A stretch of 64,000 bases of DNA from Acidobacteriaceae bacterium (lineage in GTDB: Bacteria > Acidobacteriota > Terriglobia > Terriglobales > Acidobacteriaceae). Of this stretch, positions 1-64,000 are shown one piece after another. A program made the position numbers and the translations under genes. Under the pieces are notes generated by a model. The model was not told the DNA's origin and did not search any database. It saw nothing but the letters and a program-made list of their open reading frames with translations. The stretch's first letter is position 1, and every line of letters begins with the position of its first letter. The stretch is from positions 11,393-75,392 of the forward strand of contig DASWOP010000250.1 of NCBI GenBank assembly GCA_036404255.1. Reading direction: 5' to 3'.

Positions 1-1527
1 GCCTACAGTAGCGGCAGCGTAAGCGGAGATCCAGGCGTTGTTGTTAGTATCAACTGCCAATCCGAAGGGCGCGAAGGGCGCAGCACTGGTTGCCGGACCA
101 AGGGTAACGCTCGGCGGAGAGCTGAAAGAGAAGGAGTACGGTCCGCCTGCTATCAAACCGCCAGAAGACGTTCCATTTACAAGCTGGGCACTGATGCTGC
201 TGGAGGGCATGGTGAAGCTGCCGCCGACCGCCTGCAGAACATGTCCCTGAGGATCCCACTGCACCAGCGGATTACCGGTGCTGGAAGCATTGAGGGTTGT
301 GGCAGCGGTCCACACATTGCCCTTGGAGTCAGCCGCGGCATCGCCATGACTGACTCCGTAGCGACGGCCGTTATTGTCATAGGCGCTCCAACGAATGCCA
401 ATAGCAAAATCGTTGGGATAAGTCGCAACGCTGGCCGTTCCCTGAGTGCAGGAGGTGGTCAGCGGAAACGGGGTATTGGGCACGACGAAGTCGTTGCAGA
501 GATTGAGCGCCCAGGTGCAGCCTACACTGCTACTACTACAGCTGGGTGCAGGATTGGTAAGTGCCGTGCCGACAGGAACCATGCCACCAGCAATCGCAGC
601 TTCAGGATATTCGGTGATGCCACCGGGAGCAATGGCGATGTCGTACGCGGCCTGGATGGTGTCAGCAGGTGGCGTAGCGGCGGAAGGAACTACAGCAGCG
701 AAGAGCTTGGAGCAGACGGTAGAGGCAGTATCACCCGCATTGTCAGTAGTGTTGACACACGCGGCCAGAATGTCAGCCAGCATATAGATGCGCTGGGAAT
801 CTGGCGAGACGATGGTATAGAAGGTGCTTGGTGTAGAGCCCCCCGTGACAGTGCTGGCAACAACGCTGGACGCAGATACAGCGGACGAGATGTTCACCAG
901 CGACGCGACCTGAGCGAAGGCATTCTGCAAACCGGTAACGTTGGAAGCGGGCGCACCGATGTTCCAAACGGGAGTTGTGCCGGAGAATGGCGGAGCGTAG
1001 GCGGTGATGCTCATGAACTGCTGCAGCGACCATACGGAAGCGACGGTAGTGATTTCGTTGACGTACACCGAAAGGCCGCCAGTTACAGCCGGAGAGCAGA
1101 GCGAGGGCAGCGCAAGCAGGAGGGCAGAAGAACTATTGATGCCGCCACCAGGATCGCCACCAGTGATGGTGATGTAGTTCAACTGGCCTGCAGTGCAAGG
1201 CGAGGTCGTGGTGGAAGGCAGGTCGAGGTCAAAGGTGCCACCGCCATCGGTGGATGTGTTCGTACTGGCGACATACGTCGCGCCCTGTCCATAGCCCGTG
1301 GTGGTACCAGCGGCCCACAAGGTGACGAGGCCATTGCTGATTGGCTGGCGGCCGCCGTGCGCGATACCGACCAACTTGCCCGGTACAGCAGCAGGAGCGC
1401 TGGGTGAGGTGGCGGTCTGCGAGGATTGGCTGGGAAGACTGCCACCAATGCCACAACCGGCTAGTGCAAAGGTGAGGATGCTGGCCGACAAAGCAATCGA
1501 TATGCGGAGAGAAAGCCGTCTAAACAT
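1..1527 (-). CDS. Secreted lipoprotein with CarboxypepD_reg-like N-domain and NHL/beta-propeller-like repeats; 3' end runs off the window (partial)
   Basis: Absent from the supplied ORF track. By hand, + strand triplets in phase 1 from nt 1 to 1527 contain no TTA/CTA/TCA. The ATG is the reverse complement of 1525-1527. N-terminus MFRRLSLRISIALSASILTFALAGCG (signal peptide plus lipobox). It shares NEITTVASVWSLQQFM, LADILAACVNT and TIQAAYDIA with the 13986-15884 and 49798-52167 products. Confidence 0.75.
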   Translation of the reverse strand, partial: MFRRLSLRISIALSASILTFALAGCGIGGSLPSQSSQTATSPSAPAAVPGKLVGIAHGGRQPISNGLVTLWAAGTTTGYGQGATYVASTNTSTDGGGTFDLDLPSTTTSPCTAGQLNYITITGGDPGGGINSSSALLLALPSLCSPAVTGGLSVYVNEITTVASVWSLQQFMSITAYAPPFSGTTPVWNIGAPASNVTGLQNAFAQVASLVNISSAVSASSVVASTVTGGSTPSTFYTIVSPDSQRIYMLADILAACVNTTDNAGDTASTVCSKLFAAVVPSAATPPADTIQAAYDIAIAPGGITEYPEAAIAGGMVPVGTALTNPAPSCSSSSVGCTWALNLCNDFVVPNTPFPLTTSCTQGTASVATYPNDFAIGIRWSAYDNNGRRYGVSHGDAAADSKGNVWTAATTLNASSTGNPLVQWDPQGHVLQAVGGSFTMPSSSISAQLVNGTSSGGLIAGGPYSFSFSSPPSVTLGPATSAAPFAPFGLAVDTNNNAWISAYAAATVG

Positions 1528-1786
1528 ATATAACCTCACCAAAACATATTAAAAGATATCACACTGCTAACGATTCGTTACCTGCCAATTAATGCGGATC
1601 CCAAGAGCTTTTGCTGCCAAAGGAAAGGCCTTATTTACGCGAAACATAGTCTATGGCCGCTAAATCTTGATTCTGGAGCCAATTACTTTATGGATCACGT
1701 TGCTGCCCCACTATTGATTTGTTCATATATACCATATAAGGACATTATTGTGACCAATTAATGGCGATAATCCACATCACACAGAA

Positions 1787-2746
1787 TTACTGTTTGAAGT
1801 GAGCGGCGAAACGAAAGAATTCGTCAATGGACATTGCAGAGGCAGCGCGGAACTCAATCGTGAAGCGGAGGAAGCGGCCAGGGAGAAGTGGCGTGGAGAC
1901 ACCATGGTTGAGCGCCTGCTGCAACGAGCCACAGGGGGCGGTAGTTGGTTCAGGGGCGAAGGCATATTGTTTGGTGCCGGACTCGGGCCATCCGCCGCAG
2001 CAGATCCATAGGCCGAGATATGGAAGCACTGCGGTATTGAAGCGCAGAGCCAGGCCTTGGCGCGATTGGGCACGGTAAAGCCCGCACCAGCCATGGTGGA
2101 GTTTTCCGGTGTAGAACATGTCAGCGGTGGCTGCAGTAACGGGAAGTATGCGACCGGGATGCTGAGGCGCATCAGTGGTGGGCTGCGGCCAGGGAATACT
2201 GTCTCCGCCGAGGCCGAGGCGATCATCCTTTGAGGAGTGCAGGGTTAGCGAGGTTACCTCTTCGGGGAGCAGGATGCTGTCACCGGCATCAACCGCGAGC
2301 AGCGGATGAGTGGCATAGAGGAATGAAGCCGGGGATAACCCGATGTTCTCAATCTGATAGTCGATGCGCAGGCAGGCATTGTGCAGTGCGAATGTTTTGG
2401 TGAAGCGGAGTGGGCGGCTGAAGCCATCGGCTGTAAGACAGATGGTATTGGGATGCGGCGGGGAGAGAACGCGCCATTCCATCTGCCAGAAGTCGCCATG
2501 ATCTGGAATGACTTCGCCGTTCACTTCACATTTGCTGACCGTCGGAAGACACTCTTCGATGCCGGCGCAAGCACCTTCACCAAAATGGGCAGTCCGTGAG
2601 GGGGACAGCGGGGCGAGAGAATGATGCGATTGCAGAAGGAATTCCAGACCGGACTGCTGGCTAACAAGAGATACGACGCGGCCGCCTTCGGCGGGTGCAA
2701 TGACGGCAAGGAGCAATCCGTTCTGCAGGTGCAGATGCTGAGACAT
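1787..2746 (-). CDS. Aldose 1-epimerase / galactose-mutarotase-like protein
   Basis: Track ORF 1787-2878 trimmed to the ATG at 2746 (MSQHLHLQNG...), 2 nt after the TAG (2749-2751) of the upstream kinase. Beta-rich sequence with a FAPEPTTAP strand near the C-terminus resembling the mutarotase catalytic-Glu region. Family call is from memory only. Confidence 0.5.
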   Translation of the reverse strand: MSQHLHLQNGLLLAVIAPAEGGRVVSLVSQQSGLEFLLQSHHSLAPLSPSRTAHFGEGACAGIEECLPTVSKCEVNGEVIPDHGDFWQMEWRVLSPPHPNTICLTADGFSRPLRFTKTFALHNACLRIDYQIENIGLSPASFLYATHPLLAVDAGDSILLPEEVTSLTLHSSKDDRLGLGGDSIPWPQPTTDAPQHPGRILPVTAATADMFYTGKLHHGWCGLYRAQSRQGLALRFNTAVLPYLGLWICCGGWPESGTKQYAFAPEPTTAPCGSLQQALNHGVSTPLLPGRFLRFTIEFRAASAMSIDEFFRFAAHFKQ

Positions 2747-2748
2747 TA

Positions 2749-3696
2749 CTACCTCACGTGAAGCGCAGTGGGATGCTCCGCGAGAAATGTGTGCAGAAGT
2801 GTGGCATCCCGAAAGGATTCTGTGCCGCCGGGGCGAAGGGTGGAGAGCGCAGCAGCCACGTTGCCCTGCTCCGCACATGCAGGCAGGGGCAATCCCCTGA
2901 CATAGCCCTGGAGAAAGCCAGCGTTGAAACTATCCCCCGCGCCAATAGTGTCAATCGGAGTGATTGCGACGGAAGGAATGCTCCACTGCTCCTGGCCGGT
3001 ACGCACCAGCGAGCCACGGCTGCCGCATTTCACAGCGACTACAGGTACGCGCTGGGCGAGAGAGGCAGCAGCCGATTCCACATCAGCGGTATGTGTCATC
3101 CGCATAGCTTCGTCTTCATTGGGCAGTAGTACATCGACGAGGCCAAGCATTTCTTGCAGCGGTTCGCCCCATACGTCATCTGGATCGTCATTGGTATCAA
3201 GCGAAAGGGTAACGCCGCGCTCCTTTAGTTGACGGCAAAGTGCGGGAAGGCCGGGCTGCAGCGATTTCTGGAGGAACAATGACGATATATGGAAGTGGCG
3301 GCTGGAGGCGAGGTATTCAAAATTCAGCTCGCCGCATGACATATCTGCCATGACACCCGGATAGGTGAGGATGTGGCGGGTGATGCCGTGATGCAAAAGT
3401 ATCGTGACGCCGGTCTGCAAGCCGTCAGCAGTAAGGATGCTAGAGAAATCGACACCGGCAGCCTGTAGACGCTGCAATGCGATGGTGCCAAGGGGGTCAG
3501 TCCCGACCTTGGTGATGAAGCCGACGTTCATGCCGAGTGCGGCTAGATTGTGCGCGAGAATGGCCGATGAGCTACCTAATGTAAGGCGGAAATCGTCAGC
3601 AAGAAGTTCACGCTCAACCGGCATCTGCTCAGCCAGACCATAAAGGATGAGGTCGAGGTTGATTTCACCCGCTATTGTGATGTCGAAGGGTCTCAT
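2749..3696 (-). CDS. PfkB-family sugar kinase (tagatose-6-P kinase or KDG-kinase-like)
   Basis: 315 aa with GAGDSFNAGFL (PfkB signature 2) and a ribokinase-like N-terminus. Tightly packed between the SIS and mutarotase genes. Confidence 0.85.
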   Translation of the reverse strand: MRPFDITIAGEINLDLILYGLAEQMPVERELLADDFRLTLGSSSAILAHNLAALGMNVGFITKVGTDPLGTIALQRLQAAGVDFSSILTADGLQTGVTILLHHGITRHILTYPGVMADMSCGELNFEYLASSRHFHISSLFLQKSLQPGLPALCRQLKERGVTLSLDTNDDPDDVWGEPLQEMLGLVDVLLPNEDEAMRMTHTADVESAAASLAQRVPVVAVKCGSRGSLVRTGQEQWSIPSVAITPIDTIGAGDSFNAGFLQGYVRGLPLPACAEQGNVAAALSTLRPGGTESFRDATLLHTFLAEHPTALHVR

Positions 3697-3705
3697 CGAT
3701 CCATC

Positions 3706-4752
3706 CTAGATGGTAACAACGCGACTAAGGTTCTTCGGATTGTCCGGGTCGAGGCCCTTTGCGAGACCGCGATAGCTACCAAGTAACTGTCCCCACACCA
3801 CATAAACGATAATGCGAGCAATTTCAGGAACAGGCAGTTCCAGCTCAATGAGCAGATCGGCAGCACGGCGGAGTTCGGCAGTGGCAGAGTTCGTTACTAC
3901 CATAATCTGAGAGCCTAGTTCCTTCATTTCCAGCAGAACCGGAAGTTCGCGGACATAGCCTGATTCAGAGATGAGACCGCCAACCAGAGTGGCAGGGCCG
4001 GCGATGGACTTGGGCCCATGACGAAATTCAAGAGTGTGGAAGTACTGCGCATAGGTGGAAGATGACTCCATCACCTTAAGCGCCGTCTCAGAGGCTATGG
4101 CGTAGAGCGCGCCCTGCCCCAGGAAGGCGAAGTCGTCAAAGCTCTGACCGGCGAAGAGCTCAACCTGCGAGGCGTAACGCTGGAGCAGCCGATCAAGCTG
4201 GCGTGGCAGCTCCAGCAGTGAACTGATGAAGTCCTGATCCCCCGCAATGGAGGCAGCCAGATACTGCAAAGCAAGCACCATGGAGGTGAAGGAAGAGGTC
4301 ATGACCGTACTCTCTTCGATAACGTGCAGCTTAAGGATGCGATTTGTGGTTTCAGCGAGCTCACGGCCATCGCAGGTTACAGCAAGGAATTCAGCATTCT
4401 GGGTCTGCAGATAAGCGGCTACCTGCAAGACCTCAGAGGTGTGGCCGGAACGCGAGATCAGCACGGGGAAACAATCTGCGGCCCCATGAGGAAATACGAG
4501 GCGGGGCTGAAGCAGAATTTCAGACGCAGGGACAGCACGCGCGGGTACGCCGAGCAAGGTGGTAAGACTGGCGGCCGCTGCCTGTGCAAGGTAGTAACTG
4601 GTTCCGCAACCGACGAAGACCCACTCCACAACACGAGGATCGTATCCATCAACCAAAGTGGCCAGATCCATGCGGCCCAGTTCATCCAGACACAGTTGCC
4701 AGACAACCGGTTGTCTATAAATCTCTTTCAATGTCTTCACATCGTGCGACAT
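3706..4752 (-). CDS. SIS-domain sugar-phosphate isomerase/deaminase (AgaS-like)
   Basis: Track ORF trimmed to MSHDVKTLKEIYRQP at 4752. SIS motifs VFVGCGTSYYLA and VLISRSGHTSE. A second SIS half contains EFRHGPK. Confidence 0.8.
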   Translation of the reverse strand: MSHDVKTLKEIYRQPVVWQLCLDELGRMDLATLVDGYDPRVVEWVFVGCGTSYYLAQAAAASLTTLLGVPARAVPASEILLQPRLVFPHGAADCFPVLISRSGHTSEVLQVAAYLQTQNAEFLAVTCDGRELAETTNRILKLHVIEESTVMTSSFTSMVLALQYLAASIAGDQDFISSLLELPRQLDRLLQRYASQVELFAGQSFDDFAFLGQGALYAIASETALKVMESSSTYAQYFHTLEFRHGPKSIAGPATLVGGLISESGYVRELPVLLEMKELGSQIMVVTNSATAELRRAADLLIELELPVPEIARIIVYVVWGQLLGSYRGLAKGLDPDNPKNLSRVVTI

Positions 4753-4831
4753 GCTGTCTTCCTCCGACTTGCCCAAACTTTTAATCTCAATGCATCTACA
4801 ATCAAGACAATAACACATACAAAGCAGCAAA

Positions 4832-4852
4832 ACGAAATAAAAAATAATACGA
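4832..4852. promoter_or_regulatory. ACGAAATAAAAA + ATAATACGA motif pair upstream of the AgaS-like operon; candidate DeoR/AgaR operator
   Basis: The 12-mer ACGAAATAAAAA and the 9-mer ATAATACGA both recur at 10196-10212. The reverse complement contains TTTCGTTTT. Confidence 0.35.
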
Positions 4853-4860
4853 GATCAAGA

Positions 4861-6405
4861 TTAAAGCTTTTCAAGCCATGACAATGCAGGGCAGTTTACC
4901 TCTCGATTGTGCTGAATAGTCCTTGCCATGAGTTGCTTGACCAGGGCAGCGTGTGCCCGGTCGCGATAGAGATTATTCACTTGGTGCGGATCGTTTTTGC
5001 GGTCAAACAGAACGGAATCTCCATCCTTCGCCAAACCAAGTTCCCACTGCTCTGTAAAGACACCACTCTGGCTGAAGTTGTCTTTATGTATGAAGGACAG
5101 ATCCTCCCACTTGCTACTGTCGCCACGCAGGAGCGCCGAGGCATCTCTTCCCTGCTCCTTACCCGCGCTTTTTAGCTCAAGCAGTCCGGCCAGCGTGGGA
5201 AGCAGATCCACATTGGCCACACATTGATTGACATTGGTACCCGGCGCAATATGACCGGGCCAGCACATCATCATCCCTACATGATGAGCTGGCTCATAGA
5301 GTGCATTCTTAAAGTAAATGCCGTGCTCTCCCATGTATTCGCCATGGTCTGAAGTGAAGATGATGAGGGTATTTTCAAGCAGACCTCGCTCTTTCAGCGT
5401 CCGCAGAATGCGCCCCACGTTGTCGTCTATACACTTCACCATTCCCAGGTACTCTGCCCTACGGGTGCGCAACAGTGCCTCACGCTTTGGATCATCACCG
5501 CGCGTGACACCCTCGCGCTTGAAATCCTCCTGTAGCATCTGCTCTGCCCACTTTGGCAGATCCTTCTGGTGGAAGGTCTCGGGCACCTGCATGCTGTCTG
5601 ACGGAAACATGGTCGCATACGGCTCTGGCACAGAGAATGGTGGATGTGGGTCAGGAATGGAAAGTACGTAGAAAAATGGCGACTGGCGCGGCCGTTCAAT
5701 AAACTGGATCGCCTTGTCCGTCAGCCACTCCGTGAAAAATTCTCCGGATGCCCCAACGGCATAGCTAAGATCCGGACGGCCATCCGCCTGCAGCGCCACG
5801 TAGGTCGGCGGACCGGAGGCACTCTTCGCAACAGCTGTTCGGTCAAAGCTAGCTGAGGTTGCCGCCTCGGAACGATTATCCGGCCAGTCCTTGGGGCGCT
5901 CCATAATGCGCTTCCAATGTCCTTGGTTGAACATCCACTCGTGATCGCGAAAGCCAAAAGAGCGCGAAGCAGGAATCCAGTCAGGCCAACTGGGATCGTT
6001 CTTGCCATCCAAGTGCCACTTCCCTGCATAGCCGGTTTCATATCCGGCATTTTTAAAGAGGTGCCCCAGCGTGAATTCATCAGGATTCAACGGAAGATCA
6101 TTGTGATATGCGCCGTGGGTATGCGGATAGCGTCCGGTCATATAGCAGCCGCGCGATGGGGTGCAGACCGCACTTGTCACAAAAAAATTCCGAAAGGTCG
6201 CACCGCGCTTGCCAATCGAATCGATATTCGGCGTGCCCGGCAGCGCGCCGCCAAACTGGCTCAGGGTCCACAGACTTTGCTCGTCTGTAAGAATTATCAG
6301 AACGTTTGGCTGCTTCGATGTTCCCGAAGGAAACCCCAGCCCCAGAGCAGTACCCGTGAGAGCTACCGCTCCGGCACCGACAAAACTGCGTCGTGAAATC
6401 CCCAT
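4861..6405 (-). CDS. Cys-type sulfatase (formylglycine-dependent), Tat/Sec exported
   Basis: SRRSFVGAGAVALTG twin-arginine leader. Sulfatase signature CTPSRGCYMTGRYP. DHG...GEHG downstream block. 514 aa. Confidence 0.9.
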   Translation of the reverse strand: MGISRRSFVGAGAVALTGTALGLGFPSGTSKQPNVLIILTDEQSLWTLSQFGGALPGTPNIDSIGKRGATFRNFFVTSAVCTPSRGCYMTGRYPHTHGAYHNDLPLNPDEFTLGHLFKNAGYETGYAGKWHLDGKNDPSWPDWIPASRSFGFRDHEWMFNQGHWKRIMERPKDWPDNRSEAATSASFDRTAVAKSASGPPTYVALQADGRPDLSYAVGASGEFFTEWLTDKAIQFIERPRQSPFFYVLSIPDPHPPFSVPEPYATMFPSDSMQVPETFHQKDLPKWAEQMLQEDFKREGVTRGDDPKREALLRTRRAEYLGMVKCIDDNVGRILRTLKERGLLENTLIIFTSDHGEYMGEHGIYFKNALYEPAHHVGMMMCWPGHIAPGTNVNQCVANVDLLPTLAGLLELKSAGKEQGRDASALLRGDSSKWEDLSFIHKDNFSQSGVFTEQWELGLAKDGDSVLFDRKNDPHQVNNLYRDRAHAALVKQLMARTIQHNREVNCPALSWLEKL

Positions 6406-6555
6406 CTGGCCATCCTCCGCAACACGGTAAATCAGACGAGGTATAAAGCATAATAAACATAATAAAAAGATAAAAAAAGAAGTAGACTACTCTAAAATCG
6501 AAGTGCGGGTAGCTTCTCCAGTGCACTACGACGCGAAATACTTGAGGGTATAGAA

Positions 6556-7635
6556 ATGCAGAAACAACTCACTCGGCTCATTCTTGCGGCCAGCCTGATA
6601 GGAATATCCAGCACAGCGCATGCCGCTCCGGCTATCTCCTCCATATTCCCAGCACCGGAGCGCATTGCCGCAGCGGGCGCACTACCTGATTGGGGCGGGT
6701 TTCGCACCTCCTGCCAGCAAGACCTTAAGATGACACCCTATCCGTTGGGCGACTTCTCGCCATCAGACCACTATGACAGCAAGGGGGAGAGTCCCATCGT
6801 ATCCAAGGCGCAGATCGCCCTTCATAAAGAGTCCTACATGGTCTATCGACTGGGCGTCTGCTACCAGATTTCTCATGACAGAAAGTACGCTGCAAAAGCC
6901 GAGAGCATTCTGGATTCGTGGGCCACAACGTTGACGCGTATTGGCACCGATCAGGGAGAAGACGAATTCAACTTCTTCACACCCTTCGCGCTGGCATCGG
7001 CCTATGCGCTGAAGAGCGACCCTGCATGGGACTCTACCCGCTTCGCCCTGGTTGTTCGACAAAGGTTTGTACCAGCGCTTCATACGAAAAAAGCTAACAA
7101 CCATGGCAACTGGGGTGTCTTGCTGGAGCTGACAGCCGGCTCGTTTTTGGATGATGCTGCGCTTATCGACTCGGCGCGTGATCGTTGGCTGGAACTGATG
7201 CGGAATCAGGTGGCAAGCGACGGATCACTGCCGCTGGAGATATGCCGTAGTGACACCACGAACTGGTGCGGCGGGCCAACAAAGGGTATCAAGGGCATCA
7301 GCTACGAGCACTGGACGCTACTGCCAGTCACCATTGCGGCTGAAATATTCAAAACACTGGGAATGGATGTGTATACAACACCCGAGGGTGCGCTGCTGCA
7401 CAAGGCGTATGCAAAGGTGGCGGCATGGACACTGCATCCTGAGACCTTCCCCTACTATGCGGCCAACGGCGGACATCTGCTGGGTGTACGCAACGACACG
7501 TACTTCTACATCCTGCAGCAGGTCTTCCCCGAAGCGGATGCGGCGACACTCCAGAAGAGTACCGGCGGTTTCCAGAGAGATGACCTCAATCTCAGCGCAC
7601 TATACGGCACTCCCAAATTATCTACTGCTCATTAG
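6556..7635 (+). CDS. Secreted alginate-lyase-domain (PF05426-like) polysaccharide lyase candidate
   Basis: Signal peptide MQKQLTRLILAASLIGISSTAHA. NNHGNWG resembles the NNHSYW catalytic block of AlgL-type lyases, with R and Y residues downstream. Recalled motif only. Confidence 0.55.
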   Translation: MQKQLTRLILAASLIGISSTAHAAPAISSIFPAPERIAAAGALPDWGGFRTSCQQDLKMTPYPLGDFSPSDHYDSKGESPIVSKAQIALHKESYMVYRLGVCYQISHDRKYAAKAESILDSWATTLTRIGTDQGEDEFNFFTPFALASAYALKSDPAWDSTRFALVVRQRFVPALHTKKANNHGNWGVLLELTAGSFLDDAALIDSARDRWLELMRNQVASDGSLPLEICRSDTTNWCGGPTKGIKGISYEHWTLLPVTIAAEIFKTLGMDVYTTPEGALLHKAYAKVAAWTLHPETFPYYAANGGHLLGVRNDTYFYILQQVFPEADAATLQKSTGGFQRDDLNLSALYGTPKLSTAH

Positions 7636-7649
7636 TAGGGATGCGCGGA

Positions 7650-8828
7650 TCATATATGCTGGAGCGACTTATGCGATCCTCGCGCAAATCGGTACAGCTC
7701 TGAACCGGCAAGCAGAAATGCCCCGACGCCATACACGTAGCTGGATGTGGGCTTGAACTGCCCCGGTGCAGCATCGACTGGTTGGATACACCCCAGACGT
7801 CCATCTGCATAGATGTGCGCGATCATGCCCTGCCATGCCTTGCTCACTACGGGCCCGTATTCCTTGCGTGGAAGCAGGCCTGCGTTGATACCATACGCCA
7901 TCGCATAGCTTATAAATCCGGAACCACTGATCTCAGGCAATGGATAGGCCGCTGCATCTAGTAGACCGGAGCGCCATAGGCCATCCGCGCCCTGCAGCAT
8001 GGCCAGCCTTGCAGACATCTGCTGGAACTGCTCCACATACTTCTGCCGCGAGGGACGGTCCTTCGGCATGTACTGCAATACACGAGCGAGACCAGCCATT
8101 ACCCAACCGTTTCCGCGAGACCAGAAGAGCTTCTTGCCATTCGCTTCCCGCTTGTCAAAGTAACGCTTGTCACGGAAATACAGGTGCTCCATCGTGTCGT
8201 AAAGCGAAGCCGACGTGATCCACCATTCGCGATCCAGAAAATCCAGATACGCCGTATCGCCCGTAGCCCTGTAGAGTCGCGCGCATACCGGTGGCGCCAT
8301 AAAGAGTGCATCGCACCACCACCACAGCGGCTTCTGCGGATCATCCGGCAACTGCATCATGCTCTCAAACCGCTGTCTGATCGGAGTCAGCATCACCGGA
8401 TCGCGATGCTTCAGGTAAAGCTCCAGATACGTCTGCCCCACAGCCTGATGATCAGCATGGGTGGAATTCAGGCCAGGCTGCCAGTGCAGTTTCTGCCCCA
8501 TCTCCATCATGGCCGCCTCGTATTTGGGATCATGCAGAGTTGCACCGCACGCCATGAAGCCCGCGTACAGGGCAGCAAACGTCCAATCATCGTTGAAGTC
8601 CCTACGCGCGCGATATAACTCCCATCCACCCACACGCTCCATGGCCTTCCGTATGGCGCTGTGCGTGAGGTTGCCGGAAAGATCGCTAGCCAGAGGACCC
8701 GCATCCTCTGGGGAATCACCTACCGCCGGCAGTTTTTCAGCTGAAGTCTGTGCCAGCAGATCGCCTGCGGAAGCGGCAAGGCAGGCAAAAGGGAGGGTAT
8801 AGATGAATCGACGGCGTGAAGCCTGCAT
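7650..8828 (-). CDS. GH88/GH105-type unsaturated glucuronyl / rhamnogalacturonyl hydrolase
   Basis: Signal peptide. WWWCDALFMAPP and SRGNGWVMAGL blocks typical of YteR/UGL-like (alpha/alpha)6 hydrolases. Confidence 0.8.
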   Translation of the reverse strand: MQASRRRFIYTLPFACLAASAGDLLAQTSAEKLPAVGDSPEDAGPLASDLSGNLTHSAIRKAMERVGGWELYRARRDFNDDWTFAALYAGFMACGATLHDPKYEAAMMEMGQKLHWQPGLNSTHADHQAVGQTYLELYLKHRDPVMLTPIRQRFESMMQLPDDPQKPLWWWCDALFMAPPVCARLYRATGDTAYLDFLDREWWITSASLYDTMEHLYFRDKRYFDKREANGKKLFWSRGNGWVMAGLARVLQYMPKDRPSRQKYVEQFQQMSARLAMLQGADGLWRSGLLDAAAYPLPEISGSGFISYAMAYGINAGLLPRKEYGPVVSKAWQGMIAHIYADGRLGCIQPVDAAPGQFKPTSSYVYGVGAFLLAGSELYRFARGSHKSLQHI

Positions 8829-8840
8829 AGCGGAATTTCC

Positions 8841-10139
8841 TTATGTGCGTTGAGGAACAGAATCCATCAGCCGGCAGATGCCGGCTGCAGCATAGGGCGA
8901 CAGAGCCTGCTGAATTTTAGCAATGATTAGCGCTTCAGGCGTTATCGGCAAACCTTCCTGACGTACGGCCTGATACTGCACGGGCAGTACCGCGGACAAC
9001 AGCGTCTCCGGAATCGCGACGCTATTCAGATTACTCATCAACTTATCGACCGCTGCTTGCACCGCAGCATTTCCCCAGTAATAGCGAATGCGGTCGCTGT
9101 AGCTGTAGCGGCGCAGAAGCCGTTGCTGCTCCAGCGTGCCATGATAATGCTTTGCCCAGTGCTCCGGGTAGGCAAGCATCTCGTGATCGATAATGCTACT
9201 GAGCCCGGAACACTTCTTCACGGGAAAAAGTTCTTGTTCAATCCGCTCCAGCGCAAACAGCCCCTCACGCAGGGCGAAGGTCAGAGCAGGCCCAACCTTC
9301 AGAATCGTAAACCCATCGTTTACCAGCTCAGTAAAGGCAGAGGGCCGCTGATAGTCGGTGGAGTGCGCTTCGAAGACCAGCCCATCCACATCGCGGAGCA
9401 GTTGCTGAAGCTCACCGGTCTTTGCCGAGACATAGTCTGCCACGCTGTCGTGGTTGAACTCCACACCCGGCTGTACGACCATTGCAATCACTCGCGGCCA
9501 CATAGTTGATAGACCCGCGCGGGAGAAGACTTCGTGATGGATTGCCAGCGTCTGCGCGGCACGAGCGTAGGGTGTAACTTCAAGCTCCGCCAGACCTTCT
9601 GTGGCTCCACCGGGAACAGGCACTTCGGTGCCGATTACATAGAAACGCGGACTGCCCCCACTCGCATCCTCTGCCGCACGGCACAAGCGAGCAGCGCGCT
9701 CCGCCACTACCCTGTCTGGCAATGGGTGTTGATCTCCGCTGCAGGCCATGCTGGCATCGAGATGAATCTTTGCAAATCCTGCGCGAGAGTACTCCGCCAC
9801 CATCTCCTCCGCATACTGCATCGCTTCTTCAGCAGAGAGGTGGGTCCATGTATTCGGGCCCAGGTGGTCGCCGCCAAGAATTACATGCTCGCGTGCATAA
9901 CCTTGTTGATCCGCCAAGCGGCATACAAAGTCACGGAAGTCCGCTGGGCGCATCCCACTATAGCCGCCAAACTGGTTCACCTGGTTGCTGGTCGCCTCAA
10001 CCAACAGCGGAGTCTTATCCTGCAGCGCTTGCAGAATAGCCGCCTTCAGCACAAGCGGATGCGCGGAACAAACAGAATAGAGGCCAAAAGGATGCCCTTC
10101 GCGCACTGAAGAGCTCATTCGCTGTAGGATATGGGGCAT
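8841..10139 (-). CDS. kbaZ: GatZ/KbaZ-family protein (tagatose-bisphosphate aldolase accessory subunit / tagatose-6-P 4-epimerase family)
   Basis: Near-colinear with recalled E. coli GatZ: VCSAHPLV, EATSNQVNQFGGYSGM, GGDHLGPN, KIHLDASM, GTEVPVPGG, EAHSTDYQ, ILKVGPALTFALRE. The track ORF (to 10502) overlaps the divergent gene and was trimmed to the ATG at 10139 (MPHILQ). Confidence 0.9.
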   Translation of the reverse strand: MPHILQRMSSSVREGHPFGLYSVCSAHPLVLKAAILQALQDKTPLLVEATSNQVNQFGGYSGMRPADFRDFVCRLADQQGYAREHVILGGDHLGPNTWTHLSAEEAMQYAEEMVAEYSRAGFAKIHLDASMACSGDQHPLPDRVVAERAARLCRAAEDASGGSPRFYVIGTEVPVPGGATEGLAELEVTPYARAAQTLAIHHEVFSRAGLSTMWPRVIAMVVQPGVEFNHDSVADYVSAKTGELQQLLRDVDGLVFEAHSTDYQRPSAFTELVNDGFTILKVGPALTFALREGLFALERIEQELFPVKKCSGLSSIIDHEMLAYPEHWAKHYHGTLEQQRLLRRYSYSDRIRYYWGNAAVQAAVDKLMSNLNSVAIPETLLSAVLPVQYQAVRQEGLPITPEALIIAKIQQALSPYAAAGICRLMDSVPQRT

Positions 10140-10195
10140 TGCTGAGTCCTTCTTTTCATAGTCAATCTTTATGTTTGAATACATACAAAAACATA

Positions 10196-10212
10196 ATAAT
10201 ACGAAATAAAAA
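10196..10212. promoter_or_regulatory. ATAATACGAAATAAAAA in the divergent kbaZ/amidohydrolase promoter region; candidate DeoR/AgaR operator
   Basis: Exact 12-mer and 9-mer shared with 4832-4852. The neighbouring ATAAAAAGATA recurs at 6462-6472. Confidence 0.35.
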
Positions 10213-10239
10213 GATATACAATTGACTGCAGGAGAGAAA

Positions 10240-11286
10240 ATGCCTACCGAAGATAAATTTGTTGCCATGGTCAGCGCCAAGGCAGATGTTGATCTGCCGT
10301 TGAGCGATTTTCTGCCGGTATCTGAGCTACGCATTCCTGCGCATGATCTGCAGAAGCCGCGCTTCCCTGCGATCGACTTCCACAACCACCTGGATTCCAT
10401 GGAGCCAGCAGAAGTGCTTCGGATCATGGATACGTGTGGCGTAGAAAAGATTGTGAACATCACTATGCGCACTGGCGATGAAGCGCTTAGCATCATGGAC
10501 AAGTTCCATGCGGCAGACCGCTCGCGGTTCTACTCCATTGGCTGGATGGACTGGACGGATTTGCATCAGGATGGCTTTGTGGCGCTTACACTAGAGCGTC
10601 TGGAGCAGATGGCTGAGCATGGAGCAAGCGGCATTAAATTCTGGAAAGACCTCGGACTGACCCTGACAGATAAGTCCGGCAAACTGCTGCGGATTGACGA
10701 TGAGCGACTTGCTCCAATCTTTGAGCGAGCCGCAGATTTAGGGCTTTTTGTCATGTTCCACACGGCGGATCCAGCTGCCTTCTTCCGCCCGATTGATCGC
10801 TACAATGAGCGCTACGAGGAACTTGCTGCGCATCCCGATTGGGCTTTCAGCGGCATACCCGTTGAGAAATGGGAGCTGCTAAATCAGCGCAATACGGTAT
10901 TCGGCAGACACCCCAAAACGACTTTTGTGGGCGCCCATGTGGGTGAAAGTGGCGAGGACCTCGCCTTTGTCCGGGATATGCTCGATAACTATCCCAATGT
11001 CCATATCGATATATCTGCACGTACGCCAGAGCTAGGACGCCAGCCATACACCGCGCGCAAACTCTTTATGGAATTTCCAGACCGCATCCTGTTTGGAACA
11101 GACCTGCTTCCTGAAATCTCCATGTATTGCCTTCACTATCGTTTTCTGGAGACTGCCGATGAGTATTTCGAGTATCCATCTCATGCATCTCGGCAGGGCC
11201 GGTGGAATATCTACGGCGTCTTCCTGCCAGACGACGTCCTGCTCAAGCTCTACCGGGAAAATGCATTAAAGCTGCTCAAGCGATAG
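10240..11286 (+). CDS. Amidohydrolase_2 (PF04909-like) metal-dependent TIM-barrel hydrolase
   Basis: AIDFHNHLD (HxH), FHTADP, GAHVGE and ILFGTDL blocks. ATG at 10240 is preceded by AGGAGAG; the track start at 10222 is a TTG. Confidence 0.7.
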   Translation: MPTEDKFVAMVSAKADVDLPLSDFLPVSELRIPAHDLQKPRFPAIDFHNHLDSMEPAEVLRIMDTCGVEKIVNITMRTGDEALSIMDKFHAADRSRFYSIGWMDWTDLHQDGFVALTLERLEQMAEHGASGIKFWKDLGLTLTDKSGKLLRIDDERLAPIFERAADLGLFVMFHTADPAAFFRPIDRYNERYEELAAHPDWAFSGIPVEKWELLNQRNTVFGRHPKTTFVGAHVGESGEDLAFVRDMLDNYPNVHIDISARTPELGRQPYTARKLFMEFPDRILFGTDLLPEISMYCLHYRFLETADEYFEYPSHASRQGRWNIYGVFLPDDVLLKLYRENALKLLKR

Positions 11287-11489
11287 ATTCTCCGTGCTGA
11301 CTACCCCTTTGCTAAATGTGGAGATTAAAGGCAATATAATGGTCTAGATCGTAAGGTGCTTTTTGTATCGCTTTTGAATCTGTCATTTTGATTGTGTTTG
11401 TCCAGGTCAACTCGAAACGTATGATGCTTCAGAATACTTACAAGCACAGAGTTCTTTGCCACTGATTCAATCGGAGAATATAACCTCTC

Positions 11490-12311
11490 GTGATGAAAAC
11501 TCAATCCATAGTCAAACGTCATCCCATGCCCCATACTGAGCCCGGTAATCTGCTGATCGGAGAGCGACACCAGCTTATTCTGGAAGTACTGAACCGGGAT
11601 GGTCGCGTGCTGGTTTCCGAGCTATCCAACTCACTTGGCATTTCTCCCATCACCATTCGCAAAGATCTTGATCACCTGGAGGCGCAGCGATTGCTGCAGC
11701 GCACGCACGGCGGAGCACTGCCGCCAAGCACCAGTACCCTGATTGATCCTTCTGTGAAGGAGAAGGAGCAGCAACAGAGCGAGGAGAAGCGCCGCATCGC
11801 CGCAGCCGCAGTCGGGCTAGTGAAGGAAGGCCAGTGCATCCTGCTTGACTCCGGTACCACCGTCATGGCTATTGCACGTGCGCTACGCAAGTTTTCTAAT
11901 CTCACGATCGTGACTAATGCCGCAAACATCGCAGCGGAGTTGAGCGATACCGGATTCGAAATCATTCTGACCGGCGGAACGCTACGGAAAAATTCACTGT
12001 CGCTGGTAGGTCCGCTGGCTGAGGATGTACTGAAGCAGATCCGCGCTGACATTCTTTTTCTGGGCGTCGACGGTTTCGACCCGAAGATCGGAGTGACAAC
12101 TCCCAATGTGCTGGAGTCACGAGTAAACCGGGCAATGGTGAGCGCTTCACGCAGGGTAATTGCAGTATGCGACTCCACTAAATTTGGCCGCTCCAGCATG
12201 GCACTGATCGTACCGCCAACAGCAATTCACACCGTCATCACAGATAATCAGGCTGCAAGTGTGCATGTGAAGATGCTACGCAGCGCAGGTATCGAGGTCA
12301 TCATCGTCTGA
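11490..12311 (+). CDS. DeoR/GlpR-family transcriptional regulator (AgaR-like)
   Basis: N-terminal HTH (VSELSNSLGISPITIRKDLDHLE...RTHGGA) and C-terminal DeoR sugar-binding domain. Confidence 0.9.
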   Translation: MMKTQSIVKRHPMPHTEPGNLLIGERHQLILEVLNRDGRVLVSELSNSLGISPITIRKDLDHLEAQRLLQRTHGGALPPSTSTLIDPSVKEKEQQQSEEKRRIAAAAVGLVKEGQCILLDSGTTVMAIARALRKFSNLTIVTNAANIAAELSDTGFEIILTGGTLRKNSLSLVGPLAEDVLKQIRADILFLGVDGFDPKIGVTTPNVLESRVNRAMVSASRRVIAVCDSTKFGRSSMALIVPPTAIHTVITDNQAASVHVKMLRSAGIEVIIV

Positions 12312-12336
12312 CTGCAATTCCTTGCCTATATCCATG

Positions 12337-13872
12337 TTATGCGTGAATGCTAACAAGCGCTGCACTTCCTGGCGGCATGGTAATTTTGAATTCGCTGGCG
12401 GTGGTGCGGCGTAGAATTTCCGCCCTATCTGTAGCTAGCTGGCCATCACTCCCTACGGTTGCGTTTCCAAAGCGAATGCCGGTGGTCGCTTCCAGCGCTG
12501 GGCCAGTCAGGCGTTGAACAGATGCCGTGTGGAACAACTTTCCAGTACTGAGCAACATATCCGTCGCCTGCGAACCCTTATTAAAGATAGCGATCTGCAT
12601 AGTTTTGCCTGTTGCAGTAAGCGCGGCATAGGCCGTAATAGTAGATTGCGCTTCTGAGAAAGAGCTTTCGACTAAATTTGCTCCAGCCATGCGTGCTACC
12701 AGCAGCATGCCATAGAAAATGGGTCGTGCCGAGTATCCATGACTAGCGCTGCCCGCAATAGGCGTGTAGTAGGAATCATCCGCTTCGCTTTTTGCAACGG
12801 CATCTCCAGGCATCTTGCCGCCAAGCGAGGCTCTAATCTGCCGCGCGCTACCCCCATGGAAATTGATGCCGCAAAATCCAGCCGACAACAACTTGAGCGT
12901 AAGGTCTCCGGCCCACAGAGCCGATCCCAGGGTGTTGCTTACTCCGGGTTTACCGCCGGAGTAGCAGGAATTTACTTCCGTCATGCGAAAGGGCAAACCG
13001 GCATGGTGGCCTGCTGTCGCAGTCACGTTGATCTCATGATCGATCTTCTTCGGGTTTAGTAATAAGTTTTGCATCGTCGACTCAGGGCTGGTCGGGGGGC
13101 CTTCGGCATAGAAGTGATCCGTGATTGCGACGAGATGTTGTTTCATCTCTGCAACAGCTTCGCTCGCGAAGAGATTCATCCAGGCAGCCTCTGCACCCAT
13201 ATCGGGACCAGCGAGTCTAGCCGTGGGTATACGCTTCACAATCGCACGTGCGAAACTAAGCCACTCAGCCAGATAGACCTTTTCATTCCAGGCATCTGAA
13301 CGAAGCCGGTAGCGGATGTAATTATTCGGCTCGTTGCCAATCTGAAGATACTCGAGCTTAGATCCCAATATTTCTACAACGGCCGCCGCTTCTTCGGCAG
13401 CACGCTCCGGCGTGCCCGTGCCCAGGTTCAATCCATAGATGCAGTTCCAGCCGGTTACATTCAGAAAGTGACGAAGATTGTGCAACGCAGCCGGGGTAAT
13501 AGGGGTGAGTTCCTTCGGCTGAGTCGGTTGAGGAAACCACGCTGGTGCCTCCACCGTTGCATTGGCTTTGAAGTACGTGAACTCGCTGGTATTCCCCCCG
13601 AGCCGCAAGCTGCCGCTGGGGCTGAGTGTCCGAAGAAACTGCACCAGGGCTTTGTTCGACGGAGCAAAGTATTCCGGCTCACCAAGCTGTGTGGATTCGT
13701 AACTAAGTCCCATGACATCGCGTGGAATGAAGCCCCTGTGCTGCCCGGGATGAACCTGGAGCGTGAGCGGCTGACTCATGGCAGTACCCATGCCCCACAA
13801 AGGATGTGCGGCAGCCCCGAGCATGGCAAGACTGGTCGGAGCAGAAACAAGAAAGCGGCGTCTGTTCATCAT
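12337..13872 (-). CDS. Clan GH-A glycosidase, best guess GH79 beta-glucuronidase/heparanase-like
   Basis: Tat-like leader MMNRRRFLVS. LEYLQIGNEPNNY (acid/base NEP) and FRMTEVNSCY (nucleophile TE) at the spacing expected for a (beta/alpha)8 barrel, followed by a C-terminal beta domain. Confidence 0.55.
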   Translation of the reverse strand: MMNRRRFLVSAPTSLAMLGAAAHPLWGMGTAMSQPLTLQVHPGQHRGFIPRDVMGLSYESTQLGEPEYFAPSNKALVQFLRTLSPSGSLRLGGNTSEFTYFKANATVEAPAWFPQPTQPKELTPITPAALHNLRHFLNVTGWNCIYGLNLGTGTPERAAEEAAAVVEILGSKLEYLQIGNEPNNYIRYRLRSDAWNEKVYLAEWLSFARAIVKRIPTARLAGPDMGAEAAWMNLFASEAVAEMKQHLVAITDHFYAEGPPTSPESTMQNLLLNPKKIDHEINVTATAGHHAGLPFRMTEVNSCYSGGKPGVSNTLGSALWAGDLTLKLLSAGFCGINFHGGSARQIRASLGGKMPGDAVAKSEADDSYYTPIAGSASHGYSARPIFYGMLLVARMAGANLVESSFSEAQSTITAYAALTATGKTMQIAIFNKGSQATDMLLSTGKLFHTASVQRLTGPALEATTGIRFGNATVGSDGQLATDRAEILRRTTASEFKITMPPGSAALVSIHA

Positions 13873-13985
13873 GATGAGATTATGACTCCCTGCGTATTGA
13901 TAATGATATCGGTAGCTTCCCAGTGATAAATTCCTCTGTACCAGCCACTTCTGCTACCAGCTGGCACAGCGGCGACGGGTAAAAA

Positions 13986-15884
13986 TCAAGGACCTACATT
14001 GACGGCAATCGGCGTAACGACTGGTGTGGCAATACCTACAAAGATAGTGACGGAATTATCACCAGAGTTGGCAGTCCATATATTACCGCTTGGATCCACC
14101 GCAATCGCGACAGGGAGACTCAGCACGCCGTATCCCGTCGCAGGTGAAACCGCGGTGCTACCTGAAAATTCCGAGATGGACGCACTATTGGCAAACCATG
14201 CCATACTATTGCCGTCGTATGCCACAGCAAGAGGCAGTGTCAGTCCGCCGCCCAGTACGGGGCTAGCTGTATCCACGGCACCTGTATTTACAGCCAGTGT
14301 GAACGCACCGGAAATCGATGCACCGGTGGTGCTTCCAGTCATGACAATCGCTCCGCTACTGTTGATTGCCAGGCCTGTACTTCCAAAAAGGAAGCCATCG
14401 CTTATGCAGTTCTGAAAGACAGCGGCACTGCTGAAGAGGCAAAGCTGCCCTGTTCCGGAGTTGGCAATGACTATGCGTCCAGTGGAATCAAGGGCAATCG
14501 CGGTGGGCTCACTGAGTGCGCCGGACCCCGTGATGGGGCTTGAGCCGCTGGGTGTACCGGATGAACTCAACTCTGTAATAGAATTGCCGCTGAAGTTCGC
14601 TACCCATGCATTGCCGACAGAATCATTGACAATCGCAACTGGCGTAGAGATGCTACCGCCGGTGAAGCCTGAACCGGAAAGCGCAGCGCCTGCGCTGCTC
14701 AACTTGACTACGCTATTACCACCAGTATTTGCGATCCACAGGTTGCCGCTACGATCGATTGAAATCCCACGTGGCGAGAGCAATCCAGCATTGCTATAAG
14801 GCGTAGTTGTGAATGAAGATGAGAGACTAGGAAACTTCACAACCGAGAAGCCGCCTTCGTTAGTTACCCAGGCATTTCCACCGGCATCAATTGCTATGCC
14901 ACCAGGACTGGTCATCTCCGATCCGGTGTAACTCACAGAGAGCGTGAAATCACCCGGCTGTGCACTGAGACCCGGAGAAAATGGTGGCGTCCCTGTGACT
15001 AGCGAATATAGTCCCGTAATAGATGAGCTACCGGGATGATTTGCCATGGCGAGTCCAGCGTCGATCGTCTCCGTAGCGCCAGTGGCGGAGAGCAGCGACA
15101 TGCAGGACACGGAGGCAGCAGCACTTGTTCCATTCACACAGGAAGCCAGGATATTGGCCAGCGTATTCAGACGCGCGACTGGAAGCGTGATGCCAGCAGA
15201 TGGCGTCGCGATCAAGCCAGTCTGAAAATTGACGAGCGTGTTGACCATATTGAACGCATTGACCAGCCCCGTGGGATTGCTTCCAGTAGCACCGACATGC
15301 GTGTAATCACCCATGAACGGAGCAAGTGCATAAACCGCGGCCACAGTTGTAAGTTCATTCAGGTTGATAAAGGTGCCCGATGTGAGCGAACTGCATGGGC
15401 CCAGCGCTGCCAACAGACCTAGCGCGGTATTGTTGCCTCCACCAGCGTTACCACCAGTCGCCGTGATGTAAACCTGTGTAGCCGATGAACAGGAGTAGTC
15501 TCCCGTGATGGTGAATTCGCCAATCGGTAATGTATTGAATGCGTTGCCAGCATTGCCACCGGTACCGGAACCATCGCTGGTAGTCACGGCGCTTGTGAGC
15601 AATGCCCTCGAAGCCGATCTCGCGCCTGCAGTACCCACAGTGTAAAGCTGAATTGTTGCACCGCTCACCGGTTGCTGTCCGCCTTTAACGCGCCCCTGCG
15701 CAATGATCGTGCTCTTCCCGCCGCTGCCACCGCCATTGTCGGCAAGCGATCGCGCGGTACCCGCACCGCAGCCGCCAAGTAGTGCGGATGCCAGCATTGC
15801 CACGCCGCCTAGCATAAGCGCTCTGGCTGAGTGAGACTGAGACTTCGCAAATGACGATATATCGTTCATAGTGTTTTCTCGCAT
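13986..15884 (-). CDS. Surface lipoprotein with CarboxypepD_reg-like domain and 6 NHL-like blades (paralog 2 of 3)
   Basis: Lipobox ALLGGCG. GRVKGGQQPVSGATIQLY. NELTTVAAVYALAPFM. Repeated GNAWVTNEGG / GNLWIANTGGNSVVKL / GNAWVANFSGNSITEL / GNIWTANSGDNSVTIF. Confidence 0.75.
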   Translation of the reverse strand: MRENTMNDISSFAKSQSHSARALMLGGVAMLASALLGGCGAGTARSLADNGGGSGGKSTIIAQGRVKGGQQPVSGATIQLYTVGTAGARSASRALLTSAVTTSDGSGTGGNAGNAFNTLPIGEFTITGDYSCSSATQVYITATGGNAGGGNNTALGLLAALGPCSSLTSGTFINLNELTTVAAVYALAPFMGDYTHVGATGSNPTGLVNAFNMVNTLVNFQTGLIATPSAGITLPVARLNTLANILASCVNGTSAAASVSCMSLLSATGATETIDAGLAMANHPGSSSITGLYSLVTGTPPFSPGLSAQPGDFTLSVSYTGSEMTSPGGIAIDAGGNAWVTNEGGFSVVKFPSLSSSFTTTPYSNAGLLSPRGISIDRSGNLWIANTGGNSVVKLSSAGAALSGSGFTGGSISTPVAIVNDSVGNAWVANFSGNSITELSSSGTPSGSSPITGSGALSEPTAIALDSTGRIVIANSGTGQLCLFSSAAVFQNCISDGFLFGSTGLAINSSGAIVMTGSTTGASISGAFTLAVNTGAVDTASPVLGGGLTLPLAVAYDGNSMAWFANSASISEFSGSTAVSPATGYGVLSLPVAIAVDPSGNIWTANSGDNSVTIFVGIATPVVTPIAVNVGP

Positions 15885-15899
15885 GAAACGCTCTTCAAG

Positions 15900-18800
15900 C
15901 TAGTTCAGCGTTTGCATGAACGTTTGCGTGGCCTCCCACCAGCCGGTGCTGTCATCCCATGCATAGCTCGACGATGACCAGATCACGACGCCGTCAGCAA
16001 GTGAGTATGCCGTCTGCAGTTGAAATGCCCAATATGCAGCGCTCACATACTGCCCGGCCTTGGCTGTGCCTGGGTGATACTGCGGTGAAATGTAGATATA
16101 TACCGGCTTGCCCGGCGCGATTGCACGCGCCGCAGCTACTTCCTGCGCTGCCAGCGAGGCCCATGCTGCCTGATCGTCATTGTAGGTATACATCGACGGA
16201 AACATTGCGGTTACTTGCGTCCCAAGTGCCGTGGCATATTGCATGTTCTGCGTCGAAACATTGTCGAAGGTGTTGTAGCCATAGTAGCCCACAAGTTTAC
16301 CGGGATGGTCTGCCTTAGCCCACGTAGCCAGCGTCGCCAGTATCTGCTCGTTTGCTGTCGAGGTCAGTCCAAGCAGCTCGACATCCAGAACCAGCGGACC
16401 AGGATTGGTGTACTTCGCCATCAACGTGTCAAAGGAACTACGCGTGGGTAGCGTCTGTTCATCAGCTTGGGTTGTTCCGCTGGAGTCCACCCAGATCTTG
16501 CTTTCATAGACGACGTTGGAAGTAATCAAACCGTAGGTGCTGGTAGTTGGCTTGCCCGAATAAAACATATTGTCGTAGACAACGAAGGATGTTGGCTGTG
16601 CTGTAAAGCTGCGTGTCACTGGAGTGGCAGCAGCAAAGTTCGTATTACCAGCCTGCGATGCGGTGACGGAGACCGCGCCGGTTCCTGTCACATAAAGCGT
16701 ACTTCCGCTCACAGTGGCCGGCCCGCTGGCAACAGCATATGTTGCCGGCAGGCCGCTGGTGGTATATGCAGCAAGCTGCACGCTGGTATCGTTGCTAGGA
16801 TAGTTTGCCAGTGCAGGAAAAATGATGCTCTGTGCCGCGCTTCCGGTCACACTCAGGGTCGCGCCGGTCGTCAGCGCAAAGCCATAGTTATTGGCACTGG
16901 AACTTACCAGTGTTCCCTGCGATACAGTAATGGGATAGCTGCCCACAGGCGACTTAGGCACCGCAGTTGTCGAGATCAGCGGCGACCCAGTAACGCTGTT
17001 CGCCTGTGTATCGGGAGAGATAAAGCCAGTGATTGTATAGCCGAACGTTGGGTTCGCAGTTCCGTAAATACGTGAAAGGAGGCCGCTCGGAGTAACGGTG
17101 AGCGTAGCAGTATTTACTACAATGCTTTGCTGAACAGGTGTTGCTGCAGCGTAGATGGCATTGCCCGCTTGAGAAGCTGTAATCACGACGGTGCCGGTAC
17201 CTGTAAACGTGAGCATGTTGCCGCTCAGTGTGGCTGGGCCCGTGGCATTGTAGGTAACGGGCAGGCCGGAGCTTGCCGTTGCGCCCAAGCCGATCGACGG
17301 AGCGCCGTAAGCCACCGGCGATGTAGGCGCAGGAAACGTAATCGTCTGCGCCATAGTTCCTTGGCTATATGGCTTCAGGATTCGAACCACATTGTTGCCG
17401 CTATCTCCGAAGTAAACATTACCGCTGGTATCTACTGCGATATGTCCTGTTGGTGTGGAGAGAACTGCGTTTGTAGCAACGCAACCATCGCCATAACCAT
17501 CGGTCGAACAGGCAGCTTCTGTCGTACTCGATCCACCGCCGGCAACTATCGCAGCGTTTTGCGTGCTTGCAGTCACCTCCCATATCTGGTTGGCAACTGC
17601 ATCTGCAATGTAGAGATTGTTGGACGCATCGAATCCGATACCAGTAGCACTGCTCAGCTTAATGGATGTTGCGGCAGCGGCAGTTGTGCCGCTGCCGCCG
17701 CCTGCATAGGTATAGATGTCTTTGCAGGTCGCCAACGTACCTGTGGTAGCAGTGCTGGCCATACCAGTGCAACTGGTTTGCGCCGTCGCATAGTATCCAG
17801 CGGGCGGCTGCGAGCCCAGATAAACCACGCGTACGCGTCCTGTAATAGCGCCATAATCTGCGATGTAGAGGTTGCCGTACGAATCGAATGCAAGATCATA
17901 TGGCTTGCTAAGATTGGCAGAACGTGCGGGTCCGCCATCACCGCTTTCTACTGAAGTGCAGCTAGTGTAAGTACCCTTTGAGACCGTCGCCTCCGCGCAA
18001 CCTGCTCCGGCTCCGCCTACCACTCCGGTCACATAACCAAGTGCACTTGCATTTCCAAGAGCATCGGTCGATGCTCCGGCGATGTTGATCTCGCGGACTA
18101 CATTGTTGCCGCTGTCTGCTACATAGAGATTGCCGTTAGCATCTACGGCCATCCCCTTTGGTCCGTTGAACTGCGAAAGCAGCACATATCCGCCATCACC
18201 AAAATACCCCGTACCGGGAGTATTTGAATTGATAAGAACATAGGAATAACCACTCTTCGCTGCTGTAGTACCAGCCGGTCCCGCAGAGCTTCCACCCGCA
18301 GCAAGGAAACTTGCCTGCTGTGTTCCAGCCACATATGTCATGCGAACGTAATTACTGCCTTCCTCAAAGATATTGCCGGATGCATCCACTGCAACGGCGG
18401 CAGAAGCAAATATCGTAGTGTAGCCAACTGCGCCGATCTGCGTGCTGGCAGTATATTGTCCACCGCCGATCACGTTGTACACGATATTAGGGGGTACCGG
18501 CGATGCCAGAATCGAACTGCTTGCATAACTAGCAACCAACGCCGTTCCCAGCGCAGCATTGGTTCCGTTGTAGAGCACGCGCAGCTCGCCTGTATATCCA
18601 GGACCTGGTGTGGAGCCGGTGTAGCTGTTCGCCGAAGTAGGTGTGGTATAGGTCGCACTATCACCAGTATCCGTGTTGGAGGTGTAATTTCCTCCGTCCG
18701 AGATATAAAGCTGGCCGAATGAATCGATCTGTGTCGCATTGGGCTTCGACACAAGTATCTGGCTCACGGAGCAGCCATCGCCGATATTTGATCCCAACAG

Positions 18801-19082
18801 TTTTGTAGAGGAATTGCCGTTCAGCGGAATGGAACTGGCACAGACATGAGTTACCGTGGGCGAAGTATTTGGCGTGATGCCCGGCTGACCGGCGTATGCC
18901 CCAATCGAAATCTGCGCATGCACGCCGGTAACTCCAGCCACCAATAATCCACATATTGCCATGCCTGCAATAACTAAGGATGCGCCCCTTCTACGCTTGT
19001 ATCCAGTGTTTGGCATAACCATTCTGAACCTTCCTTGCAATTCCAGCACTCCGCGGTGCTGCTCTTGAAAACATCGATTCAT
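15900..19082 (-). CDS. Secreted multidomain protein with NHL repeats, Ig-like and MBG domains, and a C-terminal GH56-like (hyaluronidase-like) domain
   Basis: Signal peptide. GNLYVADSGNNVVREI-type NHL repeats. MBG-type YGTANPTFGYTITGF...VGSYPI...NNYGF. The last 233 aa are homologous to the 29103-29975 product. Start is uncertain (19082, 19022 or 19016). Confidence 0.8.
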   Translation of the reverse strand: MNRCFQEQHRGVLELQGRFRMVMPNTGYKRRRGASLVIAGMAICGLLVAGVTGVHAQISIGAYAGQPGITPNTSPTVTHVCASSIPLNGNSSTKLLGSNIGDGCSVSQILVSKPNATQIDSFGQLYISDGGNYTSNTDTGDSATYTTPTSANSYTGSTPGPGYTGELRVLYNGTNAALGTALVASYASSSILASPVPPNIVYNVIGGGQYTASTQIGAVGYTTIFASAAVAVDASGNIFEEGSNYVRMTYVAGTQQASFLAAGGSSAGPAGTTAAKSGYSYVLINSNTPGTGYFGDGGYVLLSQFNGPKGMAVDANGNLYVADSGNNVVREINIAGASTDALGNASALGYVTGVVGGAGAGCAEATVSKGTYTSCTSVESGDGGPARSANLSKPYDLAFDSYGNLYIADYGAITGRVRVVYLGSQPPAGYYATAQTSCTGMASTATTGTLATCKDIYTYAGGGSGTTAAAATSIKLSSATGIGFDASNNLYIADAVANQIWEVTASTQNAAIVAGGGSSTTEAACSTDGYGDGCVATNAVLSTPTGHIAVDTSGNVYFGDSGNNVVRILKPYSQGTMAQTITFPAPTSPVAYGAPSIGLGATASSGLPVTYNATGPATLSGNMLTFTGTGTVVITASQAGNAIYAAATPVQQSIVVNTATLTVTPSGLLSRIYGTANPTFGYTITGFISPDTQANSVTGSPLISTTAVPKSPVGSYPITVSQGTLVSSSANNYGFALTTGATLSVTGSAAQSIIFPALANYPSNDTSVQLAAYTTSGLPATYAVASGPATVSGSTLYVTGTGAVSVTASQAGNTNFAAATPVTRSFTAQPTSFVVYDNMFYSGKPTTSTYGLITSNVVYESKIWVDSSGTTQADEQTLPTRSSFDTLMAKYTNPGPLVLDVELLGLTSTANEQILATLATWAKADHPGKLVGYYGYNTFDNVSTQNMQYATALGTQVTAMFPSMYTYNDDQAAWASLAAQEVAAARAIAPGKPVYIYISPQYHPGTAKAGQYVSAAYWAFQLQTAYSLADGVVIWSSSSYAWDDSTGWWEATQTFMQTLN

Positions 19083-19087
19083 GCTGA

Positions 19088-22000
19088 TTAGTTCGACGCT
19101 GCTACGACCAGCGTGATCGGAATCGATTCAACTGAGCCATTAGAGCTCGTGGCAGTCAGCGTAAACACCGTGGTTCCGGGCGGCGTAGTAACATTCGGCA
19201 GATCGTAGTAATTTGTCCCACTGCCGCAACCGGAGAGTCCGAGTCCGCCTAGTATCGGCAATACGCACAAGACAACCGCGAGTAGTGACTTGCGCATCGC
19301 AGCATTCCGTCGCTTGCGCCATGCCAGCAGAACCAGTCCACCCAAGAAAGTCAATCCGGCCTCAGTGACTTCAGAAACACGCCCACACTTAGCAGGAGTC
19401 TGCTGTTTCGCCAGGTTTGGCGTCACATTGGTAAACACCTCCAGCGTGAGCAAGCCAACAGGATCAGTTGCACTGTTACCACTGAATGTAAGGTTGGTGC
19501 CGGAAGGGACTGGACACGCCGAACCAGCTGCCGGAACTGATGGACAAGTCAGGAACCGGCAGAGAGAGTTCTGCGGAAGATTGGAACAGGTGAATGTCAC
19601 CGTACCGCTCAGTCCCATGTATGGCGTGACATAAACGCTGGTACTAGTCTCTGCGCCTTGCAACGTACTGAGCGTGGTAGCCAGGGCAGTCATTCCGAAG
19701 TCGCCCTTCACCGTAACTGAACTGGATGTAGATGAGAAAAAATTTGCGCCACCCAGATAGTTAGCACTAAAAGATGGATAGGTATTTGCGTTGATCGCCG
19801 TAGCAGCCAATGCCGTCGTGGCACCCGATATGGTGAGCGTAGCAACACCAGACGCATTGAGCGATGCGATACCCAGTGTGGTGGACCCAGCGCTGAATGA
19901 GACTACTCCAATGACTCCAGCTGCAGGTGATTTAACGGTTGCCGTCAACACATAAGCCGGTATTGCACTGCCCTGCACGCTGAGCGGCGCACCGGAGTAA
20001 GCGAGAGTCGTCGTGCTTGACTCAGGAATCACAGTGAGCGTCAGGCTGGCATGACTGGATACATAATTGGAATCGCCGCTATATTGCCCGGCAATACTGA
20101 ACGTACCCGCCTGCGGGCTAAAGGTATAGGTCGCGGTGCCGTTAGCAACCGTAAGCACTGTCTGCTGAATACCATTCACCTGCACTAGTATCTTCCCCGT
20201 CGCTGCCGTAGTGCCTGACTGTGTCAAAGTGAACGTAAGCGTGATGGGTGAGCCATAGCTGATTGACGAAGATGCGCTTGGCGATGAGCTAATAGTGAGA
20301 TTACTGTTGAGCAGGTTTACTCCGCTACCTGTCAGCGTTGAACTTACAGAGGAAGCATTCCCCGCGTTGGATGGGAAGGTAATCTTGTCCGAAAAACTGC
20401 CAAGTGCTACCGGAGAAAATACCGCAGAGATGCTGCATCCCGCACCAGCAATCAGAGCACTACCGGAGCATCCATTTGATGTCGATGCGCTAACCTGGAA
20501 ATCTCCAGTGTCTCCGCTGACGCTGTACGGTGCGCCGCCGGTAAATTGTAGCGCCGCATTACCAATATTGGTGAGAATGAAGGATGAGAAAGCTGAACTC
20601 TGCCCTACATTGAGAGGATAAAAGCTGGTGGATATCTGCTGACGGTTCAGGTACGTAACCCCAGCGCTAGTGTCTGTCACATAAACATTGCCTAGACTGT
20701 CAACCCAAAGTCCAGTCGGTGCAGTCAACCCAGACAGTAGGGTGACCGTGGTGACGCCCTGTGCGGAAATGAAGCCTACTTGCGATCCTGCCTTATCCAG
20801 CACATAGAAATTGTTGGCGGCGTCTATCCCTATGGCCGCAGGATTGAACAAACCGAGTGCAACCGGAGTGACCGCACCTGTCGATAACGTGACCTCAACC
20901 ACCCGGCTATTGCCTGAATCCACCACATACAGATTGCCGCTGCCATCCAGCGAAAGCTGCGTTGGACTGGAGACGCTCGTGGTCAGTACGGTGGATGCTC
21001 CCTGGCGGATCTGCATAATGCGGTTGTTGCCAGTGTCAGCAACATAGATATTGCCACCGCCATCCACCAACACTCCCTTTGGAGCAGCATAGCCGGTCAG
21101 ATATGAGACGGTTGCGCTGGTGTTGTTATAGATGGCCACACGGTTGTTCCCCGTATCCGCTACCAGCACATTGCCCTGGCCATCCACAGAAACCTGCGAC
21201 GGCGATGAAAGGCCGGTAATAAGTGATGTAGCTGTCAATGCGGTTGGGCTGGAATAGCGCAACACACTTCCGCTGGTCTTATCAGCAACATACACTTCGC
21301 CGGACGGATCGGATGTGACGCCGAGTGGCGCGGTTCCAGAGCCTACGGTAACGGGCGTCGCGTTATCCAGGGCAATCTCTGCCCCGCTTGCCGTGCCGCT
21401 CACGTAATTGGTGCCAATGGTATTGCCAGTAGAAGAGGATACTCTCACGCCACCAAGTCGCAGGCCAGGCAACGTCGGTTTGAATGTCACATTGAGGTAG
21501 CAGATCTGTCCCGCAGCTAGTGCCTGCCCGGATGTGTCACACGTGCTGCCGCCTGCATCAAGGAAATCGGAACTGGAGGCACCCTGCACGGCGAAGGTTG
21601 CACCACCCACTGTAACCGCACTGAGGGAAGCAAAAGCGAGCGCAGTGGACGAGGTGGAACCCAGAGCGGTAGATGGTGCCGCAGGCACGGACTTGGAAAG
21701 CTTGTGCACAACATTGGCGGACGAATCGGCAACATACAGATTTCCCTGCGCATCGAAAGAGATTCTACCGGTCGGGAAACCCAGAGTAGCCAGTGTAGCC
21801 AGGCAGCCATCGCCATTAGCATAAGTCCTAATGGGACCAGAAGCGAACGTGCTGGAGCACGCGGTTCCAGCCGCAGTCGATGTGCCACCACCGGCAATAA
21901 TCGTTGCCACCTGTGTGGCCGCGTCTACTTCCCAGATCTTGGCGCCAGTGCCATCAGCAATATAGAGATTGCCGGCTGCATCAAAGCCCAGGCCAGTAGC

Positions 22001-23200
22001 TGACTTCAGCAAAATCTGTGTCGCTGGACCACCCGTCGTCAAGGTGCCGCCACCGGCAACAGTATAGATATATCCCAACTGCGGGCTGCTAACGCCTGGA
22101 ATCGTACCGGTGCCGTTATAGATCACGCGAACACGTCCATTCCCAGAATCGGCAATATACAGATTGCCCGATGCATCAAACAGGACATCGTAGGGATTGT
22201 TCACTTCTGCAGACGTAGCAGGCCCCCCATCACCGATAGAACCGGCAGTGCAACCACCGGCTGAGCTAATCGCCGATGGCACCTGCACAGTAGCGCCAGT
22301 AATGGTGGCATAGGCGGAGACGACAGCCTGGGTACACACTGAGCCTGCAATCGTACTGATAATGCCTGTCGTGCCATTGATCATGCGGATAGCATTGCTC
22401 TTCGAGTCAGCGATATAAACATTCTCCGCCGAATCTACATACACTCCTTTTCCATTATTCGTTAGCGCCGCAATGGCCTTGCCGCCGTCACCGTAGTATG
22501 CGTTCAGACTGGCATAGATCATCGGATATACATTGCTCTGCTTAGGGCTGACAGTCCCAATCCCCGAAGTTGTTGCCTGTAGTAGTGCTGCCCCCTTGGT
22601 TCCTCCCACATACGCCATGCGCATGCGTGAATTACCTTCGGTCTCGATGATGTTGCCGTCGCCATCAATTGCCATGCCCGTTGGTGTGAGTGTTGTATTG
22701 CCGCAGCTTCCGCCGGCGGCAGAGATACTTGTATAGCCGTTCGAGTAGGGCCCGCATGCGTTATAAATATCACCGACAAGCAGTGATGAGGTCGTAATTA
22801 CGGATAGCTTGTTGTACGCGCTTACGATCGTCTGCAGTTCCGCTGCGCCACTCTGATAGATCACGCGAATCTGCTTGTCGCCCTGGTCGGCGATGAAGAT
22901 ATTATTCGTAGCCGGATCGATCAGCACCGACTGCGGCGCTTTCAGAATCGCCTGTGTCGGCAGACAGTTGTCCCCAGTAGAACCAACTGTTGTCGCGATC
23001 ACGGTGCTGCAGACCGTCTGCGTAGAACCGGTGGGAATGCCAACAGCCGTACTGATGTACGGAATCTGGATAGAGCCGGGGGTCTGGGCAAACGCGCCTA
23101 GACTCGCTGGTGCAAGAACCGCACACCAGAGCGCAGATCGCCACACAACTCCGCTGAACTTACCGCTATTGCCGTTTCGAGTGCCGCTACGTGGACTCAT
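19088..23200 (-). CDS. 1370-aa secreted NHL-repeat protein with choice-of-anchor-D/HYDIN-like and Ig-like domains and an unusual C-terminal TM hairpin
   Basis: Signal peptide ...ASLGAFAQ. Many GNLYIADSGNGRVRVIY / GNVLVADTGNNRVAIY / GNIYVADTGNNRIMQI repeats. C...C...V.F.P motifs (GQICYLNVTFKP, GAGCSISAVFSP). Confidence 0.85.
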   Translation of the reverse strand: MSPRSGTRNGNSGKFSGVVWRSALWCAVLAPASLGAFAQTPGSIQIPYISTAVGIPTGSTQTVCSTVIATTVGSTGDNCLPTQAILKAPQSVLIDPATNNIFIADQGDKQIRVIYQSGAAELQTIVSAYNKLSVITTSSLLVGDIYNACGPYSNGYTSISAAGGSCGNTTLTPTGMAIDGDGNIIETEGNSRMRMAYVGGTKGAALLQATTSGIGTVSPKQSNVYPMIYASLNAYYGDGGKAIAALTNNGKGVYVDSAENVYIADSKSNAIRMINGTTGIISTIAGSVCTQAVVSAYATITGATVQVPSAISSAGGCTAGSIGDGGPATSAEVNNPYDVLFDASGNLYIADSGNGRVRVIYNGTGTIPGVSSPQLGYIYTVAGGGTLTTGGPATQILLKSATGLGFDAAGNLYIADGTGAKIWEVDAATQVATIIAGGGTSTAAGTACSSTFASGPIRTYANGDGCLATLATLGFPTGRISFDAQGNLYVADSSANVVHKLSKSVPAAPSTALGSTSSTALAFASLSAVTVGGATFAVQGASSSDFLDAGGSTCDTSGQALAAGQICYLNVTFKPTLPGLRLGGVRVSSSTGNTIGTNYVSGTASGAEIALDNATPVTVGSGTAPLGVTSDPSGEVYVADKTSGSVLRYSSPTALTATSLITGLSSPSQVSVDGQGNVLVADTGNNRVAIYNNTSATVSYLTGYAAPKGVLVDGGGNIYVADTGNNRIMQIRQGASTVLTTSVSSPTQLSLDGSGNLYVVDSGNSRVVEVTLSTGAVTPVALGLFNPAAIGIDAANNFYVLDKAGSQVGFISAQGVTTVTLLSGLTAPTGLWVDSLGNVYVTDTSAGVTYLNRQQISTSFYPLNVGQSSAFSSFILTNIGNAALQFTGGAPYSVSGDTGDFQVSASTSNGCSGSALIAGAGCSISAVFSPVALGSFSDKITFPSNAGNASSVSSTLTGSGVNLLNSNLTISSSPSASSSISYGSPITLTFTLTQSGTTAATGKILVQVNGIQQTVLTVANGTATYTFSPQAGTFSIAGQYSGDSNYVSSHASLTLTVIPESSTTTLAYSGAPLSVQGSAIPAYVLTATVKSPAAGVIGVVSFSAGSTTLGIASLNASGVATLTISGATTALAATAINANTYPSFSANYLGGANFFSSTSSSVTVKGDFGMTALATTLSTLQGAETSTSVYVTPYMGLSGTVTFTCSNLPQNSLCRFLTCPSVPAAGSACPVPSGTNLTFSGNSATDPVGLLTLEVFTNVTPNLAKQQTPAKCGRVSEVTEAGLTFLGGLVLLAWRKRRNAAMRKSLLAVVLCVLPILGGLGLSGCGSGTNYYDLPNVTTPPGTTVFTLTATSSNGSVESIPITLVVAASN

Positions 23201-23221
23201 GGTATCGTCCTTTCCGGATTC

Positions 23222-26200
23222 TTAATAAGAGAGCTTCAATGAGAGTTGGATGCGGCGAGCATTGGTGCCAACAGTATTACCGCCTGTCGTTGCCAGCACC
23301 TGGCCTTCATAGTCGACGCCAGAAGTAGGTGGCAGCGACGAGTTCGGGTTCGCGAGGTTAGGCGTATTGAAAGCATTGATAGCATCCGCACGGAAAGCCA
23401 GCCTCGTAGTATGCGTAATCGGCAACCGCAAGGTACGCCCAGCGGAGAGATTGAGCTGGATAAATGCAGGCCCACGCAGCCTATTACGGGATTGGTTACT
23501 GAAGACGCCTGCCGCGGTTCCATTCGGCGGAACAACCCAGGCTGCGGTGTTGAACCATTCACTAATCTTGTCAGCGCGATGCCGACCGCTGGACAACGTG
23601 CCTTTCCCATACCCAGGCAGCAACTGGGCACGCTGGCGGCTACCTACTTCAGCCGTAAATGCCGCATCAGTCGTTAAGGTAACCGAGAAAGGCTTGCCAC
23701 TCTGCGCCGTGTACATGCCACTCTGTGTCCAATTGCTCAGTAAAATGCGCAGCGGGCGAGGGCCGTGACTAAACTTGGTTGGCAAAAAGGCCCAGCCTAC
23801 AGCAGTGGTCAGCTTTACGTCATAATCCGAAGGCCCATGCTCGCTGCTCAAATTGTCTATCTGTGGAACACTGCTTGACGTCGACGTACCAGTACTAAAC
23901 TCATCCAGCGACTTTGCGTATGCAAAGGTCGCGGTTAGAGAAACAATCTTTGCCCCACGCTCCTGGTAGAGCACCTGCACACCGTTATAGCTGGAGCTGC
24001 CAATGCTCTGGTATTCCACCACGCCCTGTCCGCCATAGTTAAAGCCAGGATAGCGGACCCGCGCGGCATACGATGCGGCCGTATTCGCACCTGTTGCCGG
24101 ACAATAGAGCGATGGATTGATCTGGTAGTACGCTCCAGTGCAATCGTAGATAGCTGGGTTCTTATCCAACGGTAGTGACTGATGACGTCCGAAACGTCCG
24201 ACGTAGTTCACCTCAAGCGAACCATGGCGCATGATGCTCTGCTGGAAGCCGAAGTTAACGGCTTCTGTATAGCCATCGCGATAGTTTCTATCCGGAAAGA
24301 AGATGGAAAATGGAAGATTGAACTGAGGATTGGTCCCGTCGTAGTTCTTGGGAATAGCCGGCAAACCCAGCAGCGGCTGGGATACGCCGCCTGAAGGATA
24401 GGCGTAATTTGCAATGTAGTGGAAGGGTTCTCCAACGCCAATTGTGAGCGCATTGGTCGCATCGTAGAAGATGCCAAATCCGCCGCGCACCGACGTTCTG
24501 CCATTACCGAAGAGATCATACGCAAAGCCGAAGCGAGGCGCAAAATCCTTATACTCGTTTTTGATTAAGGAGCGCGGAACTCCAGGGTCCCCAACGAATG
24601 CGAGATCCGGCACGGCGTTGGGGAAGATGACGGACTGATAGCCGGGGATGAAAGTAGTGTTCTGGTTCTTTGGCTGGTAGTAACGGAATGGAAGCTCGTA
24701 TCGCAGGCCAATGTTCAATGTCAGGCGAGGTAGAATGCGCCAATCGTCCTGTGCATAAAAATAGAAGTCATGTTGAATGCCGGAGCGGTTAAGTGAATTG
24801 GCGAAGTTTTCATTACTGGGCAGACCGAGGATCTCATCGCCCTGCGATACCAGGGAATATGTTCCGCTGAACGAGAACACGGGCGCGCTCTCTGAAACAT
24901 TCGCATACTGCAGCCGGAGAAAATCGACGCCAAATTGCGCGTTGTGCTTACCTCGTGACCAGGTCAAAGTATCCACAGCTTCTACATCTTCATTCACCGT
25001 GGAAGAGACCGCCTGGTTGGCCGTACCCATACCAGGAAAAACCGGCAGTACAGCTATGGAGTTATAGCTGGGAAAAGCCGCACCGAAATCCGACAATGTT
25101 GTGTGATCGATGGGTGAGTACTGGTAATCATAGCGCTTGTAGGCAAGACGGAATACGTTGAGCAGGTTGGGGCGAATGACCCAGGTATCACCAATGTCTC
25201 CGAAGTACGTTCCACCGTAATCCGCATCCGGTTCATAGCCGGCAACCGACGCATTCGTAGCCGAGACTGCGTTGTGCGCCAGTATATCGTTCGCTGAGGT
25301 CTGGTAGTAGCGCGCATCCAGCGTGTGGCCGTAGCCAAGATTGTAATCCAGGCGCAAGAGACCATTCTGGTCATTCTGTGGCAAGGAATAGGCCGTCGGC
25401 GTTTTGGTGGTAGGCGTGCCGTTGATGGAGGTCGCAATTGCGAGTGGCAGGTACTTCTGCATAGCTGCGAATACTACGGGATTGATACATATCGACGGAA
25501 GTTCATTGCCGACAATCGTCACCGCTGGCGAAGCCTTGCTCAGTGCAGTCTGCAGCAGTTGAACGCAGGGCGAATTCTGACCAGTGGCAAGCGTGTTCCC
25601 TGCCTGCACATACGCCGCATTCAAACCGGCAATGGCTACGGTTGAGGTGCTTGCCGTGGTTGCATTGGAGATGGGGTTATGTAGGTAGGTTTGTGGATTG
25701 CCGCTGGTATCGCGATAGGTTGGACCGGCGAGATCTGATAAATTGATGCAGTTTCCCGTACCCGCAAAATAGCCGGTGGAGGAACACGGAGTCGGGTTGC
25801 CGTTTGCGTCATAACCACGATCTGCCGCAGTAAAGCCGCCGCTGGTGACATTATTGTTCGCCGTCTGTGCGATGCGGAGACCTTGATACGAGCTGAAAAG
25901 GAAGAGCTTATCGCGGACGATGGGGCCACCGACAGTAATGCCGTACTGGTTCTGAATGAGCTTGGAGGGATGTTTGAGGAAGTAGTCCTGCGCGTTCAGA
26001 GCAGTGTTCTGCAAGTATTCATACAGTACGCCGTGAAACTGGTTGGTCCCGGACTTTGTAATCGCATTGAAAACGCTGCCCACGTTACGGCCATATTGGG
26101 CCTTGAAGTTATTGAGCAGTACACTGACTTCCTGTAGAGCATCTGGCGGAGGAAAATTCAGGCCGCTATTGGTATAGAGATTGTTCCACATCGTACCGTC

Positions 26201-26854
26201 AAGCAAAAATAGATTCTGAGTATTCCGGGCGCCAGAGACGTTGTATGCAGGACCAGAAGTGCCATCGCTGCTTGAAGAATCTCCCGTGAATGTTGTTGGC
26301 GCACTGACACCCGATACACCCGGCAGAAGCGCAGCCAGCGATATAACACTATTGCCATCGATCGGCATATTGTGGATAAGATTTTCGTCAATCAGCACAC
26401 CCACCGTTGCCGATTGCGTATCCACCGTATTGCCACTCGCCTCCACGGTCACCGTGGCTTCATCTGACTTCGGCTTGAGCACGGTATCAAAGCGGATATT
26501 CTTGTCAGAGTCCACAATAATGCCAGTCGCCTTGACTGTCGCAAAGCCCGGGGCCGTGATGGTGAGGGTGTATGTCCCCACTGCAACGGAAGAAAACAGG
26601 TACTCGCCGCTGCCATTGCTGTTCTTGGTAAGCGTCTGGCCGCGTTCTACCGATGTCAACATCACCGATGCAAACGGAACTACACTGCCGGTACTGTCCG
26701 TAATATTGCCCAGCACCTGCCCGGTATTCGCAAGCTGCGCCTGGACTGCGGCAGTGAGCAGCAGCGGAAGAACCGCACAAAGCACGATCAGCGCACGCTG
26801 AATACGGCGACGGTGCCGGGGAGCAATCACCGTCCATTCGGAGTTGGTCATCAT
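23222..26854 (-). CDS. TonB-dependent receptor, acidobacterial CarboxypepD_reg-plug-barrel type
   Basis: 1210 aa. N-terminal GNITDSTGSVVPFASVMLTS...GTYTLTITAPGFATV. Long beta-barrel. Terminal ...RRIQLSLKLSY. Confidence 0.9.
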   Translation of the reverse strand: MMTNSEWTVIAPRHRRRIQRALIVLCAVLPLLLTAAVQAQLANTGQVLGNITDSTGSVVPFASVMLTSVERGQTLTKNSNGSGEYLFSSVAVGTYTLTITAPGFATVKATGIIVDSDKNIRFDTVLKPKSDEATVTVEASGNTVDTQSATVGVLIDENLIHNMPIDGNSVISLAALLPGVSGVSAPTTFTGDSSSSDGTSGPAYNVSGARNTQNLFLLDGTMWNNLYTNSGLNFPPPDALQEVSVLLNNFKAQYGRNVGSVFNAITKSGTNQFHGVLYEYLQNTALNAQDYFLKHPSKLIQNQYGITVGGPIVRDKLFLFSSYQGLRIAQTANNNVTSGGFTAADRGYDANGNPTPCSSTGYFAGTGNCINLSDLAGPTYRDTSGNPQTYLHNPISNATTASTSTVAIAGLNAAYVQAGNTLATGQNSPCVQLLQTALSKASPAVTIVGNELPSICINPVVFAAMQKYLPLAIATSINGTPTTKTPTAYSLPQNDQNGLLRLDYNLGYGHTLDARYYQTSANDILAHNAVSATNASVAGYEPDADYGGTYFGDIGDTWVIRPNLLNVFRLAYKRYDYQYSPIDHTTLSDFGAAFPSYNSIAVLPVFPGMGTANQAVSSTVNEDVEAVDTLTWSRGKHNAQFGVDFLRLQYANVSESAPVFSFSGTYSLVSQGDEILGLPSNENFANSLNRSGIQHDFYFYAQDDWRILPRLTLNIGLRYELPFRYYQPKNQNTTFIPGYQSVIFPNAVPDLAFVGDPGVPRSLIKNEYKDFAPRFGFAYDLFGNGRTSVRGGFGIFYDATNALTIGVGEPFHYIANYAYPSGGVSQPLLGLPAIPKNYDGTNPQFNLPFSIFFPDRNYRDGYTEAVNFGFQQSIMRHGSLEVNYVGRFGRHQSLPLDKNPAIYDCTGAYYQINPSLYCPATGANTAASYAARVRYPGFNYGGQGVVEYQSIGSSSYNGVQVLYQERGAKIVSLTATFAYAKSLDEFSTGTSTSSSVPQIDNLSSEHGPSDYDVKLTTAVGWAFLPTKFSHGPRPLRILLSNWTQSGMYTAQSGKPFSVTLTTDAAFTAEVGSRQRAQLLPGYGKGTLSSGRHRADKISEWFNTAAWVVPPNGTAAGVFSNQSRNRLRGPAFIQLNLSAGRTLRLPITHTTRLAFRADAINAFNTPNLANPNSSLPPTSGVDYEGQVLATTGGNTVGTNARRIQLSLKLSY

Positions 26855-26937
26855 ATCTTCTCTTCCTCGCTCATTGCAAAACTTCGTATGCCTTGTTGCC
26901 TATGCTCAACTGCTTGCTCATAACCTTCTGTAGGATC

Positions 26938-28611
26938 TTAGAAAAACGTCTCGATCTCTTCCAGCGTCTTACCCTTTGTCTCTGGCAGATAGAAAAGTGC
27001 AGTCAGAAAATACACAATGGTGCACGTACCCCAGAACCAGAACATCGCGTAGTACCCAAAGCGGCCCACAACCGGTAGAAACAGCCCAGCAATCAGCGTG
27101 GAAACACCCTGATTGATCAGCAGCGCAACACCCATTCCGTTGGAGCGGATTCGCGTCGGCATCAGCTCCGATAGTGCGAGCCATACCACCACACCGGGCC
27201 CCACTGCGAATGCCGCGATGAATAGCGCAATGCATCCAGCAATCAACCAGCCCGTCGCTTCACTAGGAATCGGACCGTAGTAGGCATGCTCAATCGTCAG
27301 CGCATATGATTTCCCGCTATCGGGCTGAATGCTCAATACCGCGTTCCTGTCAGTACTGACGGCGGTGGCAACCTTATCTCCCGTTCCGTAGCTATATAAG
27401 ACAGTGAGCGCCATTGGCGGGCCGCCCGCAGCCTGCGTACGCAGACTCTGAATTGGCAGCTCCAGCGTGTTCGCACGGACTTGACTCTGCAACTGATTCC
27501 GTACGTCCGCACGGTTCGATTCAAATGCGTGGAATAAGAACCCGGTTGTGCTCAACGCGATGATGATGCCGGCAGTCCCCAACGTCAGCAGGAACTTCCT
27601 GCCCTTCTTATCCACCAGTGCAACCGCCACGATCGTCATAGCGCAGTTCAGCAGCTTCACCGCGAGATCGCCCTGCGTTGCATGCTGTGCGCTCATCCCA
27701 GCCTGCTTCAGAATGATGACCAGATAGCCGAGGATCGAATTGATTCCTGTTGCCTGATTGCAGGCCAGGATGACACATGCAAGCAGAAACGGGATCACAT
27801 ACTTTCGCTGCAGTAGTGAACCGCCGGTCCCGGAAGCCACCTTCTGCCGATTGGTATTCGCATGCTCTTCCATCTCGCGAAACTGTAGCACCGCCTCTTC
27901 CTCTGAAGAAGACCTCTGCAACGCGAGCAATGCATCCTTGGTTCGTCCATGGCGGAAGAGCCAGCGCGGCGTCTCACCAAGAAAGAAACAGCCAATGAAA
28001 AATATGAGCCCCGGATAAACCACGGAGAGAAACATGCTGCGCCATGCATGATTTGCAGCAGCCATGATCAGTCCGGCATTCCCTGCCGCTGCGTCAATAG
28101 CTTTCTCAGCCTGGCCAGTGTAGAACCATCCCACAAATGCTGCGATTGCAATGCCTACGGTCAACATGAACTGGAAGATGGCAGATCCTCTTCCACGGCT
28201 AGTGGCGGGGAGGCACTCGGCAAGATACAGCGGCACCACCACGGCAATGAATCCACCGCTCAACCCCTGTAGCAGCCTGCCTGCTAAAAGCGGAACGAAC
28301 CCCTGTGAAAGCACTATCACGCCAACACTGGCTACAAACAGCAGACCGCTGATGATCATCATGGTCTTGCGTCCCAGCCAATCCGCCAAAAAGCCCGCAA
28401 CCAGCGAGGAGAACATGCTACCTCCCAAAACTGCGGCAACAATGATAGATGTCTGGCCTTGAGTTAGGTTGATGGTCTTTCCCAGATAGAGCAGCGCTGC
28501 TGCAATGATGCCTACGTCAATGCCATAGAGCAGCCCGCCCATCCCCGCAATAAACAGCAGGAAGCGATCGTAAACAACACCCGTGAGTCTGTCGCCAGTT
28601 CTTGCACTCAT
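26938..28611 (-). CDS. MFS sugar-porter-family transporter with ~89-aa periplasmic insertion
   Basis: GRK / GRLLQG motifs, PETPRW and PETKGKTLEEIE sugar-porter signatures. 12 predicted TM segments. Extra segment between TM9 and TM10. Confidence 0.9.
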   Translation of the reverse strand: MSARTGDRLTGVVYDRFLLFIAGMGGLLYGIDVGIIAAALLYLGKTINLTQGQTSIIVAAVLGGSMFSSLVAGFLADWLGRKTMMIISGLLFVASVGVIVLSQGFVPLLAGRLLQGLSGGFIAVVVPLYLAECLPATSRGRGSAIFQFMLTVGIAIAAFVGWFYTGQAEKAIDAAAGNAGLIMAAANHAWRSMFLSVVYPGLIFFIGCFFLGETPRWLFRHGRTKDALLALQRSSSEEEAVLQFREMEEHANTNRQKVASGTGGSLLQRKYVIPFLLACVILACNQATGINSILGYLVIILKQAGMSAQHATQGDLAVKLLNCAMTIVAVALVDKKGRKFLLTLGTAGIIIALSTTGFLFHAFESNRADVRNQLQSQVRANTLELPIQSLRTQAAGGPPMALTVLYSYGTGDKVATAVSTDRNAVLSIQPDSGKSYALTIEHAYYGPIPSEATGWLIAGCIALFIAAFAVGPGVVVWLALSELMPTRIRSNGMGVALLINQGVSTLIAGLFLPVVGRFGYYAMFWFWGTCTIVYFLTALFYLPETKGKTLEEIETFF

Positions 28612-28953
28612 GCCGCGGATTCACTCCCTGCTTGCTTGCGCATCATGCCTGATCAATCTTGTGCAACTGAGGGGAAGATCTTTTGACTAATTCACGCACT
28701 CATATTGATGAATGTGGCATAAACATACTTGACGAAAACAAAAAAAGCAATAAAAAACATAAAAGCATACAAAACAGAATCAAGCTGCGTTCCTGATTCT
28801 GGTTTAAGTCAGATTCCTTTTACGTTCAACCCCGCGCTACTAGGCCCTTTTGTATACTCAAGGCCCGTTGTATCTCGAATGTAGGTGGCCTCTTGCAGCT
28901 CGCTCACAAATACTTTCCACTTCAGGTCATGTCGCTACATCAATTTTCAATTA

Positions 28954-28978
28954 GTGTTCATATATATCACAAATGAAC
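28954..28978. promoter_or_regulatory. Imperfect inverted repeat GTGTTCAT-N11-ATGAAC upstream of the GH56-like gene
   Basis: Read directly. Resembles the GTGTTCA-N13-TGAACAC element at 31324-31350. Confidence 0.3.
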
Positions 28979-29005
28979 TTTCTATCGACTTAATAATGGC
29001 AAATA

Positions 29006-29026
29006 AATCATTTTTATGAAATGATT
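29006..29026. promoter_or_regulatory. Palindrome AATCATTT-N5-AAATGATT, 77 nt upstream of the 29103 start
   Basis: Read directly; 8-bp perfect arms. Confidence 0.3.
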
Positions 29027-29102
29027 CGACGCAAACAACATCACCTTCCGTGCGGGAAGTGCCGCCGGCTAACTATCTGCCACATAAATCAGGAGTTCCC
29101 AT

Positions 29103-29975
29103 ATGACATTGTTCCGGAAAATAAGCCTGCTCATTCTGCTCTTTGCGATGGGGATGGTCTTCCCTTGTCCTGCTCAGACATCCCCCAAAAAGTTCACCAT
29201 CTATGAGTTCATTCCCTACCGTGACCACGTTGCCGGCAGCGAAATTACTCGCGTCCCTTCATTGGATCAATATCTGGAGACTCTCGGCATTCATCGCATC
29301 AAAGTCATCTATCTTGATCGCTTCATGACCAACGATCAGCCTGACGAAAAGAAGATCGAGACCATCGCCAAATCCGCAATCGGATCGCCCAACATCCCCG
29401 TCTCTTTCGATACGGAGCTCGGAGACCGCTTTCACCCGGAGACTGTGATCCCACGCGTCAGCGACATTCTCAGCATCTATCACCGCTACAACACCGTCAC
29501 ACCGGCCGGCGTATATGCCACGGCCCCCCAGAATACCTACGCCTGGAAACCGGATATCAACCGTTTTGACTCGCTGAATGAAAGCTACCGCACCATTGCC
29601 CAGCAGATCGATTTCCTCAGCCCCGTGCTCTACAACTACGAGGGCACCGACATCGAAGCTTGGAAGCGCGCAGCAGTGTACAACATTGATGCTGCGAAGA
29701 AATATCAGACCGGCAAGCGGATACTTCCCTACATCAGCGTCATCATCCGGCTGCAGTCCTCTGGCAAAGATGACAACAGCCAGCACGGGGCAATCCGTAC
29801 GCTGACGGAAGCCGAGATGCTGACACGATTGCAGACCATTTACGAGCTCGGCGCGGATGGCTGCATTGTGTGGGCCAGCAGCGGCGACCGGACGTTGGAT
29901 GGCAAGGTGCCCGTCTTCGATCGCAATAGCGGTTGGGGCAAAGCACTCGCCGATTTCGCGAAAGCTCATCCGTAG
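29103..29975 (+). CDS. Small secreted protein with GH56-like (animal hyaluronidase-like) motif order
   Basis: Signal peptide MTLFRKISLLILLFAMGMVFPCPAQ. Blocks PVSFDTELG, PAGVYATAP, FLSPVLYNY, ILPYISV and LGADGCIVWASSGD. Homologous to the C-terminal 233 aa of the 15900-19082 product. The antisense 236-aa ORF was rejected. Confidence 0.6.
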   Translation: MTLFRKISLLILLFAMGMVFPCPAQTSPKKFTIYEFIPYRDHVAGSEITRVPSLDQYLETLGIHRIKVIYLDRFMTNDQPDEKKIETIAKSAIGSPNIPVSFDTELGDRFHPETVIPRVSDILSIYHRYNTVTPAGVYATAPQNTYAWKPDINRFDSLNESYRTIAQQIDFLSPVLYNYEGTDIEAWKRAAVYNIDAAKKYQTGKRILPYISVIIRLQSSGKDDNSQHGAIRTLTEAEMLTRLQTIYELGADGCIVWASSGDRTLDGKVPVFDRNSGWGKALADFAKAHP

Positions 29976-29999
29976 ACAGCCATACCGTGCTCAGGCAAT

Positions 30000-30420
30000 T
30001 CAGCGTGGATCAAAGCAGCAGCGCTTGGCTTTCTTGCCGCTGCCGCATGAGCACGACTCAATGGGATTGCAGAAGTGTTTATACCTTGCGCAGAGATAGT
30101 TCAACCCCGGCTCGCCATCCGGTGTCTTTGGAAAGCGGTCCTTGGGACACTCACCATTGCAGGCGAGACGCACTCCTCAACTCTTGCAGTATTGCGGTAG
30201 AGCATCCAGTTTTGCTTTGCCCGAATTCATGCTGTTCCGGTGAATCCACCAATGGTACGTAGCGACGTCTCCATGTGTTGCCCAGCTTGTTTTCCGGATA
30301 TACAAAATGATCGCGGGAGTAGACATCGCCCTTGTGTTCCATGGCAAGCCCTGACCGCCAACGCGCATGGCAACAGCATCCCGCTTGCAGCTGGCCAACA
30401 TCCTCAGCTGGGAGCCATTG
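30000..30420 (-). pseudogene. Remnant of an anaerobic sulfatase-maturating enzyme (radical-SAM/SPASM, AslB/AtsB-like); C-terminal third only
   Basis: Three pieces read on the minus strand: ...CHARWRSGLAMEHKGDVYSRDHFVYPENKLGN...DSPEQHEFG, then a frameshift, then AKLDALPQYCKS-TGA(30177-30179)[35 protein letters not shown]...[12 protein letters not shown]. Colinear with recalled E. coli AslB (SLYSCDHYVYP...DSPQQQAFG...LPAQCRSCNVLKACWGGCPKHRF...GLNYLC). There is no room for the N-terminal CxxxCxxC domain because the DeoR stop is at 30457. Confidence 0.75.
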
Positions 30421-30456
30421 TCACACTGCTATCTGTAGCAAATGCTGCACCGCAGC

Positions 30457-31242
30457 TCAGGCGCGAATGACCTGAATCCCCTTGGCGATAAACGCTTCGT
30501 ACGCTTCGTCGGAGATGCCAGTATCGGTCACCAGAATATTTACGGCTGAAAGCTGGCAGATCAGCGCCGGGCTTACATGGCCGATCTTGCTGGAGTCAGC
30601 CACCACAATCACCTGTTTGGACTGCCGGATCATGGCCTGTGAAACGTTGGCCTCCTCCGGCTCCAGCGTCGTGATTCCCCGCTCGATATCCACGCCTGTC
30701 ACTCCAATAAACACCTTGTCAAGATACACATCTTTCAGCGAGTTAATCGCAGACTGTCCTATCAGAGCGAATGTCCACACCCATGCAATGCTGCCGCCCG
30801 TCAGCGTGGTCTTGATAGCCGGCTGATTGCACAGCTCCATGCCCACATTCAGCGCATTGGTCACCACTGAAATGCCTTGGCGATGCCGCAGCGAACGCCC
30901 GATCTGCGTGGTGGTAGTGCTGGCATTCAGTCCGATCACTTCCGGCTCCGATATCAGCTGCGCTGCGGCCAGACCGATACGGCGCTTTTCGTCAGCGCCT
31001 CGCAACTCACGTGCCTGAAACGAAGTATCGTGGCGAAAGGGCTCGTACAACAGAGGTTCTACCAGGGTGGCGCCGCCATGGGTGCGCCTGATCAGACCAC
31101 GCTTCTCCAGACGCGCCAGATCGCGGCGCATGCTTGGAGCAGAGATTCCGACCTGTTCCACGAGGTCTTGAACTGAGATATCGCCTGCCCGCAGAATCGC
31201 TTTCATGATGCGGTCGCAACGTTCATCGATCTTTCGTGACAT
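30457..31242 (-). CDS. DeoR-family transcriptional regulator
   Basis: HTH VQDLVEQVGISAPSMRRDLARLE...RTHGGA and a DeoR C-terminal domain. Divergent from the GlcNAc operon. Confidence 0.9.
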   Translation of the reverse strand: MSRKIDERCDRIMKAILRAGDISVQDLVEQVGISAPSMRRDLARLEKRGLIRRTHGGATLVEPLLYEPFRHDTSFQARELRGADEKRRIGLAAAQLISEPEVIGLNASTTTTQIGRSLRHRQGISVVTNALNVGMELCNQPAIKTTLTGGSIAWVWTFALIGQSAINSLKDVYLDKVFIGVTGVDIERGITTLEPEEANVSQAMIRQSKQVIVVADSSKIGHVSPALICQLSAVNILVTDTGISDEAYEAFIAKGIQVIRA

Positions 31243-31323
31243 GGCTTTTTCTCACTAACCCCAATGGAAAATATAGCAAATTAACCATTTTCACATTGAC
31301 ATATCGCTAATAAGCTCAAAAAT

Positions 31324-31350
31324 GTGTTCAAATATGGCATAAATGAACAC
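31324..31350. promoter_or_regulatory. Perfect inverted repeat GTGTTCA-N13-TGAACAC overlapping the ATG (31343) of the first GlcNAc-operon gene; candidate DeoR operator
   Basis: Read directly; 7-bp arms. Lies in the 100-nt divergent region next to the DeoR gene. Confidence 0.45.
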
Positions 31351-32515
31351 TAACGTAGAATCCGCGCCTATAACTGCCTCTTCCAAGATGCAAGACCCGT
31401 CGCCCTATCCCCACTGGATGCTCAAGGAGATCCACGAGCAACCCCAGGTTCTACAGGCCACACTTGAACAATATATCGATACCGGCGGCTTTCGTGCCGC
31501 TGTCTGTGCTCCGCTGCGCCAATGGCTGCGCGAGGCACATCGTGAGGTCGTCATTGCAGCCAGCGGCTCCAGCCGGCATGCAGGCATGGCTGGCGAGATC
31601 ATGATCGAAGACCGCACCAGCATTGCAGTGGATGTCGAGTACGCGAGCGAATACTGCTATCGCCGCGAATCGGCCACCAAGCAGGCCGCCGTCCTTGTAA
31701 TCTCACAATCCGGCGAAACCGCAGACACTCTGGCCGCCTTGCGCAAGGCTCACCGCGCAGGCCACCAGACGCTGGCCATCACCAATGTGCACAACTCCAC
31801 CATGGCACGCGAGGCCACCGTATCCTTTCCCACCGCCGCCGGACGTGAACGCGCCATTCCCGCCACCAAGAGTTTCACCGCGCAGCTTATGAATCTGTAT
31901 CTGCTCTCGCTGCTCGCAGCAGAGGCTGCACGCACATTGAGTTCTGCGGAGCTCAAAACATTACTCTCAGATCTCGCCGGATTGCCTGCACTGGTAAGCG
32001 CACAACTGCAGGGCTGGGAAAGCACCGTGCGCAGCATTGCGGCGCAGATCCATGACGTAAAAAATCTGCTCTTCCTGGGTCGCGGCATTCATTACCCCAT
32101 CGCCCGCGAAGGCGCGCTCAAATTAAAGGAGTCCGCCTATCTGCATGCCGAAGGCTACCCCAGTGGGGAGCTGAAGCACGGGCCCAACGCCCTGGTAAGT
32201 CCGAATACGCCGCTGGTCATGTTGGCAACGGTAGACCATGCTGATGCCGAATCCGCGCAACGTTATCAGAAGACGCTACAGCTCATGCGCGACATGCGCC
32301 AGCAGGGCGCACTGATCGTTACCGTCGCGAATACCGGCGATACAGAAGTCTCCGCCATTGCCAACCACACAATCTTTGTCACTCCGGCCAGCGAGGCTCT
32401 GCTCTCCATCTGCGAAGTCATTCCGCTGCAGATCCTCTCATACTGCATGGCCATCCAGAACGGCATCGATGTAGACCATCCACGCAACCTGACCAAGGCT
32501 GTGCTCACGGAGTAG
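31343..32515 (+). CDS. GlmS-like double-SIS protein without glutaminase domain (NagB-II type glucosamine-6-P deaminase/isomerase)
   Basis: VIAASGSSRHAG, VISQSGETADTLAAL and KLKESAYLHAEGYPSGELKHGP, as in the GlmS isomerase half. Confidence 0.85.
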   Translation: MNTNVESAPITASSKMQDPSPYPHWMLKEIHEQPQVLQATLEQYIDTGGFRAAVCAPLRQWLREAHREVVIAASGSSRHAGMAGEIMIEDRTSIAVDVEYASEYCYRRESATKQAAVLVISQSGETADTLAALRKAHRAGHQTLAITNVHNSTMAREATVSFPTAAGRERAIPATKSFTAQLMNLYLLSLLAAEAARTLSSAELKTLLSDLAGLPALVSAQLQGWESTVRSIAAQIHDVKNLLFLGRGIHYPIAREGALKLKESAYLHAEGYPSGELKHGPNALVSPNTPLVMLATVDHADAESAQRYQKTLQLMRDMRQQGALIVTVANTGDTEVSAIANHTIFVTPASEALLSICEVIPLQILSYCMAIQNGIDVDHPRNLTKAVLTE

Positions 32516-32519
32516 CAGA

Positions 32520-33437
32520 ATGAGCTTCTATCTTGCAGTAGATGCCGGCGGCACCAAGGCAGACTTCGTTCTCGCCGATACCACGCGCGAACTAGCCCGC
32601 GCCCGCTCCGGCACCATCAAGCGCATGCGCACCGATGAAGCAACTGTGCGCAACAATCTGGAGTCTGCGCTCAGCGAATTAACCGCCCGGACAGGCATCG
32701 CGATGGACGCCATCACCCGTACCTGCATCGGCACCGCCGGCGAAACAGTGCCTCTGGTCACGGATTGGCTGCGCGACGCATTCAGCTCCCGGGTTGGCGG
32801 TGACTTGCTTCTGCTAGGAGATGCAGAGATCGCGCTCGATGCCGCCTCTCCCGGTGCGGCAGGCGTACTCGTGCTGGCAGGAACCGGCTCCAACGTGGCA
32901 GGCCGCAGCAGCACTGGCCAGATCATCTCCGCCGGCGGATATGGCCCCGTGCTCGCGGAGCAAGGCTCCGGCTATAGGATCGGATATGAGGCACTGCGAG
33001 CGCTCTTCCTCGCGCGCGATGAAGGCCGCACCACATCGCTGCAGCCCGCGATACTCCAATTCTGGCAGCTCAACTCCATCGATCAACTAGTGGCACATGC
33101 CAATAGCCTGCCCGCACCCGACTTCTCCCAGCTCGCCGGTCTGGTGTTGCAGTGCGCCAATCAGGGTGACGAAATTGCCGCTGCCGTTCTGCGCAGACAG
33201 GGCATGGAACTTGGATTCCTTGTGCGCCTTATCATTCGCCGCCTGAAGACGCTGAATCCACCGGAGTGGATACCCTCCATCGCATTTGCCGGCAGCATCA
33301 TGGAGCGCGTTGCCCCCGTTCGCAATGCGCTCATCGAAGCAGTCCAGTATGAATTTCCTGAAGCACAAGCATTAAGCGGCGTAGTGGACCCAGTTTGCGG
33401 TGCACTCTGGCGCGCACGAAACAGCAGTACAAATTGA
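32520..33437 (+). CDS. BadF/BadG/BcrA/BcrD-type ATPase, N-acetylglucosamine kinase-like
   Basis: LAVDAGGTKADFVLAD and LVLAGTGSNVAG phosphate-binding motifs. 4 nt after the upstream stop. Confidence 0.8.
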   Translation: MSFYLAVDAGGTKADFVLADTTRELARARSGTIKRMRTDEATVRNNLESALSELTARTGIAMDAITRTCIGTAGETVPLVTDWLRDAFSSRVGGDLLLLGDAEIALDAASPGAAGVLVLAGTGSNVAGRSSTGQIISAGGYGPVLAEQGSGYRIGYEALRALFLARDEGRTTSLQPAILQFWQLNSIDQLVAHANSLPAPDFSQLAGLVLQCANQGDEIAAAVLRRQGMELGFLVRLIIRRLKTLNPPEWIPSIAFAGSIMERVAPVRNALIEAVQYEFPEAQALSGVVDPVCGALWRARNSSTN

Positions 33438-33451
33438 GCAGGAGGCATCAC

Positions 33452-35791
33452 TTGAAACAAGCATCTGGAATCAGGAATCACGCGAGCCGGTCTCTGCGAA
33501 TCGCAATTGCTCTGCTGGCCTCTGCGCTTTGCGCCCCAAATGCAGCACGCGCACAGTCCCCTTCCGTCATTCCCCTTCCGCTCTCTGCCACACCGGCTGC
33601 CGGCACACTGCAGGTCAAGGATGGCGCCGCCATTGTCTATCCTGAAGGCGATACTGCCGCGCGCTTCGCCGCCGAACATCTGGTAGATCTGTTGCAACAC
33701 ACTCGCGGCCTGCATCTGGTCACAAAGCCCGTCCGCGCCGGAGCACCATCGCATGCGCTGATCACCATCACGCGCGCTGCGTCCGCCGCACCGAAAGAAT
33801 CCTACGATCTCGCGGTCACCACTGCCTCGATCACCATCTCTGCCGCAGATGACGCCGGCATCTACTACGGCACTATCTCCCTATGGCAGTTGCTGACCGC
33901 GACAGATGCTCGCGGTCCCGCCGAACTGCAATGCGTCAGCATTCACGATGCACCGCAGATGCAGTGGCGCGGCATCATGCTGGATTCAGCTCGGCACATG
34001 CAATCCATTCAATTTATTCAGCAACTCATTGACTGGATGTCACTGGAGAAGCTGAACGTCCTGCACTGGCACCTAACGGATGATCAGGGATGGCGGCTTG
34101 AGATCAAACAGTATCCCAGGCTAACCTCGGTCGGTGCATGGCGTGAGCTTACATCCACCTCTCCCACAATGGACGAAGCGACACGCAAGTCGCACCACTA
34201 CGGCGGCTACTATTCGCAGGATGAAGTGCGCAAGTTGGTCGCCTATGCGGCACAGCGTAACGTCATGATCGTGCCAGAGATCGAGATGCCCGGGCATGCC
34301 TCTGCGCCTCTGGCCGCTTACCCGGAGTTCGGCTCGTCTGACGCGCACCTGAAAGCGTCCGTCAGCGAATACGGCATCTTTCCCACGCTCTACAACGTGA
34401 ACGACGCCACCTTCACCTTCATCGAAAATATTCTGACCGAAGTGATGCAACTCTTCCCCAGCCCTTACATTCACGTGGGCGGCGATGAAGCCATCAAGGA
34501 CCAGTGGAAAGCATCGCCGCAGATTCAAGCGCAGATGAAACAGCTCGGCATCCACAATGAAGATGAACTGCAGAGCTACTTCATCAAGCGGATTGATACC
34601 TTCCTCACCGCGCATCACCGCCGCACGCTCGGCTGGGACGAGATACTCCAGGGCGGCCTAGCGCAGAATGCCGCGGTCATGTCGTGGCACGGTGTGCAGG
34701 GTGGCATCGACGCGGCCAGGCAGGGACATGATGCGGTGCTGACTCCGACGCGTCCCTTGTACTTCAACTACCGCCAGAGCGATGCGGCTGACGAAGCCCC
34801 GGGCCGCTGGGCGATTAATACGCTCTCTAACGTGTACGCCTTCAATCCCACGCCGGACGCGCTCACCGTAGACGAGCGCAAACATATTCTTGGCGTACAG
34901 GCGAACCTTTGGACCGAATACATCATCACCGCAGACCGCGCGCAATGGATGCTCTTTCCCCGTGCCGCCGCCCTGGCAGAGATCGCCTGGTCCACTCCCG
35001 CGCGCCGTAGCTGGAATGATTTCCAAACGCGCCTCCCGGCCGAGATGCATCGCTATCGCGCGCTCGGAATCAACTTCGATCCCGCTGCATTCCGTGTGCG
35101 CAGCGCAGAGAAATTGGAACCGGACCACACCCACGTCACAGTTCACCTCAGCAACCAGACCAGTTTCGGAACGCTGCGCTATACCACCAATGGCTCGCCC
35201 GTCACTGCCTCCTCTGCGCAGTATGATGGTCCGCTCACCCTCTCCCTCCCCACACATTTGCGCGCTGCGGCATTTCTGCAGACCCCCATTCCCGGCAGCG
35301 AACTAGATCGCCCGCTGAATGCTCTCTCCGTCAGCCGCCGCTACAGCCAGGAGATGAACCTCTGCGTCAATGAAGCTTTCATCGCGATGGAACCCGACCC
35401 CATACAACCAGGCCGCCCTGTCGTGATGACGAACTACAAAAATCCTTGCTGGATTTACAAGGCCGCGGATCTGACCGGTGTGAAGGCCATCTCCGCTGGA
35501 GTCGTCAGCCTGGCCTACGTCTTCCGCGACAGGAACACCGCACCCCCACCACTCGGGAAATCGCACACCGCGCACGGTGAGATTGAAGTTCACATGGATA
35601 CCTGCACCGGTAAGCTGGTGGCAACACTGCCGCTCCCCACGGCAAACCACGCCGGCGTAACATCGCTGCAAACGCCACTGCAGAATTTGCAGGGAATCCA
35701 CGACCTTTGCTTGAAAGTTGTACGCCCCACCGTCAATCCCTTGTGGGTAATCGACTGGGCACAGTTAGACCCGGCCACGGAGAGCCGATAG
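33452..35791 (+). CDS. GH20 beta-N-acetylhexosaminidase with C-terminal accessory (CBM-like) domain
   Basis: LNVLHWHLTDDQGWRLEIKQYP and IHVGGDEA catalytic blocks. Likely TTG start at 33452, 6 nt after AGGAGG (33440-33445), giving the signal peptide LKQASGIRNH...APNAARAQS. The track start at 33395 overlaps the kinase gene. Confidence 0.9.
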   Translation: MKQASGIRNHASRSLRIAIALLASALCAPNAARAQSPSVIPLPLSATPAAGTLQVKDGAAIVYPEGDTAARFAAEHLVDLLQHTRGLHLVTKPVRAGAPSHALITITRAASAAPKESYDLAVTTASITISAADDAGIYYGTISLWQLLTATDARGPAELQCVSIHDAPQMQWRGIMLDSARHMQSIQFIQQLIDWMSLEKLNVLHWHLTDDQGWRLEIKQYPRLTSVGAWRELTSTSPTMDEATRKSHHYGGYYSQDEVRKLVAYAAQRNVMIVPEIEMPGHASAPLAAYPEFGSSDAHLKASVSEYGIFPTLYNVNDATFTFIENILTEVMQLFPSPYIHVGGDEAIKDQWKASPQIQAQMKQLGIHNEDELQSYFIKRIDTFLTAHHRRTLGWDEILQGGLAQNAAVMSWHGVQGGIDAARQGHDAVLTPTRPLYFNYRQSDAADEAPGRWAINTLSNVYAFNPTPDALTVDERKHILGVQANLWTEYIITADRAQWMLFPRAAALAEIAWSTPARRSWNDFQTRLPAEMHRYRALGINFDPAAFRVRSAEKLEPDHTHVTVHLSNQTSFGTLRYTTNGSPVTASSAQYDGPLTLSLPTHLRAAAFLQTPIPGSELDRPLNALSVSRRYSQEMNLCVNEAFIAMEPDPIQPGRPVVMTNYKNPCWIYKAADLTGVKAISAGVVSLAYVFRDRNTAPPPLGKSHTAHGEIEVHMDTCTGKLVATLPLPTANHAGVTSLQTPLQNLQGIHDLCLKVVRPTVNPLWVIDWAQLDPATESR

Positions 35792-35796
35792 CTACT

Positions 35797-36950
35797 ATGT
35801 CATATTCCTTTTTTGCCCGCGAACTGCACACAGCAACCGAAGTAATCCCATATCCTGTCATCGCCATCGACGACGATGGCATGATCGCGACGATCACCAG
35901 CGACCCTGCGGCCTGCCGCAACGAAGACAGTGTTCTCACCGCAACGTTCTTTGACATCCACACCCACGGCGCAAATGGCTATGACCTCATGCGCGCGGCG
36001 CCCAGTGAGCTTGCACTCATCCAGAAGTTTCTCGCAGAACACGGTGTTGGTCACTACCTGCCAACCACCGTCACCGCCCCAATCGATGTCACCCTGCACG
36101 CGCTGGAATCGCTCGCTGTCGCCATCGAACGCCCAGCGCAAAGTCGCCAGGCCACACCTGTGGGCATTCATCTCGAAGGCCCATTTCTCTCACATGCAAA
36201 GCGTGGCGTGCATACCGCCAGCGAACTGCAACCCGCCAGCATCGAGCTGTTCGAGCGCTTCCAGGAAGCCGCGCGCGGCCACATTCGCCTCATCACCATC
36301 GCGCCTGAGATTCCCGGTGCACTGGAACTCATCGCATACTGCAGCAGCAGCGGAGTGCGCATGAGCCTTGGCCACACCAATGCAACCACCGTCGAAGCGC
36401 AAGCTGGCGTGGATGCTGGTGCGCGCTCTGCACCCATACCTTCAACGCCATGCGTAGCTTCGATCATCGCGAACCCGGGATCCTTGGCGCGGCGCTCACG
36501 CACGACAATCTCTATGCAGAACTGATCTGCGATGGCATTCACGTTGCGCCGGAGGCAGTACAGATATTCAGCCGCGCAAAGGGTCTGGACCGCGCTATCC
36601 TGGTAACAGACAGCATCTCCGCAACCGGCATGGGCAACGGCACCTACATGCTGGGAGACTTGCAAGTCACCGTCGATGGCCCGCGCTGCCTGCTTGCCGG
36701 TACAAACACTCTCGCCGGCAGCGTTCTCACGCTTGAGCAGGCCGTGCAGAACTATGCACACTACACCAACATCCCGTGGCAGCAGACAATCAGGCTCGCC
36801 TCACGCAATCCCGCGCAGATGCTCGGCCTCTCCTCCACAATCGGCAGACTTGCACCGGGAAGCGCAGCCAGTTTCAATCGCTACAACCGTCATGGAAAAA
36901 GAATCGCCACCTACCTGCGCGGCGAAGAGCTCGCTCTGACAAAAGCATAG
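35797..36950 (+). pseudogene. nagA: N-acetylglucosamine-6-phosphate deacetylase, split by a 1-nt frameshift near 36430-36432
   Basis: Track ORFs 35707-36525 and 36450-36950 together are colinear with recalled E. coli NagA. Frame 1 gives ...FDIHTHG...GIHLEGPFLS...SLGHTNAT...AGARS. Frame 2 continues THTFNAMRSFDHREPGILGAAL...LICDGIHV. The sum of the two parts plus 1 nt is 385 codons. Confidence 0.85.
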
Positions 36951-37323
36951 CGAGGTAACCGCACAATTGCACACATGCCGGAGACGGCTCGGCACCCGCA
37001 CAGCGTGTATCTGCCAGACGAGTGCATGGAATCTGCCGGGAAGCAAAGGATGCCACTCTGCACTGGGCATACCGGAAGACGCGAAGCGGCTGTAGCGGGA
37101 GGATACTTCCGCCCGCACATCTAGAGCTTTTAAAATTGTAAAAAAATAACGAGGAATGGCTGGTACCGCCATGAATGATTCCCTGGAAGCTTTCCCAGCC
37201 AATACGTGTCGTCCACTGCTCTGAAGCGCACTTCTTGCCCGTCTTAAACTCAAGCTGCAGGCCTGCCGGATTCTCGTGACCGCAAACAAAACAAGCAGTA
37301 TTCAGCGGTGCGATTTCGCGCAT
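36874..37323 (-). pseudogene. PaaI/hotdog-fold thioesterase-like gene, apparently degraded after the HGG motif
   Basis: The N-terminal 53 aa (CFVCGHENPAGLQLEF...GIIHGG) look like PaaI-type thioesterases. Downstream no single frame is hotdog-like, although a second frame carries RAEVSSRYSRF. An AT-rich stretch at 37125-37150 interrupts the gene, and its 3' end overlaps nagA. Confidence 0.35.
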
Positions 37324-37338
37324 ACTTTTTACGGCTAC

Positions 37339-38770
37339 CTACCGGTTGACCAGTGTCAGAGCACAATGAGCTTCGATCTTCTCTCCGGCCTCACGTGGCC
37401 AGTAAATCGACAGCAATGCCCCTCCTTCTGGACGGTTCGAAGCCGTCACACTTCCTCCATGAGCGCGCACTACGGCTTCAACAAATGCAAGCCCAAGGCC
37501 ATGACCTTTGGAATCTCTTCCTTTCACCCTCTGCTCGAACATATGAAGGCCAATCTCCGAAGCAAATCCCGGACCATCATCCTCCACAATCAGCATCGCA
37601 ACGTCCTCGCTTGCACCAAGTTTTATGAAAACGGTGCATGACGCGGGCAAGTGGCTAAGTTCGTTATCGAGAAGGTTTGCGATCACTCGATGCAGAAGAG
37701 CGGCGTCTGCCAGCACAGTGACAGGCCCAGCGCTGCGCAAGCCCTTTCTCTGACATGCAAGGCTCGTACAGATCAATCATGACTCGAATCAGCCCATCAA
37801 GGTCGACTTCTGTAAGTGAGAGCCTAAGGGCGCCAGCCTTCGCCTCAGCAACATCAAGCGAAGTATTTAGGAATTCCGTTAATCGATCCAGTTCATCAAT
37901 GGCCGAGACGATTGGCCCACTTTGCTCGACCTTTAAATCGCCCGATAGAACGATCTCCAGCCTTCCCCGAATTGCGGTCAATGGGCTACGAAGATCGTGA
38001 GCAAGGGACTCCGTGATGGTGTGCAGTTGATGCATCGAACTTTCTATCCGGTCCAGCATGCGGTTGAGCGTTACCGCCAGGTGCCCTACTTCGTCGTTCC
38101 GCTTGGTGGTCGGAACTCTGCTGCTCAAATCAGATTGCCCAATCCGAGATGCTGCCTCGGTTATATCGAGAACATGGCCCAGCATACGTCTGGTCACGAA
38201 GAATACAATGACGGAACCGAGCAGCACGATGAGCAGCCAGAGACACAAAAAGCGGTAGCGGAGGTTCCTCAGCACACGCAATTCATCTCGTTCCGAAAGC
38301 CCGAGATAGATGTGGCTTCCATCATCGAGCCGTACTGATGCAACTCGAAAGGGATGATTGAAACCTTTGACATTCAAGTCGTAGGGAACGTCGGAAATGA
38401 ACTTGCGCGCGCGAATCGCGGCCAAGTTTGGCATCCCGTCACCGGCACCTACCCAAAGTTTCAGAGTCCCGTCGTCCCCAGCCTGAAGAAAGAAGACGGA
38501 GTCGTTCTCGTTGCTGTTGGAGCGGAGTTTGTCGGGCACCTCTCTGCTTGCAAGTTCTGCCACTTCTCCCACGACCCTGCCGTAGAGGCGGTCTTTCGGT
38601 GTTCGACCGGCAACATCACCCAGGACCGCAACCTCTCCAGAGAGCCAAGCGTCACTCCGCCGCTGAATGTCGTTCGCGACGAAGCGATGAAGCATCGCAA
38701 AAACCAACATGGTTCCAATAGCAAATGCCAGGGTTGCCCACAGAGAAATACGCCATGCGGCGCTATGCAT
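37339..38770 (-). pseudogene. Sensor histidine kinase (TM-HAMP-HisKA-HATPase_c) with frameshift at 37737-37747
   Basis: Track ORF 37664-38803 carries HAMP and H-box SLAHDLRSPLTAIRG up to MIDLYEPCMSEKGL. Track ORF 37339-37776, in another frame, carries KGLRSAGPVTVLAD...NLLDNE...DDGPGF...GHGLGLAFV. Simplest explanation is 1 extra base in the A3G3 run. Start is probably the ATG at 38770. Confidence 0.8.
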
Positions 38771-38777
38771 GACTGGA

Positions 38778-39453
38778 TTAGTGGTCTTTGAGTACATAGC
38801 CAATACCTCGTAAAGTCCTAATCAGCGGCTCGCGGCCTTCTGTATCCACTTTGCCGAGCAGGCGGTAGATATGCACATCCACAACATTGGTGTTAGGTTG
38901 TATTCGCATCCCCCATACTTCGGAGAGAAGCATCGATCGAGTCAACACGCCCAGCGTGTCGACATAGATACGTCAGCAACACGAATTCCTGCGGGCTCAG
39001 GTTTAAGATCTCTTCACCGCGAGAAGCTTTACGGGTTATGAAATCCAGCTCCAGGTCTAGTACGCGAAGGCGAGTCGCTTCCTCAGTCGTAGCAAGGTTA
39101 CGCCGCAAGAGGTTACGCAATCTTGCCAGCAATTCTGCGAGCGCGAAGGGTTTCGTCAGGTAATCGTCACCCCCTTGTTCCAGACCTTTGACCCTATCAT
39201 CGACCGATCTTCTGGCTGAAAGTATCAATACAGGACTGCTAATGCCAGAGCGTCGAAGATGAAGAATCAGGTCAATCCCATCTTGATCTGGAAGTCCAAG
39301 GTCAACGATCAGAACATCATATTTCTTTCCAGACACGAGTTGGATGGCGGTTCGCCCATCCCTGGCAGCATCCACCTCGTAACCTGCATTGGTCAGAGGT
39401 TGCTTCAGAAAACTCTGAATCTCGGGTTCATCCTCAACCAGCAGAAGTCGCAT
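38778..39453 (-). pseudogene. OmpR-family response regulator with frameshift at 38943-38946
   Basis: The receiver domain is intact (LLVEDEPEI, DVLIVDLGLPDQDG, DDYLTKPF). After LCRHAGRV the track frame ends in DSIDASLRSMGDANTT-stop. The adjacent frame reads LTRSMLLSEVWGMRIQPNTNVVDVHIYRLLGKVDTEGREPLIRTLRGIGYVLKDH-stop (38778-38780), a canonical winged helix. 676 nt minus 1 gives 225 codons. Confidence 0.85.
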
Positions 39454-39997
39454 GAATTATGGTAAGCCAATTTGATTCACGATTCGCATGCTTCAGGAAA
39501 CTGCAAGATGACGATTCGGTCATTTTCGTCCACTCAGCGATGGATGAATCGGAAAAGACCAGTTAAAGAAGAGGATAGACGGAATAACGCTCCTGCCGCA
39601 AAGATGAGCAAAGTGGTCGATTTCCGGTCGAAGTATCGACCTCTCAAATGTTCGGCACTGTCAGAGCGCCGAATGCTGGGTTCCGAAGAACACTCTTGGC
39701 CGTGCAGCTTGTCTTGCTATTCCGCAACTTAGCATATGGACAGACTAAATTCAGAGAGCATTCTGGTGATTGCGCCCTCCATGAACAAATCGTCATCCTA
39801 TTCCCTGCCTGTAAAGTGCTATCAAAAGAATGCAGGTCTCGTCTCAAAGAGTAGTCGTTGTATGTTGTATTGAGAATACAGGGCCTATTCTTTCAAGTAG
39901 CCAACTGTCGCCAGATCGTCGTCTCTTCGTGGTCCAGCTTCCCCAAGACACTCACGCGACTTCTAACCCCATAACCCAGGCTGAGGGCCTATTGCGC

Positions 39998-41059
39998 ATG
40001 ACCACGGCTTACCTGAACCGCATCGCCACTGCCGTACCAGAATACGATGTGCATGACGCCTTCGTCGTCTTCGCAGAGAAGATGCTTGGCGACCCGCGGC
40101 TGCGTACGATCTTCCGCCGCATGGCGAGCCGCGCCGACATCACGCATCGCTATTCATTCCTCGATCCGCAGAAAGGTTCCGGTCAATTCGCGTCGCAGGA
40201 CGCGAATGAGTTTTATCGCCTTGGTAACTTTCCCGGCACAGCGCGGCGTATGGAGCTATTTGAGCAGAGCGCCCCGGTGCTGATGCGGAAGGCCGTGGAC
40301 CGGCTTGCTCTCAATGAGAAAGAACGCTCCGGTATTACGCATGTGCTGGTGACCTGCTGCACAGGACTCTATGCGCCGGGGCTGGACTTTGAGATCGTCG
40401 ACCACCTCGGGCTTTCCACGGGCGTGGAGCGCACGATGGTTGGATTCATGGGATGCTATGCCGCGATCAACGCGCTGAAGCTGGCGCGGCACATTGTTCG
40501 TTCAGATCCGAAGGCAGGTGTTCTGATGGTCAATCTGGAGCTGTGCACCCTGCACTTGCAGGAGACGCAGGAGTTGGAGCAGGTGCTCTCCTTCCTGGTC
40601 TTTGCCGATGGCGCGGCGGCGAACCTGATTACTACTCACGAGCAGGGTTTCGCGCTGGACAGCTTCAAGGCGGTGATGGTGCCCGAGACAAGGGGGCTGA
40701 TTACGTGGAAGATCCGTGGACTGGGATTCGACACGCTGCTCTCCGGACAGGTACCAGGAGAGCTTGGCCGCGCTCTGCATGAGGGCGACCTTATGATGGA
40801 GCGCGGCGACATCGACCTCTGGGCGGTGCATCCCGGCGGACGATCGATTCTGGATGCGGTGGAGAAGGGATTGGAACTGCCGCCGGATGCGTTGACGGCG
40901 TCGCGCGAGGTGTTGTCGTGCTTCGGCAACATGTCGTCGGCGACAGTGATGTTTGTGTTGCAGCTGATGATGCAACAGGCGCGGCCGGGGCAGCGTGGGT
41001 GTGCGATGTCGTTTGGCCCAGGGCTGACAGCGGAGACGATGCGCTTCCATGTGGTCTAG
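39998..41059 (+). CDS. Type III polyketide synthase (chalcone-synthase superfamily; SrsA/ArsB/BpsA-like)
   Basis: Track ORF trimmed to the ATG at 39998 (MTTAYLNRIATAVPE). Catalytic Cys in LVTCCTGLYAPG, His in VHPGGRSILD, Asn in FGNMSSATV, and the SFGPGLTAE loop. Confidence 0.9.
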   Translation: MTTAYLNRIATAVPEYDVHDAFVVFAEKMLGDPRLRTIFRRMASRADITHRYSFLDPQKGSGQFASQDANEFYRLGNFPGTARRMELFEQSAPVLMRKAVDRLALNEKERSGITHVLVTCCTGLYAPGLDFEIVDHLGLSTGVERTMVGFMGCYAAINALKLARHIVRSDPKAGVLMVNLELCTLHLQETQELEQVLSFLVFADGAAANLITTHEQGFALDSFKAVMVPETRGLITWKIRGLGFDTLLSGQVPGELGRALHEGDLMMERGDIDLWAVHPGGRSILDAVEKGLELPPDALTASREVLSCFGNMSSATVMFVLQLMMQQARPGQRGCAMSFGPGLTAETMRFHVV

Positions 41060-41774
41060 TGCAGAGATCGACTTCAGCCGGCGCGTTCCTCCGCGCGAAC
41101 TACCGGAGTTGATGGATAGTGCCTGTAGTTATGAGGAGTTCCGTGGCTGCCTGCACAGTCTGGAGCAAGTCAACCGCTGGTTGCTGGGCTATCGGCCGAC
41201 ACTGACTTGGCTGGAGCGTCTACCGCGTGAGCTGCGTGAACCAGTGCACATCGTCGATGTGGGAAATGGCGGCGGCGATCTACTGCGGCAGATCGCAAGC
41301 TGGGCCCAACGACGAAGAATTGCTGTCCACCTAACAGGAATCGATCTAAACCCTTACGCAGCGCGAGCGGCAGCGGAGTCCACGCGGAAGGAACTCGGAA
41401 TCACATGGGTGACCGGCGATGCTTTGGCGTACGAGCCGGAGAAGCCGGTGGATATTGTTGTGAGTTCGCTGACGGCCCATCATATGGAGGACGAGGAGAT
41501 CATCGCGCTGCTGCGATGGATGGAAGCTACTGCCCAGGCAGGTTGGTTTATCAATGATTTGGAGCGGTCGGAGTGGAGTTGCCGAATGTTTGGATGGGTG
41601 GCGAAAGTGGCGGGATGGCACCGGTTTGTGCGGCATGATGGGCCAGTATCCTTCCAGCGAGCCTTCTGGGAGGAAGATTGGGTACGGCTTCTGGCCGCGG
41701 CTGAAATTCCGCAGGAGGCTGTGATAGTGGAGCGATGGCGGCCGGGACGGTTGTGCGTGGGGAGGTGGAAGTGA
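41049..41774 (+). CDS. SAM-dependent methyltransferase (SrsB-position)
   Basis: Motif I VHIVDVGNGGGDLL. The start overlaps the PKS stop by 11 nt (ATGTGGTCTAG). Confidence 0.75.
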   Translation: MWSSAEIDFSRRVPPRELPELMDSACSYEEFRGCLHSLEQVNRWLLGYRPTLTWLERLPRELREPVHIVDVGNGGGDLLRQIASWAQRRRIAVHLTGIDLNPYAARAAAESTRKELGITWVTGDALAYEPEKPVDIVVSSLTAHHMEDEEIIALLRWMEATAQAGWFINDLERSEWSCRMFGWVAKVAGWHRFVRHDGPVSFQRAFWEEDWVRLLAAAEIPQEAVIVERWRPGRLCVGRWK

Positions 41775-41868
41775 GGTCGATTATTCTGAATCGTCTGATT
41801 AGGCAAAGCGATATAACGCTTATCGCCTTTGTTGAGCACCACATCGCGTCTAACCATCTGAGAAGCGA

Positions 41869-42528
41869 ATGATGCCAGTTTCCACTCTGCCAGCGCCGAG
41901 TTCTGCCCGTTCCAGATTCAAGGCTATTCTCTGGGGCTCTCTTGGTCTCACCGTACTCTTCGTCTTCATTACCTCAGAGCTGCTCCTCGTCACTGACTAT
42001 CCGATGTACCATGCCTACCGGCTGCAAGTCATCGCTGACCGCCATCTCCTAATTCCGCATACGCTCGCCGGAATCTTCGCTCTTCTGATCGGCCCCATCA
42101 ATTTTTCTTCACGTATCCGGCAGCGTCACCTCCAGCTCCATCGCATCCTCGGCCGCATTTATGTGATCTCTGTGTTTATTGGCTCCTTCACGGGAATCGC
42201 TCTTGCAGCAGGCCGCCCGGGTCTTCCCGGAACCACCATGCAGGCCGCCGCCTGGATGGTTTGCACCACCGCCGCCTTTATCACCGCGCGCAACCGCCAA
42301 ATTAAGCAGCATCGCCAATGGATGGCCCGCTCCTATGCCGTCACCTTCACCTTCGTCTCCAGCCGCGTGCTCAACCTCTGGCCGCGTTACTGGAGCCACC
42401 TGGGCGACTCTTTATCCGCTGTCGGAGTGATTGCGTTCACACTTGCTTCCCTGCTGATCGTGGACCTCGGCCTCAACTGGCATGAGCTCACGACCCGGCG
42501 TGAAGAATCATCGCTCAGGCGGCCATGA
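41869..42528 (+). CDS. Integral membrane protein, DUF2306-like
   Basis: Five to six hydrophobic helices. HTLAGIFALLIGPINFSSRIRQRHLQLHRILGRIY resembles the DUF2306 core (recalled). Confidence 0.55.
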   Translation: MMPVSTLPAPSSARSRFKAILWGSLGLTVLFVFITSELLLVTDYPMYHAYRLQVIADRHLLIPHTLAGIFALLIGPINFSSRIRQRHLQLHRILGRIYVISVFIGSFTGIALAAGRPGLPGTTMQAAAWMVCTTAAFITARNRQIKQHRQWMARSYAVTFTFVSSRVLNLWPRYWSHLGDSLSAVGVIAFTLASLLIVDLGLNWHELTTRREESSLRRP

Positions 42529-42602
42529 GATTATCAGGACCCTTGTTATAAGCGTGGGCGATTCACACATCGTCCACGCAATGTGGGTTTGCAAAAAATA
42601 TT

Positions 42603-43382
42603 CTATTTCCCGAAACTGTTTCCCTCCAGCTCCGAGCTGACCACAGGCCCGGAACCACCTAGCTGTCCAACTATCCTCACCACTGCAGGATTCTCACCCT
42701 CAAGCACCCACACCATCACATCTTTCGGCTGAAGGCCAACCAGCGGCGCAATCATACTCACGATGCCGCCCAACTCCGGATGGACGCGAAACACCGTTGC
42801 TTTGAGGGTGTGGCCCGCCGTTTGAAATGGCTGTTCGCCCTCCGGTGAGATCAGGAGTCGAATCAATCGGCCGCCGCCGACTGGTGCGAGTATCCCCACC
42901 CGAAACGGCGTCGTATTGTGCGGCACATTCAGCAGTAGCGTTCCAACGAAACCATTCGCAAGGTCATCCGGCAGGGCTATATGCTCGCTCTCGACATGTA
43001 TCTTGCCATTCTTGTCCACTGTGCGGCTGGTCGCCATGCCGGTGGGAGCTTCCACCATAAAGTCGACAGGCTTCGCAAAGAACTGCCCTTTCTGTATGTG
43101 ATGATTGCTTACAAACCGAAACGTGCCCTGCTGTTTGTATGTCGTCGTCTCGTCGTCAATCGACCCATCTATAAAGTGATAGGTCAGGCGCATCGTCACT
43201 TCATCGCCCTGCAAGACTTGCGAAAACTCAACCTGGGCGATGATTTTCCCAGCCTCGGAACGCGCCACCATAAACCCATGCTTTGGCAGTTGGATATGCT
43301 TCACTGCAATCCGTTCTGCCGGCGCTACGGGGCCCAACATTACCCAAAGAGCAGCTATCAGAAAATAGTTTCGCCTCATCAA
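42603..43382 (-). CDS. Hypothetical secreted beta-rich protein
   Basis: Signal peptide MMRRNYFLIAALWVMLGPVAPA. No recognisable motif. Embedded in the PKS cluster on the opposite strand. Confidence 0.5.
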   Translation of the reverse strand: MMRRNYFLIAALWVMLGPVAPAERIAVKHIQLPKHGFMVARSEAGKIIAQVEFSQVLQGDEVTMRLTYHFIDGSIDDETTTYKQQGTFRFVSNHHIQKGQFFAKPVDFMVEAPTGMATSRTVDKNGKIHVESEHIALPDDLANGFVGTLLLNVPHNTTPFRVGILAPVGGGRLIRLLISPEGEQPFQTAGHTLKATVFRVHPELGGIVSMIAPLVGLQPKDVMVWVLEGENPAVVRIVGQLGGSGPVVSSELEGNSFGK

Positions 43383-43545
43383 ATACCTCGTTCTAACACC
43401 TTAGACGCCTTCCGTCCCTCGCTTTATCGGCTCCAAAATGACGATTTGGACAGATTGACGCGCCAAACTGTTTTCTGGCCGTCTACTTAAAAGACGGAGT
43501 TTGTTACAACTTGATTGAATATCCAGTAAATCAGGAGGGAATGCT

Positions 43546-44676
43546 TTGCAAGATGAGGTACTGATCCTTGGTGGTGGAGTGGCAGGCTGTGCTGCTTCAA
43601 TCGCGCTCGCTCGAAAGGGACGAAGCGTCACGCTAATCGAACGCGAGCCCACACCGCGCCATAAGGTCTGCGGAGAATTCTTAAGCGGTGAGGCCCTTGA
43701 AGACCTGGACGCACTTGGTATCAATGTGGCCTCTCTTGGCGCGATGCCACTCCATTACGTTCGCCTTGCTGCAGCCAGACGCGCCGCGGAGGCTCCGCTG
43801 CCTTTTCCCGCTGCCTCGCTCACGCGTAAGGCGCTCGATACAGCGCTCATTGCTGAGGCCGTCGCGGCTGGAGTCCACGTCAAGTGCGGTCGCAGTGTGC
43901 AATGGCTCGGCCGTACAACCGCCAACGTCTGGCAGGCTACTCTCGACGACGGCACCATATACGAAGCTCCAACCGCCTTTCTCGCCACGGGTAAGCACGA
44001 TCTGCGCGGCCACAGTCGCCCAAGAGATCCTCACCAATGGGTCGCCTTCAAGATGTATTACAGACTGTCTGCAGCCCAGACCGCTGACTTGGCGGACGCC
44101 TCCGAGTTGACGCTCTATTCCGGAGGTTACGGTGGCATCCAACCGGTGGAAGACGGCATTACGAATTTCTGCTGTGTGGTGCAACGGCGTTATTTTGCAC
44201 GCGCAGGTCTTCGCTGGAATGGCCTCCTTGCGAAGATGCAGCAGGACTGTCCGCACCTCGCGATGCGGCTTGACGGTGCGGAACCGTTGCTCGATAAACC
44301 CATCACCATCACTCATATCCCATACGGTTACATCCGTCGCGCAACCGAGGATGGGCTCTACTGTATCGGCGACCAGGCAGCCGTAATCCCCTCGTTCACC
44401 GGCGATGGCATATCCATCGCCCTGCATACTGCCCTCCGTGCCGCCGCTGCCTATCTTGCCGAGGAACCGGCGCCGGTCTTTCAGCCAAAACTGCACTCTG
44501 CAATGCTGCCCCAGATGCGTCTTGCCAGGATCGCCGCCGACGGCTTAAACAATGCACTCGCGCGTGCTGTACTGCCGTTCTGCCTAAGGGTCTGGCCCGG
44601 CGCGATGCGTGTAACAGCCAGGCTCACACGTGTCACCCAGCCCGCAGCAGTTGCTTCACAAGCGTTCGCCAGCTGA
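43546..44676 (+). CDS. FAD-dependent oxidoreductase/monooxygenase (geranylgeranyl-reductase-like; SrsC-position)
   Basis: VLILGGGVAGCAASIALARKGRSVTLIERE (GxGxxG-E) and a GDQAAVIPSFTGDGISIAL GD motif. TTG start preceded by AGGAGGG. Confidence 0.8.
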   Translation: MQDEVLILGGGVAGCAASIALARKGRSVTLIEREPTPRHKVCGEFLSGEALEDLDALGINVASLGAMPLHYVRLAAARRAAEAPLPFPAASLTRKALDTALIAEAVAAGVHVKCGRSVQWLGRTTANVWQATLDDGTIYEAPTAFLATGKHDLRGHSRPRDPHQWVAFKMYYRLSAAQTADLADASELTLYSGGYGGIQPVEDGITNFCCVVQRRYFARAGLRWNGLLAKMQQDCPHLAMRLDGAEPLLDKPITITHIPYGYIRRATEDGLYCIGDQAAVIPSFTGDGISIALHTALRAAAAYLAEEPAPVFQPKLHSAMLPQMRLARIAADGLNNALARAVLPFCLRVWPGAMRVTARLTRVTQPAAVASQAFAS

Positions 44677-44732
44677 AGTCGAGTCGCACCAAAACAACTC
44701 TCGGCAGTTCAATCTTTCAGGGAGATGATGCA

Positions 44733-45296
44733 ATGAAATCCTTGGCAGTCGTAGCCCTCGCGCTCATATTAGTTCCAGCCGCACTCGCCCAGCATCAGAC
44801 CTTTGCAGTCAACCCTGATGCCAGCGACGTCAAGATTACACTCAACACAACGCACGAGGTAGTCAACGGCACTTTCCACATCAAATTTGGATCGATTGAA
44901 TTTGACCGCCGCTCTACTAAGATGTCGGGTTCGGTGGTTGTACTGGCTGGCAGCGGAAAGACTGGTAATAGCAGTCGCGACAAGAAGATGAATAATGACA
45001 TTCTCAAGGTGGATCAGTTCACCACTGTTTCATTCGCGCCTAAAGCGTACAACGGAACGATTGCGGCATCAGGCGACTCGACTATTCAGGTGAGCGGAGT
45101 GTTCACGCTGCTCGGCGCTGCTCACGACCTTACGATTCCTATACAGATACACGTAGATAGCTCGAAGGCAACGGCGAAGGCACAATTCGTGGTTCCCTAT
45201 GTGCGGTGGGGTCTCAAGAACCCGAGCTTCATGTTCTGGAAAGCTGAGAATAACGTTGAGATTGATCTTGATCTTGTTGGCCAGGTTTCCAACTAA
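44733..45296 (+). CDS. YceI-family periplasmic lipid/polyisoprenoid-binding protein
   Basis: Signal peptide. YceI-like pattern (FAV.P..S.V.I....H.V.G.F..., SRDKKMNNDILKVDQF). Confidence 0.75.
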   Translation: MKSLAVVALALILVPAALAQHQTFAVNPDASDVKITLNTTHEVVNGTFHIKFGSIEFDRRSTKMSGSVVVLAGSGKTGNSSRDKKMNNDILKVDQFTTVSFAPKAYNGTIAASGDSTIQVSGVFTLLGAAHDLTIPIQIHVDSSKATAKAQFVVPYVRWGLKNPSFMFWKAENNVEIDLDLVGQVSN

Positions 45297-45400
45297 CTGA
45301 TCATTCTGTATTTCACCAACCGCGGCAGTATCGTAATTTCGACCAAGCTAGCCGCAGCTGCACGGAATGGCCCAATGCTATCGGGTTGTCACGTAAAGAG

Positions 45401-45415
45401 ATTATTGGCTTGCCC
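45401..45415. repeat. Degenerate copy (ATTATTGGCTTGCCC) of the tRNA-Glu 3'-end/att-like 15-mer
   Basis: 12 of 15 identical to 46783-46797. Confidence 0.35.
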
Positions 45416-45480
45416 TCAGAAGATGTTACTCATAAGCATATGGTTTGGACTACCCGTATTGAAAGGCATCAGCCCTTTGT

Positions 45481-45494
45481 TTATTGGCGTCCCC
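45481..45494. repeat. Exact 14-nt direct repeat TTATTGGCGTCCCC, copy 1 (att-like)
   Basis: Identical to 46784-46797. Followed by a GGAATTGAACC relic resembling the T-arm GGGATTCGAACC. Confidence 0.6.
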
Positions 45495-45821
45495 AAGCAT
45501 TCAGGAATTGAACCAATTAGCTGAAAATGTCTCTCTCGCCGAAGCTCTAAGTTTCGAGATTGCCGAAATCTCGACCCTTTGCGCCAGCATGAGTGAGGAG
45601 CCTGCCGGTCAATGGAGATGGCAGGCCATCCATGGGATCACCCAGCATCCCCGACGCGGCCACACCCCCATCCTCGCCAAACCTATTGGTACTTCCTTGA
45701 TCTGCAAGAACTGCTGCATTACTTCCCGCCGGTCGATTTCGACGCGCTTGCGGTTCGCATTGTGGCTGACCTGTACTATAGAAAGTGCTGGCGTTCCAAC
45801 ACGCGGGCAGGAGAGTGTCAA

Positions 45822-46025
45822 ATGGCATCAGGAACAGTGAAATGGTTCAACGACGCAAAGGGCTTTGGCTTTATCACACCGGACGACGGCAGCGCAGACC
45901 TTTTTGCCCATTACTCTGCAATCGCGTCAGACGGCTTCAAGTCGCTTCAGGAAGGCCAGAAAGTGACCTTCGAAGCGACCAAGGGGCCAAAGGGTATGCA
46001 GGCTTCGAATATCCAGGTCGCATAA
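45822..46025 (+). CDS. cspA: Cold-shock protein, CspA family
   Basis: [34 protein letters not shown] (RNP1/RNP2). 67 aa. GGAG-type SD upstream. The longer track ORFs here are leader artefacts. Confidence 0.95.
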
Positions 46026-46042
46026 GATTTGTACCAATGGGG

Positions 46043-46080
46043 TGGCTGTAACTCTGTGCTCGCCGGGTTACAGCCCTTTC
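46043..46080 (+). terminator. Hairpin GGCTGTAAC-N15-GTTACAGCC followed by CTTTCC, downstream of cspA
   Basis: Read directly; 9-bp stem. The T-tract is weak. Confidence 0.45.
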
Positions 46081-46129
46081 CATTCGACGATTGTGATACA
46101 CCGTAAACCAGGCGCGGCTCCAAAGCGCA

Positions 46130-46770
46130 AGCACAATCGCGCATTCCCGCTACAGTGGTTTGTGCGGTGTGACCACTGCGGCGCCGCACTTACGGGCGGC
46201 TTTTGTAAAGGGCGGTCGAAGCGATATCGGTACTACTAGTGCAGGAACCGCAAGTGCCATGCCGTGAACTTGAAGAGCGAACAGTTGGAGGCGGGATTTC
46301 TTGAACCTGCTTCACCGTCTGCACCCGAGTGCGGACGATGTGTCGATTTTCCCGAAGGTGGCAGCAAAGGTACGGGCCGCCCAGCAAGGCGATGCAGAGA
46401 AGCACGTCAAACGGTTGAAGGCTCGCCTTGAAGAACAGAAGGGCCGCAAGCGCAGGCTGCTCAACTCGATGTTGGATGGGACCGTGACCAGTGCGGACTA
46501 TACCGAAGCCAACGAGGATTTCGAGAGGGCGATTGCTGGTAGCGAAAAAGAGCTGCTTACGATTACGCCCCAGCAGGAAATTCAGGACGCATTCATCCGG
46601 TTCGCTAAGATTCACTTGAGGGATGTGGCCGGAGCCTGGCAGCTTGCGACACCGGAGCAACGGGGTCGGGTTCAAAATTTGCTGTTTGACAGGGGTTTAC
46701 CTTACTCATCAGACTACGGAATTTTGAACCGCTCTAAGTCTTGTTTATTCAGCAGCTTGGAGGTAGTTAA
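46130..46770 (+). pseudogene. Large serine recombinase remnant (zinc beta-ribbon plus coiled-coil C-terminal region only)
   Basis: FPLQWFVRCDHCGAALTGGF...KRYRYY-TAG-CRNRKCHAVNLKSEQLEAGF, then a frameshift into LNLLHRLHPS...KARLEEQKGRKRRLLNSMLDG... The resolvase catalytic domain is absent. Confidence 0.7.
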
Positions 46771-46787
46771 TTGTTCAGAAATATTAT

Positions 46788-46831
46788 TGGCGTCCCCGAC
46801 GGGATTCGAACCCGTGTTACCGCCGTGAAAG
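46788..46831 (-). other. 3' half of tRNA-Glu(UUC), from anticodon loop through CCA; not a functional tRNA
   Basis: The minus-strand sequence CTTTCACGGCGGTAACACGGGTTCGAATCCCGTCGGGGACGCCA matches recalled E. coli tRNA-Glu (CUUUCACGGCGGUAAC.GGGGUUCGAAUCCCCU.GGGGACGCCA). The 5' side of the anticodon stem, the D-arm and the 5' acceptor strand are missing. Confidence 0.7.
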
Positions 46832-46984
46832 GACCCTTGAGCCGTGTAACTCTAAGATTTCTTAGGGCACGGATGGCGCTCAAGGAGCCTCTCCGGGACG
46901 GCTGGAGCGGGTTTGTGGAACATTATTGGAACATTTTTATGTAGCACACACTTTCTAATCTTGTGCTACATTGAGATACGAGGT

Positions 46985-47311
46985 ATGACCATGCCCAAGA
47001 CAGCCGCAGTACGCACGCCACGAGTGCCCGCAAAGCGCACCGGCAAACCGGTACTGCCCTTCCAAAATTCTCTGGGAGAGGTTCTGGCCGTTGCCGAGCA
47101 GCGTGGTCTCCTCTCCGGTGCCAGAACCCATGTTATCCGTGGCCGGATGCCGGTCAGCCTGGTCGAACAGGCCAAGATGAGATCGGGCATCTCCTCGGAC
47201 TCGAAGCTTCTGGAAGCAGCGCTGGCGAATCTCGCCGTAGCCGATGACTATGCGCAATGGCTCCTAGCGCAACGTGGAACCATCCACCCCGAGCTAAACC
47301 TTGAGTTCTAA
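46985..47311 (+). CDS. RHH-type antitoxin candidate (VapB-like)
   Basis: Track ORF trimmed to the ATG at 46985. THVIRGRMPVSLVEQAKMRSGISSDSKLLEAALANLA fits strand-helix-helix. Its stop overlaps the PIN gene start by 11 nt. Confidence 0.55.
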   Translation: MTMPKTAAVRTPRVPAKRTGKPVLPFQNSLGEVLAVAEQRGLLSGARTHVIRGRMPVSLVEQAKMRSGISSDSKLLEAALANLAVADDYAQWLLAQRGTIHPELNLEF

Positions 47312-47876
47312 ATCCGATATGCAGCGCTCACTGCGGCGGTTCAAGCCCGCCGAACGCCGGAAGGCTCTCCAGTACCGTGAGCGGTCACAGCTTCCCTTTC
47401 TCGCCGCGGCAGACTCGGTTCCGAAGCTTCTCCTGCTGGACACGACGGTGTATATCGACGAGTTGCAGGGAAAGCTTCCGGCAGACGTCGAACTGGCCCT
47501 CCGCTCCACGACCTTGTGGCACTCTACGGTCACGGAAGCTGAGTTGGCCGCCCTTGCCGGTCTTCTCCATCCCAGCCACCCCGAGACGGAGCGGGCCATC
47601 GCCCAGGTCTTCGCCTCAATTGAACGCCGTCCTGAGCATCGCATCCTGAATCCAGATCGCGAGGTCTGGCGGGAGGCCGGCATCCTGGCGGGACTGCTGG
47701 CCCGGCTACAGCAGTACGGCAAAGCCGAGCAAAGGAAGGCACTGAACGATGCCCTCATCTTCCTGTCCGCAGCCAAGGCCGGACTGGCCGTCCTGACGCG
47801 CAATATCTCGGACTTCGATCTGTTGATGCAGCTCGTGCCAGGCGGCAAAGCGGTCTTCTATGATCGGGCCGTATGA
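47301..47876 (+). CDS. PIN-domain ribonuclease toxin (VapC-like) with ~40-aa N-terminal extension
   Basis: Acidic quartet context: LLLDTTVYIDEL, TEAELAAL, NDALIFLSA, LTRNISDFDLL. Confidence 0.7.
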   Translation: MSSKSDMQRSLRRFKPAERRKALQYRERSQLPFLAAADSVPKLLLLDTTVYIDELQGKLPADVELALRSTTLWHSTVTEAELAALAGLLHPSHPETERAIAQVFASIERRPEHRILNPDREVWREAGILAGLLARLQQYGKAEQRKALNDALIFLSAAKAGLAVLTRNISDFDLLMQLVPGGKAVFYDRAV

Positions 47877-47894
47877 CCATCCGGTATCCCGTCT

Positions 47895-48206
47895 GTGCCT
47901 TCCATTTCCGTACCGTGGTACGCTTGTAAACCTATGGCTTCTTGTGCAGCAATGAGTCAACCGGAAGTGGAGCGGGTTCAGACCGGCATCCGCATGGAAC
48001 GCCGCCTGCTGAAGGTGCTTAAAGCCACGGCGGAGTTGAAGGATATGTCCGTAGGTGATCTGCTGGAAGGCATTGTGCTGCATGCGTTCGAGGGGAAATT
48101 GCCTTTTTCACCGGAAACCCTGCAGCAGATCCGTGAATTCAAAGCCATCTATGGGATGTTATTACGGGCCTCCGACAGCCTTTCACTGAAAAAGAGCAAG
48201 AAATAA
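47895..48206 (+). CDS. Orphan RHH-like small protein (paralog A)
   Basis: GIRMERRLLKVLKATAELKDMSVGDLLEGIVLHAFEG...FSPETLQQIREFKAIYG. The real start may be the ATG at 47952. Confidence 0.5.
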   Translation: MPSISVPWYACKPMASCAAMSQPEVERVQTGIRMERRLLKVLKATAELKDMSVGDLLEGIVLHAFEGKLPFSPETLQQIREFKAIYGMLLRASDSLSLKKSKK

Positions 48207-48308
48207 CCTAAACGATCTGATTGATCCAGCGGAAGCTTGCCACCCCAATAAGGTATAGCCGATCTGCGAGTCCAGCCACATCGAAGCGAAAGGCCACCTA
48301 CATAGCCA

Positions 48309-48668
48309 TTAGCCCATAGATTGCTTATTTAAATTCTCCCACGTCTCAATGTAGTCAAAATCTACAGCCTTGGCGGTGAGTCCATAGATTGCCCTGAATT
48401 TGCTAATGGCTTTCAACTCATCTTCTGAAAATGCTGCGGTTCCCTCCAATGCACGAAGGACTATTCTTTCAAGGAGTTCGCTGACTGAAACATCTTCAAG
48501 CGCTGCAGTCGCCTTGAGAATTTTCAAAATCCGACTATCGAGAGTCAACCCTCGTCGCATCTTCGCTGCCTCCAAAGCAGTAACGCCCCGTCTTGAAAAG
48601 TGATACACCTTGGTTCCTGTCGAGATGTAGAGGGTTGCAGCATTGTGATCAGCCACTATCTGCTTCAA
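48309..48668 (-). CDS. Orphan RHH-like small protein (paralog B), convergent with paralog A
   Basis: GLTLDSRILKILKATAALEDVSVSELLERIVLRALEG...FSEDELKAISKFRAIYG. Codon usage is clearly more AT-rich than paralog A. Confidence 0.5.
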   Translation of the reverse strand: MKQIVADHNAATLYISTGTKVYHFSRRGVTALEAAKMRRGLTLDSRILKILKATAALEDVSVSELLERIVLRALEGTAAFSEDELKAISKFRAIYGLTAKAVDFDYIETWENLNKQSMG

Positions 48669-48841
48669 CCGACTGTTCTAGTCCTGAAGTTGTTTCATCT
48701 GACAGGCTTGATCCGTCTTCATGCAACATGTTGCTTCTTCTATCTAAAAGACCTGTTCGCTGTTCCTCACCTGCTCTACGGGAACGCCTAGCTTCCGCCT
48801 GTTTCAGCACGGCCACAATCTGCTCTATAGAGATGTTTCTT

Positions 48842-48872
48842 CCGGCAAAAATCTCCCTTCAGATTTTGCCGG
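48842..48872 (-). terminator. Hairpin CCGGCAAAAATCT-N6-AGATTTTGCCGG downstream of the SGNH gene
   Basis: Read directly; 12-bp stem with one bulge and no clear U-tract. Confidence 0.4.
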
Positions 48873-48911
48873 AGGCTGACATTTCAACTGGTTCAAAAAA
48901 TAGAGGACCGA

Positions 48912-49775
48912 TCAGGGAACGCGCTTTTCCTTATCGCCATAAAGGCGCGCGACAGTGGGTTCGATTGCCTGGAGCATACGTTTACCACCCTGAGGAGTAG
49001 GATGCACTGCTGCTGCGCCGGGACGAAGAATAGGATCCATAAACAGGCTCGTATCCAATTCGCCACCCTTCAGAAACACATAACCAGCATCAACAAAGGT
49101 GACAGAGCCACTCTTGCCATAACGGATCGCAAGATAACTATTTACCTCACGATCCTCGGCCTGAATCTCCGGAGTGCTCTGCTTGGGAAGAATGCCCATC
49201 AGAAGAATCTTTGCTTGGGGTACGCGAGTATGCAACTCGTCGACCACCTTATCGATGCCCCCCTGGGTTTGAGCGGCCGTCCATTTGCAGCGCAGTGTAT
49301 TGTTGGTTCCGATCAACACCACAATGAGCCGGGGCGATATGCCATCAAACGCCCCATGCTCAATCCTCCAGAGGACATTGGATGTCGTATCGGCACTGAT
49401 GCCGAGATTGAGTGGCTGGCGATCGCCATAAAAACTATCGAAGATCGGTTTTAGCTTCTCCAAAGCATCCGGACGGTTGAGGTCCCAGTTGCGAGTAATC
49501 GAATCGCCAAGAAAGACAATTTGCGGTGGATGCGCGCGGGCTTCCTGCAGCTTGGCTTGTTCCCGTTCATCCCATCCAACTTTTTGAAAATGCGGAGTAG
49601 GAGTTGCCGCCGGATTTCCTCCTGCCGCTGCAAGTTCTGCATCATGGCAATCATTACCGTGAGCCGTAGGCGTAGTGATAGCAGGCGCTACTACAGGCTG
49701 TTGCGCCATGGCTCCAATACTGTAGGCCAGAATAGCGCTACAGACTAATCGATAGTATGGGTGCTTCGAAATCAT
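48912..49775 (-). CDS. Secreted SGNH/GDSL hydrolase (carbohydrate or sialate O-acetylesterase-like)
   Basis: Signal peptide. Block I VFLGDSITRNW, block III LIGTNN, C-terminal AAVHPTPQGG (DxxH-like). Confidence 0.8.
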   Translation of the reverse strand: MISKHPYYRLVCSAILAYSIGAMAQQPVVAPAITTPTAHGNDCHDAELAAAGGNPAATPTPHFQKVGWDEREQAKLQEARAHPPQIVFLGDSITRNWDLNRPDALEKLKPIFDSFYGDRQPLNLGISADTTSNVLWRIEHGAFDGISPRLIVVLIGTNNTLRCKWTAAQTQGGIDKVVDELHTRVPQAKILLMGILPKQSTPEIQAEDREVNSYLAIRYGKSGSVTFVDAGYVFLKGGELDTSLFMDPILRPGAAAVHPTPQGGKRMLQAIEPTVARLYGDKEKRVP

Positions 49776-49797
49776 TCCTTCCCTTTACTTGCGCGTG

Positions 49798-52167
49798 CTA
49801 AGGCCTCTGGCCAATCTTGCCTGCTTTGACGGCAAGAGCCATTGGAGTGATAACTGGTGCAGCCTGTCCCACAAGAACCGTCACATAATTAATAACCGTA
49901 CCGCCGGTATTTGTGTTGTTCATCATCCATACATTGCCGGAGAGATCGATTCCGAGACCGCGCGAGTTGCGAAGAATCGGAGAAGCGGTCGTGCCGCCGC
50001 CGTTCGCCGCCCCTGTCGTATAGCCAGTTGTGCCCGCAAGCGAGGTAATCACTGGCGGATTAACTCCATCAGCACTAGCAGAAAGTACGGGAATAACAGC
50101 GCCGGTCCCATTAGCAATCCAGGCATGATTGGCGCCATCCACGGCAACGGTGTAGCCCAAGTTCACGCCGCCAAAATTAGCCGCTGTGGTAATAGAACCT
50201 GCACTCGTATTAGGAATGGAGCCATCGGTTTTACTAACCACAAGGTAGGTTACCGTGCTGGCGTTTGCCCCAGAAGAACCGTCGTTCACTACCCAGAGAT
50301 TATTGTTGGCATCAACGGCGATGCCCAGAGGATTATTGACTGCGGCAGCAAAGGTATCGTTTGGAGTGATGGGATTAGTAGCAGAAGTGCAATCCACTGT
50401 GCTCGTCGTTATGGGACTTTTTGAGGTCTGAGTAGCCGTAGTGTTCGCCGGGAACTGGAAGATAGCACCGTAATTTATTGAACTAATTTGGCATGCCTGA
50501 CGAGTTACTACCCACACAAAGGGCCCCGCAGGATTCGTATCCACGGCCAGAAACTCCGGATATGCGCTGATCGTGGTGCCGCTTGTGAGGGTGCTCCCGG
50601 AGTTCGCAAAAACGCCGAATGGTTTGGAGCTCGTAGCGACAAACACATTGTTACTTCCATCCACCGCGAGGTTATACGGCTGAGTATAGGTAAAATAACC
50701 GGAGGTCGTGCCACCTGCAGCCTGGCCAGCAGCCAGAGAGCCGGTCACTTTTACTACCGTCTGTGCAGCCGGGCTTCCAGAAGACGTTTCGAAGGTATTG
50801 CCAATCCATGCATTATTACCAAGATCGACAGCTACACCTTTTGGACCGCCGCTGCTGGTACTTTCAGTGAGCGTGTGTGTGGCTCCCTGCGTGGCTGTAG
50901 TGGTAAGGCCGCCACTAGCGGTGTAGGACGTGATTGGCTGGGTAATAATTCTGCCATCGGGAGCGACTTCAGCGAGATTAGGCTGGGCGACGACTACCGG
51001 TCCCGTAGTGTTATAGGCCCCATTACTTGTGATCCAACCATTTCCATATGTATCAAAGGCAATGGCAATGGGCGACTGAAGTGCAGTTGCGCTGGAACTA
51101 GTGAGTGGCTGCAAGCCTACTGCAACTGTCCAATCTTTCGGTGCCGCACTGAGTCCAGGGAATGGTGGCGTTGCCGTGGCATGTGCAAAGAGCGCTGAGA
51201 TATTATTCATCGGATTCTGCGCCATATACCAGGCAGCTTGAATCGTATCTGCGGCAATCGTCGAACTGGCTGGGGTCGCATCATTCATTAGCGTTGCGCA
51301 ATTCGTACTACTTATCGGATCTGTATTGACGCAATAAGCGAGAATGTCAGCGATGGTATAAATCTTGGCATACTCCGGCGTGGCCCAACTATTCTTCGGC
51401 GGATTGGAACTGCCGAGTGAGATATCGACAAGATTGGGAACCATATTGAATGCATTCACCATTCCCTGCACCGCCGATTGAACACCGCTACCACCGTATC
51501 CACCTGCAGGCCCGCTTGGTGCACCTATGCTTGGCGCCAAATAGTTGCCCGGAGCCGGCGCAGCCATAAACTGCTGCAACGCCCATACGGTGGCAACGGT
51601 TGTGACCTCATTGATGTTGACAAAAGGAACATTGCCCGCAAGTGTGCCAGTAGACGGACAGGCCCCCAGGGCCGCGATAAGTGCGATGTACTGGTTGTTA
51701 ACTGTTCCACCTAGTCCGGGATTGCCACCAGTAGCCAGTGCATATACCTGCTGTCCTTCCGTGCATGTATAGTCGCCTGTAATCGTGAAAACGCCGGTAG
51801 CATCCGTCTGAGGCAGCGACGTGCACGTCCCTCCGCTACAGCCCTGCGCCCCGCCAGGATAATAACTGCCTGAAGGAATAAGAGGTATGGCTCCGACACC
51901 ATAGTCGCCAGTGCTGGAGCCCGATGAAGGCATTGGCGGCGCGCCCGCGGCATAAAGTTGAATTGTGGCACCGACAATAGGAAGATTCCCTCCATAGACA
52001 CTTCCGCGCAAGTTGACCGAGGAGTTCAAAGATGATGTCGAGCCGCCGCTCAAACTAAATTCGCCCATTGCACACCCTGCGAGAGCGCAAAGTTGAAGCA
52101 GAGCGATCGATTGTGCGATACGGAAAACTAATTGCGCGGACGAACGAAACATCGTTGCTTTGGTCAT
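49798..52167 (-). CDS. Surface lipoprotein with CarboxypepD_reg-like domain and NHL-like blades (paralog 3 of 3)
   Basis: Lipobox LCALAGCA. GSVYGGNLPIVGATIQLYAAG. NEVTTVATVWALQQFM. IADILAYCVNT. Repeats GNGWITSNG / NNAWIGNT / NNLWVVNDG / NHAWIANG / GNVWMMNN. Start is 52167 or 52152. Confidence 0.75.
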   Translation of the reverse strand: MTKATMFRSSAQLVFRIAQSIALLQLCALAGCAMGEFSLSGGSTSSLNSSVNLRGSVYGGNLPIVGATIQLYAAGAPPMPSSGSSTGDYGVGAIPLIPSGSYYPGGAQGCSGGTCTSLPQTDATGVFTITGDYTCTEGQQVYALATGGNPGLGGTVNNQYIALIAALGACPSTGTLAGNVPFVNINEVTTVATVWALQQFMAAPAPGNYLAPSIGAPSGPAGGYGGSGVQSAVQGMVNAFNMVPNLVDISLGSSNPPKNSWATPEYAKIYTIADILAYCVNTDPISSTNCATLMNDATPASSTIAADTIQAAWYMAQNPMNNISALFAHATATPPFPGLSAAPKDWTVAVGLQPLTSSSATALQSPIAIAFDTYGNGWITSNGAYNTTGPVVVAQPNLAEVAPDGRIITQPITSYTASGGLTTTATQGATHTLTESTSSGGPKGVAVDLGNNAWIGNTFETSSGSPAAQTVVKVTGSLAAGQAAGGTTSGYFTYTQPYNLAVDGSNNVFVATSSKPFGVFANSGSTLTSGTTISAYPEFLAVDTNPAGPFVWVVTRQACQISSINYGAIFQFPANTTATQTSKSPITTSTVDCTSATNPITPNDTFAAAVNNPLGIAVDANNNLWVVNDGSSGANASTVTYLVVSKTDGSIPNTSAGSITTAANFGGVNLGYTVAVDGANHAWIANGTGAVIPVLSASADGVNPPVITSLAGTTGYTTGAANGGGTTASPILRNSRGLGIDLSGNVWMMNNTNTGGTVINYVTVLVGQAAPVITPMALAVKAGKIGQRP

Positions 52168-52646
52168 GGACTTGAGTCCTCTAATGGCGCTTGGGGATGG
52201 AAGCAATTGCGTTTACAACTTGCATACAGCCCGGTTTCCAATCGAACAAAACGATAAGAGGGCCCGTATAGGACATGCAATGCTCAGAACGCCTCAAGTT
52301 GTGTAGTTTCCGACTATTGCCCTGACTGCGTTGCGAAATGTGCTGAGCATTAATGTGCACTCATGCCCGTTTTTCTTGACGGTAGTGCTGATGAGAGAGT
52401 GTGCACCGACAGAAATTTAGACATGTATGCGAGTTGTAATTGCGCAAGGATACAAGCTGTCATAACAATGGGTACGGCTGAAAAGTACCAGAGGTCGATT
52501 AGTCTGTACATTGCCTCTTCCACTCCGGCGCAACTAGTGTTGCTGGGTTCCCGAAAGGCCGACTGTGGCCGGCCTTAAATACAAGAATTCGGCTAATCCT
52601 TTACGCATGGCCGGCAACAATGCAATAGCAATTCCGGAGAGACCAG

Positions 52647-55600
52647 ATGAAGCGATTAATTTCCCTGTTCTGCGTAGTTTTGAGTTCTGCCCTATGTTTG
52701 GCCCAGACAAGCACGGGCAGCATAACAGGACAAATTCATGATTCAATGCACCTGCCCGTGACCAATGTGACTGTAATCATTGCAAATCCGGCAATGAATT
52801 TTTTGGTCAAAGTGAAGACCAATTCTTCCGGCGTCTATAGCAGTTCCTCGCTGCAGCCGGGCGTATATACGATTACCGCCGAACGGGACGGATTTGAACG
52901 GGTCCAAATAGACAATGTTTCCGTCGATCCCGGCGGAACAGTCACCAACGATTTCAATTTAAGAGTGGGAAAATCCGACATCGTAGTGAACGTTAATGCG
53001 AATGATGAAGGACTATCCACCACTTCAGCCACGATCGCAACAACGGTCACTCGTGAGCTGGCGATTGATATTCCGCTTGCGGAACGCAGCGCCCTCTCGC
53101 TGGTTACCTTGTCCGGCGGAGTACAAGGCGATCCGCAATACTCCGGTGGCGTACAGAGCGAGAATCCAGGTATCTACACGCAACCCAACACCCCGGGGGC
53201 GTCACTTTCCATCAGCGGTGGTCGACCAGGTTCAGTTTCGCACCTTATGGACGGCTTCGACATCACACAGTCGGGCTATCCACGGGCCGGCATTACTTTT
53301 TCCTCGACCAGTATTTCAGGCATTACCATTATGCAGAACGGTTTACCCGCGCAATATGGCCGCAGCGGCGGCGGCATCATTAACCAAGCCTCTGCATCCG
53401 GCACAAATACGTATCATGGCATCCTGATCTACCGGCACCTCGACCCTTATTTTGAAAACACTCCCTACGGTTCCATCAGTGCACCCGCACATCACCAGAC
53501 ACTGATCACCGTGGCCGCCGGTGGCCCGGTGCCGATACGTTATTGGGGTCTCAACCGTAAATCATTTTTCTACGCCTCGTTTGAACCTCTGCGTAATACG
53601 GACCAGCAATTTGTGCGGCGTAGATTATTCACGCCAGATGAACTCGCTGGCCGTCTGCACAACAGCTTCGATCTGCTGGACACCGATGTCCTGAAAAACT
53701 CCGGTTACGCAGCAGCAATTGCTGCTCCCCGGAAAAATACTGAATGGTACCAGTTCAATCGCAACACGCAGGGCTTCCCCATCGGAAAGCAGTTCACCTC
53801 GACGAGCCTCTATCAGCAGATCCCGAACGATGATGTCTCGGCACAGGTAGCGGCAAATCCTGTTGCGCAATATATATTTTCTCGCATGCCCACACCAGAT
53901 AATCCTGGACCCTATGCCCACTTCAACCACGCGGACGCCTCATACGATGCCGATGGCTTGAATGGCTATGGAGCACGCGGATCCCGCAACACCGACAATA
54001 GATATTTGATTCGCTGGGACCAGGAGTTCACAGGACGCGATCATGTCTTTGCGCGCTATGCGAGTGTGCCGGTCACGGGCAATCGCTTCGATTATCTCGG
54101 ACCAAACTCAGAGATGGGTGCAATCTTTCAAGACAAGGTGAGTTCTCAAAATATTGCCATCAGCTATACCCATATCTTTACCGGAAACACCGTGAACGAG
54201 GCTCGCGTAAGCTATCTGCGCGCAAATCGCTATCGCGGCGGTTCCCCCACAGCCCTTACAAAGGACTGGGGTGCGGCACTAGGGCTGGCACCGGCAGTTT
54301 CAGGAGTTGGCTTCCCCCAGATCAACTTCTCAGGAACCATTGGCCAGATAGGCTCTGGCGGGGCCATTACTGACGCTGGCCGCAGCCTGGATGTCAACTT
54401 CGGGGTAGGCGACGATGTTTCCATTCAGAAGGGCGCACACACCATTCGTTTCGGCTTTGACTATCGCGCGCTGCAATTAAACCGAACCGATAACTCCGAT
54501 CTCGGCGGCGGTCAATATAACTTCTCAGCAGGCTATACCGGGAAGGGCTCCGCAGCAGCAGGTAGCAGCATCGCCACCTTCGACCTGGGTATTATTCCCT
54601 CTCTCGCCGTACGGCAAAGCCAACCTTATTACTATCGCTGGAAGTATGGTGCAGCCTATATTCAGGACGACTGGAGAGCGCTGGCGAAGCTAACAGTAAA
54701 CTATGGCATTCGCTATAACGTGGAAACGCCCCGCATGGAGAAATTCAACATCCAGGGTATCTTCCTGCCGAATGCTGCTGGCACCTACAACGGCACCGGC
54801 ACATATTCAAGCGTGCCCGCAACCGGCGGATTTGCATACTCCACAACAAACGGCACAGGCAAAACCCTGTGGCCAGTCAATTACAAGTCCTTCGAACCTC
54901 GTGTTGGGCTTTCTTATCAACTCAATCGGAAAATGACGATTCGCTCCGCCTACTCACTGATACACACACCCCTGACCGGCATCTCCAATTCCGTTGTGCC
55001 GGATCTATCAGCTTCGGCGGTAAGCATTGGCAGCAGTGGTGCTGGCGGTGTCGATCCAAACTCCTGGGTAAACTACATCACCAATCCGGTGGCAACACCC
55101 ATTACTCTGCCTGGGGTCGCTCATATCAACCAGTCGCTGGTAGAGACCTACAACGCCTCATCCTACCTGCCCTACATTGAGCAGAACGACACGGTTCCTT
55201 ATGTTCAACTGTGGTCTCTCTCTTTTCAGATGCAGGTAACATCGGCTACCGTGATGGAAATTGATTACTCTGGGCAGAAAGGAACCCATCTTTACTCAAC
55301 GCCCCGGGCATTCAACTCCGCCAGCCTCAATAAGCTGATAGCCGATGTGAAGGCCAATACTAATTTTTCTGGAACCAGCACAAATGCTTACGGCTACAAG
55401 GTAACTGGCCAGCAGGCAGAGCGCCCATACCAGCAGTTCTATAACAATCCCATCATGACGGCGTTTGAGCGTAATGCGAGTTCAAGCTACAATGGGGTCT
55501 ATATGAATGTTCGGCACCGTGCACGTGCCGGCCTGATGGTCCTGGGCAGCTTTACCTGGGCCAAATCTATGGATGATGCTTCTGCCGGAAACCTAGACAC

Positions 55601-56369
55601 CATCTCAACCGATGTCTTCGGCTTTGCGCATCCACAAACACCCTATGGACTGCAAGGTGAGCACTCGCTTTCCACCTTTGACATTCCAGTGAAAACCGCA
55701 GTTGCCTATGTATGGAATCTTCCCTTCGGCCGTGGATCGCTCATTGGCAATAGTGTCTCCCGCACTCTCAATATGCTTGTGGGTGGCTGGACAACATCCG
55801 GAACATTCTCTGTACAATCCGGTTATCCCCTCTGGGTTGTAGCTGGCAATGCTTCAAGCAATCCTGGCTTCTTCATCTCCAATCCCACAACCCTGGGCAG
55901 CGCAACAACGGACCTCTATCTCCGGCCCAACATCAACCCAGGCATACCACTTATCAGAAGGAACTGGAAAAATGATCCCTATGGCATCAATACCGGAGGC
56001 GGCGGGTATCTGAATCCGGATGCTTTCTCCATGCCAGGCTCACTGGGAGATCCGCAGCTGGGTAATGCACCTCGCACCCTGGGTGGTGCTCGTAATCCAC
56101 GCACAATCTATCTGGATATGAGTTTGCGCAAGCAGCTAACGTTAGGAAGCCGATTCAAACTCACATTGATGACGGATGTAACCAACGTGATGAATCACAG
56201 CAATTTCTTTCTTGGCAGTGCGGCATCTACCAGTGGTGTCTTCACTTCAACGGTAACTACGACAGCGGGTGTCGCAACCTATGCTCGGAATCCAAACTTC
56301 GGCAAACTTGGTCAGAGCTTCAACCTGCCGGCACGCAGCTTTATGCTTGGAGGTAGGCTCCAATTCTAA
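52647..56369 (+). CDS. TonB-dependent receptor, CarboxypepD_reg-plug-barrel type (second copy)
   Basis: 1240 aa. Signal peptide. GSITGQIHDS...GVYTITAERDGFERV. Terminal ...MLGGRLQF. Confidence 0.9.
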   Translation: MKRLISLFCVVLSSALCLAQTSTGSITGQIHDSMHLPVTNVTVIIANPAMNFLVKVKTNSSGVYSSSSLQPGVYTITAERDGFERVQIDNVSVDPGGTVTNDFNLRVGKSDIVVNVNANDEGLSTTSATIATTVTRELAIDIPLAERSALSLVTLSGGVQGDPQYSGGVQSENPGIYTQPNTPGASLSISGGRPGSVSHLMDGFDITQSGYPRAGITFSSTSISGITIMQNGLPAQYGRSGGGIINQASASGTNTYHGILIYRHLDPYFENTPYGSISAPAHHQTLITVAAGGPVPIRYWGLNRKSFFYASFEPLRNTDQQFVRRRLFTPDELAGRLHNSFDLLDTDVLKNSGYAAAIAAPRKNTEWYQFNRNTQGFPIGKQFTSTSLYQQIPNDDVSAQVAANPVAQYIFSRMPTPDNPGPYAHFNHADASYDADGLNGYGARGSRNTDNRYLIRWDQEFTGRDHVFARYASVPVTGNRFDYLGPNSEMGAIFQDKVSSQNIAISYTHIFTGNTVNEARVSYLRANRYRGGSPTALTKDWGAALGLAPAVSGVGFPQINFSGTIGQIGSGGAITDAGRSLDVNFGVGDDVSIQKGAHTIRFGFDYRALQLNRTDNSDLGGGQYNFSAGYTGKGSAAAGSSIATFDLGIIPSLAVRQSQPYYYRWKYGAAYIQDDWRALAKLTVNYGIRYNVETPRMEKFNIQGIFLPNAAGTYNGTGTYSSVPATGGFAYSTTNGTGKTLWPVNYKSFEPRVGLSYQLNRKMTIRSAYSLIHTPLTGISNSVVPDLSASAVSIGSSGAGGVDPNSWVNYITNPVATPITLPGVAHINQSLVETYNASSYLPYIEQNDTVPYVQLWSLSFQMQVTSATVMEIDYSGQKGTHLYSTPRAFNSASLNKLIADVKANTNFSGTSTNAYGYKVTGQQAERPYQQFYNNPIMTAFERNASSSYNGVYMNVRHRARAGLMVLGSFTWAKSMDDASAGNLDTISTDVFGFAHPQTPYGLQGEHSLSTFDIPVKTAVAYVWNLPFGRGSLIGNSVSRTLNMLVGGWTTSGTFSVQSGYPLWVVAGNASSNPGFFISNPTTLGSATTDLYLRPNINPGIPLIRRNWKNDPYGINTGGGGYLNPDAFSMPGSLGDPQLGNAPRTLGGARNPRTIYLDMSLRKQLTLGSRFKLTLMTDVTNVMNHSNFFLGSAASTSGVFTSTVTTTAGVATYARNPNFGKLGQSFNLPARSFMLGGRLQF

Positions 56370-56382
56370 AATCACCGGACCA

Positions 56383-56422
56383 AATACGGTGTGCCGGATT
56401 AGCTGGCACACCGTATTTTTCT
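56383..56422 (+). terminator. Rho-independent terminator AATACGGTGTGCC-N9-GGCACACCGTATT followed by a T-run
   Basis: 13-bp perfect stem followed by TTTTTCT, 14 nt after the receptor stop codon. Confidence 0.85.
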
Positions 56423-56550
56423 GTAGACGCTACAGAAAACGCAAAGAGCGAAAAATTCCATCACGTAGGAATTCCTATTCACCTTCGGCGAGTTCACGAA
56501 CTACCTTCCAAATATGGACAAGTGTGCATCGGCTCGTGTAGCGTTTTGTC

Positions 56551-57474
56551 ATGAGACGGACAGAATTGACTATCGCAACAGATATGGCACGCGACGTCTC
56601 AACGTACCCGCCAGCTCCTGTTTTTCCCAATATCCCCCAAGAGCAACTCAATAATTGGCTGGAGGCGCTACGCATCGAACCTGTCTCCGCCATTGACTGG
56701 ATCTGGCCAATTCCCTGGACGGTGGGTCCTCGCATTATTGGTGATTCCATGTGGTTCATCCTGTTGAGTGGGAGCGCCGAGGCTTGGGTTGAGGATCCAC
56801 ATCAGATTCAGAGCCTGCGCCCAGGTACGATGATGCTGATTCCAGCGAACGTCAAGCATATGATCCGCGCAACCGGCGAGAGCAAACCCAATCTAATCGC
56901 TGTGCATTTTTACTCCACGCTCTTCGGCGGTATTAACGTGCTGGAGATGCTCGGGTTTCCCCACTTTATTCAGGACAGCACGCGGCTGCATCTGCGGGAA
57001 GCTTCGCGGAGGATGGCGGATGAATTTGCAGTCAAGGCGCCCGGATGGAAACAAAGCATGGGCGCTGAAATATTTCAGCTTCTATTGCGCACGATCCGCA
57101 ATCTGCCGGAAACCTTTAAGCCGGCCAATGATCATCACGGCCATCCCGATCTCCCGCGCATCTTTCCTGCCGTGGAATGGATCGATAAAAATCTCGGGCG
57201 AAGTGAAATTGACGTGGAAGAGATTGCCTCTACTGTCTTTCTCAGTCCCACACACTTCCGGCGAATCTTCCATGAGGTCTTCGGCATGAGCCCCATCAGC
57301 TTTGTCCGTAAACGCAGAGTAGAGCGCGCCGCCATTCTGATACGAACGTCGGATATGAGCCTGAAAGAAATCGCCTACACCTGCGGCTTTACGGATACGA
57401 CCTATTTCTCCAAGACCTTTCGCAAATTGATGCATAAGACGCCGAATGGTTACCGCCTTGAATCAGTTGTCTAA
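56551..57474 (+). CDS. AraC-family transcriptional regulator (cupin sensor plus HTH)
   Basis: C-terminal ...SLKEIAYTCGFTDTTYFSKTFRKLMHKTPNGYR and an N-terminal cupin-like domain. Confidence 0.9.
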   Translation: MRRTELTIATDMARDVSTYPPAPVFPNIPQEQLNNWLEALRIEPVSAIDWIWPIPWTVGPRIIGDSMWFILLSGSAEAWVEDPHQIQSLRPGTMMLIPANVKHMIRATGESKPNLIAVHFYSTLFGGINVLEMLGFPHFIQDSTRLHLREASRRMADEFAVKAPGWKQSMGAEIFQLLLRTIRNLPETFKPANDHHGHPDLPRIFPAVEWIDKNLGRSEIDVEEIASTVFLSPTHFRRIFHEVFGMSPISFVRKRRVERAAILIRTSDMSLKEIAYTCGFTDTTYFSKTFRKLMHKTPNGYRLESVV

Positions 57475-57504
57475 CCGCGCATCGGGAAGAGCATACAGGG
57501 AAAG

Positions 57505-58551
57505 ATGAGTCCACACACCAAAGGGCTTCTGCTCGCAGTGGCATGCTCGACCACCAATGTGGGGATGGACGTCGCCCAGAAGAAAGCGCTCCTCCAGCGT
57601 CCGTACTTAACTACGATCGTTGCGATTCGCATCTGGGTTTTTCTCGCCCTTACGGCAACGGTCATTGTGCGCCAGTGGATGGGCCATCCTGCGCCCTGGC
57701 ATGTGATCCCGCAGCAGGGTCTTTTTCATATACCTTACTTTGCCGGCATCGCCGCACTGGATTGCTGCCTTGTTGCCTTGAGCTCCCTCTTTTATTACCG
57801 AGCCATCCAGATCGCACCGCTTTCCCTCACCATCCCTTTCCTCACATTTACACCTGTTTTTCTACTGCTCAGTACGGAGATGGTCTTGCGGGAAAGGCCG
57901 TCGCTATTGCAGATAGAGGCCGTGGCGGTCGTCGTCTTCGGGTCGCTGCTCATGTATCGTGCGCAATTTCACATGGGCTGGATTGAACCGATTCGTGCGC
58001 TTGCAACCAATCCAGGAAGCCGTTACATGCTGTTGGCCTCGCTCATTCTTTCGCTCACGAACGTGCTCGATAAATGGCTCATCCTTCGCACGGACAGCTT
58101 TACCTTCGCGTGGATCTACGGCCTGGGCTCGTGCATCGTCTTTGGAATCGGGCTATCTCTCTGCCTCCTCCTGGGCAAAGTGAAGCTGGAGCCTCTGTCA
58201 TGGAACCAGATGGCTGTAGCGGGCATCGCAGACGCAGCCACACTCATCTTCCAGTTCGCCGCGCTGCAATATCTAAGTGCAGTAGCAACCATTGCATTCA
58301 AGCGCTCCGGTATTCTACTGACGGTACTGGCAGGATGGTTCTTCTTCCATGAAAAGCAGGTAGCCAATCGTCTGGTCGCCGCGGCGATCATGATCTCAGG
58401 CGCGCTAATGCTGCATCTTTCCTTCACGTTGCCTCAGCAGACCTGCCTGCTCCTGCTGGCACTGGTGGCTGGCATCACCGGCCCACGGATCATTGCCGCA
58501 ATTGGTTTGCGCCGGCATAACGCAGCGAATGATCCCACGGCAGCGTCCTGA
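57505..58551 (+). CDS. EamA/DMT-superfamily transporter
   Basis: About 10 hydrophobic helices in two EamA-like halves. 348 aa. Confidence 0.75.
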   Translation: MSPHTKGLLLAVACSTTNVGMDVAQKKALLQRPYLTTIVAIRIWVFLALTATVIVRQWMGHPAPWHVIPQQGLFHIPYFAGIAALDCCLVALSSLFYYRAIQIAPLSLTIPFLTFTPVFLLLSTEMVLRERPSLLQIEAVAVVVFGSLLMYRAQFHMGWIEPIRALATNPGSRYMLLASLILSLTNVLDKWLILRTDSFTFAWIYGLGSCIVFGIGLSLCLLLGKVKLEPLSWNQMAVAGIADAATLIFQFAALQYLSAVATIAFKRSGILLTVLAGWFFFHEKQVANRLVAAAIMISGALMLHLSFTLPQQTCLLLLALVAGITGPRIIAAIGLRRHNAANDPTAAS

Positions 58552-58728
58552 AAACGCGCCTTTGCTTCCTCTTCCTGCATTAGAAAAAGCAGCGCTCGAA
58601 TAATGCACAACTTCGTTCTGCTAATTCATTTACAGCGATAGAAGCAGTCTCGGATAATCGGCCATGTTGCCTGCTTGTACTGCTTGCCAGAGGCTTCTTA
58701 GCACTTTATCTTCTGGAGTCACAACCGA

Positions 58729-60015
58729 GTGAAACTGTCCCGCCTGACTAACTCTGCCCGTTTGGTATCGATTCAAAATGAAACAGAGAGCGACGCTTGT
58801 ATAAATCGCCGCACGTTCTGTAAGGATGCGCTTTTAACCCTGGGAATAATGTCTGCAGGAATTCCGCTCTCCGCCGCAGTAAAAGACAAGAAAGCAACGC
58901 ACGCTGTCGTAGAAGCTTCCACACGCGATCTCTCACGGATCATGGTGGATTCCACGATCGCGCGGTATCCCAACGCAAACAGTTTCGGGCAATGGGCTTA
59001 CTTCACATCGTTGTATCTCTTCGGCCAGTACATGGTCTATATGCGCACAGGCGATGAAGCCTATCTAAATTACATCCACACATGGATAGATTCGCATGTG
59101 AACAGCAAGGGCGGGATCAATCATGAAATCTCCGGGCTGGATTACATGCAGCCCGGCAACGTCCTGCTGCTGCTCTACGCCAGCGCGCATGATGAGCGTT
59201 ACCGCATTGCGGCAAACACTATCCGTACACGCTACGATACCTATCCACGCACCAGGGATGGTGGCTTCTGGCATTCCAGCATCGAAGAATACAAGCAGCA
59301 TGAGCTCTGGCTGGATGGTACGTATATGGCTCTGCCATTTCTGCTGCGCTATGCAAGGCTCTTTGGCGGAGAAGATGCCGCCTGTGACACTGCGGTACAG
59401 CAGTTATTGCTGGATTATCTGCACAATCACTCCACAGAGAATGGGCTTCTTTATCACGCCTATGACGAACGTGGACAGGCTCCCTGGGCACAGCCCGGCA
59501 ACCATCACTCCTCGGTCTTCTGGTCGCGCTCTATTGGCTGGTACAGCATGGCTCTGGTCGATGTCCTAGACGTGCTGCCAAAAGAACATCCTCATCGTGA
59601 CGAATTGATTTCCATTCTGCAGAAGCTTGTAACGAGTCTTGCCGATTATCAGGACGCAAAGACCGGGCTCTGGTACCAGGTGCTTGATCAGCCCTCTCTA
59701 GCAGGTAACTGGACGGAAACGTCGAGCTCCTGCATGTTCGTGTATGCAATGGACGTTGCAATAAAGCGTGGCCACGTCGGTGCAAAGTATCGTGCCGCAG
59801 CAGCACGCGGCTATGCTGGCATACTCACGCAGATCAGCATTGGTGCAGATGGCTTGTTGGACATCCACAATATCTGCGAGGGCACGGATGTCGGAGATAC
59901 GGCATACTACCTGGCTCGCAAGCGCAATACAAATGACCCTCATGGACTGGGATCATTTCTCATCATGAACGAAGAGTGGAATCACTCCACTGCCTCCATG
60001 GCATTTCCGCACTGA
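58729..60015 (+). CDS. GH105/GH88-type unsaturated uronyl hydrolase (second copy)
   Basis: Tat-like leader INRRTFCKDALL...SAA. ELWLDGTYMALPFLLRYA and FWSRSIGWYSMALVDVL blocks. Confidence 0.8.
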   Translation: MKLSRLTNSARLVSIQNETESDACINRRTFCKDALLTLGIMSAGIPLSAAVKDKKATHAVVEASTRDLSRIMVDSTIARYPNANSFGQWAYFTSLYLFGQYMVYMRTGDEAYLNYIHTWIDSHVNSKGGINHEISGLDYMQPGNVLLLLYASAHDERYRIAANTIRTRYDTYPRTRDGGFWHSSIEEYKQHELWLDGTYMALPFLLRYARLFGGEDAACDTAVQQLLLDYLHNHSTENGLLYHAYDERGQAPWAQPGNHHSSVFWSRSIGWYSMALVDVLDVLPKEHPHRDELISILQKLVTSLADYQDAKTGLWYQVLDQPSLAGNWTETSSSCMFVYAMDVAIKRGHVGAKYRAAAARGYAGILTQISIGADGLLDIHNICEGTDVGDTAYYLARKRNTNDPHGLGSFLIMNEEWNHSTASMAFPH

Positions 60016-60060
60016 AGCTACTCTGATGCTCAGAGTTTCATCCCACGAAGCTCTGAGTCA

Positions 60061-61926
60061 TTATTGTGCGAGGACGAGTATGGATTTGCCGTTCAGCTTG
60101 AACACGGCGCTCTCCATTTCCACGCCATTCACCTTGCGATGCACAGGCAGACGCGTCGTCAAATCCTCGGCCACCTCGAGACGCAGCTTGCCCACAGAAG
60201 CAGTTACCGTGAACATAGCCGGACTCGCGATAGCTCGCACCTGCGCTGTACGAAGCCGCTCCGATGCCTGTTCCGCCGAGGTATCGCACGGACTGACTTC
60301 CACCAACATCGCTACATGCAGGTGCCGCGCGCTGCTTCCCTTTACATCAGTCGCGCTGTGTTGAATGGCGAAACGAATGGCGTTATGACTCCAGCCTTCT
60401 TTGTCTGCCTGTAGTGTAAAGCTGGGGACCCTACCGTCGAGCGACTCAACAGCAAAGATGCGCGCAGCAAAACAGGAGTGCTCCACACGCACCGCAATGA
60501 CAGAATCCAGATTCGCATCCACACGCAGTGTGGATGCAGGCGGCACAGCTTTGCCGTCCAGCAGAAGCTGATCCGGCTGGGCTGGAAGAATCAGATTAGT
60601 GGCGTAACTCTCCCCATTCGCTGCAGCGCGCGGATCAAGATCGAAAAGCAACAGGGTAACTCCCTTCTCTTGCGCGCTGGAAAGATTCGCCGGAAGATGC
60701 GTCGGTTTATTATGTCCGCTTCGGTCACGCTGCTTGCGTACACCATAAGGAGAACCACTGGAATCCGGCACCACAGTAATAGAGACCGGAGGTACTTTAC
60801 CGCCAACCAAGTCAGCGCTGAACATTTTGTCCTGCCCCTTATAGCTGCCCGTCGCTGTGCCAACTGCAAAACTCTGCGTGAGATAGGTATAGCGCGTGTA
60901 AGCAGGATTGGCATCAGCCCTCTGCTGCACAATGCGCTCCGGCAAACGGTTTATATCAAACACTGTTTTTGAAGGATGAAATCCGCCGGGACGTTCATTC
61001 TCCAGAATGGCGACCTTCTCCAGAAATGGATCCGTGAAGTTACCATCTGGCGATGTGAAGAGACCTTCGAGATAAAGATTCATCTCCAGGCTGCCGCGAC
61101 CGGTAAGGAACTGGTAGTCACGGCTATGCGCACCAGCAAGCCGCTCATCACCCTTCAGGAACATGCAACCGATATCCTGCCAGATCAATTCAGCGGCTTG
61201 CTGCATCTGACGACGAATGATCTCGTCTTTCACATAAAGAATGCCGTACGTAAGATCGGCAAGATCCGTCGCGTAGTACGTTGGGCTATTAAACTCGTGG
61301 ATGTTATTTTGCTGCGTATACTGCACCCAATCCTGCCACTGTTTTTGGGCGCGCTCCATGGAAGCGTCATCATGCAGATATTGAGCCAGCAGCATAGTGT
61401 TCACGGTATTCATCAGGAAGATATTGGTATAAGTAACGCGCAGTGGATGGTGCGCGAGCGCAATCATTACGGCGCGAAGATGCGCCTCTGCTTCTACTCG
61501 GAATGCGGGAGAAAACTGCTTGCCGTAGTTATAAAAAATTGCTGCCATCGGCTGCATTGTGAACTCAATGGCATTCGCATCTTTCACGCTGGGATCAGCC
61601 GTCCTCCATGGAACATTCCCATAGTCAGGCGAATCCTGCTTCATATTCTGCGCCGCAAATACGTCGCGCAGCATCTTTTCTGCCGACGCCACAGGGCCGT
61701 TTGCACGCAGTATAAGAAGCGCAGCGTTGGGCAGATCGCGTGTACTTACATCCACCGGGTCATGTTGCTGCACCTGCTTTTCAAACTTCAACTCCTCCTG
61801 CTGCATCAGCTTCTGCATCACAAGAACCCGCTCCGCGCGCTCGGCAGTAGATACAGCCGGAGCAGCGTGGGCAAACATGCTCACTCCAGTTGCAAGAGCC
61901 GCTACTACTATTCCACATTTGCTCAT
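60061..61926 (-). CDS. Secreted protein of unknown family, candidate polysaccharide-lyase-like (helical N-half, beta-rich C-half)
   Basis: Track ORF trimmed to the ATG at 61926 (MSKCGIVVAALATGVSMFAHA signal peptide), preceded by AAGGAGAG. 22 nt downstream of the heparinase-like gene. No recognised motif. Confidence 0.5.
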   Translation of the reverse strand: MSKCGIVVAALATGVSMFAHAAPAVSTAERAERVLVMQKLMQQEELKFEKQVQQHDPVDVSTRDLPNAALLILRANGPVASAEKMLRDVFAAQNMKQDSPDYGNVPWRTADPSVKDANAIEFTMQPMAAIFYNYGKQFSPAFRVEAEAHLRAVMIALAHHPLRVTYTNIFLMNTVNTMLLAQYLHDDASMERAQKQWQDWVQYTQQNNIHEFNSPTYYATDLADLTYGILYVKDEIIRRQMQQAAELIWQDIGCMFLKGDERLAGAHSRDYQFLTGRGSLEMNLYLEGLFTSPDGNFTDPFLEKVAILENERPGGFHPSKTVFDINRLPERIVQQRADANPAYTRYTYLTQSFAVGTATGSYKGQDKMFSADLVGGKVPPVSITVVPDSSGSPYGVRKQRDRSGHNKPTHLPANLSSAQEKGVTLLLFDLDPRAAANGESYATNLILPAQPDQLLLDGKAVPPASTLRVDANLDSVIAVRVEHSCFAARIFAVESLDGRVPSFTLQADKEGWSHNAIRFAIQHSATDVKGSSARHLHVAMLVEVSPCDTSAEQASERLRTAQVRAIASPAMFTVTASVGKLRLEVAEDLTTRLPVHRKVNGVEMESAVFKLNGKSILVLAQ

Positions 61927-61948
61927 ACAGCTCTCCTTCAAGAGAAAA

Positions 61949-64000
61949 TCAGTGAGAGGCTTTTCGTGTGAGCACGAAAAGTTTGTGGTCTGTCTGGAGG
62001 CCGTCAAAATGCAGTGCAATGCCTGCAGGATTGCGCCCAACCCAATATGTGCCGTCAGACCAGACCGCAGCATCACCTTGCACGGCAACAGAGTGCCAGC
62101 GAGAAGTATCTGCAATCAACATGGAATCGACAACAGCAGTGCTATGTCCTGCGAGATCAAGGCCTCCATACGCAATGCCCTGGTTGCGCATGCCATAGCT
62201 CTGCTGGTTATCAACGCCGGTCTTCTTCGCACCAGTCATCGTTAGTTGCAATCCAGTTGAGAAATGAAAATTTTGCAGGTCGCTCTGCACTGGTTTTACG
62301 CCGTACCAGAGCACGCCGACGGTTCCACTATGCGTTCCCTCATTGCGCATCGTATCGCGCACCCAGGCAATACCTGGCAACGCAAGAAAAATATCGCGCG
62401 TGAAGAGAATAGGTTCATCTTGCTGCGAAATCATCTTCTCGCTGGCAACCATCTGAGCACCGCCGTCGACTGTGTCCATCTCATCCAGGGTTACCTCGCC
62501 GTTCGGGCTCAGTGCATCCAGCCAGCGCTTTGGATAGCCATCGCGATCACCGAGTGCAAAAGAATTAATCTCCACGCGGCTGTCCCCGATAGGTTCGATC
62601 TTAAGCCAGAAGTCCAGCCATTCATTGTGCGCCGCTGCTATATTTGTTGCGCCTGGCGCTACGCCGCCGAGAAATAAATTGGCTCCACTGAGCGGAGTCT
62701 GCCAGATATAAACGTCCTTGCCATCACGTGTATGCGGCTGAATCTGTGCAGCGGGAGCACCGGCAGGAATAGTAAGTGGAAGATCGCGCCTTCCATCCGG
62801 CCCCGTAATATGCGGATCAGATAATGAGATGCGTCCCTTCCCTGTGCCACGCAGATCAAGAATGAAGATGGTTTGTTTCTTGGGATCATAATTCAACGTG
62901 GCAGGAATCTCCGGATTATAGGCATCCCGCTGCAACGTCGGCAGACCGGCATCTCCAGCAAAATTGCCCCAGATCCAGTGGTCATGCAGCGGAAGATGGT
63001 AGAACGTCCACTCTCCGTTAGTGAAGTACTGCTGACGAATGCGACGCGTCTGTTCGGTGAGAGCATGGCTCAGCGGAAAATCTATCGCGTGTTCTGTAAA
63101 TTGCGGCCGATTGTGAAACATCATGCCGCGCGCATAGCGTCCATTATCCTCAAGCTGCACGGTTCCATTGTTTTCCATCGTAGTCACAGCAAGCGAGTCA
63201 TTGTGTCCATGCTCGCCACCTGCAAAGAGATCTACCATCATCCAGGTAGAACCGTTCTGCAGAATGACCTTTGCCGGCTCACCATTCGCCCGGTAAAGAA
63301 CTTCGAGCGGCTGTGCAGGCGCAACAATCGCAGGCGCTGTCTCCGGCGCATAGGTTGCAGCCAGTGCAATCCCAGTAATCTCAGAACTCTTTACAGATAC
63401 CGGTAGGCTGCGTCCATAGGAAACAGCCCACAGGCGGCGAGTGGCTTCCTGAAAGACTGGATCACCCCACTTGGCCGATGCCAGTTCGAGCAACCCCACA
63501 AGCTCTGGCGCATCCGCATCGTCATCATCACCAAAGCCTGGAAAGCGGCCGAGTGGAGAAATGGATGTGGCGAAATTGAAGAAGACATCATGCAGGTCCT
63601 TCTGCTTCCACCAATCAGGCCGGGATTCTAGGGCATGAATTGCAACAAACTGCAGTGAAACTTTGATATAGTCTGATGCATCCTCAACCGGCGAGTAGCC
63701 GTAGTCAGCAAAATCCTGTTCCACCCGGCGAACAATCTCCTCAACCTGGGAACGCTGGGCAAAGTCGGGCGCAAGCTCAAGCGCAGGCCTGATACCCACT
63801 AGATTGCCAAGAGCGCGGTTCATTGGCCCACGCTCGTACTGTCCGCGCAGAAGAGCTGTGGCTGCAATGCGAGGTACATCGGCGCGTTCTTCTGCAGTGA
63901 GCCAGTTATTGTCCATCGCAGTTTTTAGTGTCACCATCTCCTGATAGAAGCTGGCGAAGCCAATCGGTGCAGTCCCGCTGCCGTGATATTGTGCAATCAT
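61949..64000 (-). CDS. Heparinase II/III-family protein (5' end probably beyond the window)
   Basis: GGEHGHNDSLAVTTMENNG resembles the GHGHxDxxSF block of PF07940. No signal peptide at the apparent N-terminus, which coincides with the window edge. Confidence 0.7.
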   Translation of the reverse strand: MIAQYHGSGTAPIGFASFYQEMVTLKTAMDNNWLTAEERADVPRIAATALLRGQYERGPMNRALGNLVGIRPALELAPDFAQRSQVEEIVRRVEQDFADYGYSPVEDASDYIKVSLQFVAIHALESRPDWWKQKDLHDVFFNFATSISPLGRFPGFGDDDDADAPELVGLLELASAKWGDPVFQEATRRLWAVSYGRSLPVSVKSSEITGIALAATYAPETAPAIVAPAQPLEVLYRANGEPAKVILQNGSTWMMVDLFAGGEHGHNDSLAVTTMENNGTVQLEDNGRYARGMMFHNRPQFTEHAIDFPLSHALTEQTRRIRQQYFTNGEWTFYHLPLHDHWIWGNFAGDAGLPTLQRDAYNPEIPATLNYDPKKQTIFILDLRGTGKGRISLSDPHITGPDGRRDLPLTIPAGAPAAQIQPHTRDGKDVYIWQTPLSGANLFLGGVAPGATNIAAAHNEWLDFWLKIEPIGDSRVEINSFALGDRDGYPKRWLDALSPNGEVTLDEMDTVDGGAQMVASEKMISQQDEPILFTRDIFLALPGIAWVRDTMRNEGTHSGTVGVLWYGVKPVQSDLQNFHFSTGLQLTMTGAKKTGVDNQQSYGMRNQGIAYGGLDLAGHSTAVVDSMLIADTSRWHSVAVQGDAAVWSDGTYWVGRNPAGIALHFDGLQTDHKLFVLTRKASH

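What the first reader, a model, noticed from the sequence alone, without database searches (positions are those of the whole stretch)
12337..36950. Gene content reconstructs an animal-lysosome-like hydrolytic route for a GlcA/HexNAc polymer
Within 25 kb the following lie together:
- two GH56-like endo-enzyme candidates;
- a GH79-like beta-glucuronidase candidate (NEP and TE catalytic blocks);
- a GH20 beta-hexosaminidase;
- GlcNAc kinase, NagA and a GlmS-like GlcN-6-P deaminase;
- an outer-membrane TonB-dependent receptor and an inner-membrane sugar porter.
This mirrors the vertebrate HYAL plus beta-glucuronidase plus hexosaminidase pathway rather than the canonical bacterial PL8 plus GH88 route. 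A lyase-type toolkit (alginate-lyase-domain protein, heparinase II/III-like, GH88/GH105 x2, sulfatase) flanks it on both sides. The organism therefore seems to carry both strategies.
Basis: inference. Interest (0 to 1): 0.75.

Follow-up and report, generated by a model that had tools for sequence, protein, structure and literature searches.

The report
Bacterial hyaluronidase-like sugar-polymer degradation locus
A soil acidobacterium carries a conserved gene cluster that pairs two very divergent relatives of animal (bee-venom/human type) hyaluronidases with a beta-glucuronidase, a beta-hexosaminidase, an outer-membrane importer and amino-sugar catabolism, so it probably digests a hyaluronan- or chondroitin-like polymer by hydrolysis, much as animal lysosomes do.

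Summary
The gene list is real. GH79 (12337-13872) is a strong homologue of the Acidobacterium capsulatum beta-glucuronidase (E=7e-91), with both catalytic Glu conserved. GH20, a GlmS-C-like deaminase, a BadF-type kinase, NagA, a TonB-dependent receptor and an MFS sugar porter are all present. NagA is split by a 1-nt deletion.

The two "GH56-like" candidates get no Pfam hit, yet both are genuine distant GH56 relatives. One is a 290-aa secreted protein (29103-29975, annotated "hypothetical"). The other is the C-terminal 234 aa of a 1060-aa NHL/MBG protein (15900-19082).
- A profile of 107 relatives hits only GH56 in the PDB (bee hyaluronidase 5e-15, human HYAL1 2e-8).
- Both AlphaFold models have GH56 as best Foldseek match.
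- The DxE, Tyr, Tyr and Trp positions are near-invariant.
- 63 of the 107 relatives hit Pfam GH56 directly.

Context supports a GlcA/HexNAc substrate. The run from sulfatase/GH88 through GH79, the NHL proteins and the receptor recurs on three other contigs. GH79-GH20 adjacency recurs. In Mucilaginibacter the family sits in a SusC/D, heparinase-like, GH88, GH20, sulfatase PUL. In Proteobacteria it sits beside hyaluronan-synthase-like GT2 and UDP-glucose dehydrogenase genes.

Substrate and co-regulation are untested, and the "heparinase II/III-like" flank gene was not confirmed. Verdict: interpretation largely supported at the gene level; an interesting variant of a known kind.

The parts
12337..13872 (-). 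GH79 beta-glucuronidase with a Tat-type signal (RRRFL), so probably periplasmic. Acid/base Glu181 is at codon 13330-13332 and nucleophile Glu299 at codon 12976-12978. Carries a 25-aa insertion (residues 343-367) relative to AcGlcA79A.
   Evidence: PDB phmmer: AcGlcA79A 5g0m/3vny E=7e-91; B. pseudomallei GH79 5bwi 1e-34; heparanase 2e-4. Pfam GH79C 23.9 bits. Motif positions. NCBI name 'glycosyl hydrolase family 79 C-terminal domain-containing protein'.
13986..15884 (-). 632-aa lipoprotein (lipobox LLGGC) with a C-terminal NHL beta-propeller (residues ~320-615) and an unassigned N-terminal half. Proposed receptor-associated glycan-binding lipoprotein.
   Evidence: Pfam NHL 1.7e-18. PDB PknD-sensor/Pizza propellers, no hyaluronidase. 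Homologue lies upstream of TBDR-GH79-GH20 in Granulicella cerasi; window paralogues at 49798-52206 and 1-1548.
15900..19082 (-). 1060-aa secreted multidomain protein: signal peptide, NHL beta-propeller (~219-590), MBG/Ig-like repeats (~590-843) and a C-terminal GH56-like catalytic domain.
   Evidence: Pfam TEN_NHL, MBG_2, NHL. PDB NHL/teneurin only. A1 profile hits the C-terminus at E=6e-12. The same architecture is a 50%-cluster representative, P0251.
15903..16604 (-). GH56-like catalytic domain (residues 827-1060 of the 1060-aa protein). Motifs LD900-V-E902 (codons 16383-16385 and 16377-16379), GYY934, PSMY965, GVVIW1035.
   Evidence: hhalign A1 vs A2: probability 99.5%, E=3.4e-22. AF2 pLDDT 93.8. 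Foldseek top 4 are GH56 (1fcq 2.1e-9 to 2atm 1.1e-7, TMq 0.64-0.68), next hit 1.9e-4. Residue positions.
19088..23200 (-). 1370-aa secreted protein with two NHL beta-propeller regions plus Ig-like domains (Big_3_5). Proposed surface glycan-binding or scaffold protein.
   Evidence: Pfam NHL 5.5e-37, Big_3_5 1.3e-15. PDB propellers only. NCBI name 'Ig-like domain repeat protein'.
23222..26854 (-). Acidobacterial-type TonB-dependent outer-membrane receptor (CarboxypepD_reg + Plug + 838-position barrel).
   Evidence: Pfam OMP_b-brl_4 1.1e-157, Plug, CarboxypepD_reg.
26938..28611 (-). Inner-membrane MFS sugar-porter family transporter (557 aa, with an insertion of about 90 aa).
   Evidence: Pfam Sugar_tr 3e-77. 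NCBIfam TIGR00879 255.5 bits, above the 237.8 cut-off.
29103..29975 (+). 290-aa secreted stand-alone GH56-like hydrolase. SFD103-T-E105 (codons 29409-29411 and 29415-29417), Y138, Y177, W257. Annotated 'hypothetical protein' (HEY0308852.1).
   Evidence: No Pfam hit. Family alignment A1. A1 profile vs PDB hits only GH56. A4 profile: 1fcq 5.1e-15, 2atm 4.7e-9, 2pe4 1.8e-8, 9jub 1.6e-4. AF2 pLDDT 89.8. Foldseek top 3 are bee hyaluronidase, 1.5e-8. 63/107 relatives hit PF01630.
30457..31242 (-). DeoR-family regulator, divergent from the nag operon.
   Evidence: Pfam DeoRC 6.3e-45, HTH_DeoR.
31343..32515 (+). GlmS-C-terminal-like 2xSIS protein; probable GlcN-6-P deaminase (NagB-II type).
   Evidence: Pfam SIS x2. 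NCBIfam GlmS 369 bits over positions 237-599 only; NagB_SO3506 138 bits, below cut-off.
32520..33437 (+). BadF/BcrAD-type N-acetylglucosamine kinase.
   Evidence: Pfam BcrAD_BadFG 1.5e-24. NCBIfam NagK_SO3507 4e-22, below the equivalog cut-off.
33395..35791 (+). GH20 beta-N-acetylhexosaminidase with signal peptide, CHB_HEX_C and a weak CBM6-like tail. The true start is probably downstream of 33395.
   Evidence: Pfam Glyco_hydro_20 1.1e-115, GH20b 2.8e-20. N-terminus. The L001 homologue is called as 779 aa.
35707..36950 (+). NagA (GlcNAc-6-P deacetylase), interrupted by a 1-nt deletion near 36428-36431 (...GARSA | THTFNAM...). Either a pseudogene or an assembly error.
   Evidence: Pfam Amidohydro_1 on both ORFs. 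Frame analysis.
1787..12311 (.). Syntenically conserved left flank: aldose-epimerase-like, PfkB kinase, SIS (AgaS-like), Tat-sulfatase, PF05426 alginate-lyase-domain protein, Tat-GH88, GatZ/KbaZ-like, Amidohydro_2 and a DeoR regulator. This is the lyase-type route plus GalNAc/tagatose-type catabolism.
   Evidence: Pfam. The same order is next to GH79 in L029, L032 and L083.

Best explanation
This is a conserved acidobacterial polysaccharide-utilisation locus for an acidic amino-sugar polymer built from glucuronic acid and N-acetylhexosamine. The polymer is hyaluronan- or chondroitin-like and possibly sulfated. It may well be a bacterial exopolysaccharide rather than an animal glycosaminoglycan.

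Proposed mechanism:
1. Outside the cell, the secreted 1060-aa protein uses its NHL propeller and Ig-like domains to hold the polymer. Its C-terminal GH56-type domain cuts beta-HexNAc linkages by substrate-assisted retaining hydrolysis. Glu902 is the acid/base, Asp900 orients the acetamido group, and Tyr/Tyr/Trp cradle it.
2. The 1370-aa NHL/Ig protein and the 632-aa NHL lipoprotein help capture the polymer.
3. The TonB-dependent receptor imports the oligosaccharides.
4. In the periplasm the 290-aa GH56-like enzyme shortens them. The Tat-exported GH79 removes non-reducing-end GlcA and GH20 removes HexNAc, alternately. The co-conserved lyase-like protein, GH88 and sulfatase provide a parallel eliminative and desulfating route.
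5. The MFS porter takes up monosaccharide.
6. In the cytoplasm, NagK/NagA/NagB-II (GlcNAc) and the AgaS/PfkB/GatZ-like genes (GalNAc) feed glycolysis.

Shown: family assignments, catalytic-residue conservation, operon packing, synteny and cross-phylum context.
Inferred: substrate identity, cellular locations, order of action and co-regulation.
For: GH56 relationship:
- Profile A4 hits only GH56 in the PDB: 1fcq 5.1e-15, 2atm 4.7e-9, HYAL1 2pe4 1.8e-8, PH-20 1.6e-4.
- Both AF2 models (pLDDT 89.8 and 93.8) have GH56 as best Foldseek hits.
- Window Y138/Y177/W257 align with bee hyaluronidase Y184/Y227/W301.
- Column conservation is D 104/107, E 107/107, Y 98/107, Y 107/107 and W 107/107.
- 63/107 relatives hit Pfam PF01630, best 2.3e-12.

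GH79: E=7e-91 to AcGlcA79A, with both catalytic Glu and the Tyr equivalents conserved.

Operon: gaps of 5-113 nt from MFS to GH79.

Synteny:
- L029+L003, L032 and L083 conserve the run from sulfatase through GH79, the NHL proteins and the TBDR. L029+L003 also shows MFS and the 290-aa gene following it.
- L001 also keeps the nag/GH20 operon.
- GH79-GH20 adjacency recurs in Granulicella cerasi L030 and in L031.
- A GH56-like gene lies next to GH20 in L038.
- Uronate catabolism genes (UxaC, UxaE, PfkB) lie next to the module in L003.

Family context elsewhere:
- The Mucilaginibacter PUL reads GH29, SusC, SusD, DUF5017, Hepar_II_III, GH56-like, unknown 412-aa protein, GH88, GH20, NagB/PIG-L, MFS, APH-family kinase, sulfatase.
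- Caballeronia, a gammaproteobacterial MAG and Legionella carry GH56-like next to a GT2 (with Ugd also seen in the first two). In Caballeronia that GT2's best PDB hits are hyaluronan synthases, 5e-20.
- Pseudomonas entomophila carries Ugd, a GT2/GT4 fusion and GH56-like.

Against: - No biochemical or expression data exist for any bacterial member that I could find.
- The window proteins themselves fall below Pfam GH56 detection. They lack the Trp two residues after the catalytic Glu that 78/107 relatives have.
- The nag/GH20 operon is not part of the conserved core, and NagA is frameshifted here.
- The characterised GH79 homologue AcGlcA79A is thought to act on plant arabinogalactan-protein glucuronides (own knowledge), so GH79 need not imply a GAG-like substrate.
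- Several family contexts (L009, L010, L020, L023) are uninformative.
- The promoter/terminator scan gave nothing above chance.
- No dedicated uronate catabolism genes were seen in this window.
Confidence: 0.55

Rival explanations
1. These are two unrelated neighbouring systems. One is a receptor/NHL/GH79 operon for some other glucuronide, such as plant arabinogalactan-protein side chains or an acidic EPS without HexNAc. The other is an ordinary GlcNAc/chitobiose operon (GH20 + NagK/NagA/NagB-II + DeoR) for chitin or peptidoglycan amino sugars. The GH56-like proteins would then act on a HexNAc polymer lacking uronic acid (chitin-like or peptidoglycan-like), and the 'pathway' is a juxtaposition.
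For: - The nag/GH20 operon is next to the module only in the closest relative. It is replaced by other genes in L003 and L005.
- NagB-II/NagK/NagA plus GH20 plus a TBDR is a standard bacterial GlcNAc regulon layout (own knowledge: Shewanella/Xanthomonas nag regulons).
- The AcGlcA79A substrate is considered to be plant AGP (own knowledge).
- The GT2s next to GH56-like genes also hit Pfam Chitin_synth_2.
Against: - GH79-GH20 adjacency recurs independently.
- GH56-like genes co-occur with UDP-Glc dehydrogenase in 5 biosynthetic loci and with GH88/sulfatase/heparinase-like genes in Mucilaginibacter.
- The GT2's best PDB hits are hyaluronan synthases, and no chitin synthase appears at E<=1e-3.
- One GH56-like domain is in the same operon as GH79.
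Confidence: 0.22
2. The locus mainly degrades a sulfated chondroitin-like (GalNAc-GlcA) polymer by the eliminative route: PF05426 lyase-like protein, then GH88, sulfatase and aga-type GalNAc catabolism. The GH56-like, GH79 and GH20 hydrolases are accessory, handling saturated ends or side chains. The lysosome analogy would then be secondary.
For: - The conserved core contains sulfatase, a lyase-like protein, GH88, SIS (AgaS-like), PfkB and GatZ/KbaZ-like genes, but not the nag genes.
- GH56 enzymes in animals also hydrolyse chondroitin sulfate (PMC5352709 lists GH56 chondroitin hydrolase; PMC7793863 covers CS/DS-degrading enzymes).
- The Mucilaginibacter PULs combine a heparinase-like lyase and GH88 with the GH56-like gene.
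Against: - The only lyase candidate is a 359-aa PF05426 protein of unproven specificity.
- No PL8 or Hepar_II_III domain was detected in the window.
- Two GH56-like catalytic domains plus an exo-GH79 are a large investment for an accessory role.
Confidence: 0.15
3. The GH56-like proteins are not catabolic. They would process or remodel the organism's own exopolysaccharide, as PslG, PelA and BcsZ do in biosynthetic operons, or they are non-catalytic binding modules.
For: In Proteobacteria the family sits inside polysaccharide biosynthesis clusters.
Against: - In the window and its relatives there are no glycosyltransferases nearby. The neighbours are importers, exo-glycosidases and sugar catabolism genes.
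- The catalytic Asp/Glu/Tyr/Tyr/Trp positions are retained.
Confidence: 0.08

Closest known systems
CAZy family GH56 (animal and venom hyaluronidases: bee Api m 2 1FCQ, wasp Ves v 2 2ATM, human HYAL1 2PE4, PH-20 9JUB)
   Same: - The seven-strand TIM-like barrel is the best Foldseek match for both window domains.
- The D-x-E catalytic motif is present.
- The Tyr, Tyr and Trp that position the substrate's N-acetyl group align residue for residue.
- From this I predict a substrate-assisted retaining endo-beta-N-acetylhexosaminidase mechanism.
   Different: - Identity is only about 15-17%, and the window proteins are invisible to Pfam PF01630.
- They are much more compact: about 235-260 aa against about 330. 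About 40 residues after the DxE motif and about 30 before it are missing.
- There is no EGF-like tail.
- The Trp two residues after the Glu is replaced by Gly or Leu.
- They are bacterial, and one copy is fused to NHL/MBG/Ig-like domains.
- No activity has been shown.
Vertebrate lysosomal hyaluronan pathway (HYAL1 GH56, then GUSB GH2 plus HEXA/B GH20)
   Same: The logic is the same: a GH56-type endo-hydrolase, then alternating exo beta-glucuronidase and GH20 beta-hexosaminidase.
   Different: - The beta-glucuronidase is GH79, not GH2.
- The steps are split between cell surface, periplasm and cytoplasm, with TonB-dependent import.
- The locus also carries a lyase-like/GH88/sulfatase set.
AcGlcA79A, the GH79 exo-beta-glucuronidase of Acidobacterium capsulatum (3VNY, 5G0M)
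   Same: Homology spans the full length (E=7e-91). The NEP acid/base Glu, the TE nucleophile Glu, and the SCY and YTP tyrosines are conserved. Both come from the same phylum.
   Different: The window protein has a 25-residue insertion after FHGG (343-367), next to the active site. Its genomic partners are GH56-like and GH20, not plant-cell-wall enzymes.
Bacteroidota glycosaminoglycan PULs (SusC/SusD plus PL8/PL12-type lyases, GH88 and sulfatases)
   Same: Both use outer-membrane TonB-dependent import and periplasmic GH88 and sulfatase. The same GH56-like family is embedded in such a PUL in Mucilaginibacter.
   Different: There is no SusD here. NHL-propeller proteins and a lipoprotein take the accessory positions. 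Hydrolytic endo-enzyme candidates replace, or add to, PL8-type lyases.
Streptococcal has operon (hasA class I hyaluronan synthase, hasB UDP-Glc dehydrogenase, hasC)
   Same: Proteobacterial relatives of the 290-aa gene lie next to a HAS-like GT2 of about 417 aa and a UDP-Glc dehydrogenase.
   Different: Those cassettes add a GH56-like hydrolase and a conserved protein of about 360 aa with unknown function. The polymer they make is unknown. This concerns related loci, not the window.

Membership tests
GH56 | TIM-like (beta/alpha)7 barrel fold | tested here: met
   AF2 models have pLDDT 89.8 and 93.8, with seven predicted barrel strands. The Foldseek PDB top hits are GH56 for both domains: 1fcq at 1.5e-8 and 2.1e-9. 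For the C-terminal domain the next non-GH56 hit is about 1e5-fold weaker.
GH56 | Catalytic Asp-x-Glu (bee D111/E113; HYAL1 D129/E131) | tested here: met
   The motif is SFD103-T-E105 in one protein and LD900-V-E902 in the other. Across 107 relatives the columns hold D in 104 and E in 107. They coincide with the DxExW motif of members that match bee hyaluronidase directly. Equivalence to D111/E113 rests on motif and strand position, not on a significant alignment of that segment.
GH56 | Acetamido-positioning Tyr, Tyr and Trp (bee Y184, Y227, W301) | tested here: met
   The HMM alignment of profile A4 to 1fcq puts Y138, Y177 and W257 on Y184, Y227 and W301. Conservation is 98/107, 107/107 and 107/107. 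The roles of these residues are from my own knowledge of the 1FCQ and 2PE4 papers.
GH56 | Significant sequence similarity to family members (the CAZy/Pfam criterion) | tested here: inconclusive
   Directly there is no PF01630 hit at E<=10, and phmmer to 1fcq gives E=0.31. Transitively the link is significant: the A4 profile hits 1fcq at 5e-15, and 63/107 relatives hit PF01630, best 2.3e-12. dbCAN/CAZy assignment could not be run.
GH56 | Endo-hydrolysis of beta-1,4 HexNAc-GlcA bonds in hyaluronan or chondroitin | not testable with these tools
   Only genomic context is available.
GH79 | Homology to characterised GH79 with conserved acid/base (NEP) and nucleophile (TE) glutamates | tested here: met
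   AcGlcA79A E=7e-91. GNE181PN aligns to GNEPD and TE299VN aligns to TETN.
GH79 | GlcA-carboxylate-recognising tyrosines (AcGlcA79A Y292, Y334) | tested here: met
   SCY304SGG aligns to SCYQGG, and Y369 in YYTPI aligns to WYTPV. Residue roles are from my own knowledge.
GH79 | Pfam GH79 C-terminal beta domain above the gathering score | tested here: not met
   23.9 bits against a cut-off of 27. This is outweighed by the PDB homology.
GH20 | GH20 catalytic domain plus the GH20b domain | tested here: met
   PF00728 at 387 bits and PF02838 at 73.7 bits.
GlcNAc catabolic pathway (NagK, NagA, NagB-II) | Intact kinase, deacetylase and deaminase genes | tested here: inconclusive
   The kinase and the 2xSIS deaminase are intact, but both fall below NCBIfam equivalog cut-offs. 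NagA is split by a 1-nt deletion.
Bacteroidota-type PUL (Sus-like) | Adjacent SusC-like and SusD-like pair | tested here: not met
   A TBDR is present but there is no SusD Pfam hit in the window. NHL-propeller proteins occupy the neighbouring positions.
Heparinase II/III-like lyase (flank claim) | PF07940/PF16332 domains or similarity to a solved PL12/15/17/21 structure | tested here: not met
   There is no Pfam hit at E<=10 for 49798-52206, 60061-62115 or 61949-64000. There is no PDB hit and no BLAST similarity to the Mucilaginibacter Hepar_II_III protein.

The most novel reading that the evidence does not exclude
The window's two proteins would belong to a large, uncharacterised bacterial branch of the animal hyaluronidase family: 2312 clusters at 50% identity match the profile at E<=1e-3. 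This branch would serve an unrecognised microbial 'hyaluronan-like' polymer cycle.
- Producers: Proteobacteria would make the polymer with HAS-like GT2, UDP-Glc dehydrogenase, a conserved unknown protein and GH56-like cassettes.
- Consumers: soil Acidobacteria and Bacteroidota would scavenge it with receptor-linked GH56-like/GH79/GH20 (hydrolytic) and lyase/GH88 (eliminative) loci.

That would mean GH56-type hyaluronidases and class I HAS-type synthesis coexist in bacteria. It would bear on where the animal enzymes came from.
Probability: 0.3. Interest if true: 0.85.

Novelty: new variant of a known kind. Interest (0 to 1): 0.68.

Why it matters
Hydrolytic GH56-type hyaluronidases are treated as animal and venom enzymes, and bacteria are said to use lyases (PL8 and others) plus GH88 (reviews PMC11669647, PMC12254123). 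This locus changes that picture in three ways.

- It shows divergent GH56-type catalytic domains in a bacterial import-and-catabolism operon, together with an exo-GH79 and a GH20. That is a testable hydrolytic route for GlcA/HexNAc polymers in abundant soil Acidobacteria.
- It gives a function hypothesis, with named catalytic residues, for thousands of 'hypothetical proteins'.
- It points to NHL-propeller proteins as receptor partners in a phylum without SusD.

The linked cassettes with hyaluronan-synthase-like genes suggest unknown bacterial hyaluronan-like polymers. There are practical angles too: new compact hyaluronidases or chondroitinases that yield saturated oligosaccharides.

Tried and rejected
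1. Direct Pfam, NCBIfam and PDB searches with the window proteins for GH56 gave nothing. The NHL propellers themselves are PknD/TRIM-type beta-propellers, not hyaluronidases. Only the C-terminal 234 aa of the 1060-aa protein is GH56-like.

2. A global hmmalign of bee hyaluronidase to the family profile aligned only the C-terminal half. The bacterial proteins lack about 40 residues after DxE, so no significant alignment of the DxE segment to a solved GH56 was obtained. A weak local match, ILDVERW to VIDFESW, is the only direct one. It reproduced the tool's coordinates and score exactly.

3. The promoter/terminator scan of 11400-31350 found fewer sites than shuffled controls (one search failed on length).

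4. 'Heparinase II/III-like' was rejected as unconfirmed. Only a GGEHGHNDS motif in 61949-64000(-) resembles that family, and that judgement is from memory.

5. The contexts of family members in L009, L010, L020 and L023 are uninformative: housekeeping, aromatic catabolism or unknown genes. Most stand-alone A2-type loci showed only a neighbouring TBDR or nothing recognisable.

6. Literature searches found no characterised bacterial GH56 and nothing on NHL proteins with acidobacterial receptors. There are only dbCAN counts of 'GH56' in Acidobacteria UBA6911 genomes.

7. ORF 241-1407(+) was rejected as a likely shadow of a minus-strand NHL632-like gene.

Full report
**Source and gene map.** The window comes from an Acidobacteriaceae MAG. 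The GH79 protein is 100% identical to NCBI HEY0308846.1 on a 140-kb contig. ORF listing and Pfam/NCBIfam scans give the layout below.

Minus-strand run with intergenic gaps of only 113, 15, 5, 21 and 83 nt, in map order:

| Coordinates | Product |
|---|---|
| 12337-13872 | GH79 |
| 13986-15884 | NHL lipoprotein, 632 aa |
| 15900-19082 | NHL/MBG protein, 1060 aa |
| 19088-23200 | NHL/Ig-like protein, 1370 aa |
| 23222-26854 | TonB-dependent receptor |
| 26938-28611 | MFS sugar porter |

Further to the right:

| Coordinates | Strand | Product |
|---|---|---|
| 29103-29975 | + | Lone 290-aa ORF |
| 30457-31242 | - | DeoR regulator |
| 31343-32515 | + | 2xSIS GlmS-C-like deaminase |
| 32520-33437 | + | BadF-type GlcNAc kinase |
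| 33395-35791 | + | GH20 |
| 35707-36950 | + | NagA |

The left flank (1787-12311) holds an aldose-epimerase-like gene, PfkB, a SIS protein, a sulfatase, a PF05426 alginate-lyase-domain protein, GH88, a GatZ/KbaZ-like gene, Amidohydro_2 and a DeoR regulator.

**GH79.** The assignment is solid. phmmer gives E=7e-91 to the Acidobacterium capsulatum beta-glucuronidase AcGlcA79A (3vny/5g0m), 1e-34 to the Burkholderia GH79 and 2e-4 to heparanase. The NEP acid/base Glu181 and the TE nucleophile Glu299 are conserved. So are the tyrosines that, to my knowledge, bind the GlcA carboxylate. A Tat-type signal suggests a periplasmic location. The much closer relation to the exo-enzyme than to endo-acting GH79s favours an exo-beta-glucuronidase. 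A 25-residue insertion next to the active site (343-367) is a caveat.

**The GH56 claim.** No gene has a Pfam GH56 hit, even at E<=10. The three large proteins are NHL beta-propellers by Pfam and PDB. The 290-aa ORF, however, has bee-venom hyaluronidase as its only weak PDB hit (E=0.31).

- *The 290-aa family.* Its 46 homologue clusters are all 'hypothetical' and have no Pfam domain. Their alignment (A1) has invariant S101, D103, E105, R109, Y138, Y177 and W257. The A1 profile hits only GH56 entries in the PDB: 1fcq at 4.5e-5 and 2atm at 0.041.
- *The second copy.* Searching the window's six frames with A1 found a second copy at E=6e-12. It is the C-terminal 234 residues of the 1060-aa NHL/MBG protein, with motifs LDVE, GYYGY, FPSMYTY and DGVVIWSSS. 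Homologues of this domain are mostly stand-alone proteins of about 250-280 aa (A2). A1 and A2 are homologous over their full length (hhalign 99.5%, E=3.4e-22).
- *Size of the clade.* A combined profile searched against 1.84 billion cluster representatives found 2312 hits at E<=1e-3 and 445 at E<=1e-30.
- *Link to solved GH56 structures.* A 107-member alignment of these hits (A4) matches bee hyaluronidase at 5.1e-15, wasp Ves v 2 at 4.7e-9, human HYAL1 at 1.8e-8 and PH-20 at 1.6e-4. Nothing else scores below 0.04.
- *Active-site residues.* In that alignment window Y138, Y177 and W257 fall on bee Y184, Y227 and W301. To my knowledge, these residues hold the substrate's N-acetyl group.
- *Pfam on the relatives.* Pfam's own GH56 model hits 63 of the 107 relatives at E<=0.1, best 2.3e-12 (see also P0216).
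- *Structure.* AlphaFold models are confident (pLDDT 89.8 and 93.8). Foldseek ranks GH56 first for both. For the C-terminal domain the four GH56 entries score 2e-9 to 1e-7 and the next fold 1.9e-4.
- *Column conservation over 107 sequences.* D103 104, E105 107, Y138 98, Y177 107, W257 107.
- *Weak point.* The DxE segment itself could not be aligned significantly to a solved GH56, because the bacterial proteins lack about 40 residues after it.

I conclude that both are divergent, compact bacterial members or relatives of GH56 with an intact catalytic signature. That implies a substrate-assisted retaining mechanism, which requires a 2-acetamido sugar at subsite -1.

**Is the gene neighbourhood meaningful?**

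- *Conserved core.* The order sulfatase / lyase-like / GH88 / GatZ / Amidohydro_2 / DeoR / GH79 / NHL632 / NHL1060 / NHL1370 / TBDR recurs at about 70-90% identity on JGI contigs Ga0311358_10000014 (L029+L003), L032 and L083. L029+L003 extends it leftward (aldose-epimerase-like, PfkB, SIS) and rightward to MFS and the 290-aa gene.
- *The 290-aa gene.* It keeps its place next to the MFS/TBDR genes in L001, L003 and L005.
- *The nag/GH20 operon.* It is adjacent only in the closest relative, L001. In L003 its place is taken by genes that include UxaC, UxaE and a PfkB kinase (uronate catabolism).
- *GH79 with GH20.* They are neighbours again in Granulicella cerasi (TBDR, GH79, unknown protein, GH20) and in L031.
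- *Summary.* The conserved core therefore couples the hydrolase operon to the eliminative toolkit and to aga-like genes, while the nag operon is a variable add-on.

**Independent context of the GH56-like family.**

- *Frequency.* The 290-aa type occurs in only 18 of 185,579 species genomes.
- *Bacteroidota.* In three Mucilaginibacter genomes it lies inside a classical PUL. The order is GH29, SusC, SusD, DUF5017, Heparinase II/III-like, GH56-like, an unknown 412-aa protein, GH88, GH20, a NagB/PIG-L fusion, MFS, a kinase and a sulfatase. A further Bacteroidota MAG has the gene next to a sulfatase.
- *HAS-like cassettes.* In Caballeronia calidae the cassette is UDP-glucose dehydrogenase, a 417-aa GT2, a conserved unknown protein and GH56-like. 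A gammaproteobacterial MAG has the same four genes; a Legionella MAG contig shows the GT2, the unknown and GH56-like but starts just upstream of the latter. The best PDB hits of the Caballeronia GT2 are hyaluronan synthases (5e-20), and no chitin synthase appears at E<=1e-3.
- *Other Proteobacteria.* Pseudomonas entomophila has Ugd, a GT2/GT4 fusion, GH56-like and an NTP-transferase. A Methylococcaceae MAG has Ugd, an MT-GT2 fusion, GH56-like and capsule-synthesis genes.
- *Stand-alone A2-type genes.* They often sit directly upstream of an acidobacterial TBDR, and once next to a GH20.
- *Uninformative contexts.* Several loci tell nothing.
- *Reading.* Together these contexts point to a polymer containing glucuronic acid and N-acetylhexosamine. 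They also suggest that bacterial exopolysaccharides, not only animal GAGs, may be the natural substrate.

**Mechanism proposed (inference on top of the above).**

1. The secreted 1060-aa protein binds and cleaves the polymer outside the cell.
2. The other NHL proteins assist capture. The 632-aa one has a lipobox, and its family recurs next to receptors.
3. The receptor imports oligosaccharides.
4. The 290-aa enzyme, the Tat-exported GH79 and GH20 finish hydrolysis in the periplasm, alongside GH88 and the sulfatase.
5. The MFS porter and the cytoplasmic nag and aga-like enzymes complete catabolism.

**Comparison with the known.** The logic matches the vertebrate HYAL/GUSB/HEX route, except that GH79 replaces GH2. 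It also matches PUL logic, except that there is no SusD.

Reviews describe GH56 as animal and venom enzymes and bacterial hyaluronidases as mostly lyases (PMC11669647, PMC12254123). One genomic survey reports dbCAN 'GH56' counts in Acidobacteria. So bacterial GH56-like sequences are not unknown to databases. I found no characterised bacterial member and no description of this locus type or of the HAS-like cassettes.

**Verdict.**
The enzyme content and its coherence hold, while substrate, co-regulation and the role of the nag operon remain inference.
- Novelty: a new variant of a known kind.
- Interest: 0.68.

Noticed in passing
L012:6179-10819; L011:8164-13077; L015:431-3542 (related loci): Caballeronia calidae and a gammaproteobacterial MAG share a four-gene cassette: UDP-glucose dehydrogenase, a GT2 of about 417-447 aa whose best PDB hits (tested for L012) are hyaluronan synthases, a conserved unknown protein of about 354-372 aa, and the GH56-like gene. 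A Legionella MAG contig shows the last three; it begins just upstream of the GH56-like gene, so Ugd could not be assessed. This looks like a has-operon analogue with its own hyaluronidase-type hydrolase.
   Followed up: partly
L016:62-20832; L017; L024 (Mucilaginibacter): The GH56-like gene is embedded in a SusC/SusD PUL with a heparinase II/III-like protein, GH88, GH20, a NagB/PIG-L fusion, MFS, an APH-type kinase, sulfatases and GH29. An unknown 412-aa protein without a Pfam hit sits between GH56-like and GH88.
   Followed up: partly
window 36420-36440: NagA is split into two overlapping ORFs (35707-36525 and 36450-36950) by an apparent single-base deletion at the ...GARSA|THTFNAM... junction. 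It is either a pseudogene or a MAG assembly error.
   Followed up: yes
window 49798-52206(-), 1-1548(-), 13986-15884(-); L030:4458-6647: The 632-aa NHL lipoprotein has two paralogues in the window. One, an 802-aa protein without Pfam hits and with a lipobox, is divergent from the second TonB-dependent receptor (52647-56369). A homologue lies just upstream of TBDR-GH79-GH20 in Granulicella cerasi. This may be a receptor-associated lipoprotein family in Acidobacteria, which lack SusD.
   Followed up: partly
window 61949-64000(-) and 60061-62115(-): Two large overlapping ORFs (683 and 684 aa) next to the GH88/105 gene have no Pfam or PDB similarity.
   Followed up: partly
window 39830-44676: A type III polyketide synthase, a SAM methyltransferase, a DUF2306 membrane protein and an FAD oxidoreductase form a small cluster, possibly for alkylresorcinol- or pyrone-type lipids. 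It lies between the glycan locus and the second receptor.
   Followed up: no
window 37664-39453(-): The histidine-kinase ORF shows HAMP and HisKA but no ATPase domain. The response-regulator ORF has only the first ~26 positions of its DNA-binding domain. These are possibly further frameshifts like the one in NagA.
   Followed up: no
L003:10945-20876: On the 268-kb relative contig the nag/GH20 operon is replaced by DUF4914, AIRC and HlyIII genes, two SDRs, a PfkB kinase, UxaE, a Lar_N-like gene and UxaC. Uronate catabolism genes therefore sit next to the conserved module there.
   Followed up: partly
window 241-1407(+): This 388-aa ORF is Arg/Gly-rich with no homologues detected. It overlaps a minus-strand NHL632-like ORF (1-1548), so it is probably a spurious shadow ORF.
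   Followed up: partly
window 12769-12843 (GH79 residues 343-367): The GH79 has a 25-residue insertion directly after the FHGG segment, relative to AcGlcA79A. It is close to the substrate pocket and might change subsite architecture.
   Followed up: no

Follow-up and report, generated by a model that had tools for sequence, protein, structure and literature searches.

The stretch of DNA analysed here (the window, 64,000 nt from an Acidobacteriaceae bacterium) encodes a TonB-dependent receptor followed by three NHL-repeat proteins and a glycosidase, which raises the question of whether these proteins, and which of them, serve as partners of the receptor in glycan uptake.

Organization of the gene cluster

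The ORF listing of the window places a run of six minus-strand genes at 12337-28611, with intergenic gaps of 83, 21, 5, 15, and 113 nt. The genes and their notable parts are, from the first gene onwards:

26938-28611, minus strand: MFS sugar porter, 557 aa (Pfam Sugar_tr, E 3e-77; TIGR00879)
23222-26854, minus strand: TonB-dependent receptor, 1210 aa (Pfam PF13620, PF07715, PF25183)
19088-23200, minus strand: 1370-aa NHL/Ig protein (Pfam NHL, TEN_NHL, Big_3_5, HYDIN Ig; NCBIfam choice_anch_D)
19091-19417, minus strand: lipo-invert C-terminal anchoring domain of the 1370-aa protein (NCBIfam NF058595.1, invert_tail)
15900-19082, minus strand: 1060-aa NHL and MBG_2 protein (Pfam TEN_NHL, NHL, MBG_2)
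16593-17375, minus strand: MBG_2-containing module, residues 570-830 of the 1060-aa protein (alignment to proteins upstream of lipoprotein homologues)
13986-15884, minus strand: 632-aa NHL lipoprotein (lipobox; AlphaFold; Foldseek)
12337-13872, minus strand: GH79 beta-glucuronidase, 511 aa (E 7e-91 to AcGlcA79A; catalytic motifs)

The initial annotation had described six packed genes with gaps of 5-113 nt and a receptor followed by NHL proteins totalling 3062 aa (1370 + 1060 + 632), one of them a lipoprotein; the coordinates, gaps, sizes and lipobox all agree with this. The absence of a SusD/RagB-like gene that it reported also holds, with no match to that family among the 44 larger window ORFs scanned. 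None of the five intergenic gaps contains a terminator-like site. The sugar porter, which scores 255.5 bits against NCBIfam TIGR00879 (cutoff 237.8), is the predicted inner-membrane importer and the first gene of the cluster. The entire arrangement was found again in relatives at 69-87% protein identity, thus it is a real, conserved cluster, and the prediction that the six genes form a SusD-less, receptor-centred carbohydrate-utilisation operon is supported.

The receptor and its candidate NHL/Ig partner

The receptor carries a Sec signal (..AVQA/QL), a CarboxypepD_reg extension (residues 47-126), a Plug domain (169-257), and a barrel (265-1203) assigned to PF25183 (OMP_b-brl_4, Pfam E 1e-157). 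It matched no SusC/RagA NCBIfam model, and a search by sequence found no relatives in the PDB. Its architecture is the one named the Oar subclass (PMC6434023).

The 1370-aa protein encoded directly downstream begins with a Sec signal (residues 1-38, AFA/Q) and continues with propellers (about 45-850), Ig-like domains (about 855-1260), and the lipo-invert tail (1262-1370). The propellers are of the teneurin type and the PknD NHL type (Pfam NHL, E 5.5e-37), and the closest PDB relatives in a sequence search were the PknD sensor, the Pizza designs, and teneurin. The invariant residues in the family alignment are structural repeat positions (D-x-x-G-N-x-Y-x-x-D / N-x-R) and paired Cys, the latter fitting an exported protein. 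The tail, comprising the last 109 aa, matches NF058595.1 (E 1.7e-10, 41.2 bits, cutoff 37) and consists of a hydrophobic helix, the basic cluster RKRRAMRK, a second hydrophobic segment ending in the lipobox LSG-C1325 (Cys1325 at nt 19226-19228), and a beta tail of about 45 aa. G1324-C1325 is at least 90% conserved and the tail is kept in the aligned homologues, one of them being cut short ahead of the Cys; in the AlphaFold model two helices (residues 1275-1295 and 1300-1322) precede a beta hairpin that is modelled with confidence. The same helix, basic cluster, internal lipobox signal and short tail define NF058595, the "lipo-invert putative C-terminal anchoring domain", a model that only gives the tail a name. 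Our literature search found no paper on NF058595 and no account of its association with TonB-dependent receptors.

With thresholds of at least 1150 bits to the 1370-family HMM and at least 1200 bits to the receptor HMM, a same-strand receptor lay immediately upstream of every 1370-family ORF (12/12), at 11 distinct loci (the window, L079/L080, L082, L090-L095, L124, and L175). Family identity across these loci ranges over 35-87%, and the pairing is kept down to 35% identity of the partner and 47% of the receptor, the upstream receptor being of the same clade and the called-gene gaps 17-67 nt. The surroundings of the pair vary widely (GH20/SIS/BadF; GH3/heparinase II-III/GH78; GH29/GH2; GH79/GH20; sulfatase/DeoR/lyase; GDSL esterases/PL7/SASA). 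Across L090-L094 the bit scores of partner and receptor to the window proteins drop in parallel, indicating that their divergence tracks each other, and in L090 a sugar-porter orthologue (900 bits) is also kept directly upstream of the receptor. Moreover, for 16 of the 60 full-length partner homologues the longest-contig value is identical to that recorded for a protein among the 120 best receptor homologues. Where the receptor orthologue is 50-62% identical, the 1370-type gene is retained but the pair of 1060-aa and lipoprotein genes is absent. The second receptor of the window, just 25-28% identical to that of the operon, is without a 1370-type partner. Outside the family, a receptor was found within 3 kb of 7/15 tail-bearing proteins versus 4/81 tail-less giant NHL proteins (Fisher p = 1.3e-4, a comparison that includes non-independent ORFs, two of them from L146).

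As judged from gene order, the receptor and the 1370-aa protein are a conserved two-gene core (module A), and their adjacency shows a functional coupling of the two, whatever its nature, making the NHL/Ig protein a candidate new receptor partner. The 11 family loci are a modest sample and almost all from Acidobacteriaceae, so that the pairing signal still contains some shared ancestry.

A separate module with the lipoprotein

The 1060-aa protein probably starts at M21 or M23, which would give it a Sec signal (..GVHA/QI); its orthologues are called at 1016-1049 aa. Its MBG_2 module aligns to the very C-terminus or the C-terminal region of 900-2200-aa proteins whose genes immediately precede those of lipoprotein homologues, and in the window and the lipoprotein-derived loci all 26 full-length occurrences of this module are followed directly by a lipoprotein gene. 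Lipoprotein relatives at 61-66% identity are preceded by a GH28/Big/MBG_2 protein of about 1950 aa in three unrelated contexts, and no receptor is present among their annotated neighbours.

The 632-aa protein has a signal peptide, the lipobox LLGG-C39 (Cys39 at nt 15768-15770), and a Gly/Ser tether, followed by a beta-sandwich (residues 62-175), a Cys-rich helical domain (177-295), and a seven-bladed propeller (316-615). Across 27 homologues G38-C39 and four other Cys never vary, and the propeller contains no invariant His or Glu. In Foldseek its AlphaFold model (pLDDT 79.6, pTM 0.82) retrieved NHL propellers, with the best TM-score (0.78) to the seven-bladed Vgb lyase fold.

The initial annotation had proposed that NHL propellers partner acidobacterial receptors, with co-occurrence of lipoprotein and receptor as a check. 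As regards conserved gene pairing, the idea stood for the 1370-aa protein (11/11 loci) and failed for the lipoprotein: of the 78 loci of the lipoprotein family (1.51 Mb together), just six have any receptor up to 10 kb away on either side, mostly on the opposite strand, and the constant neighbour is the giant protein with the MBG_2 module. A receptor of the operon's clade occurred near the lipoprotein family only in L009, in convergent orientation. The more distant lipoprotein paralogues are arranged in tandem, and no receptor lies within 10 kb of these arrays. On these patterns the 1060-aa and 632-aa genes are a separate, portable two-gene cassette (module B), in which the NHL lipoprotein probably tethers or partners the giant MBG_2-module protein; in this lineage the cassette has the core pair on one side and GH79 on the other.

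Flanking genes and the likely substrate

The genes around the operon are:

11490-12311, plus strand: DeoR-family regulator (Pfam HTH_DeoR and DeoRC)
2749-11286: catabolic flank with PfkB kinase, SIS, sulfatase (SGSH_C), Alginate_lyase-fold lyase, GH88, GatZ/KbaZ, and Amidohydro_2 (Pfam)
6556-7635, plus strand: the Alginate_lyase-fold lyase of this flank (Pfam)
29103-35791: upstream flank with a 290-aa unknown protein, DeoR, SIS, BadF/BadG-type sugar kinase, and GH20 beta-hexosaminidase (Pfam)

The GH79 enzyme keeps the NEP acid/base and TE(V)NS nucleophile motifs and has a Tat-type signal (RRRFL), thus it is probably periplasmic. GH79-like genes accompany the core pair in 4/5 other loci. The DeoR gene at 11490-12311 is convergent with the GH79 end of the operon and adjoins GH79 also in L079 and L082. 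The gene order from Amidohydro_2 to SIS is conserved in L079-L084, PfkB lying beyond those loci, and in L090 the same upstream-flank gene set adjoins the operon. The GH88, lyase, sulfatase, GH20, and GalNAc/tagatose genes in the flanks point to an acidic, GAG-like substrate, and the GH79 gene and the SIS, PfkB, GatZ, and BadF genes belong to the same body of evidence, so that from gene content alone a probably sulfated polymer with glucuronate and N-acetylhexosamine is likely.

Proposed uptake route and competing explanations

We hypothesize, at a probability of about 0.5, that this is an Acidobacteriaceae glycan-utilisation operon with the receptor and its anchored NHL/Ig partner as the core and module B as an accessory. 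Gene content, conserved pairings, and signal and anchor motifs are observed, and physical interaction, glycan binding, and cellular location are what we infer. The 1370-aa partner would be exported by Sec and then held at a membrane through its tail, and its propellers would capture the glycan or its oligosaccharides on either side of the receptor; the topology of the tail could also allow an inner-membrane, periplasm-facing partner rather than surface capture. TonB-powered import through the receptor would follow, the Tat-exported GH79 and neighbouring enzymes would trim the oligosaccharide in the periplasm, and sugars would enter via the MFS porter. Module B is here probably an accessory binding or tethering complex.

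The propellers could instead be enzymes, namely Vgb- or SMP-30-type lyases or lactonases acting on a uronic-acid polymer and feeding GH88 and GH79. The weak Pfam matches to Vgb_lyase and SGL, source names such as "streptogramin lyase" and "sugar lactone lactonase YvrE", the superposition of the lipoprotein propeller on Vgb lyase, the GH28 domains in lipoprotein-partner giants elsewhere, and an NHL-PL7 fusion in L175 would fit. However, Vgb_lyase reaches only 39.2 and 34.5 bits where its gathering score is 50, SGL is near or below its cutoff, identity to Vgb is just 14-16%, and what is invariant in the 1370 family are structural repeat positions and paired Cys. The closest solved propeller relatives are ligand-binding (PknD sensor, TRIM-NHL, teneurin), which together with the sub-threshold Vgb_lyase matches and the lack of invariant His/Glu in the lipoprotein propeller argues for binding rather than catalysis; moreover, the island already has the lyase-fold gene at 6556-7635. 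We therefore consider catalysis improbable. As for the binding proposed here, none of the propellers showed a carbohydrate-binding module or a sugar-binding site that could be recognised. Less probable still is a lack of any functional link to uptake, with the NHL/Ig gene products serving as envelope or adhesin proteins and having only their location and promoter in common with the receptor. Giant NHL/Ig/MBG proteins are common and in most cases not linked to receptors, and module B clearly moves independently, but the Pfam-annotated family neighbourhoods are CAZyme-rich and the core pair outlives the turnover of its neighbourhood at 11 loci and down to 35% identity, a persistence not easily accounted for unless co-expression or interaction is under selection.

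Two further readings are unlikely, yet each ranks above catalysis. The better of them, that all three NHL proteins and especially the lipoprotein are surface glycan-capture partners and general SusD/E/F analogues, draws on the three genes being kept between receptor and GH79 at 69-87% identity and on the invariant lipobox and Gly/Ser tether. In E. coli, a +2 residue other than Asp directs a lipoprotein to the outer membrane, and the Gly found here would predict the same. Against this, the lipoprotein family is linked to a receptor in only 6/78 loci, its 61-66%-identity members and receptor-free tandem arrays (10 kb) stand apart from receptors, receptor orthologues at 50-62% identity do without the pair, and generic NHL giants are receptor-adjacent in just 4/81. 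The reading ranked next reverses the direction, with the receptor as an export channel and the 1370-aa partner as its cargo. Such a role would fit the strict pairing, one to one, of the receptor with a large protein that is exported and for which no other way across the outer membrane is apparent. SusC-type importers of Bacteroidetes share the Oar-type domain architecture. The receptor indeed has this architecture (PF13620 extension, Plug, and barrel), but it is also dominant in Bacteroidetes (PMC6434023). The pair sits in catabolic CAZyme/transporter loci with the MFS porter directly upstream, an import signature, and the cargo would be a multi-propeller protein of 1370 aa with its own membrane anchor. 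To our knowledge, oar and popC of Myxococcus are not neighbours, and adjacency is no known trait of the Oar system.

Comparison with known systems

The proposed uptake operon resembles Bacteroidota SusC/SusD loci in that directly downstream of a CarboxypepD_reg-type TonB-dependent transporter lies a conserved gene for a lipid-anchorable partner, genes for CAZymes, for a regulator and for an inner-membrane sugar transporter surround the two, and paralogous pairs apparently occur across different CAZyme contexts. SusD itself is a helical lid of about 550 aa that carries its lipid at the N-terminus, whereas the partner here is an NHL/Ig protein of about 1350 aa with an N-terminal Sec signal and a C-terminal lipo-invert anchor, and no SusD/RagB fold is present. 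Unlike SusC, the barrel is PF25183 without a SusC/RagA NCBIfam match, and the phylum is Acidobacteriota.

In Proteobacteria, TbpA/TbpB, LbpA/LbpB, and HpuA/HpuB pair a TonB-dependent receptor with a lipid-anchored ligand-capture protein, and the genetic pairing of receptor and anchored partner is the likeness to our operon. Those systems take iron or haem from host proteins with N-terminally lipidated, Slam-exported beta-barrel/handle partners, for which we know of no sequence or fold relation to NHL propellers. Compared by domain architecture, the Oar protein of Myxococcus xanthus shares the PF13620 extension, Plug, and large barrel (PMC6434023); it is implicated in export of the protease PopC, whereas the context here is catabolic and the neighbour a membrane-anchored NHL/Ig protein.

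The closest solved relatives of the propellers are PknD of Mycobacterium tuberculosis (E 4e-27 for the 632-aa and 2e-28 for the 1370-aa protein) and the Pizza designs derived from it. PknD, a Ser/Thr kinase, uses its propeller as an extracellular sensor, whereas the glycan-uptake locus here has no kinase and joins its propellers to Ig stalks or a lipoprotein scaffold. Across its catalytic domain the GH79 enzyme shares about 50% identity with AcGlcA79A of Acidobacterium capsulatum (PDB 3vny, 5g0m), with both catalytic Glu motifs; it is a paralogue or orthologue from a different species, and GlcA, 4-O-methyl-GlcA, and heparan-type substrates are candidates for its specificity.

Composition of the operon

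The minus-strand run of six genes that the initial annotation described as a PUL-like operon lacking SusD was recovered with exactly the proposed boundaries. Its intergenic gaps measure 83, 21, 5, 15 and 113 nt, no terminator-like hairpin is present in any of them, and the counts of the promoter and terminator scan were overall at or below chance.

Features of the operon (window coordinates)
26938-28611, minus strand: sugar-porter MFS protein (TIGR00879, 255.5 bits against a curated cutoff of 237.8)
23222-26854, minus strand: TonB-dependent receptor with CarboxypepD_reg extension, Plug and a 940-residue PF25183 barrel (E 1e-157)
19088-23200, minus strand: 1370-aa NHL protein with NHL, teneurin-type NHL, Big_3_5, HYDIN-type Ig and choice-of-anchor D matches
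19091-19417, minus strand: lipo-invert tail of the 1370-aa protein (NCBIfam NF058595, "lipo-invert putative C-terminal anchoring domain")
15900-19082, minus strand: 1060-aa NHL protein with NHL and MBG_2
13986-15884, minus strand: 632-aa NHL protein with NHL
12337-13872, minus strand: 511-aa glycosidase (only a weak GH79C match in Pfam; GH79 in the PDB search)

The MFS protein scores above the TIGR00879 cutoff and is thus a member of the sugar porter family, and the three NHL proteins score 124.4, 44.6 and 66.1 bits with Pfam PF01436, for which the gathering score is 20. Translation of the 1060-aa ORF probably begins at Met21 or Met23, and no NCBIfam or Pfam family matches the additional 230 aa at the C-terminus of its product. 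The 511-aa protein is a GH79 beta-glucuronidase, matching AcGlcA79A of Acidobacterium capsulatum with E 7e-91 in the PDB sequence search; the NEP and TE(V)NS catalytic motifs of GH79 align with this enzyme, and the protein carries a Tat-type RRRFL signal.

The Oar subclass is defined by a PF13620 N-terminal extension, a Plug and a beta-barrel (PMC6434023), all of which are found in the receptor (PF13620 at residues 47-126, E 2.4e-15; Plug at residues 169-257; PF25183, E 1e-157). Its architecture is like that of the Bacteroidota SusC/RagA proteins (PF13620/PF13715, Plug and barrel), but the barrel is of the PF25183 family; the search against NCBIfam gave only a sub-threshold FCYXU-type match and no SusC/RagA model, and the receptor sequence had no match in the PDB. 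The lack of SusD/RagB was confirmed among the 44 window ORFs scanned with Pfam. Like a Bacteroidota-type PUL, the window also has co-localised CAZymes, regulators and an inner-membrane sugar transporter, namely GH79, GH88, GH20, a lyase fold, a sulfatase, two DeoR regulators and the MFS sugar porter.

The downstream flank (lower coordinates) encodes DeoR, Amidohydro_2, GatZ/KbaZ, GH88, an Alginate_lyase-fold protein, an SGSH-type sulfatase, SIS, a PfkB kinase and an aldose epimerase, and the upstream flank (higher coordinates) a 290-aa protein without known identity, DeoR, SIS, a BadF/BadG-type kinase and GH20. The catabolic island spans window positions 1787-11286 and 29103-35791; about 125 aa at the beginning of the 553-aa GatZ ORF (8841-10502) are spurious, arising from a TTG start and overlapping the adjacent gene. 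The combination of beta-glucuronidase, unsaturated glucuronyl hydrolase, lyase, sulfatase, hexosaminidase and GalNAc/tagatose-pathway genes points to an acidic glycan, and the gene content alone suggests that it is probably sulfated and contains glucuronate and N-acetylhexosamine. The island looks like a GalNAc/tagatose route joined to the breakdown of a sulfated uronic-acid glycan, either chondroitin- or heparan-like or a microbial EPS.

A constant partner of the receptor

Loci of lipoprotein homologues at 73-76% identity have the same gene order as the window (receptor, 1370-type, 1060-type, lipoprotein, GH79, DeoR, Amidohydro_2, GatZ, GH88, lyase, sulfatase, SIS), and the locus of a receptor homologue at 69% identity contains MFS, receptor and all three NHL genes with a GH20/BadF/SIS/DeoR flank. 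Because synteny at such close range may merely mirror relatedness, more distant loci were examined from both the lipoprotein and the receptor ends.

Starting from receptor homologues at 69, 62, 58, 52 and 50% identity, a 1370-type gene with NHL and Big_3_5 (1312-1450 aa) was found 17-41 nt downstream in each case, in neighbourhoods that differ (GH20/SIS/BadF; GH3/heparinase II-III/GH78; GH29/GH2; GH79/GH20; sulfatase/DeoR/lyase). The pair of 1060-aa protein and lipoprotein was present only at the 69% locus among these five. A receptor likewise precedes, by 67 nt, a 1370-family member of 35% identity, whose surroundings include GDSL esterases, an NHL/Calx-beta/PL7 protein and SASA. At the homologous locus L175, a 1036-aa protein with NHL, Calx-beta and Alginate_lyase2 (PL7) is encoded at 17843-20953, three genes downstream of the receptor-partner pair, and represents a naturally occurring fusion of NHL and lyase within a glycan locus.

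With our own HMMs of the receptor and the 1370 family, applied to 175 loci and the window, all ORFs that reach 1150 bits with the 1370-family model (12 ORFs in 11 distinct loci) have a receptor of at least 1200 bits directly upstream on the same strand, and NHL giants below 1000 bits are seldom receptor-adjacent. The scores of receptor and partner to the window proteins fall in parallel across loci L090-L094, and at least 16 of 60 full-length 1370-family proteins, a lower bound, match one of the best 120 receptor homologues in the recorded size of the longest contig. The other receptor of the window, 25-28% identical, is without a 1370-type neighbour. Back-translated patterns from the 1370-family alignment, used for a metagenome scan, were generic NHL-repeat motifs, and therefore most of the 80 loci obtained represent distant NHL proteins and served as a background set; only L095, L102 and L124 contain close relatives of the family.

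GH79-like genes occur near the core pair of receptor and 1370-type gene in four of five other loci, and in two of them as the very next gene, so that the ancestral order may have been receptor, 1370-type, GH79. The 1060-aa gene and the lipoprotein gene may then have been inserted between the 1370-type gene and GH79 in this lineage.

The C-terminal tail

Residues 1252-1366 of the 1370-aa protein match NF058595 with 41.2 bits (cutoff 37). In an alignment of 36 family members, the C-terminus consists, in a conserved order, of the last Ig-like segment, a variable linker, a hydrophobic helix, a basic cluster (RKRRAMRK), a second hydrophobic segment that ends in the canonical lipobox LSG-C1325, in the manner of an internal lipoprotein signal peptide, and a conserved tail of about 45 aa. 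The lipobox cysteine is at least 90% conserved in these sequences and is followed by Gly in the window protein and never by Asp among the aligned homologues. AlphaFold places two helices before a confident beta hairpin, whose high pLDDT led us to the idea that it could complete the preceding Ig-like domain. The tail can be read as an inner-membrane hairpin, which would leave the 1370-aa body in the periplasm, or as the mark of a processed, lipid-tethered protein, and the choice between the two bears on the idea of surface capture.

Outside the 1370 family, a receptor is located within 3 kb of 7 of 15 tail-bearing proteins versus 4 of 81 tail-less NHL giants (Fisher p = 1.3e-4; p = 1.2e-3 for complete ORFs with enough flank), an enrichment based on small numbers and on ORFs that are not all independent. 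A single-sequence search of 1.84 billion representatives with the 109-aa tail returned only 26 matches, several of which are large proteins that match only the final 45 aa, as a repeat within their sequence. Our literature search on "lipo-invert" found no paper.

The lipoprotein and its cassette

The 632-aa protein is a lipoprotein with a signal peptide ending in the lipobox LLGG-C39, and G38, C39 and four further cysteines are invariant among 27 homologues of 47-76% identity. The NCBI model of this protein (P0001, 603 aa) starts at Met30 and loses most of the signal peptide (window 15797-15884); the longer N-terminus is backed by the homologue alignment.

A scan of one genome per species yielded 78 loci with relatives at 33-61% identity, nearly all from Acidobacteriaceae (Granulicella, Terracidiphilus, Bryocella) and often several per genome, and HMMs built from the homologues were run on every ORF of these loci (1.51 Mb in total). 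The proposed co-occurrence of the lipoprotein with receptors was not borne out, since a receptor lies within 10 kb on either side in only 6 of the 78 loci, mostly on the opposite strand. A receptor of the window's clade was detected in L009 only, convergent with the lipoprotein gene; adjacency is retained there and the operon structure is broken. At this locus (9518-20728, Granulicella MAG OZ255850.1), the receptor gene also diverges from that of a 1546-aa NHL protein which bears the tail.

The lipoprotein directly follows a protein of 900-2200 aa in 14 of the 78 loci, and the C-terminal end or region of these large proteins aligns to residues 570-830 of the 1060-aa protein, its MBG_2 region. 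This module immediately precedes the lipoprotein gene in all of its full-length occurrences (26/26) in the window and the lipoprotein-derived loci. Lipoproteins of 61-66% identity follow a protein of about 1950 aa with Flg_new_2, GH28, Big_3_5, Big_9 and MBG_2 (L085-L089, about 4100-9980; L001), in three unrelated contexts whose annotated neighbours include no receptor. With either GH28 (pectin-lyase-fold) or NHL upstream and the C-terminal MBG_2 module constant, the head of the lipoprotein's partner is interchangeable; the upstream giants of L002, L011 and L065 align to both the 1370-aa and the 1060-aa window proteins. Given the invariable module adjacency and the rarity of receptors, the constant partner of the lipoprotein is a giant carrying the module at or near its C-terminus and not the receptor. 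The 1060-aa protein and the lipoprotein therefore constitute a second, portable cassette, which is usually found without a receptor.

The lipoprotein gene is single-copy in 35 of the 78 loci, and tandem arrays of two to four paralogues occur in 29. Three to four tandem NHL lipoprotein paralogues of about 600 aa without a giant partner are encoded in L032 (Granulicella mallensis, 7004-16496), L014, L035 and L048; L032 has a weak, sub-threshold receptor-like match, and no receptor is nearby in the other three. Members of the family were also found in MAGs labelled as Proteobacteria (L008, L042 and L048, Gammaproteobacteria; L025, Rhodanobacteraceae; L050, Nevskia; L067, Acetobacteraceae), for which either mis-binning of acidobacterial contigs or horizontal transfer could account.

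Interpretation of the receptor-partner pair

We conclude that the cluster is a genuine and conserved operon for glycan utilisation without SusD, and that its new element is a clade-specific, strictly conserved pair of an Oar-type receptor and an NHL/Ig protein with a lipo-invert tail. The general idea of an NHL protein as partner of the receptor survives for the 1370-aa protein (11 of 11 loci) and fails for the lipoprotein (6 of 78) and for NHL proteins generally (4 of 81 tail-less giants). The association may still reflect mere co-location of receptor and NHL genes, and against this stand the changing neighbourhoods in which the core pair persists. The receptor may also export its 1370-aa partner in an Oar-like manner; its domain composition is compatible with such a role, and the carbohydrate-active genes around the core pairs fit uptake.

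The propellers may also be enzymatic. In the lipoprotein model (pLDDT 79.6), a 7-bladed propeller accompanies a beta-sandwich and a Cys-rich helical domain; the propeller dominates the Foldseek matches, with NHL structures at E 1e-13, and residues 39-320 match no NCBIfam or Pfam family. The product names given by JGI ("streptogramin lyase" and "sugar lactone lactonase") arise from sub-threshold propeller similarity: with 39.2 and 34.5 bits, the Vgb_lyase matches stay under the cutoff of 50, and the SGL scores of 25.0 and 28.9 bits, against 26.3, lack a significant stretch. The lipoprotein propeller superposes on virginiamycin B lyase at 14-16% identity only and has no invariant His or Glu among the 27 homologues. 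On family scores and the catalytic His/Glu set, the propellers do not qualify for the Vgb lyase or SMP-30 lactonase class, and the reading of the lipoprotein as a Vgb-type lyase was rejected for its missing catalytic residues. The closest solved relatives of the 632-aa and 1370-aa propellers are binding domains (PknD sensor, TRIM-NHL, teneurin). Together with the lack of an invariant His or Glu, this leads us to favour propellers that would bind or scaffold rather than catalyse.

We hypothesize, with a probability of roughly one in three, that Acidobacteriaceae evolved an obligatory pair of an Oar-type transporter and a giant NHL/Ig protein on a C-terminal lipo-invert lipid or membrane anchor as a convergent counterpart of SusC/SusD, that paralogous pairs are tuned to different glycans, and that Lgt and LspA process the internal lipobox, yielding a protein that is tethered at its C-terminus or bridges a membrane. 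If true, such a processed internal lipobox would represent an anchoring mode without experimental characterisation so far.

In soil and peat, Acidobacteriota rank with the most abundant bacteria, and their glycan uptake therefore matters for terrestrial carbon turnover. The question addressed is how bacteria outside Bacteroidota achieve SusD-free polysaccharide capture and TonB-dependent import, and the analysis names one genetically testable candidate partner family, that of the 1370-aa NHL/Ig protein with its lipo-invert tail, set apart from look-alike NHL proteins that are not linked to receptors. Moreover, an uncharacterised C-terminal anchoring signal is now linked to TonB-dependent receptors. 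Our literature searches found no paper joining the NHL repeat with TonB-dependent, Acidobacteria or outer membrane, and nothing relevant on PULs in Acidobacteriota and carboxypeptidase-regulatory domains. If the pair is confirmed, annotation pipelines could spot acidobacterial "PULs" by it, as is done with SusC/SusD in Bacteroidota.

Other features of the window

A second Oar-type receptor (52647-56369, plus strand), which shares 25-28% identity with the first and has no NHL partner, precedes genes for an AraC regulator, an EamA transporter and GH88 (region 48912-60015). Divergent from it are genes for an 802-aa protein without a Pfam family and a GDSL esterase, which resemble the 810-aa and GDSL genes after the receptor-partner pair in L175. 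Two neighbouring large ORFs on the minus strand at 60061-64000 are without a Pfam family; one encodes 684 aa and the other, cut by the end of the window, at least 683 aa. A putative small secondary-metabolite cluster, unrelated to the receptor-partner finding, lies at 39830-44676 and comprises genes for a type III polyketide synthase, a methyltransferase, a DUF2306 membrane protein and an FAD oxidoreductase.

Follow-up and report, generated by a model that had tools for sequence, protein, structure and literature searches.

The window, by which we mean the whole 64,000-nucleotide stretch of DNA analysed here, contains on its minus strand a tightly spaced run of genes. The run begins with a TonB-dependent-type outer-membrane barrel (23222..26854; CarboxypepD_reg, Plug and OMP_b-brl_4 by Pfam) and continues with a 1370-aa NHL + Big_3_5 protein that has a signal peptide (19088..23200), the fusion gene that is our subject (15900..19082) and an NHL protein of 632 aa whose N-terminus is of the lipoprotein type (ALLGGC; 13986..15884). 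These four genes are separated by gaps of 5-21 nt; 5 nt separate the stop codon of the 1370-aa protein from the maximal fusion ORF, and the 632-aa NHL gene lies 15 nt downstream of that ORF. Also on the minus strand are a GH79 beta-glucuronidase homologue (12337..13872), which in a PDB sequence search matches the beta-glucuronidase of Acidobacterium capsulatum (5g0m, 3vny) with E=7e-91, and an MFS sugar-porter family transporter (26938..28611). The plus strand encodes a 290-aa protein with a signal peptide (29103..29975) and a GH20 beta-N-acetylhexosaminidase (33395..35791) that carries CHB_HEX_C_1 and Fn3_assoc domains at its C-terminus and matches CBM6 weakly, below the cut-off.

Catabolic genes flank this run (1787..11286). 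They include a sulfatase (4861-6405), an alginate-lyase-fold protein (6556-7635), a GH88/GH105-type unsaturated uronyl hydrolase (7650-8828) and AgaZ/KbaZ (8841-10502; above the TIGR02810 cut-off), together with an aldose epimerase, a PfkB kinase, a SIS deaminase-like protein and an Amidohydro_2 protein. Weaker, below-cutoff matches to NagA, NagK and SIS deaminases are found around the operon, and DeoR repressors are among the neighbours. The best solved relative of the GH88-family protein acts on ulvan-type sulfated rhamnose-uronate and so gives no specific indication of hyaluronan or chondroitin. No SusD-family match was found among the neighbouring ORFs scanned with Pfam. The ORFs scanned between positions 241 and 44,676 yielded no glycosyltransferase or flippase, nor any Wza, Wzc or exosortase. 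A promoter and terminator scan of the region from 12 to 30 kb found fewer sites than, or no more than, are found in shuffled sequence.

The preliminary description of this DNA proposed that the 15900-19082 ORF is a 1060-aa NHL + MBG protein with a GH56-like module at its C-terminus. The proposal is borne out by Pfam, fold and profile evidence, with a correction to the length: the maximal ORF on the minus strand has 1060 codons, but the protein is likely to be shorter. The probable start is M21, an ATG at 19022 with the ribosome-binding site AAGGAAGG 8 nt upstream; a normal signal peptide results, and the alignment with the orthologue P0136 begins at the same residue. Thus, the fusion protein is expected to be ∼1040 aa. 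An identical protein in NCBI (P0385) is started at M41 (18962), giving 1020 aa, and carries the name ‘MBG domain-containing protein [Acidobacteriaceae bacterium]’; since this name mentions only MBG, the catalytic part of the fusion is invisible to that annotation. By inspection of the translation, residues 21-56 (18915..19022, minus strand) form a Sec-type signal peptide with a KRRR n-region, a hydrophobic core and a VHA|Q cleavage site, and the fusion orthologues have equivalent N-termini. The same inspection revealed neither a lipobox in the signal peptide nor a recognisable C-terminal sorting or surface-anchoring signal, the latter because the GH56-like module itself extends to the stop codon.

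The part of the protein that precedes the module is built of beta-rich domains. An NHL-repeat beta-propeller region (aa ∼58-575; 17358..18911) is matched by Pfam NHL (44.6 bits, cut-off 20) and TEN_NHL (54.1 bits, cut-off 27.1). The full-length AlphaFold model shows this region as beta-rich, and most 10-residue blocks of model residues 260-530 have pLDDT 80-96; before model residue 260 confidence is lower, and the N-terminal third is modelled with low confidence. Its best fold matches by Foldseek are teneurin NHL, Pizza6, PknD and TRIM NHL domains, and a phmmer search of PDB sequences returns the same set. In sequence and model, the propeller resembles interaction-type NHL domains rather than known enzymes. 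We also considered that the NHL part might conceal an enzyme, for instance a lyase of the propeller type; we set this aside as unsupported, as all sequence and fold matches are to interaction-type NHL domains. The propeller is followed by a first Ig-like beta-sandwich (‘QTITFPAP...’; aa ∼580-660, 17103..17345, approximate), which is all-beta in the full-length model with pLDDT ∼80-88 and has no Pfam match. An MBG_2 (YGX-type) domain comes next (aa 661-740, 16863..17102; PF18676, 50.4 bits versus a cut-off of 25); it is modelled with low confidence and is also present in the orthologues P0136 and P0168. A second Ig-like domain (‘AAQSIIFPAL...SFTAQ’; aa 749-829, 16596..16838), all-beta with pLDDT 77-89, ends at the fusion junction.

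The junction follows ‘...SFTAQ’, where Q829 ends at 16596, and the module proper therefore occupies 15903..16595 (aa 830-1060, 231 aa). The preliminary description had placed it correctly in the C-terminal end region but had begun it at 16601 and counted 233 aa. The sequence blocks that it quoted are all present in the last ∼230 residues: LVLDVELLG (16368-16394), KLVGYYGYN (16272-16298), AMFPSMYTY (16182-16208), PVYIYISPQY (16077-16106), SLADGVVIWSSSS (15966-16004) and GWWEATQTF (15918-15944), all on the minus strand. Likewise, its coordinates for the Asp and Glu of the first block are exact. These residues form a putative catalytic D900-V-E902 (16377..16385; module D73/E75), with D900 encoded by GAT at 16383-16385 and E902 by GAG at 16377-16379, and they align to D111/E113 of bee-venom hyaluronidase. 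Three conserved aromatics between 15978 and 16283, Y934 (16281-16283), Y965 (16188-16190) and W1035 (15978-15980), align to bee Y184, Y227 and W301 in the profile alignment. Among 59 homologues, E902, Y965 and W1035 are invariant (59/59), D900 is found in 58/59 and Y934 in 57/59. At position 999 the module has Ser where 52/59 homologues have Trp, so its cleft may differ.

AlphaFold predicts with high confidence that the module is a TIM-like barrel made up of seven strands and as many helices (pLDDT 94.6, pTM 0.91), in line with the fold that had been suggested from the letters. Searched against the PDB with Foldseek, this model has as its four best matches 1fcq (E=9.3e-11), 1fcu, 2j88 and 2atm, all of which are GH56 hyaluronidases; their E values run from 9.3e-11 to 2.3e-8, with query TM-scores of 0.65-0.68 and 14-17% identity. 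The first non-GH56 barrel follows at E=2.4e-5, more than 1000-fold weaker than the GH56 set.

At the level of sequence, the connection to GH56 becomes visible through the family of bacterial relatives. Neither the module nor the 29103 protein matches PF01630 (gathering score 23.2 bits) even at E<=10; for both proteins, Pfam and NCBIfam scans yielded no useful match at thresholds as loose as E<=10 or E<=1, and a single-sequence phmmer search of the module against the PDB returned a chance match. PF01630 is nevertheless the only family that recurs among the 59 homologues, 27 of which match it at E<=0.01, with scores for individual relatives of 36.2 bits (L062), 35.8 bits (L020) and 38.2 bits (P0226). 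Since relatives reach PF01630 and the window module does not, the GH56 link is only transitive or at the level of profiles. A profile built from the 59 sequences returns only GH56 chains from the PDB (2atm, 2.6e-4; 2pe4, 3e-3; 9jub, a marginal 0.058). When this profile was aligned by hhalign to the single bee sequence, which is 100% identical to 1fcq_A, the C-terminal half was placed correctly but the N-terminal half, including the D-x-E, was out of register. We therefore built a profile of 28 insect GH56 sequences, which resolved the register: the two profiles align over 229 columns (probability 97.8%, E=1.2e-12), with ‘GPLVLDVE’ over ‘GVGVIDFE’ and the D-x-E in register. Single sequences of the module and the paralogue reached the GH56 profile with 90% and 78% probability, respectively, in the C-terminal part. 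The profiles and the predicted fold together identify the module as a distant bacterial relative of the GH56 hyaluronidases.

We compared the module with the animal and venom enzymes of this family, bee Hya (1FCQ), wasp Ves v 2 (2ATM), human HYAL1 (2PE4) and PH-20 (9JUB). The module has a like D-x-E, its GYY, PSxY and DGxxIW blocks correspond to bee Y184, Y227 and W301, and its barrel is seven-stranded, as is that of the bee enzyme, which is described as a (beta/alpha)7 barrel. The same substrate-assisted retaining mechanism would be expected. The module is ∼230 aa, ∼100 residues shorter than the ∼330 aa of the animal proteins; several loops are missing from it, as is a long insertion that follows the catalytic Glu. 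The insect GH56 alignment has four invariant Cys, which in the bee enzyme are engaged in disulfides; the module has no Cys at all. It is also bacterial, joined to NHL, Ig and MBG domains, and without a PF01630 match.

The 290-aa protein at 29103..29975 (plus strand) is a stand-alone, divergent paralogue of the module. BLASTP relates the two at E=2e-9, over the C-terminal 139 residues only and with 29% identity, and the 59-sequence family profile matches residues 21-288 with 97.4% probability (E=1.2e-11), placing ‘SFDTE’ of the 29103 protein under ‘VLDVE’ of the module. The relation between the two products that the preliminary description drew is thus significant. At the equivalent position in the syntenic locus L085 there is a 291-aa gene without a Pfam match, which, on the basis of its position, we take to be the 29103 orthologue.

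The fusion itself is a genuine conserved architecture. Protein searches of NCBI, JGI, ENA and Logan assemblies found NHL, MBG and module parts continuous in eight orthologous 90%-identity protein clusters from independent assemblies (46-100% identity to the window protein; 85, 83, 75, 73, 73, 68 and 46% for those from independent metagenomes). All eight fused orthologues, down to the one at 46% identity, retain D900, E902 and the three pocket aromatics, so the D-x-E expected in homologues is found there as well as in the wider family. The junction is in frame, without a signal-peptide or intergenic remnant, and three unfused homologues of the scaffold (P0391, P0392, P0393) terminate ‘...FTAQ*’, exactly at the junction. 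Within the module family the NHL + MBG fusion is confined to a small Acidobacteriaceae clade, and the fused modules and their closest stand-alone relatives form one subclade in a rough neighbour-joining tree without support values.

Much of the gene neighbourhood is conserved along with the fusion. The barrel, the 1370-aa NHL protein and the MFS transporter accompany it in L083 and L085, and the MFS-barrel-NHL-fusion core is present in L083 although the fusion there is only 46% identical. The 632-aa NHL protein is conserved in L085 and L086, the position of the GH79 gene in L085, and both loci share the gene order of the window, including Amidohydro_2/KbaZ through the sulfatase. These gene contents suggest that the cluster serves the import and digestion of amino-sugar/uronic-acid polysaccharides. 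It is like the polysaccharide utilisation loci of Bacteroidota in that the gene of a putative endo-enzyme adjoins that of a TonB-type barrel, along with genes for accessory beta-rich (lipo)proteins and exo-glycosidases, for a sulfatase and a sugar transporter, and for repressors, all kept as a conserved block. Unlike those loci, the window has no SusD-like gene, its barrel is of the acidobacterial CarboxypepD_reg/OMP_b-brl_4 type, NHL propeller proteins stand where binding proteins would be expected, and the surface location of the enzyme is presumptive. In its working the locus resembles a utilisation locus, but it does not belong to the SusC/SusD type.

An analogy may also be drawn with the lysosomal breakdown of hyaluronan and chondroitin, in which a HYAL endo-enzyme acts together with beta-glucuronidase, beta-hexosaminidase and sulfatases. 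The window encodes the same enzyme classes, with two GH56-like proteins, a beta-glucuronidase homologue of GH79 rather than GH2, a GH20 hexosaminidase and a sulfatase, and the locus of a close relative (P0003) adds an HGSNAT_cat protein; the window system differs in being bacterial and tied to import. Because it also includes an unsaturated-uronyl hydrolase and a protein of lyase fold, the route need not be purely hydrolytic.

The module belongs to a large bacterial family. At E<=1e-3 the family profile matches 2336 library representatives, though canonical GH56 proteins may be among the weaker of these, and at E<=1e-30 it matches 703; bacterial relatives are 33-64% identical across the whole module and share its conserved residues. 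Nearly all members are stand-alone genes of 230-450 aa, and most encode single-domain secreted proteins; examples from the range of ∼250-330 aa are P0067 (‘hyaluronidase [Planctomycetaceae bacterium]’), an LPXTG-anchored Streptomyces protein (P0050) and copies in Nitrospira and Acidobacteriaceae; other members are fused to Wzy_C (a polymerase-like domain, in L044 and P0248), PKD/DUF1349/Big_2, Laminin_G_3 or Flg_new_2 domains. The preliminary description called the architecture unfamiliar, which is fair for the combination of NHL, MBG and a GH56-like module, but the module family is large and usually stand-alone, and about half of its members are already matched weakly by the Pfam GH56 model. 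A peptide-pattern scan of species-representative genomes used patterns unlike the variants KPVYIYISPQ and VTAMFPSMYT of the window, and the fused orthologues could not be recovered by it.

Across the family, the commonest context is the synthesis and export of exopolysaccharide, not catabolism: a Wza-type exporter, Wzc or exosortase lies within 10 kb of the family member in 43 of 79 genome loci. In the Nitrospira locus L062, for example, the gene lies among an exosortase (EpsH), glycosyltransferases, a heparinase II/III-like protein and a polysaccharide exporter. The closest stand-alone relatives of the fused modules, by contrast, are found in settings of uptake or catabolism, as the fusion is; P0003 lies in a GH20-HGSNAT_cat-module run, and P0001 is directly upstream of a TonB-type barrel. 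A tblastn search with 21 window proteins matched almost no catabolic genes in the 79 family loci. As the catabolic genes of the window are not beside other family members, the substrate is not transferable from the family, and on the same result we set aside carrying the function suggested by the window over to the family as a whole.

We consider it probable, on balance, that the fusion is a secreted multi-domain GH56-like hydrolase that takes part in the uptake and catabolism of a GlcA-HexNAc-type polymer. Judged from sequence profiles and the predicted fold, its most likely function is that of a retaining endo-beta-N-acetylhexosaminidase on a glycosaminoglycan-like polymer, and the neighbouring genes suggest a chondroitin- or hyaluronan-like GlcA-HexNAc chain. 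The protein would consist, in order, of a Sec signal peptide, NHL propeller, Ig-like, MBG and Ig-like domains and the compact Cys-free barrel. The barrel would hydrolyse beta-linked N-acetylhexosamine by the retaining, substrate-assisted mechanism of GH56 enzymes, with E902 as the putative acid/base and D900, Y934, Y965 and W1035 positioning the 2-acetamido group, itself the nucleophile; cleavage would be internal to the chain. The protein may be located at the cell surface. The propeller, Ig and MBG part, to which we ascribe a presumed binding role, may keep the enzyme attached to the polymer, or may join it to the NHL proteins encoded nearby and the TonB-type barrel in a complex. The oligosaccharides would then be imported and dismantled by the GH79 beta-glucuronidase, GH20 hexosaminidase, sulfatase and unsaturated-uronyl hydrolase, and the released sugars would pass to amino-sugar and tagatose catabolism. 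The stand-alone 29103 paralogue may act as a free enzyme on the same material.

The strongest alternative, which we regard as unlikely but worth serious attention, retains the fold and chemistry and changes the substrate to another beta-HexNAc polymer that is not glycosaminoglycan-like. Candidates are chitin or chito-oligomers, peptidoglycan or teichuronic-acid-like wall polymers, PNAG and HexNAc-rich microbial exopolysaccharide, with the nearby uronate and sulfate genes serving a different or more complex substrate. Substrate-assisted D-x-E chemistry, which is found in GH18, GH20, GH56, GH84 and GH85, demands only a 2-acetamido sugar at the cleavage site; the module is remote from the GH56 enzymes that have been characterised, its structural matches being 14-17% identical, and has the unusual Ser at 999; the genes adjoining family members are very varied; and the best PDB match of the GH88-family neighbour is ulvan-related. 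Against this reading, the GH79 homologue is in the same tightly spaced run, and in independent assemblies synteny with the fusion extends to the GH20 gene, the sulfatase and the tagatose-branch genes for amino sugars, an enzyme set that exactly fits the completion of GlcA-HexNAc oligosaccharides from a GH56-type cut.

Distinctly less probable is that the enzyme trims or remodels an exopolysaccharide or capsule made by the cell itself, in matrix turnover or control of chain length, as is apparently the case in most other lineages, and does not serve to feed on polymers from outside. The exporter, Wzc and exosortase genes at 43/79 loci, the Nitrospira L062 setting and the Wzy_C fusions would all suit such a role. 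The window itself speaks for catabolism: synthesis and export genes are absent from the ORFs scanned from 241 to 44,676, and the neighbours conserved with the fusion encode uptake functions, hydrolases, a sulfatase and catabolic enzymes, together with DeoR repressors. Moreover, members of the fused-module subclade of the rough tree adjoin GH20 or TonB-type barrel genes.

Little if any activity has reportedly been detected in some animal members of GH56, and the rest of the fusion protein is made of binding-type domains; a catalytically dead, lectin-like module in what would be an adhesin or glycan-capture protein is nonetheless very improbable, because the Asp, the Glu and the three aromatics retained in every fused orthologue to 46% identity are the pattern of an active enzyme. 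That the fusion is an assembly or frameshift artefact joining two adjacent genes, a thought that the stand-alone state of nearly all family members might encourage, has a negligible chance of being right, as it is effectively refuted by the eight clusters from four sources with the same continuous architecture and by the clean in-frame junction.

As a reading of sequence, then, a large cross-phylum bacterial family retains the catalytic residues of GH56 in a minimal ∼230-aa disulfide-free barrel, and one clade has recruited this barrel into a conserved uptake-and-catabolism operon by fusion to a propeller/adhesin scaffold. If active, the module would be a small, bacterially expressible hydrolase of the hyaluronidase/chondroitinase type, and it would suggest that abundant soil bacteria can break down amino-sugar/uronate polymers by hydrolysis. 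The many NHL-repeat proteins encoded beside acidobacterial TonB-type transporters would gain a role that can be tested. Activity would also lead one to ask whether the hyaluronidases of animals are of bacterial origin. A fuller version of the preferred reading is possible but tentative. In it, the fusion would be the first catabolic bacterial GH56-type enzyme, carried on an NHL/Ig/MBG glycan-capture scaffold and heading a largely hydrolytic, ‘lysosome-like’ pathway for chondroitin/hyaluronan-like polymers (GH56-like cut, then GH79, GH20 and sulfatase) that feeds a TonB-dependent importer in soil Acidobacteriaceae; NHL proteins would take the role of SusD, and the bacterial family, mostly in exopolysaccharide loci, would be the ancestral stock of the animal hyaluronidases.

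In the searchable literature we found no activity data or characterisation for any bacterial GH56-type member of this family, and searches for NHL with TonB, and for GH56 with Acidobacteria, exopolysaccharide or horizontal gene transfer, returned no work that characterises it; one ‘GH56’ match was the name of an unrelated archaeal isolate. The reviews consulted treat GH56 as an animal and venom family, and the bacterial degraders of hyaluronan and chondroitin described in them are mainly lyases. A preprint lists GH56 among the expanded CAZyme families in genomes of soil Acidobacteria.

The open reading frame at 15900-19082 of the minus strand comprises 1060 codons, and all six sequence blocks that the preliminary description had quoted for a GH56-like C-terminal module fall within its last ~230 residues, with the proposed catalytic codons exactly where they had been placed (D900, GAT at 16383-16385; E902, GAG at 16377-16379). 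Two details are revised: translation is likelier to begin at M21 (ATG at 19022) than at the first codon, and the module begins at 16595, after '...SFTAQ', not at 16601. There are three candidate starts (18962, 19022 and 19082). We consider M21 the likely one because it has a good ribosome-binding site (AAGGAAGG, 8 nt upstream), gives the protein a normal signal peptide and fits the orthologues, whose alignments also begin there; with the NCBI-annotated start, M41, the signal peptide would lose its positively charged n-region.

The Pfam matches of the fusion protein are NHL/TEN_NHL repeats and MBG_2 (aa 661-740), all in its N-terminal part; the C-terminal part matches no family. In an AlphaFold model of the full-length protein (pLDDT 77.5, numbered from M41), a beta-rich propeller region (residues ~18-535, with confidence low in places before ~260 and mostly high beyond) is followed by an Ig-like segment (~540-620, pLDDT about 80-88), the MBG segment (~620-700, low confidence), a second Ig-like segment (~720-788, pLDDT 77-89) and a barrel (790-1020, pLDDT 85-97 by 10-residue blocks). 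The closest fold and sequence matches of the propeller are the NHL domains of teneurin and TRIM proteins, designed Pizza6 and PknD, which are interaction modules throughout. No anchor signal was seen in the protein; it may nevertheless, as a reasonable conjecture, be located at the surface, and its propeller may bind glycans.

A search of the module (15903-16595, aa 830-1060) against 5.8 billion proteins gave 192 matches, the best with 64% identity; all of the 120 listed matches are 160-380 aa long, and most are apparently stand-alone. The relatives come from Acidobacteriaceae, from Streptomyces and Kitasatospora (some LPXTG-anchored) and from Planctomycetota, and one bears the NCBI name 'hyaluronidase'. 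The predicted D-x-E is indeed kept in an alignment of 59 homologues (Glu in 59/59, Asp in 58/59), in which the GYYG, FPSxYT, KPVYxYxWPQYH and DGVVIW blocks hold invariant or near-invariant residues. Three independent tests point to GH56. First, GH56 hyaluronidases were the sole PDB chains found with the family profile (2atm, 2.6e-4; 2pe4, 3e-3; 9jub, a marginal 0.058). Second, AlphaFold2 run on the 59-sequence alignment predicted a barrel (pLDDT 94.6, pTM 0.91) in which seven strands alternate with seven helices. Third, in a Foldseek search of the PDB, bee-venom hyaluronidase took the top places (1fcq, 1fcu and 2j88; E around 1e-10, query TM-score 0.66-0.68), with wasp Ves v 2 next; generic TIM barrels entered the ranking only from E=2.4e-5.

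Aligning the family profile with the single bee sequence (100% identical to 1fcq_A) left the N-terminal half out of register; therefore, we compared it with a profile of 28 sequences from collected insect GH56 proteins. The two profiles matched with a probability of 97.8% (E=1.2e-12) over 229 columns across the whole module, pairing GPLVLDVE with GVGVIDFE of GH56 (D900/E902 with bee D111/E113), GYYG with WGYYAYP (Y934 with Y184), FPSMY with LPSVY (Y965 with Y227) and DGVVIWS with DGFIIWGS (W1035 with W301). However, the module is ~100 residues shorter than animal GH56 proteins, lacks the long insertion that in them follows the catalytic Glu and has no Cys, compared to four that are invariant in the insect profile. 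The module itself is below detection by Pfam PF01630, whereas 27 of the 59 relatives reach E<=0.01, several of them above the gathering score, and it has Ser999 (16086-16088) where 52 of the 59 have Trp (KPVYxYxW-PQYH). For these reasons, we place it in the GH56 superfamily as a compact bacterial branch rather than among the canonical members. In the profile alignment, the family Trp at position 999 falls opposite bee W267; Ser999 is common to four of the eight fused proteins, the one studied here included.

The stand-alone protein encoded at 29103-29975 of the plus strand (290 aa, with a signal peptide and zero Pfam matches) had been described as a paralogue of the module, and the similarity between the two clearly exceeds chance. 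The BLASTP match (E=2e-9) is confined to the C-terminal 139 residues, and the 59-sequence profile matches residues 21-288 (97.4% probability, E=1.2e-11), aligning 'SFDTE' below 'VLDVE' of the module.

On the minus strand, the fusion gene is preceded by genes for an MFS sugar porter (26938-28611), a TonB-type barrel (23222-26854) and an NHL + Big_3_5 protein (19088-23200), and is followed by those for an NHL lipoprotein with an 'ALLGGC' N-terminus (13986-15884) and a GH79 protein (12337-13872) that matches Acidobacterium capsulatum beta-glucuronidase (E=7e-91); the gaps downstream of the barrel gene are 21, 5, 15 and 113 nt. The flanks encode two DeoR regulators, a PfkB kinase, two SIS-domain deaminase-like proteins, an AgaZ/KbaZ protein scoring above the TIGR02810 cut-off, NagK-like and NagA-like proteins that are both under NCBIfam cut-offs, a GH20 hexosaminidase, a sulfatase, an alginate-lyase-fold protein and a GH88/GH105-type unsaturated uronyl hydrolase. 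The closest solved structure to the 'GH88' ORF (7650-8828) is 4ce7, an unsaturated 3S-rhamnoglycuronyl hydrolase of ulvan degradation (E=2e-62), which hints that the substrate of the locus may hold sulfated units of sugar and uronate that differ from those of classical glycosaminoglycans. The longest AgaZ/KbaZ ORF (8841-10502, 553 aa, TTG start) overlaps a divergent Amidohydro_2 ORF (10222-11286); since its Pfam match begins only at residue 126 and the L085 orthologue has 451 aa, the true start is probably ~100 codons further in.

The entire gene order is repeated around an 83%-identical fused orthologue (loci L085 and L086), with a 291-aa gene without Pfam matches, a putative orthologue judged by its position, in the place that the 29103 paralogue has in the window. 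The MFS-barrel-NHL-fusion core recurs even around P0168, a 46%-identical fused orthologue (L083). In a different assembly, P0391, a scaffold homologue without the module, has an NHL-protein partner (L081:8001-12328) and a GH29 fucosidase beside it, which suggests that NHL-Ig-MBG-Ig-type scaffolds work in more than one glycan system. The TonB-type barrel is accompanied, in a conserved block, by three NHL-propeller proteins that include a lipoprotein; the NHL proteins may be glycan-capture components of acidobacterial uptake loci.

The best-supported reading, from sequence and models, is that the fusion would be secreted and act as an endo-beta-N-acetylhexosaminidase with a retaining, substrate-assisted mechanism. 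The oligosaccharides that it releases would enter through the adjacent TonB-type barrel, be finished by the GH79, GH20 and sulfatase enzymes, and then feed into amino-sugar/tagatose catabolism. A GlcA-HexNAc polymer cut in the manner of GH56 yields fragments with a non-reducing GlcA and a reducing-end HexNAc; if this established chemistry applies, these ends would be precisely what the neighbouring exo-enzymes act on. A competing reading is that the module acts on another HexNAc polymer.

Alternatively, the fusion might remodel the organism's own exopolysaccharide. In species-representative genomes, a scan located 161 module relatives across many phyla, many in Nitrospira and often in tandem pairs, a count that does not gauge the spread of the fusion because the search patterns missed the fused clade's own motif variants. 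In five loci, mostly Nitrospira (L031, L040, L042, L054 and L065), two GH56-like genes lie a few kb apart. Hardly any of the catabolic genes in the window have counterparts near the scanned relatives. A Wza-type exporter, Wzc or exosortase lies within 10 kb of the module gene in 43 of 79 loci (L001-L079), in clusters with exosortase EpsH, Wza, Wzc and glycosyltransferases; a Nitrospira module gene (L062:9899-10798) lies in an exosortase/EpsH cluster and an Acidobacteriaceae one in a Wza/Wzc cluster, and the module genes at L020:9629-10768 and L044:8249-10753 likewise sit in exopolysaccharide synthesis or export clusters. In the latter, and in P0248, the module is joined to a Wzy_C polymerase-like membrane domain. 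Thus, most of the family probably processes self-made exopolysaccharide. However, the picture changes in the subclade closest to the fusion: P0001, a near stand-alone relative, is encoded directly upstream of a TonB-type barrel, and P0003 (57% identity) belongs to a run of GH20, HGSNAT_cat and GH56-like genes (L087:6465-10735). In heparan-alpha-glucosaminide N-acetyltransferase, HGSNAT_cat is the catalytic domain, so that this pairing, too, recalls lysosomal glycosaminoglycan breakdown.

An exhaustive search of 1.84 billion cluster representatives with the module profile gave 2336 matches at E<=1e-3, the weaker of which may include canonical GH56, and 703 at E<=1e-30. Among the top 150 matches, 16 exceed 450 aa, and just two of these combine NHL, MBG_2 and the module: P0136 (1035 aa) and P0168 (973 aa). 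Others carry PKD/DUF1349/Big_2, Laminin_G_3, Flg_new_2, Wzy_C or a second module copy; two copies in one polypeptide are seen in P0121 and P0122. The full-length query recovered the fusion protein's own entry (P0385, 'MBG domain-containing protein [Acidobacteriaceae bacterium]', on a 140-kb contig) and orthologues with 85, 83, 75, 73, 73, 68 and 46% identity from JGI, ENA, Logan and NCBI assemblies, all of which retain LD[VI]E and the remaining catalytic blocks. A dead, lectin-like module is unlikely, as the catalytic residues are conserved in the family and kept in these fused orthologues. An artefactual fusion is also unlikely, as fused orthologues and their loci occur in several assemblies; the fusion is genuine.

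Three scaffold homologues without the module (P0391, P0392 and P0393; 815-878 aa) terminate '...FTAQ*', precisely where the fusion protein goes on '...FTAQ-PTSFVVYDN', and the mature module of stand-alone relatives starts at the equivalent 'F-x-V-Y/F-D-N'. From these junctions it follows that the architecture arose when a mature catalytic module was appended to a pre-existing NHL-Ig-MBG-Ig scaffold, and that it has been maintained since. In a rough NJ tree without support values, fused modules and the nearest stand-alone ones (P0001-P0005) form one subclade in which seven fused members are monophyletic and P0168 adjoins stand-alone P0002, a topology compatible with one or several fusion events. 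The complete architecture occurs only in a single small clade of Acidobacteriaceae.

What the preliminary description observed is thus confirmed, and its interpretation is supported as to both module identity and fusion architecture. Bacterial GH56-like genes are already known at the annotation level, and about half of the module family is picked up by the Pfam GH56 model; a preprint counts GH56 as one of the CAZyme families that have expanded in genomes of soil Acidobacteria, and a 2024 review places GH56 in mammals and venoms. No characterised bacterial GH56-like member was found in the literature searched, and the catalytic part of the fusion is unrecognised by Pfam, NCBIfam and the NCBI protein name.

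A second apparent carbohydrate cluster spans 48912-64000, with another CarboxypepD_reg/OMP_b-brl_4 barrel (52647-56369), a second GH88-family hydrolase (58729-60015), a GDSL esterase, an AraC regulator, an EamA transporter, and an 802-aa and two ~684-aa proteins, all three without a Pfam match. A type III polyketide synthase (chalcone/stilbene synthase-like) with a methyltransferase directly after it is encoded at 39830-41774, adjoining a histidine kinase/response regulator pair (37664-39453).
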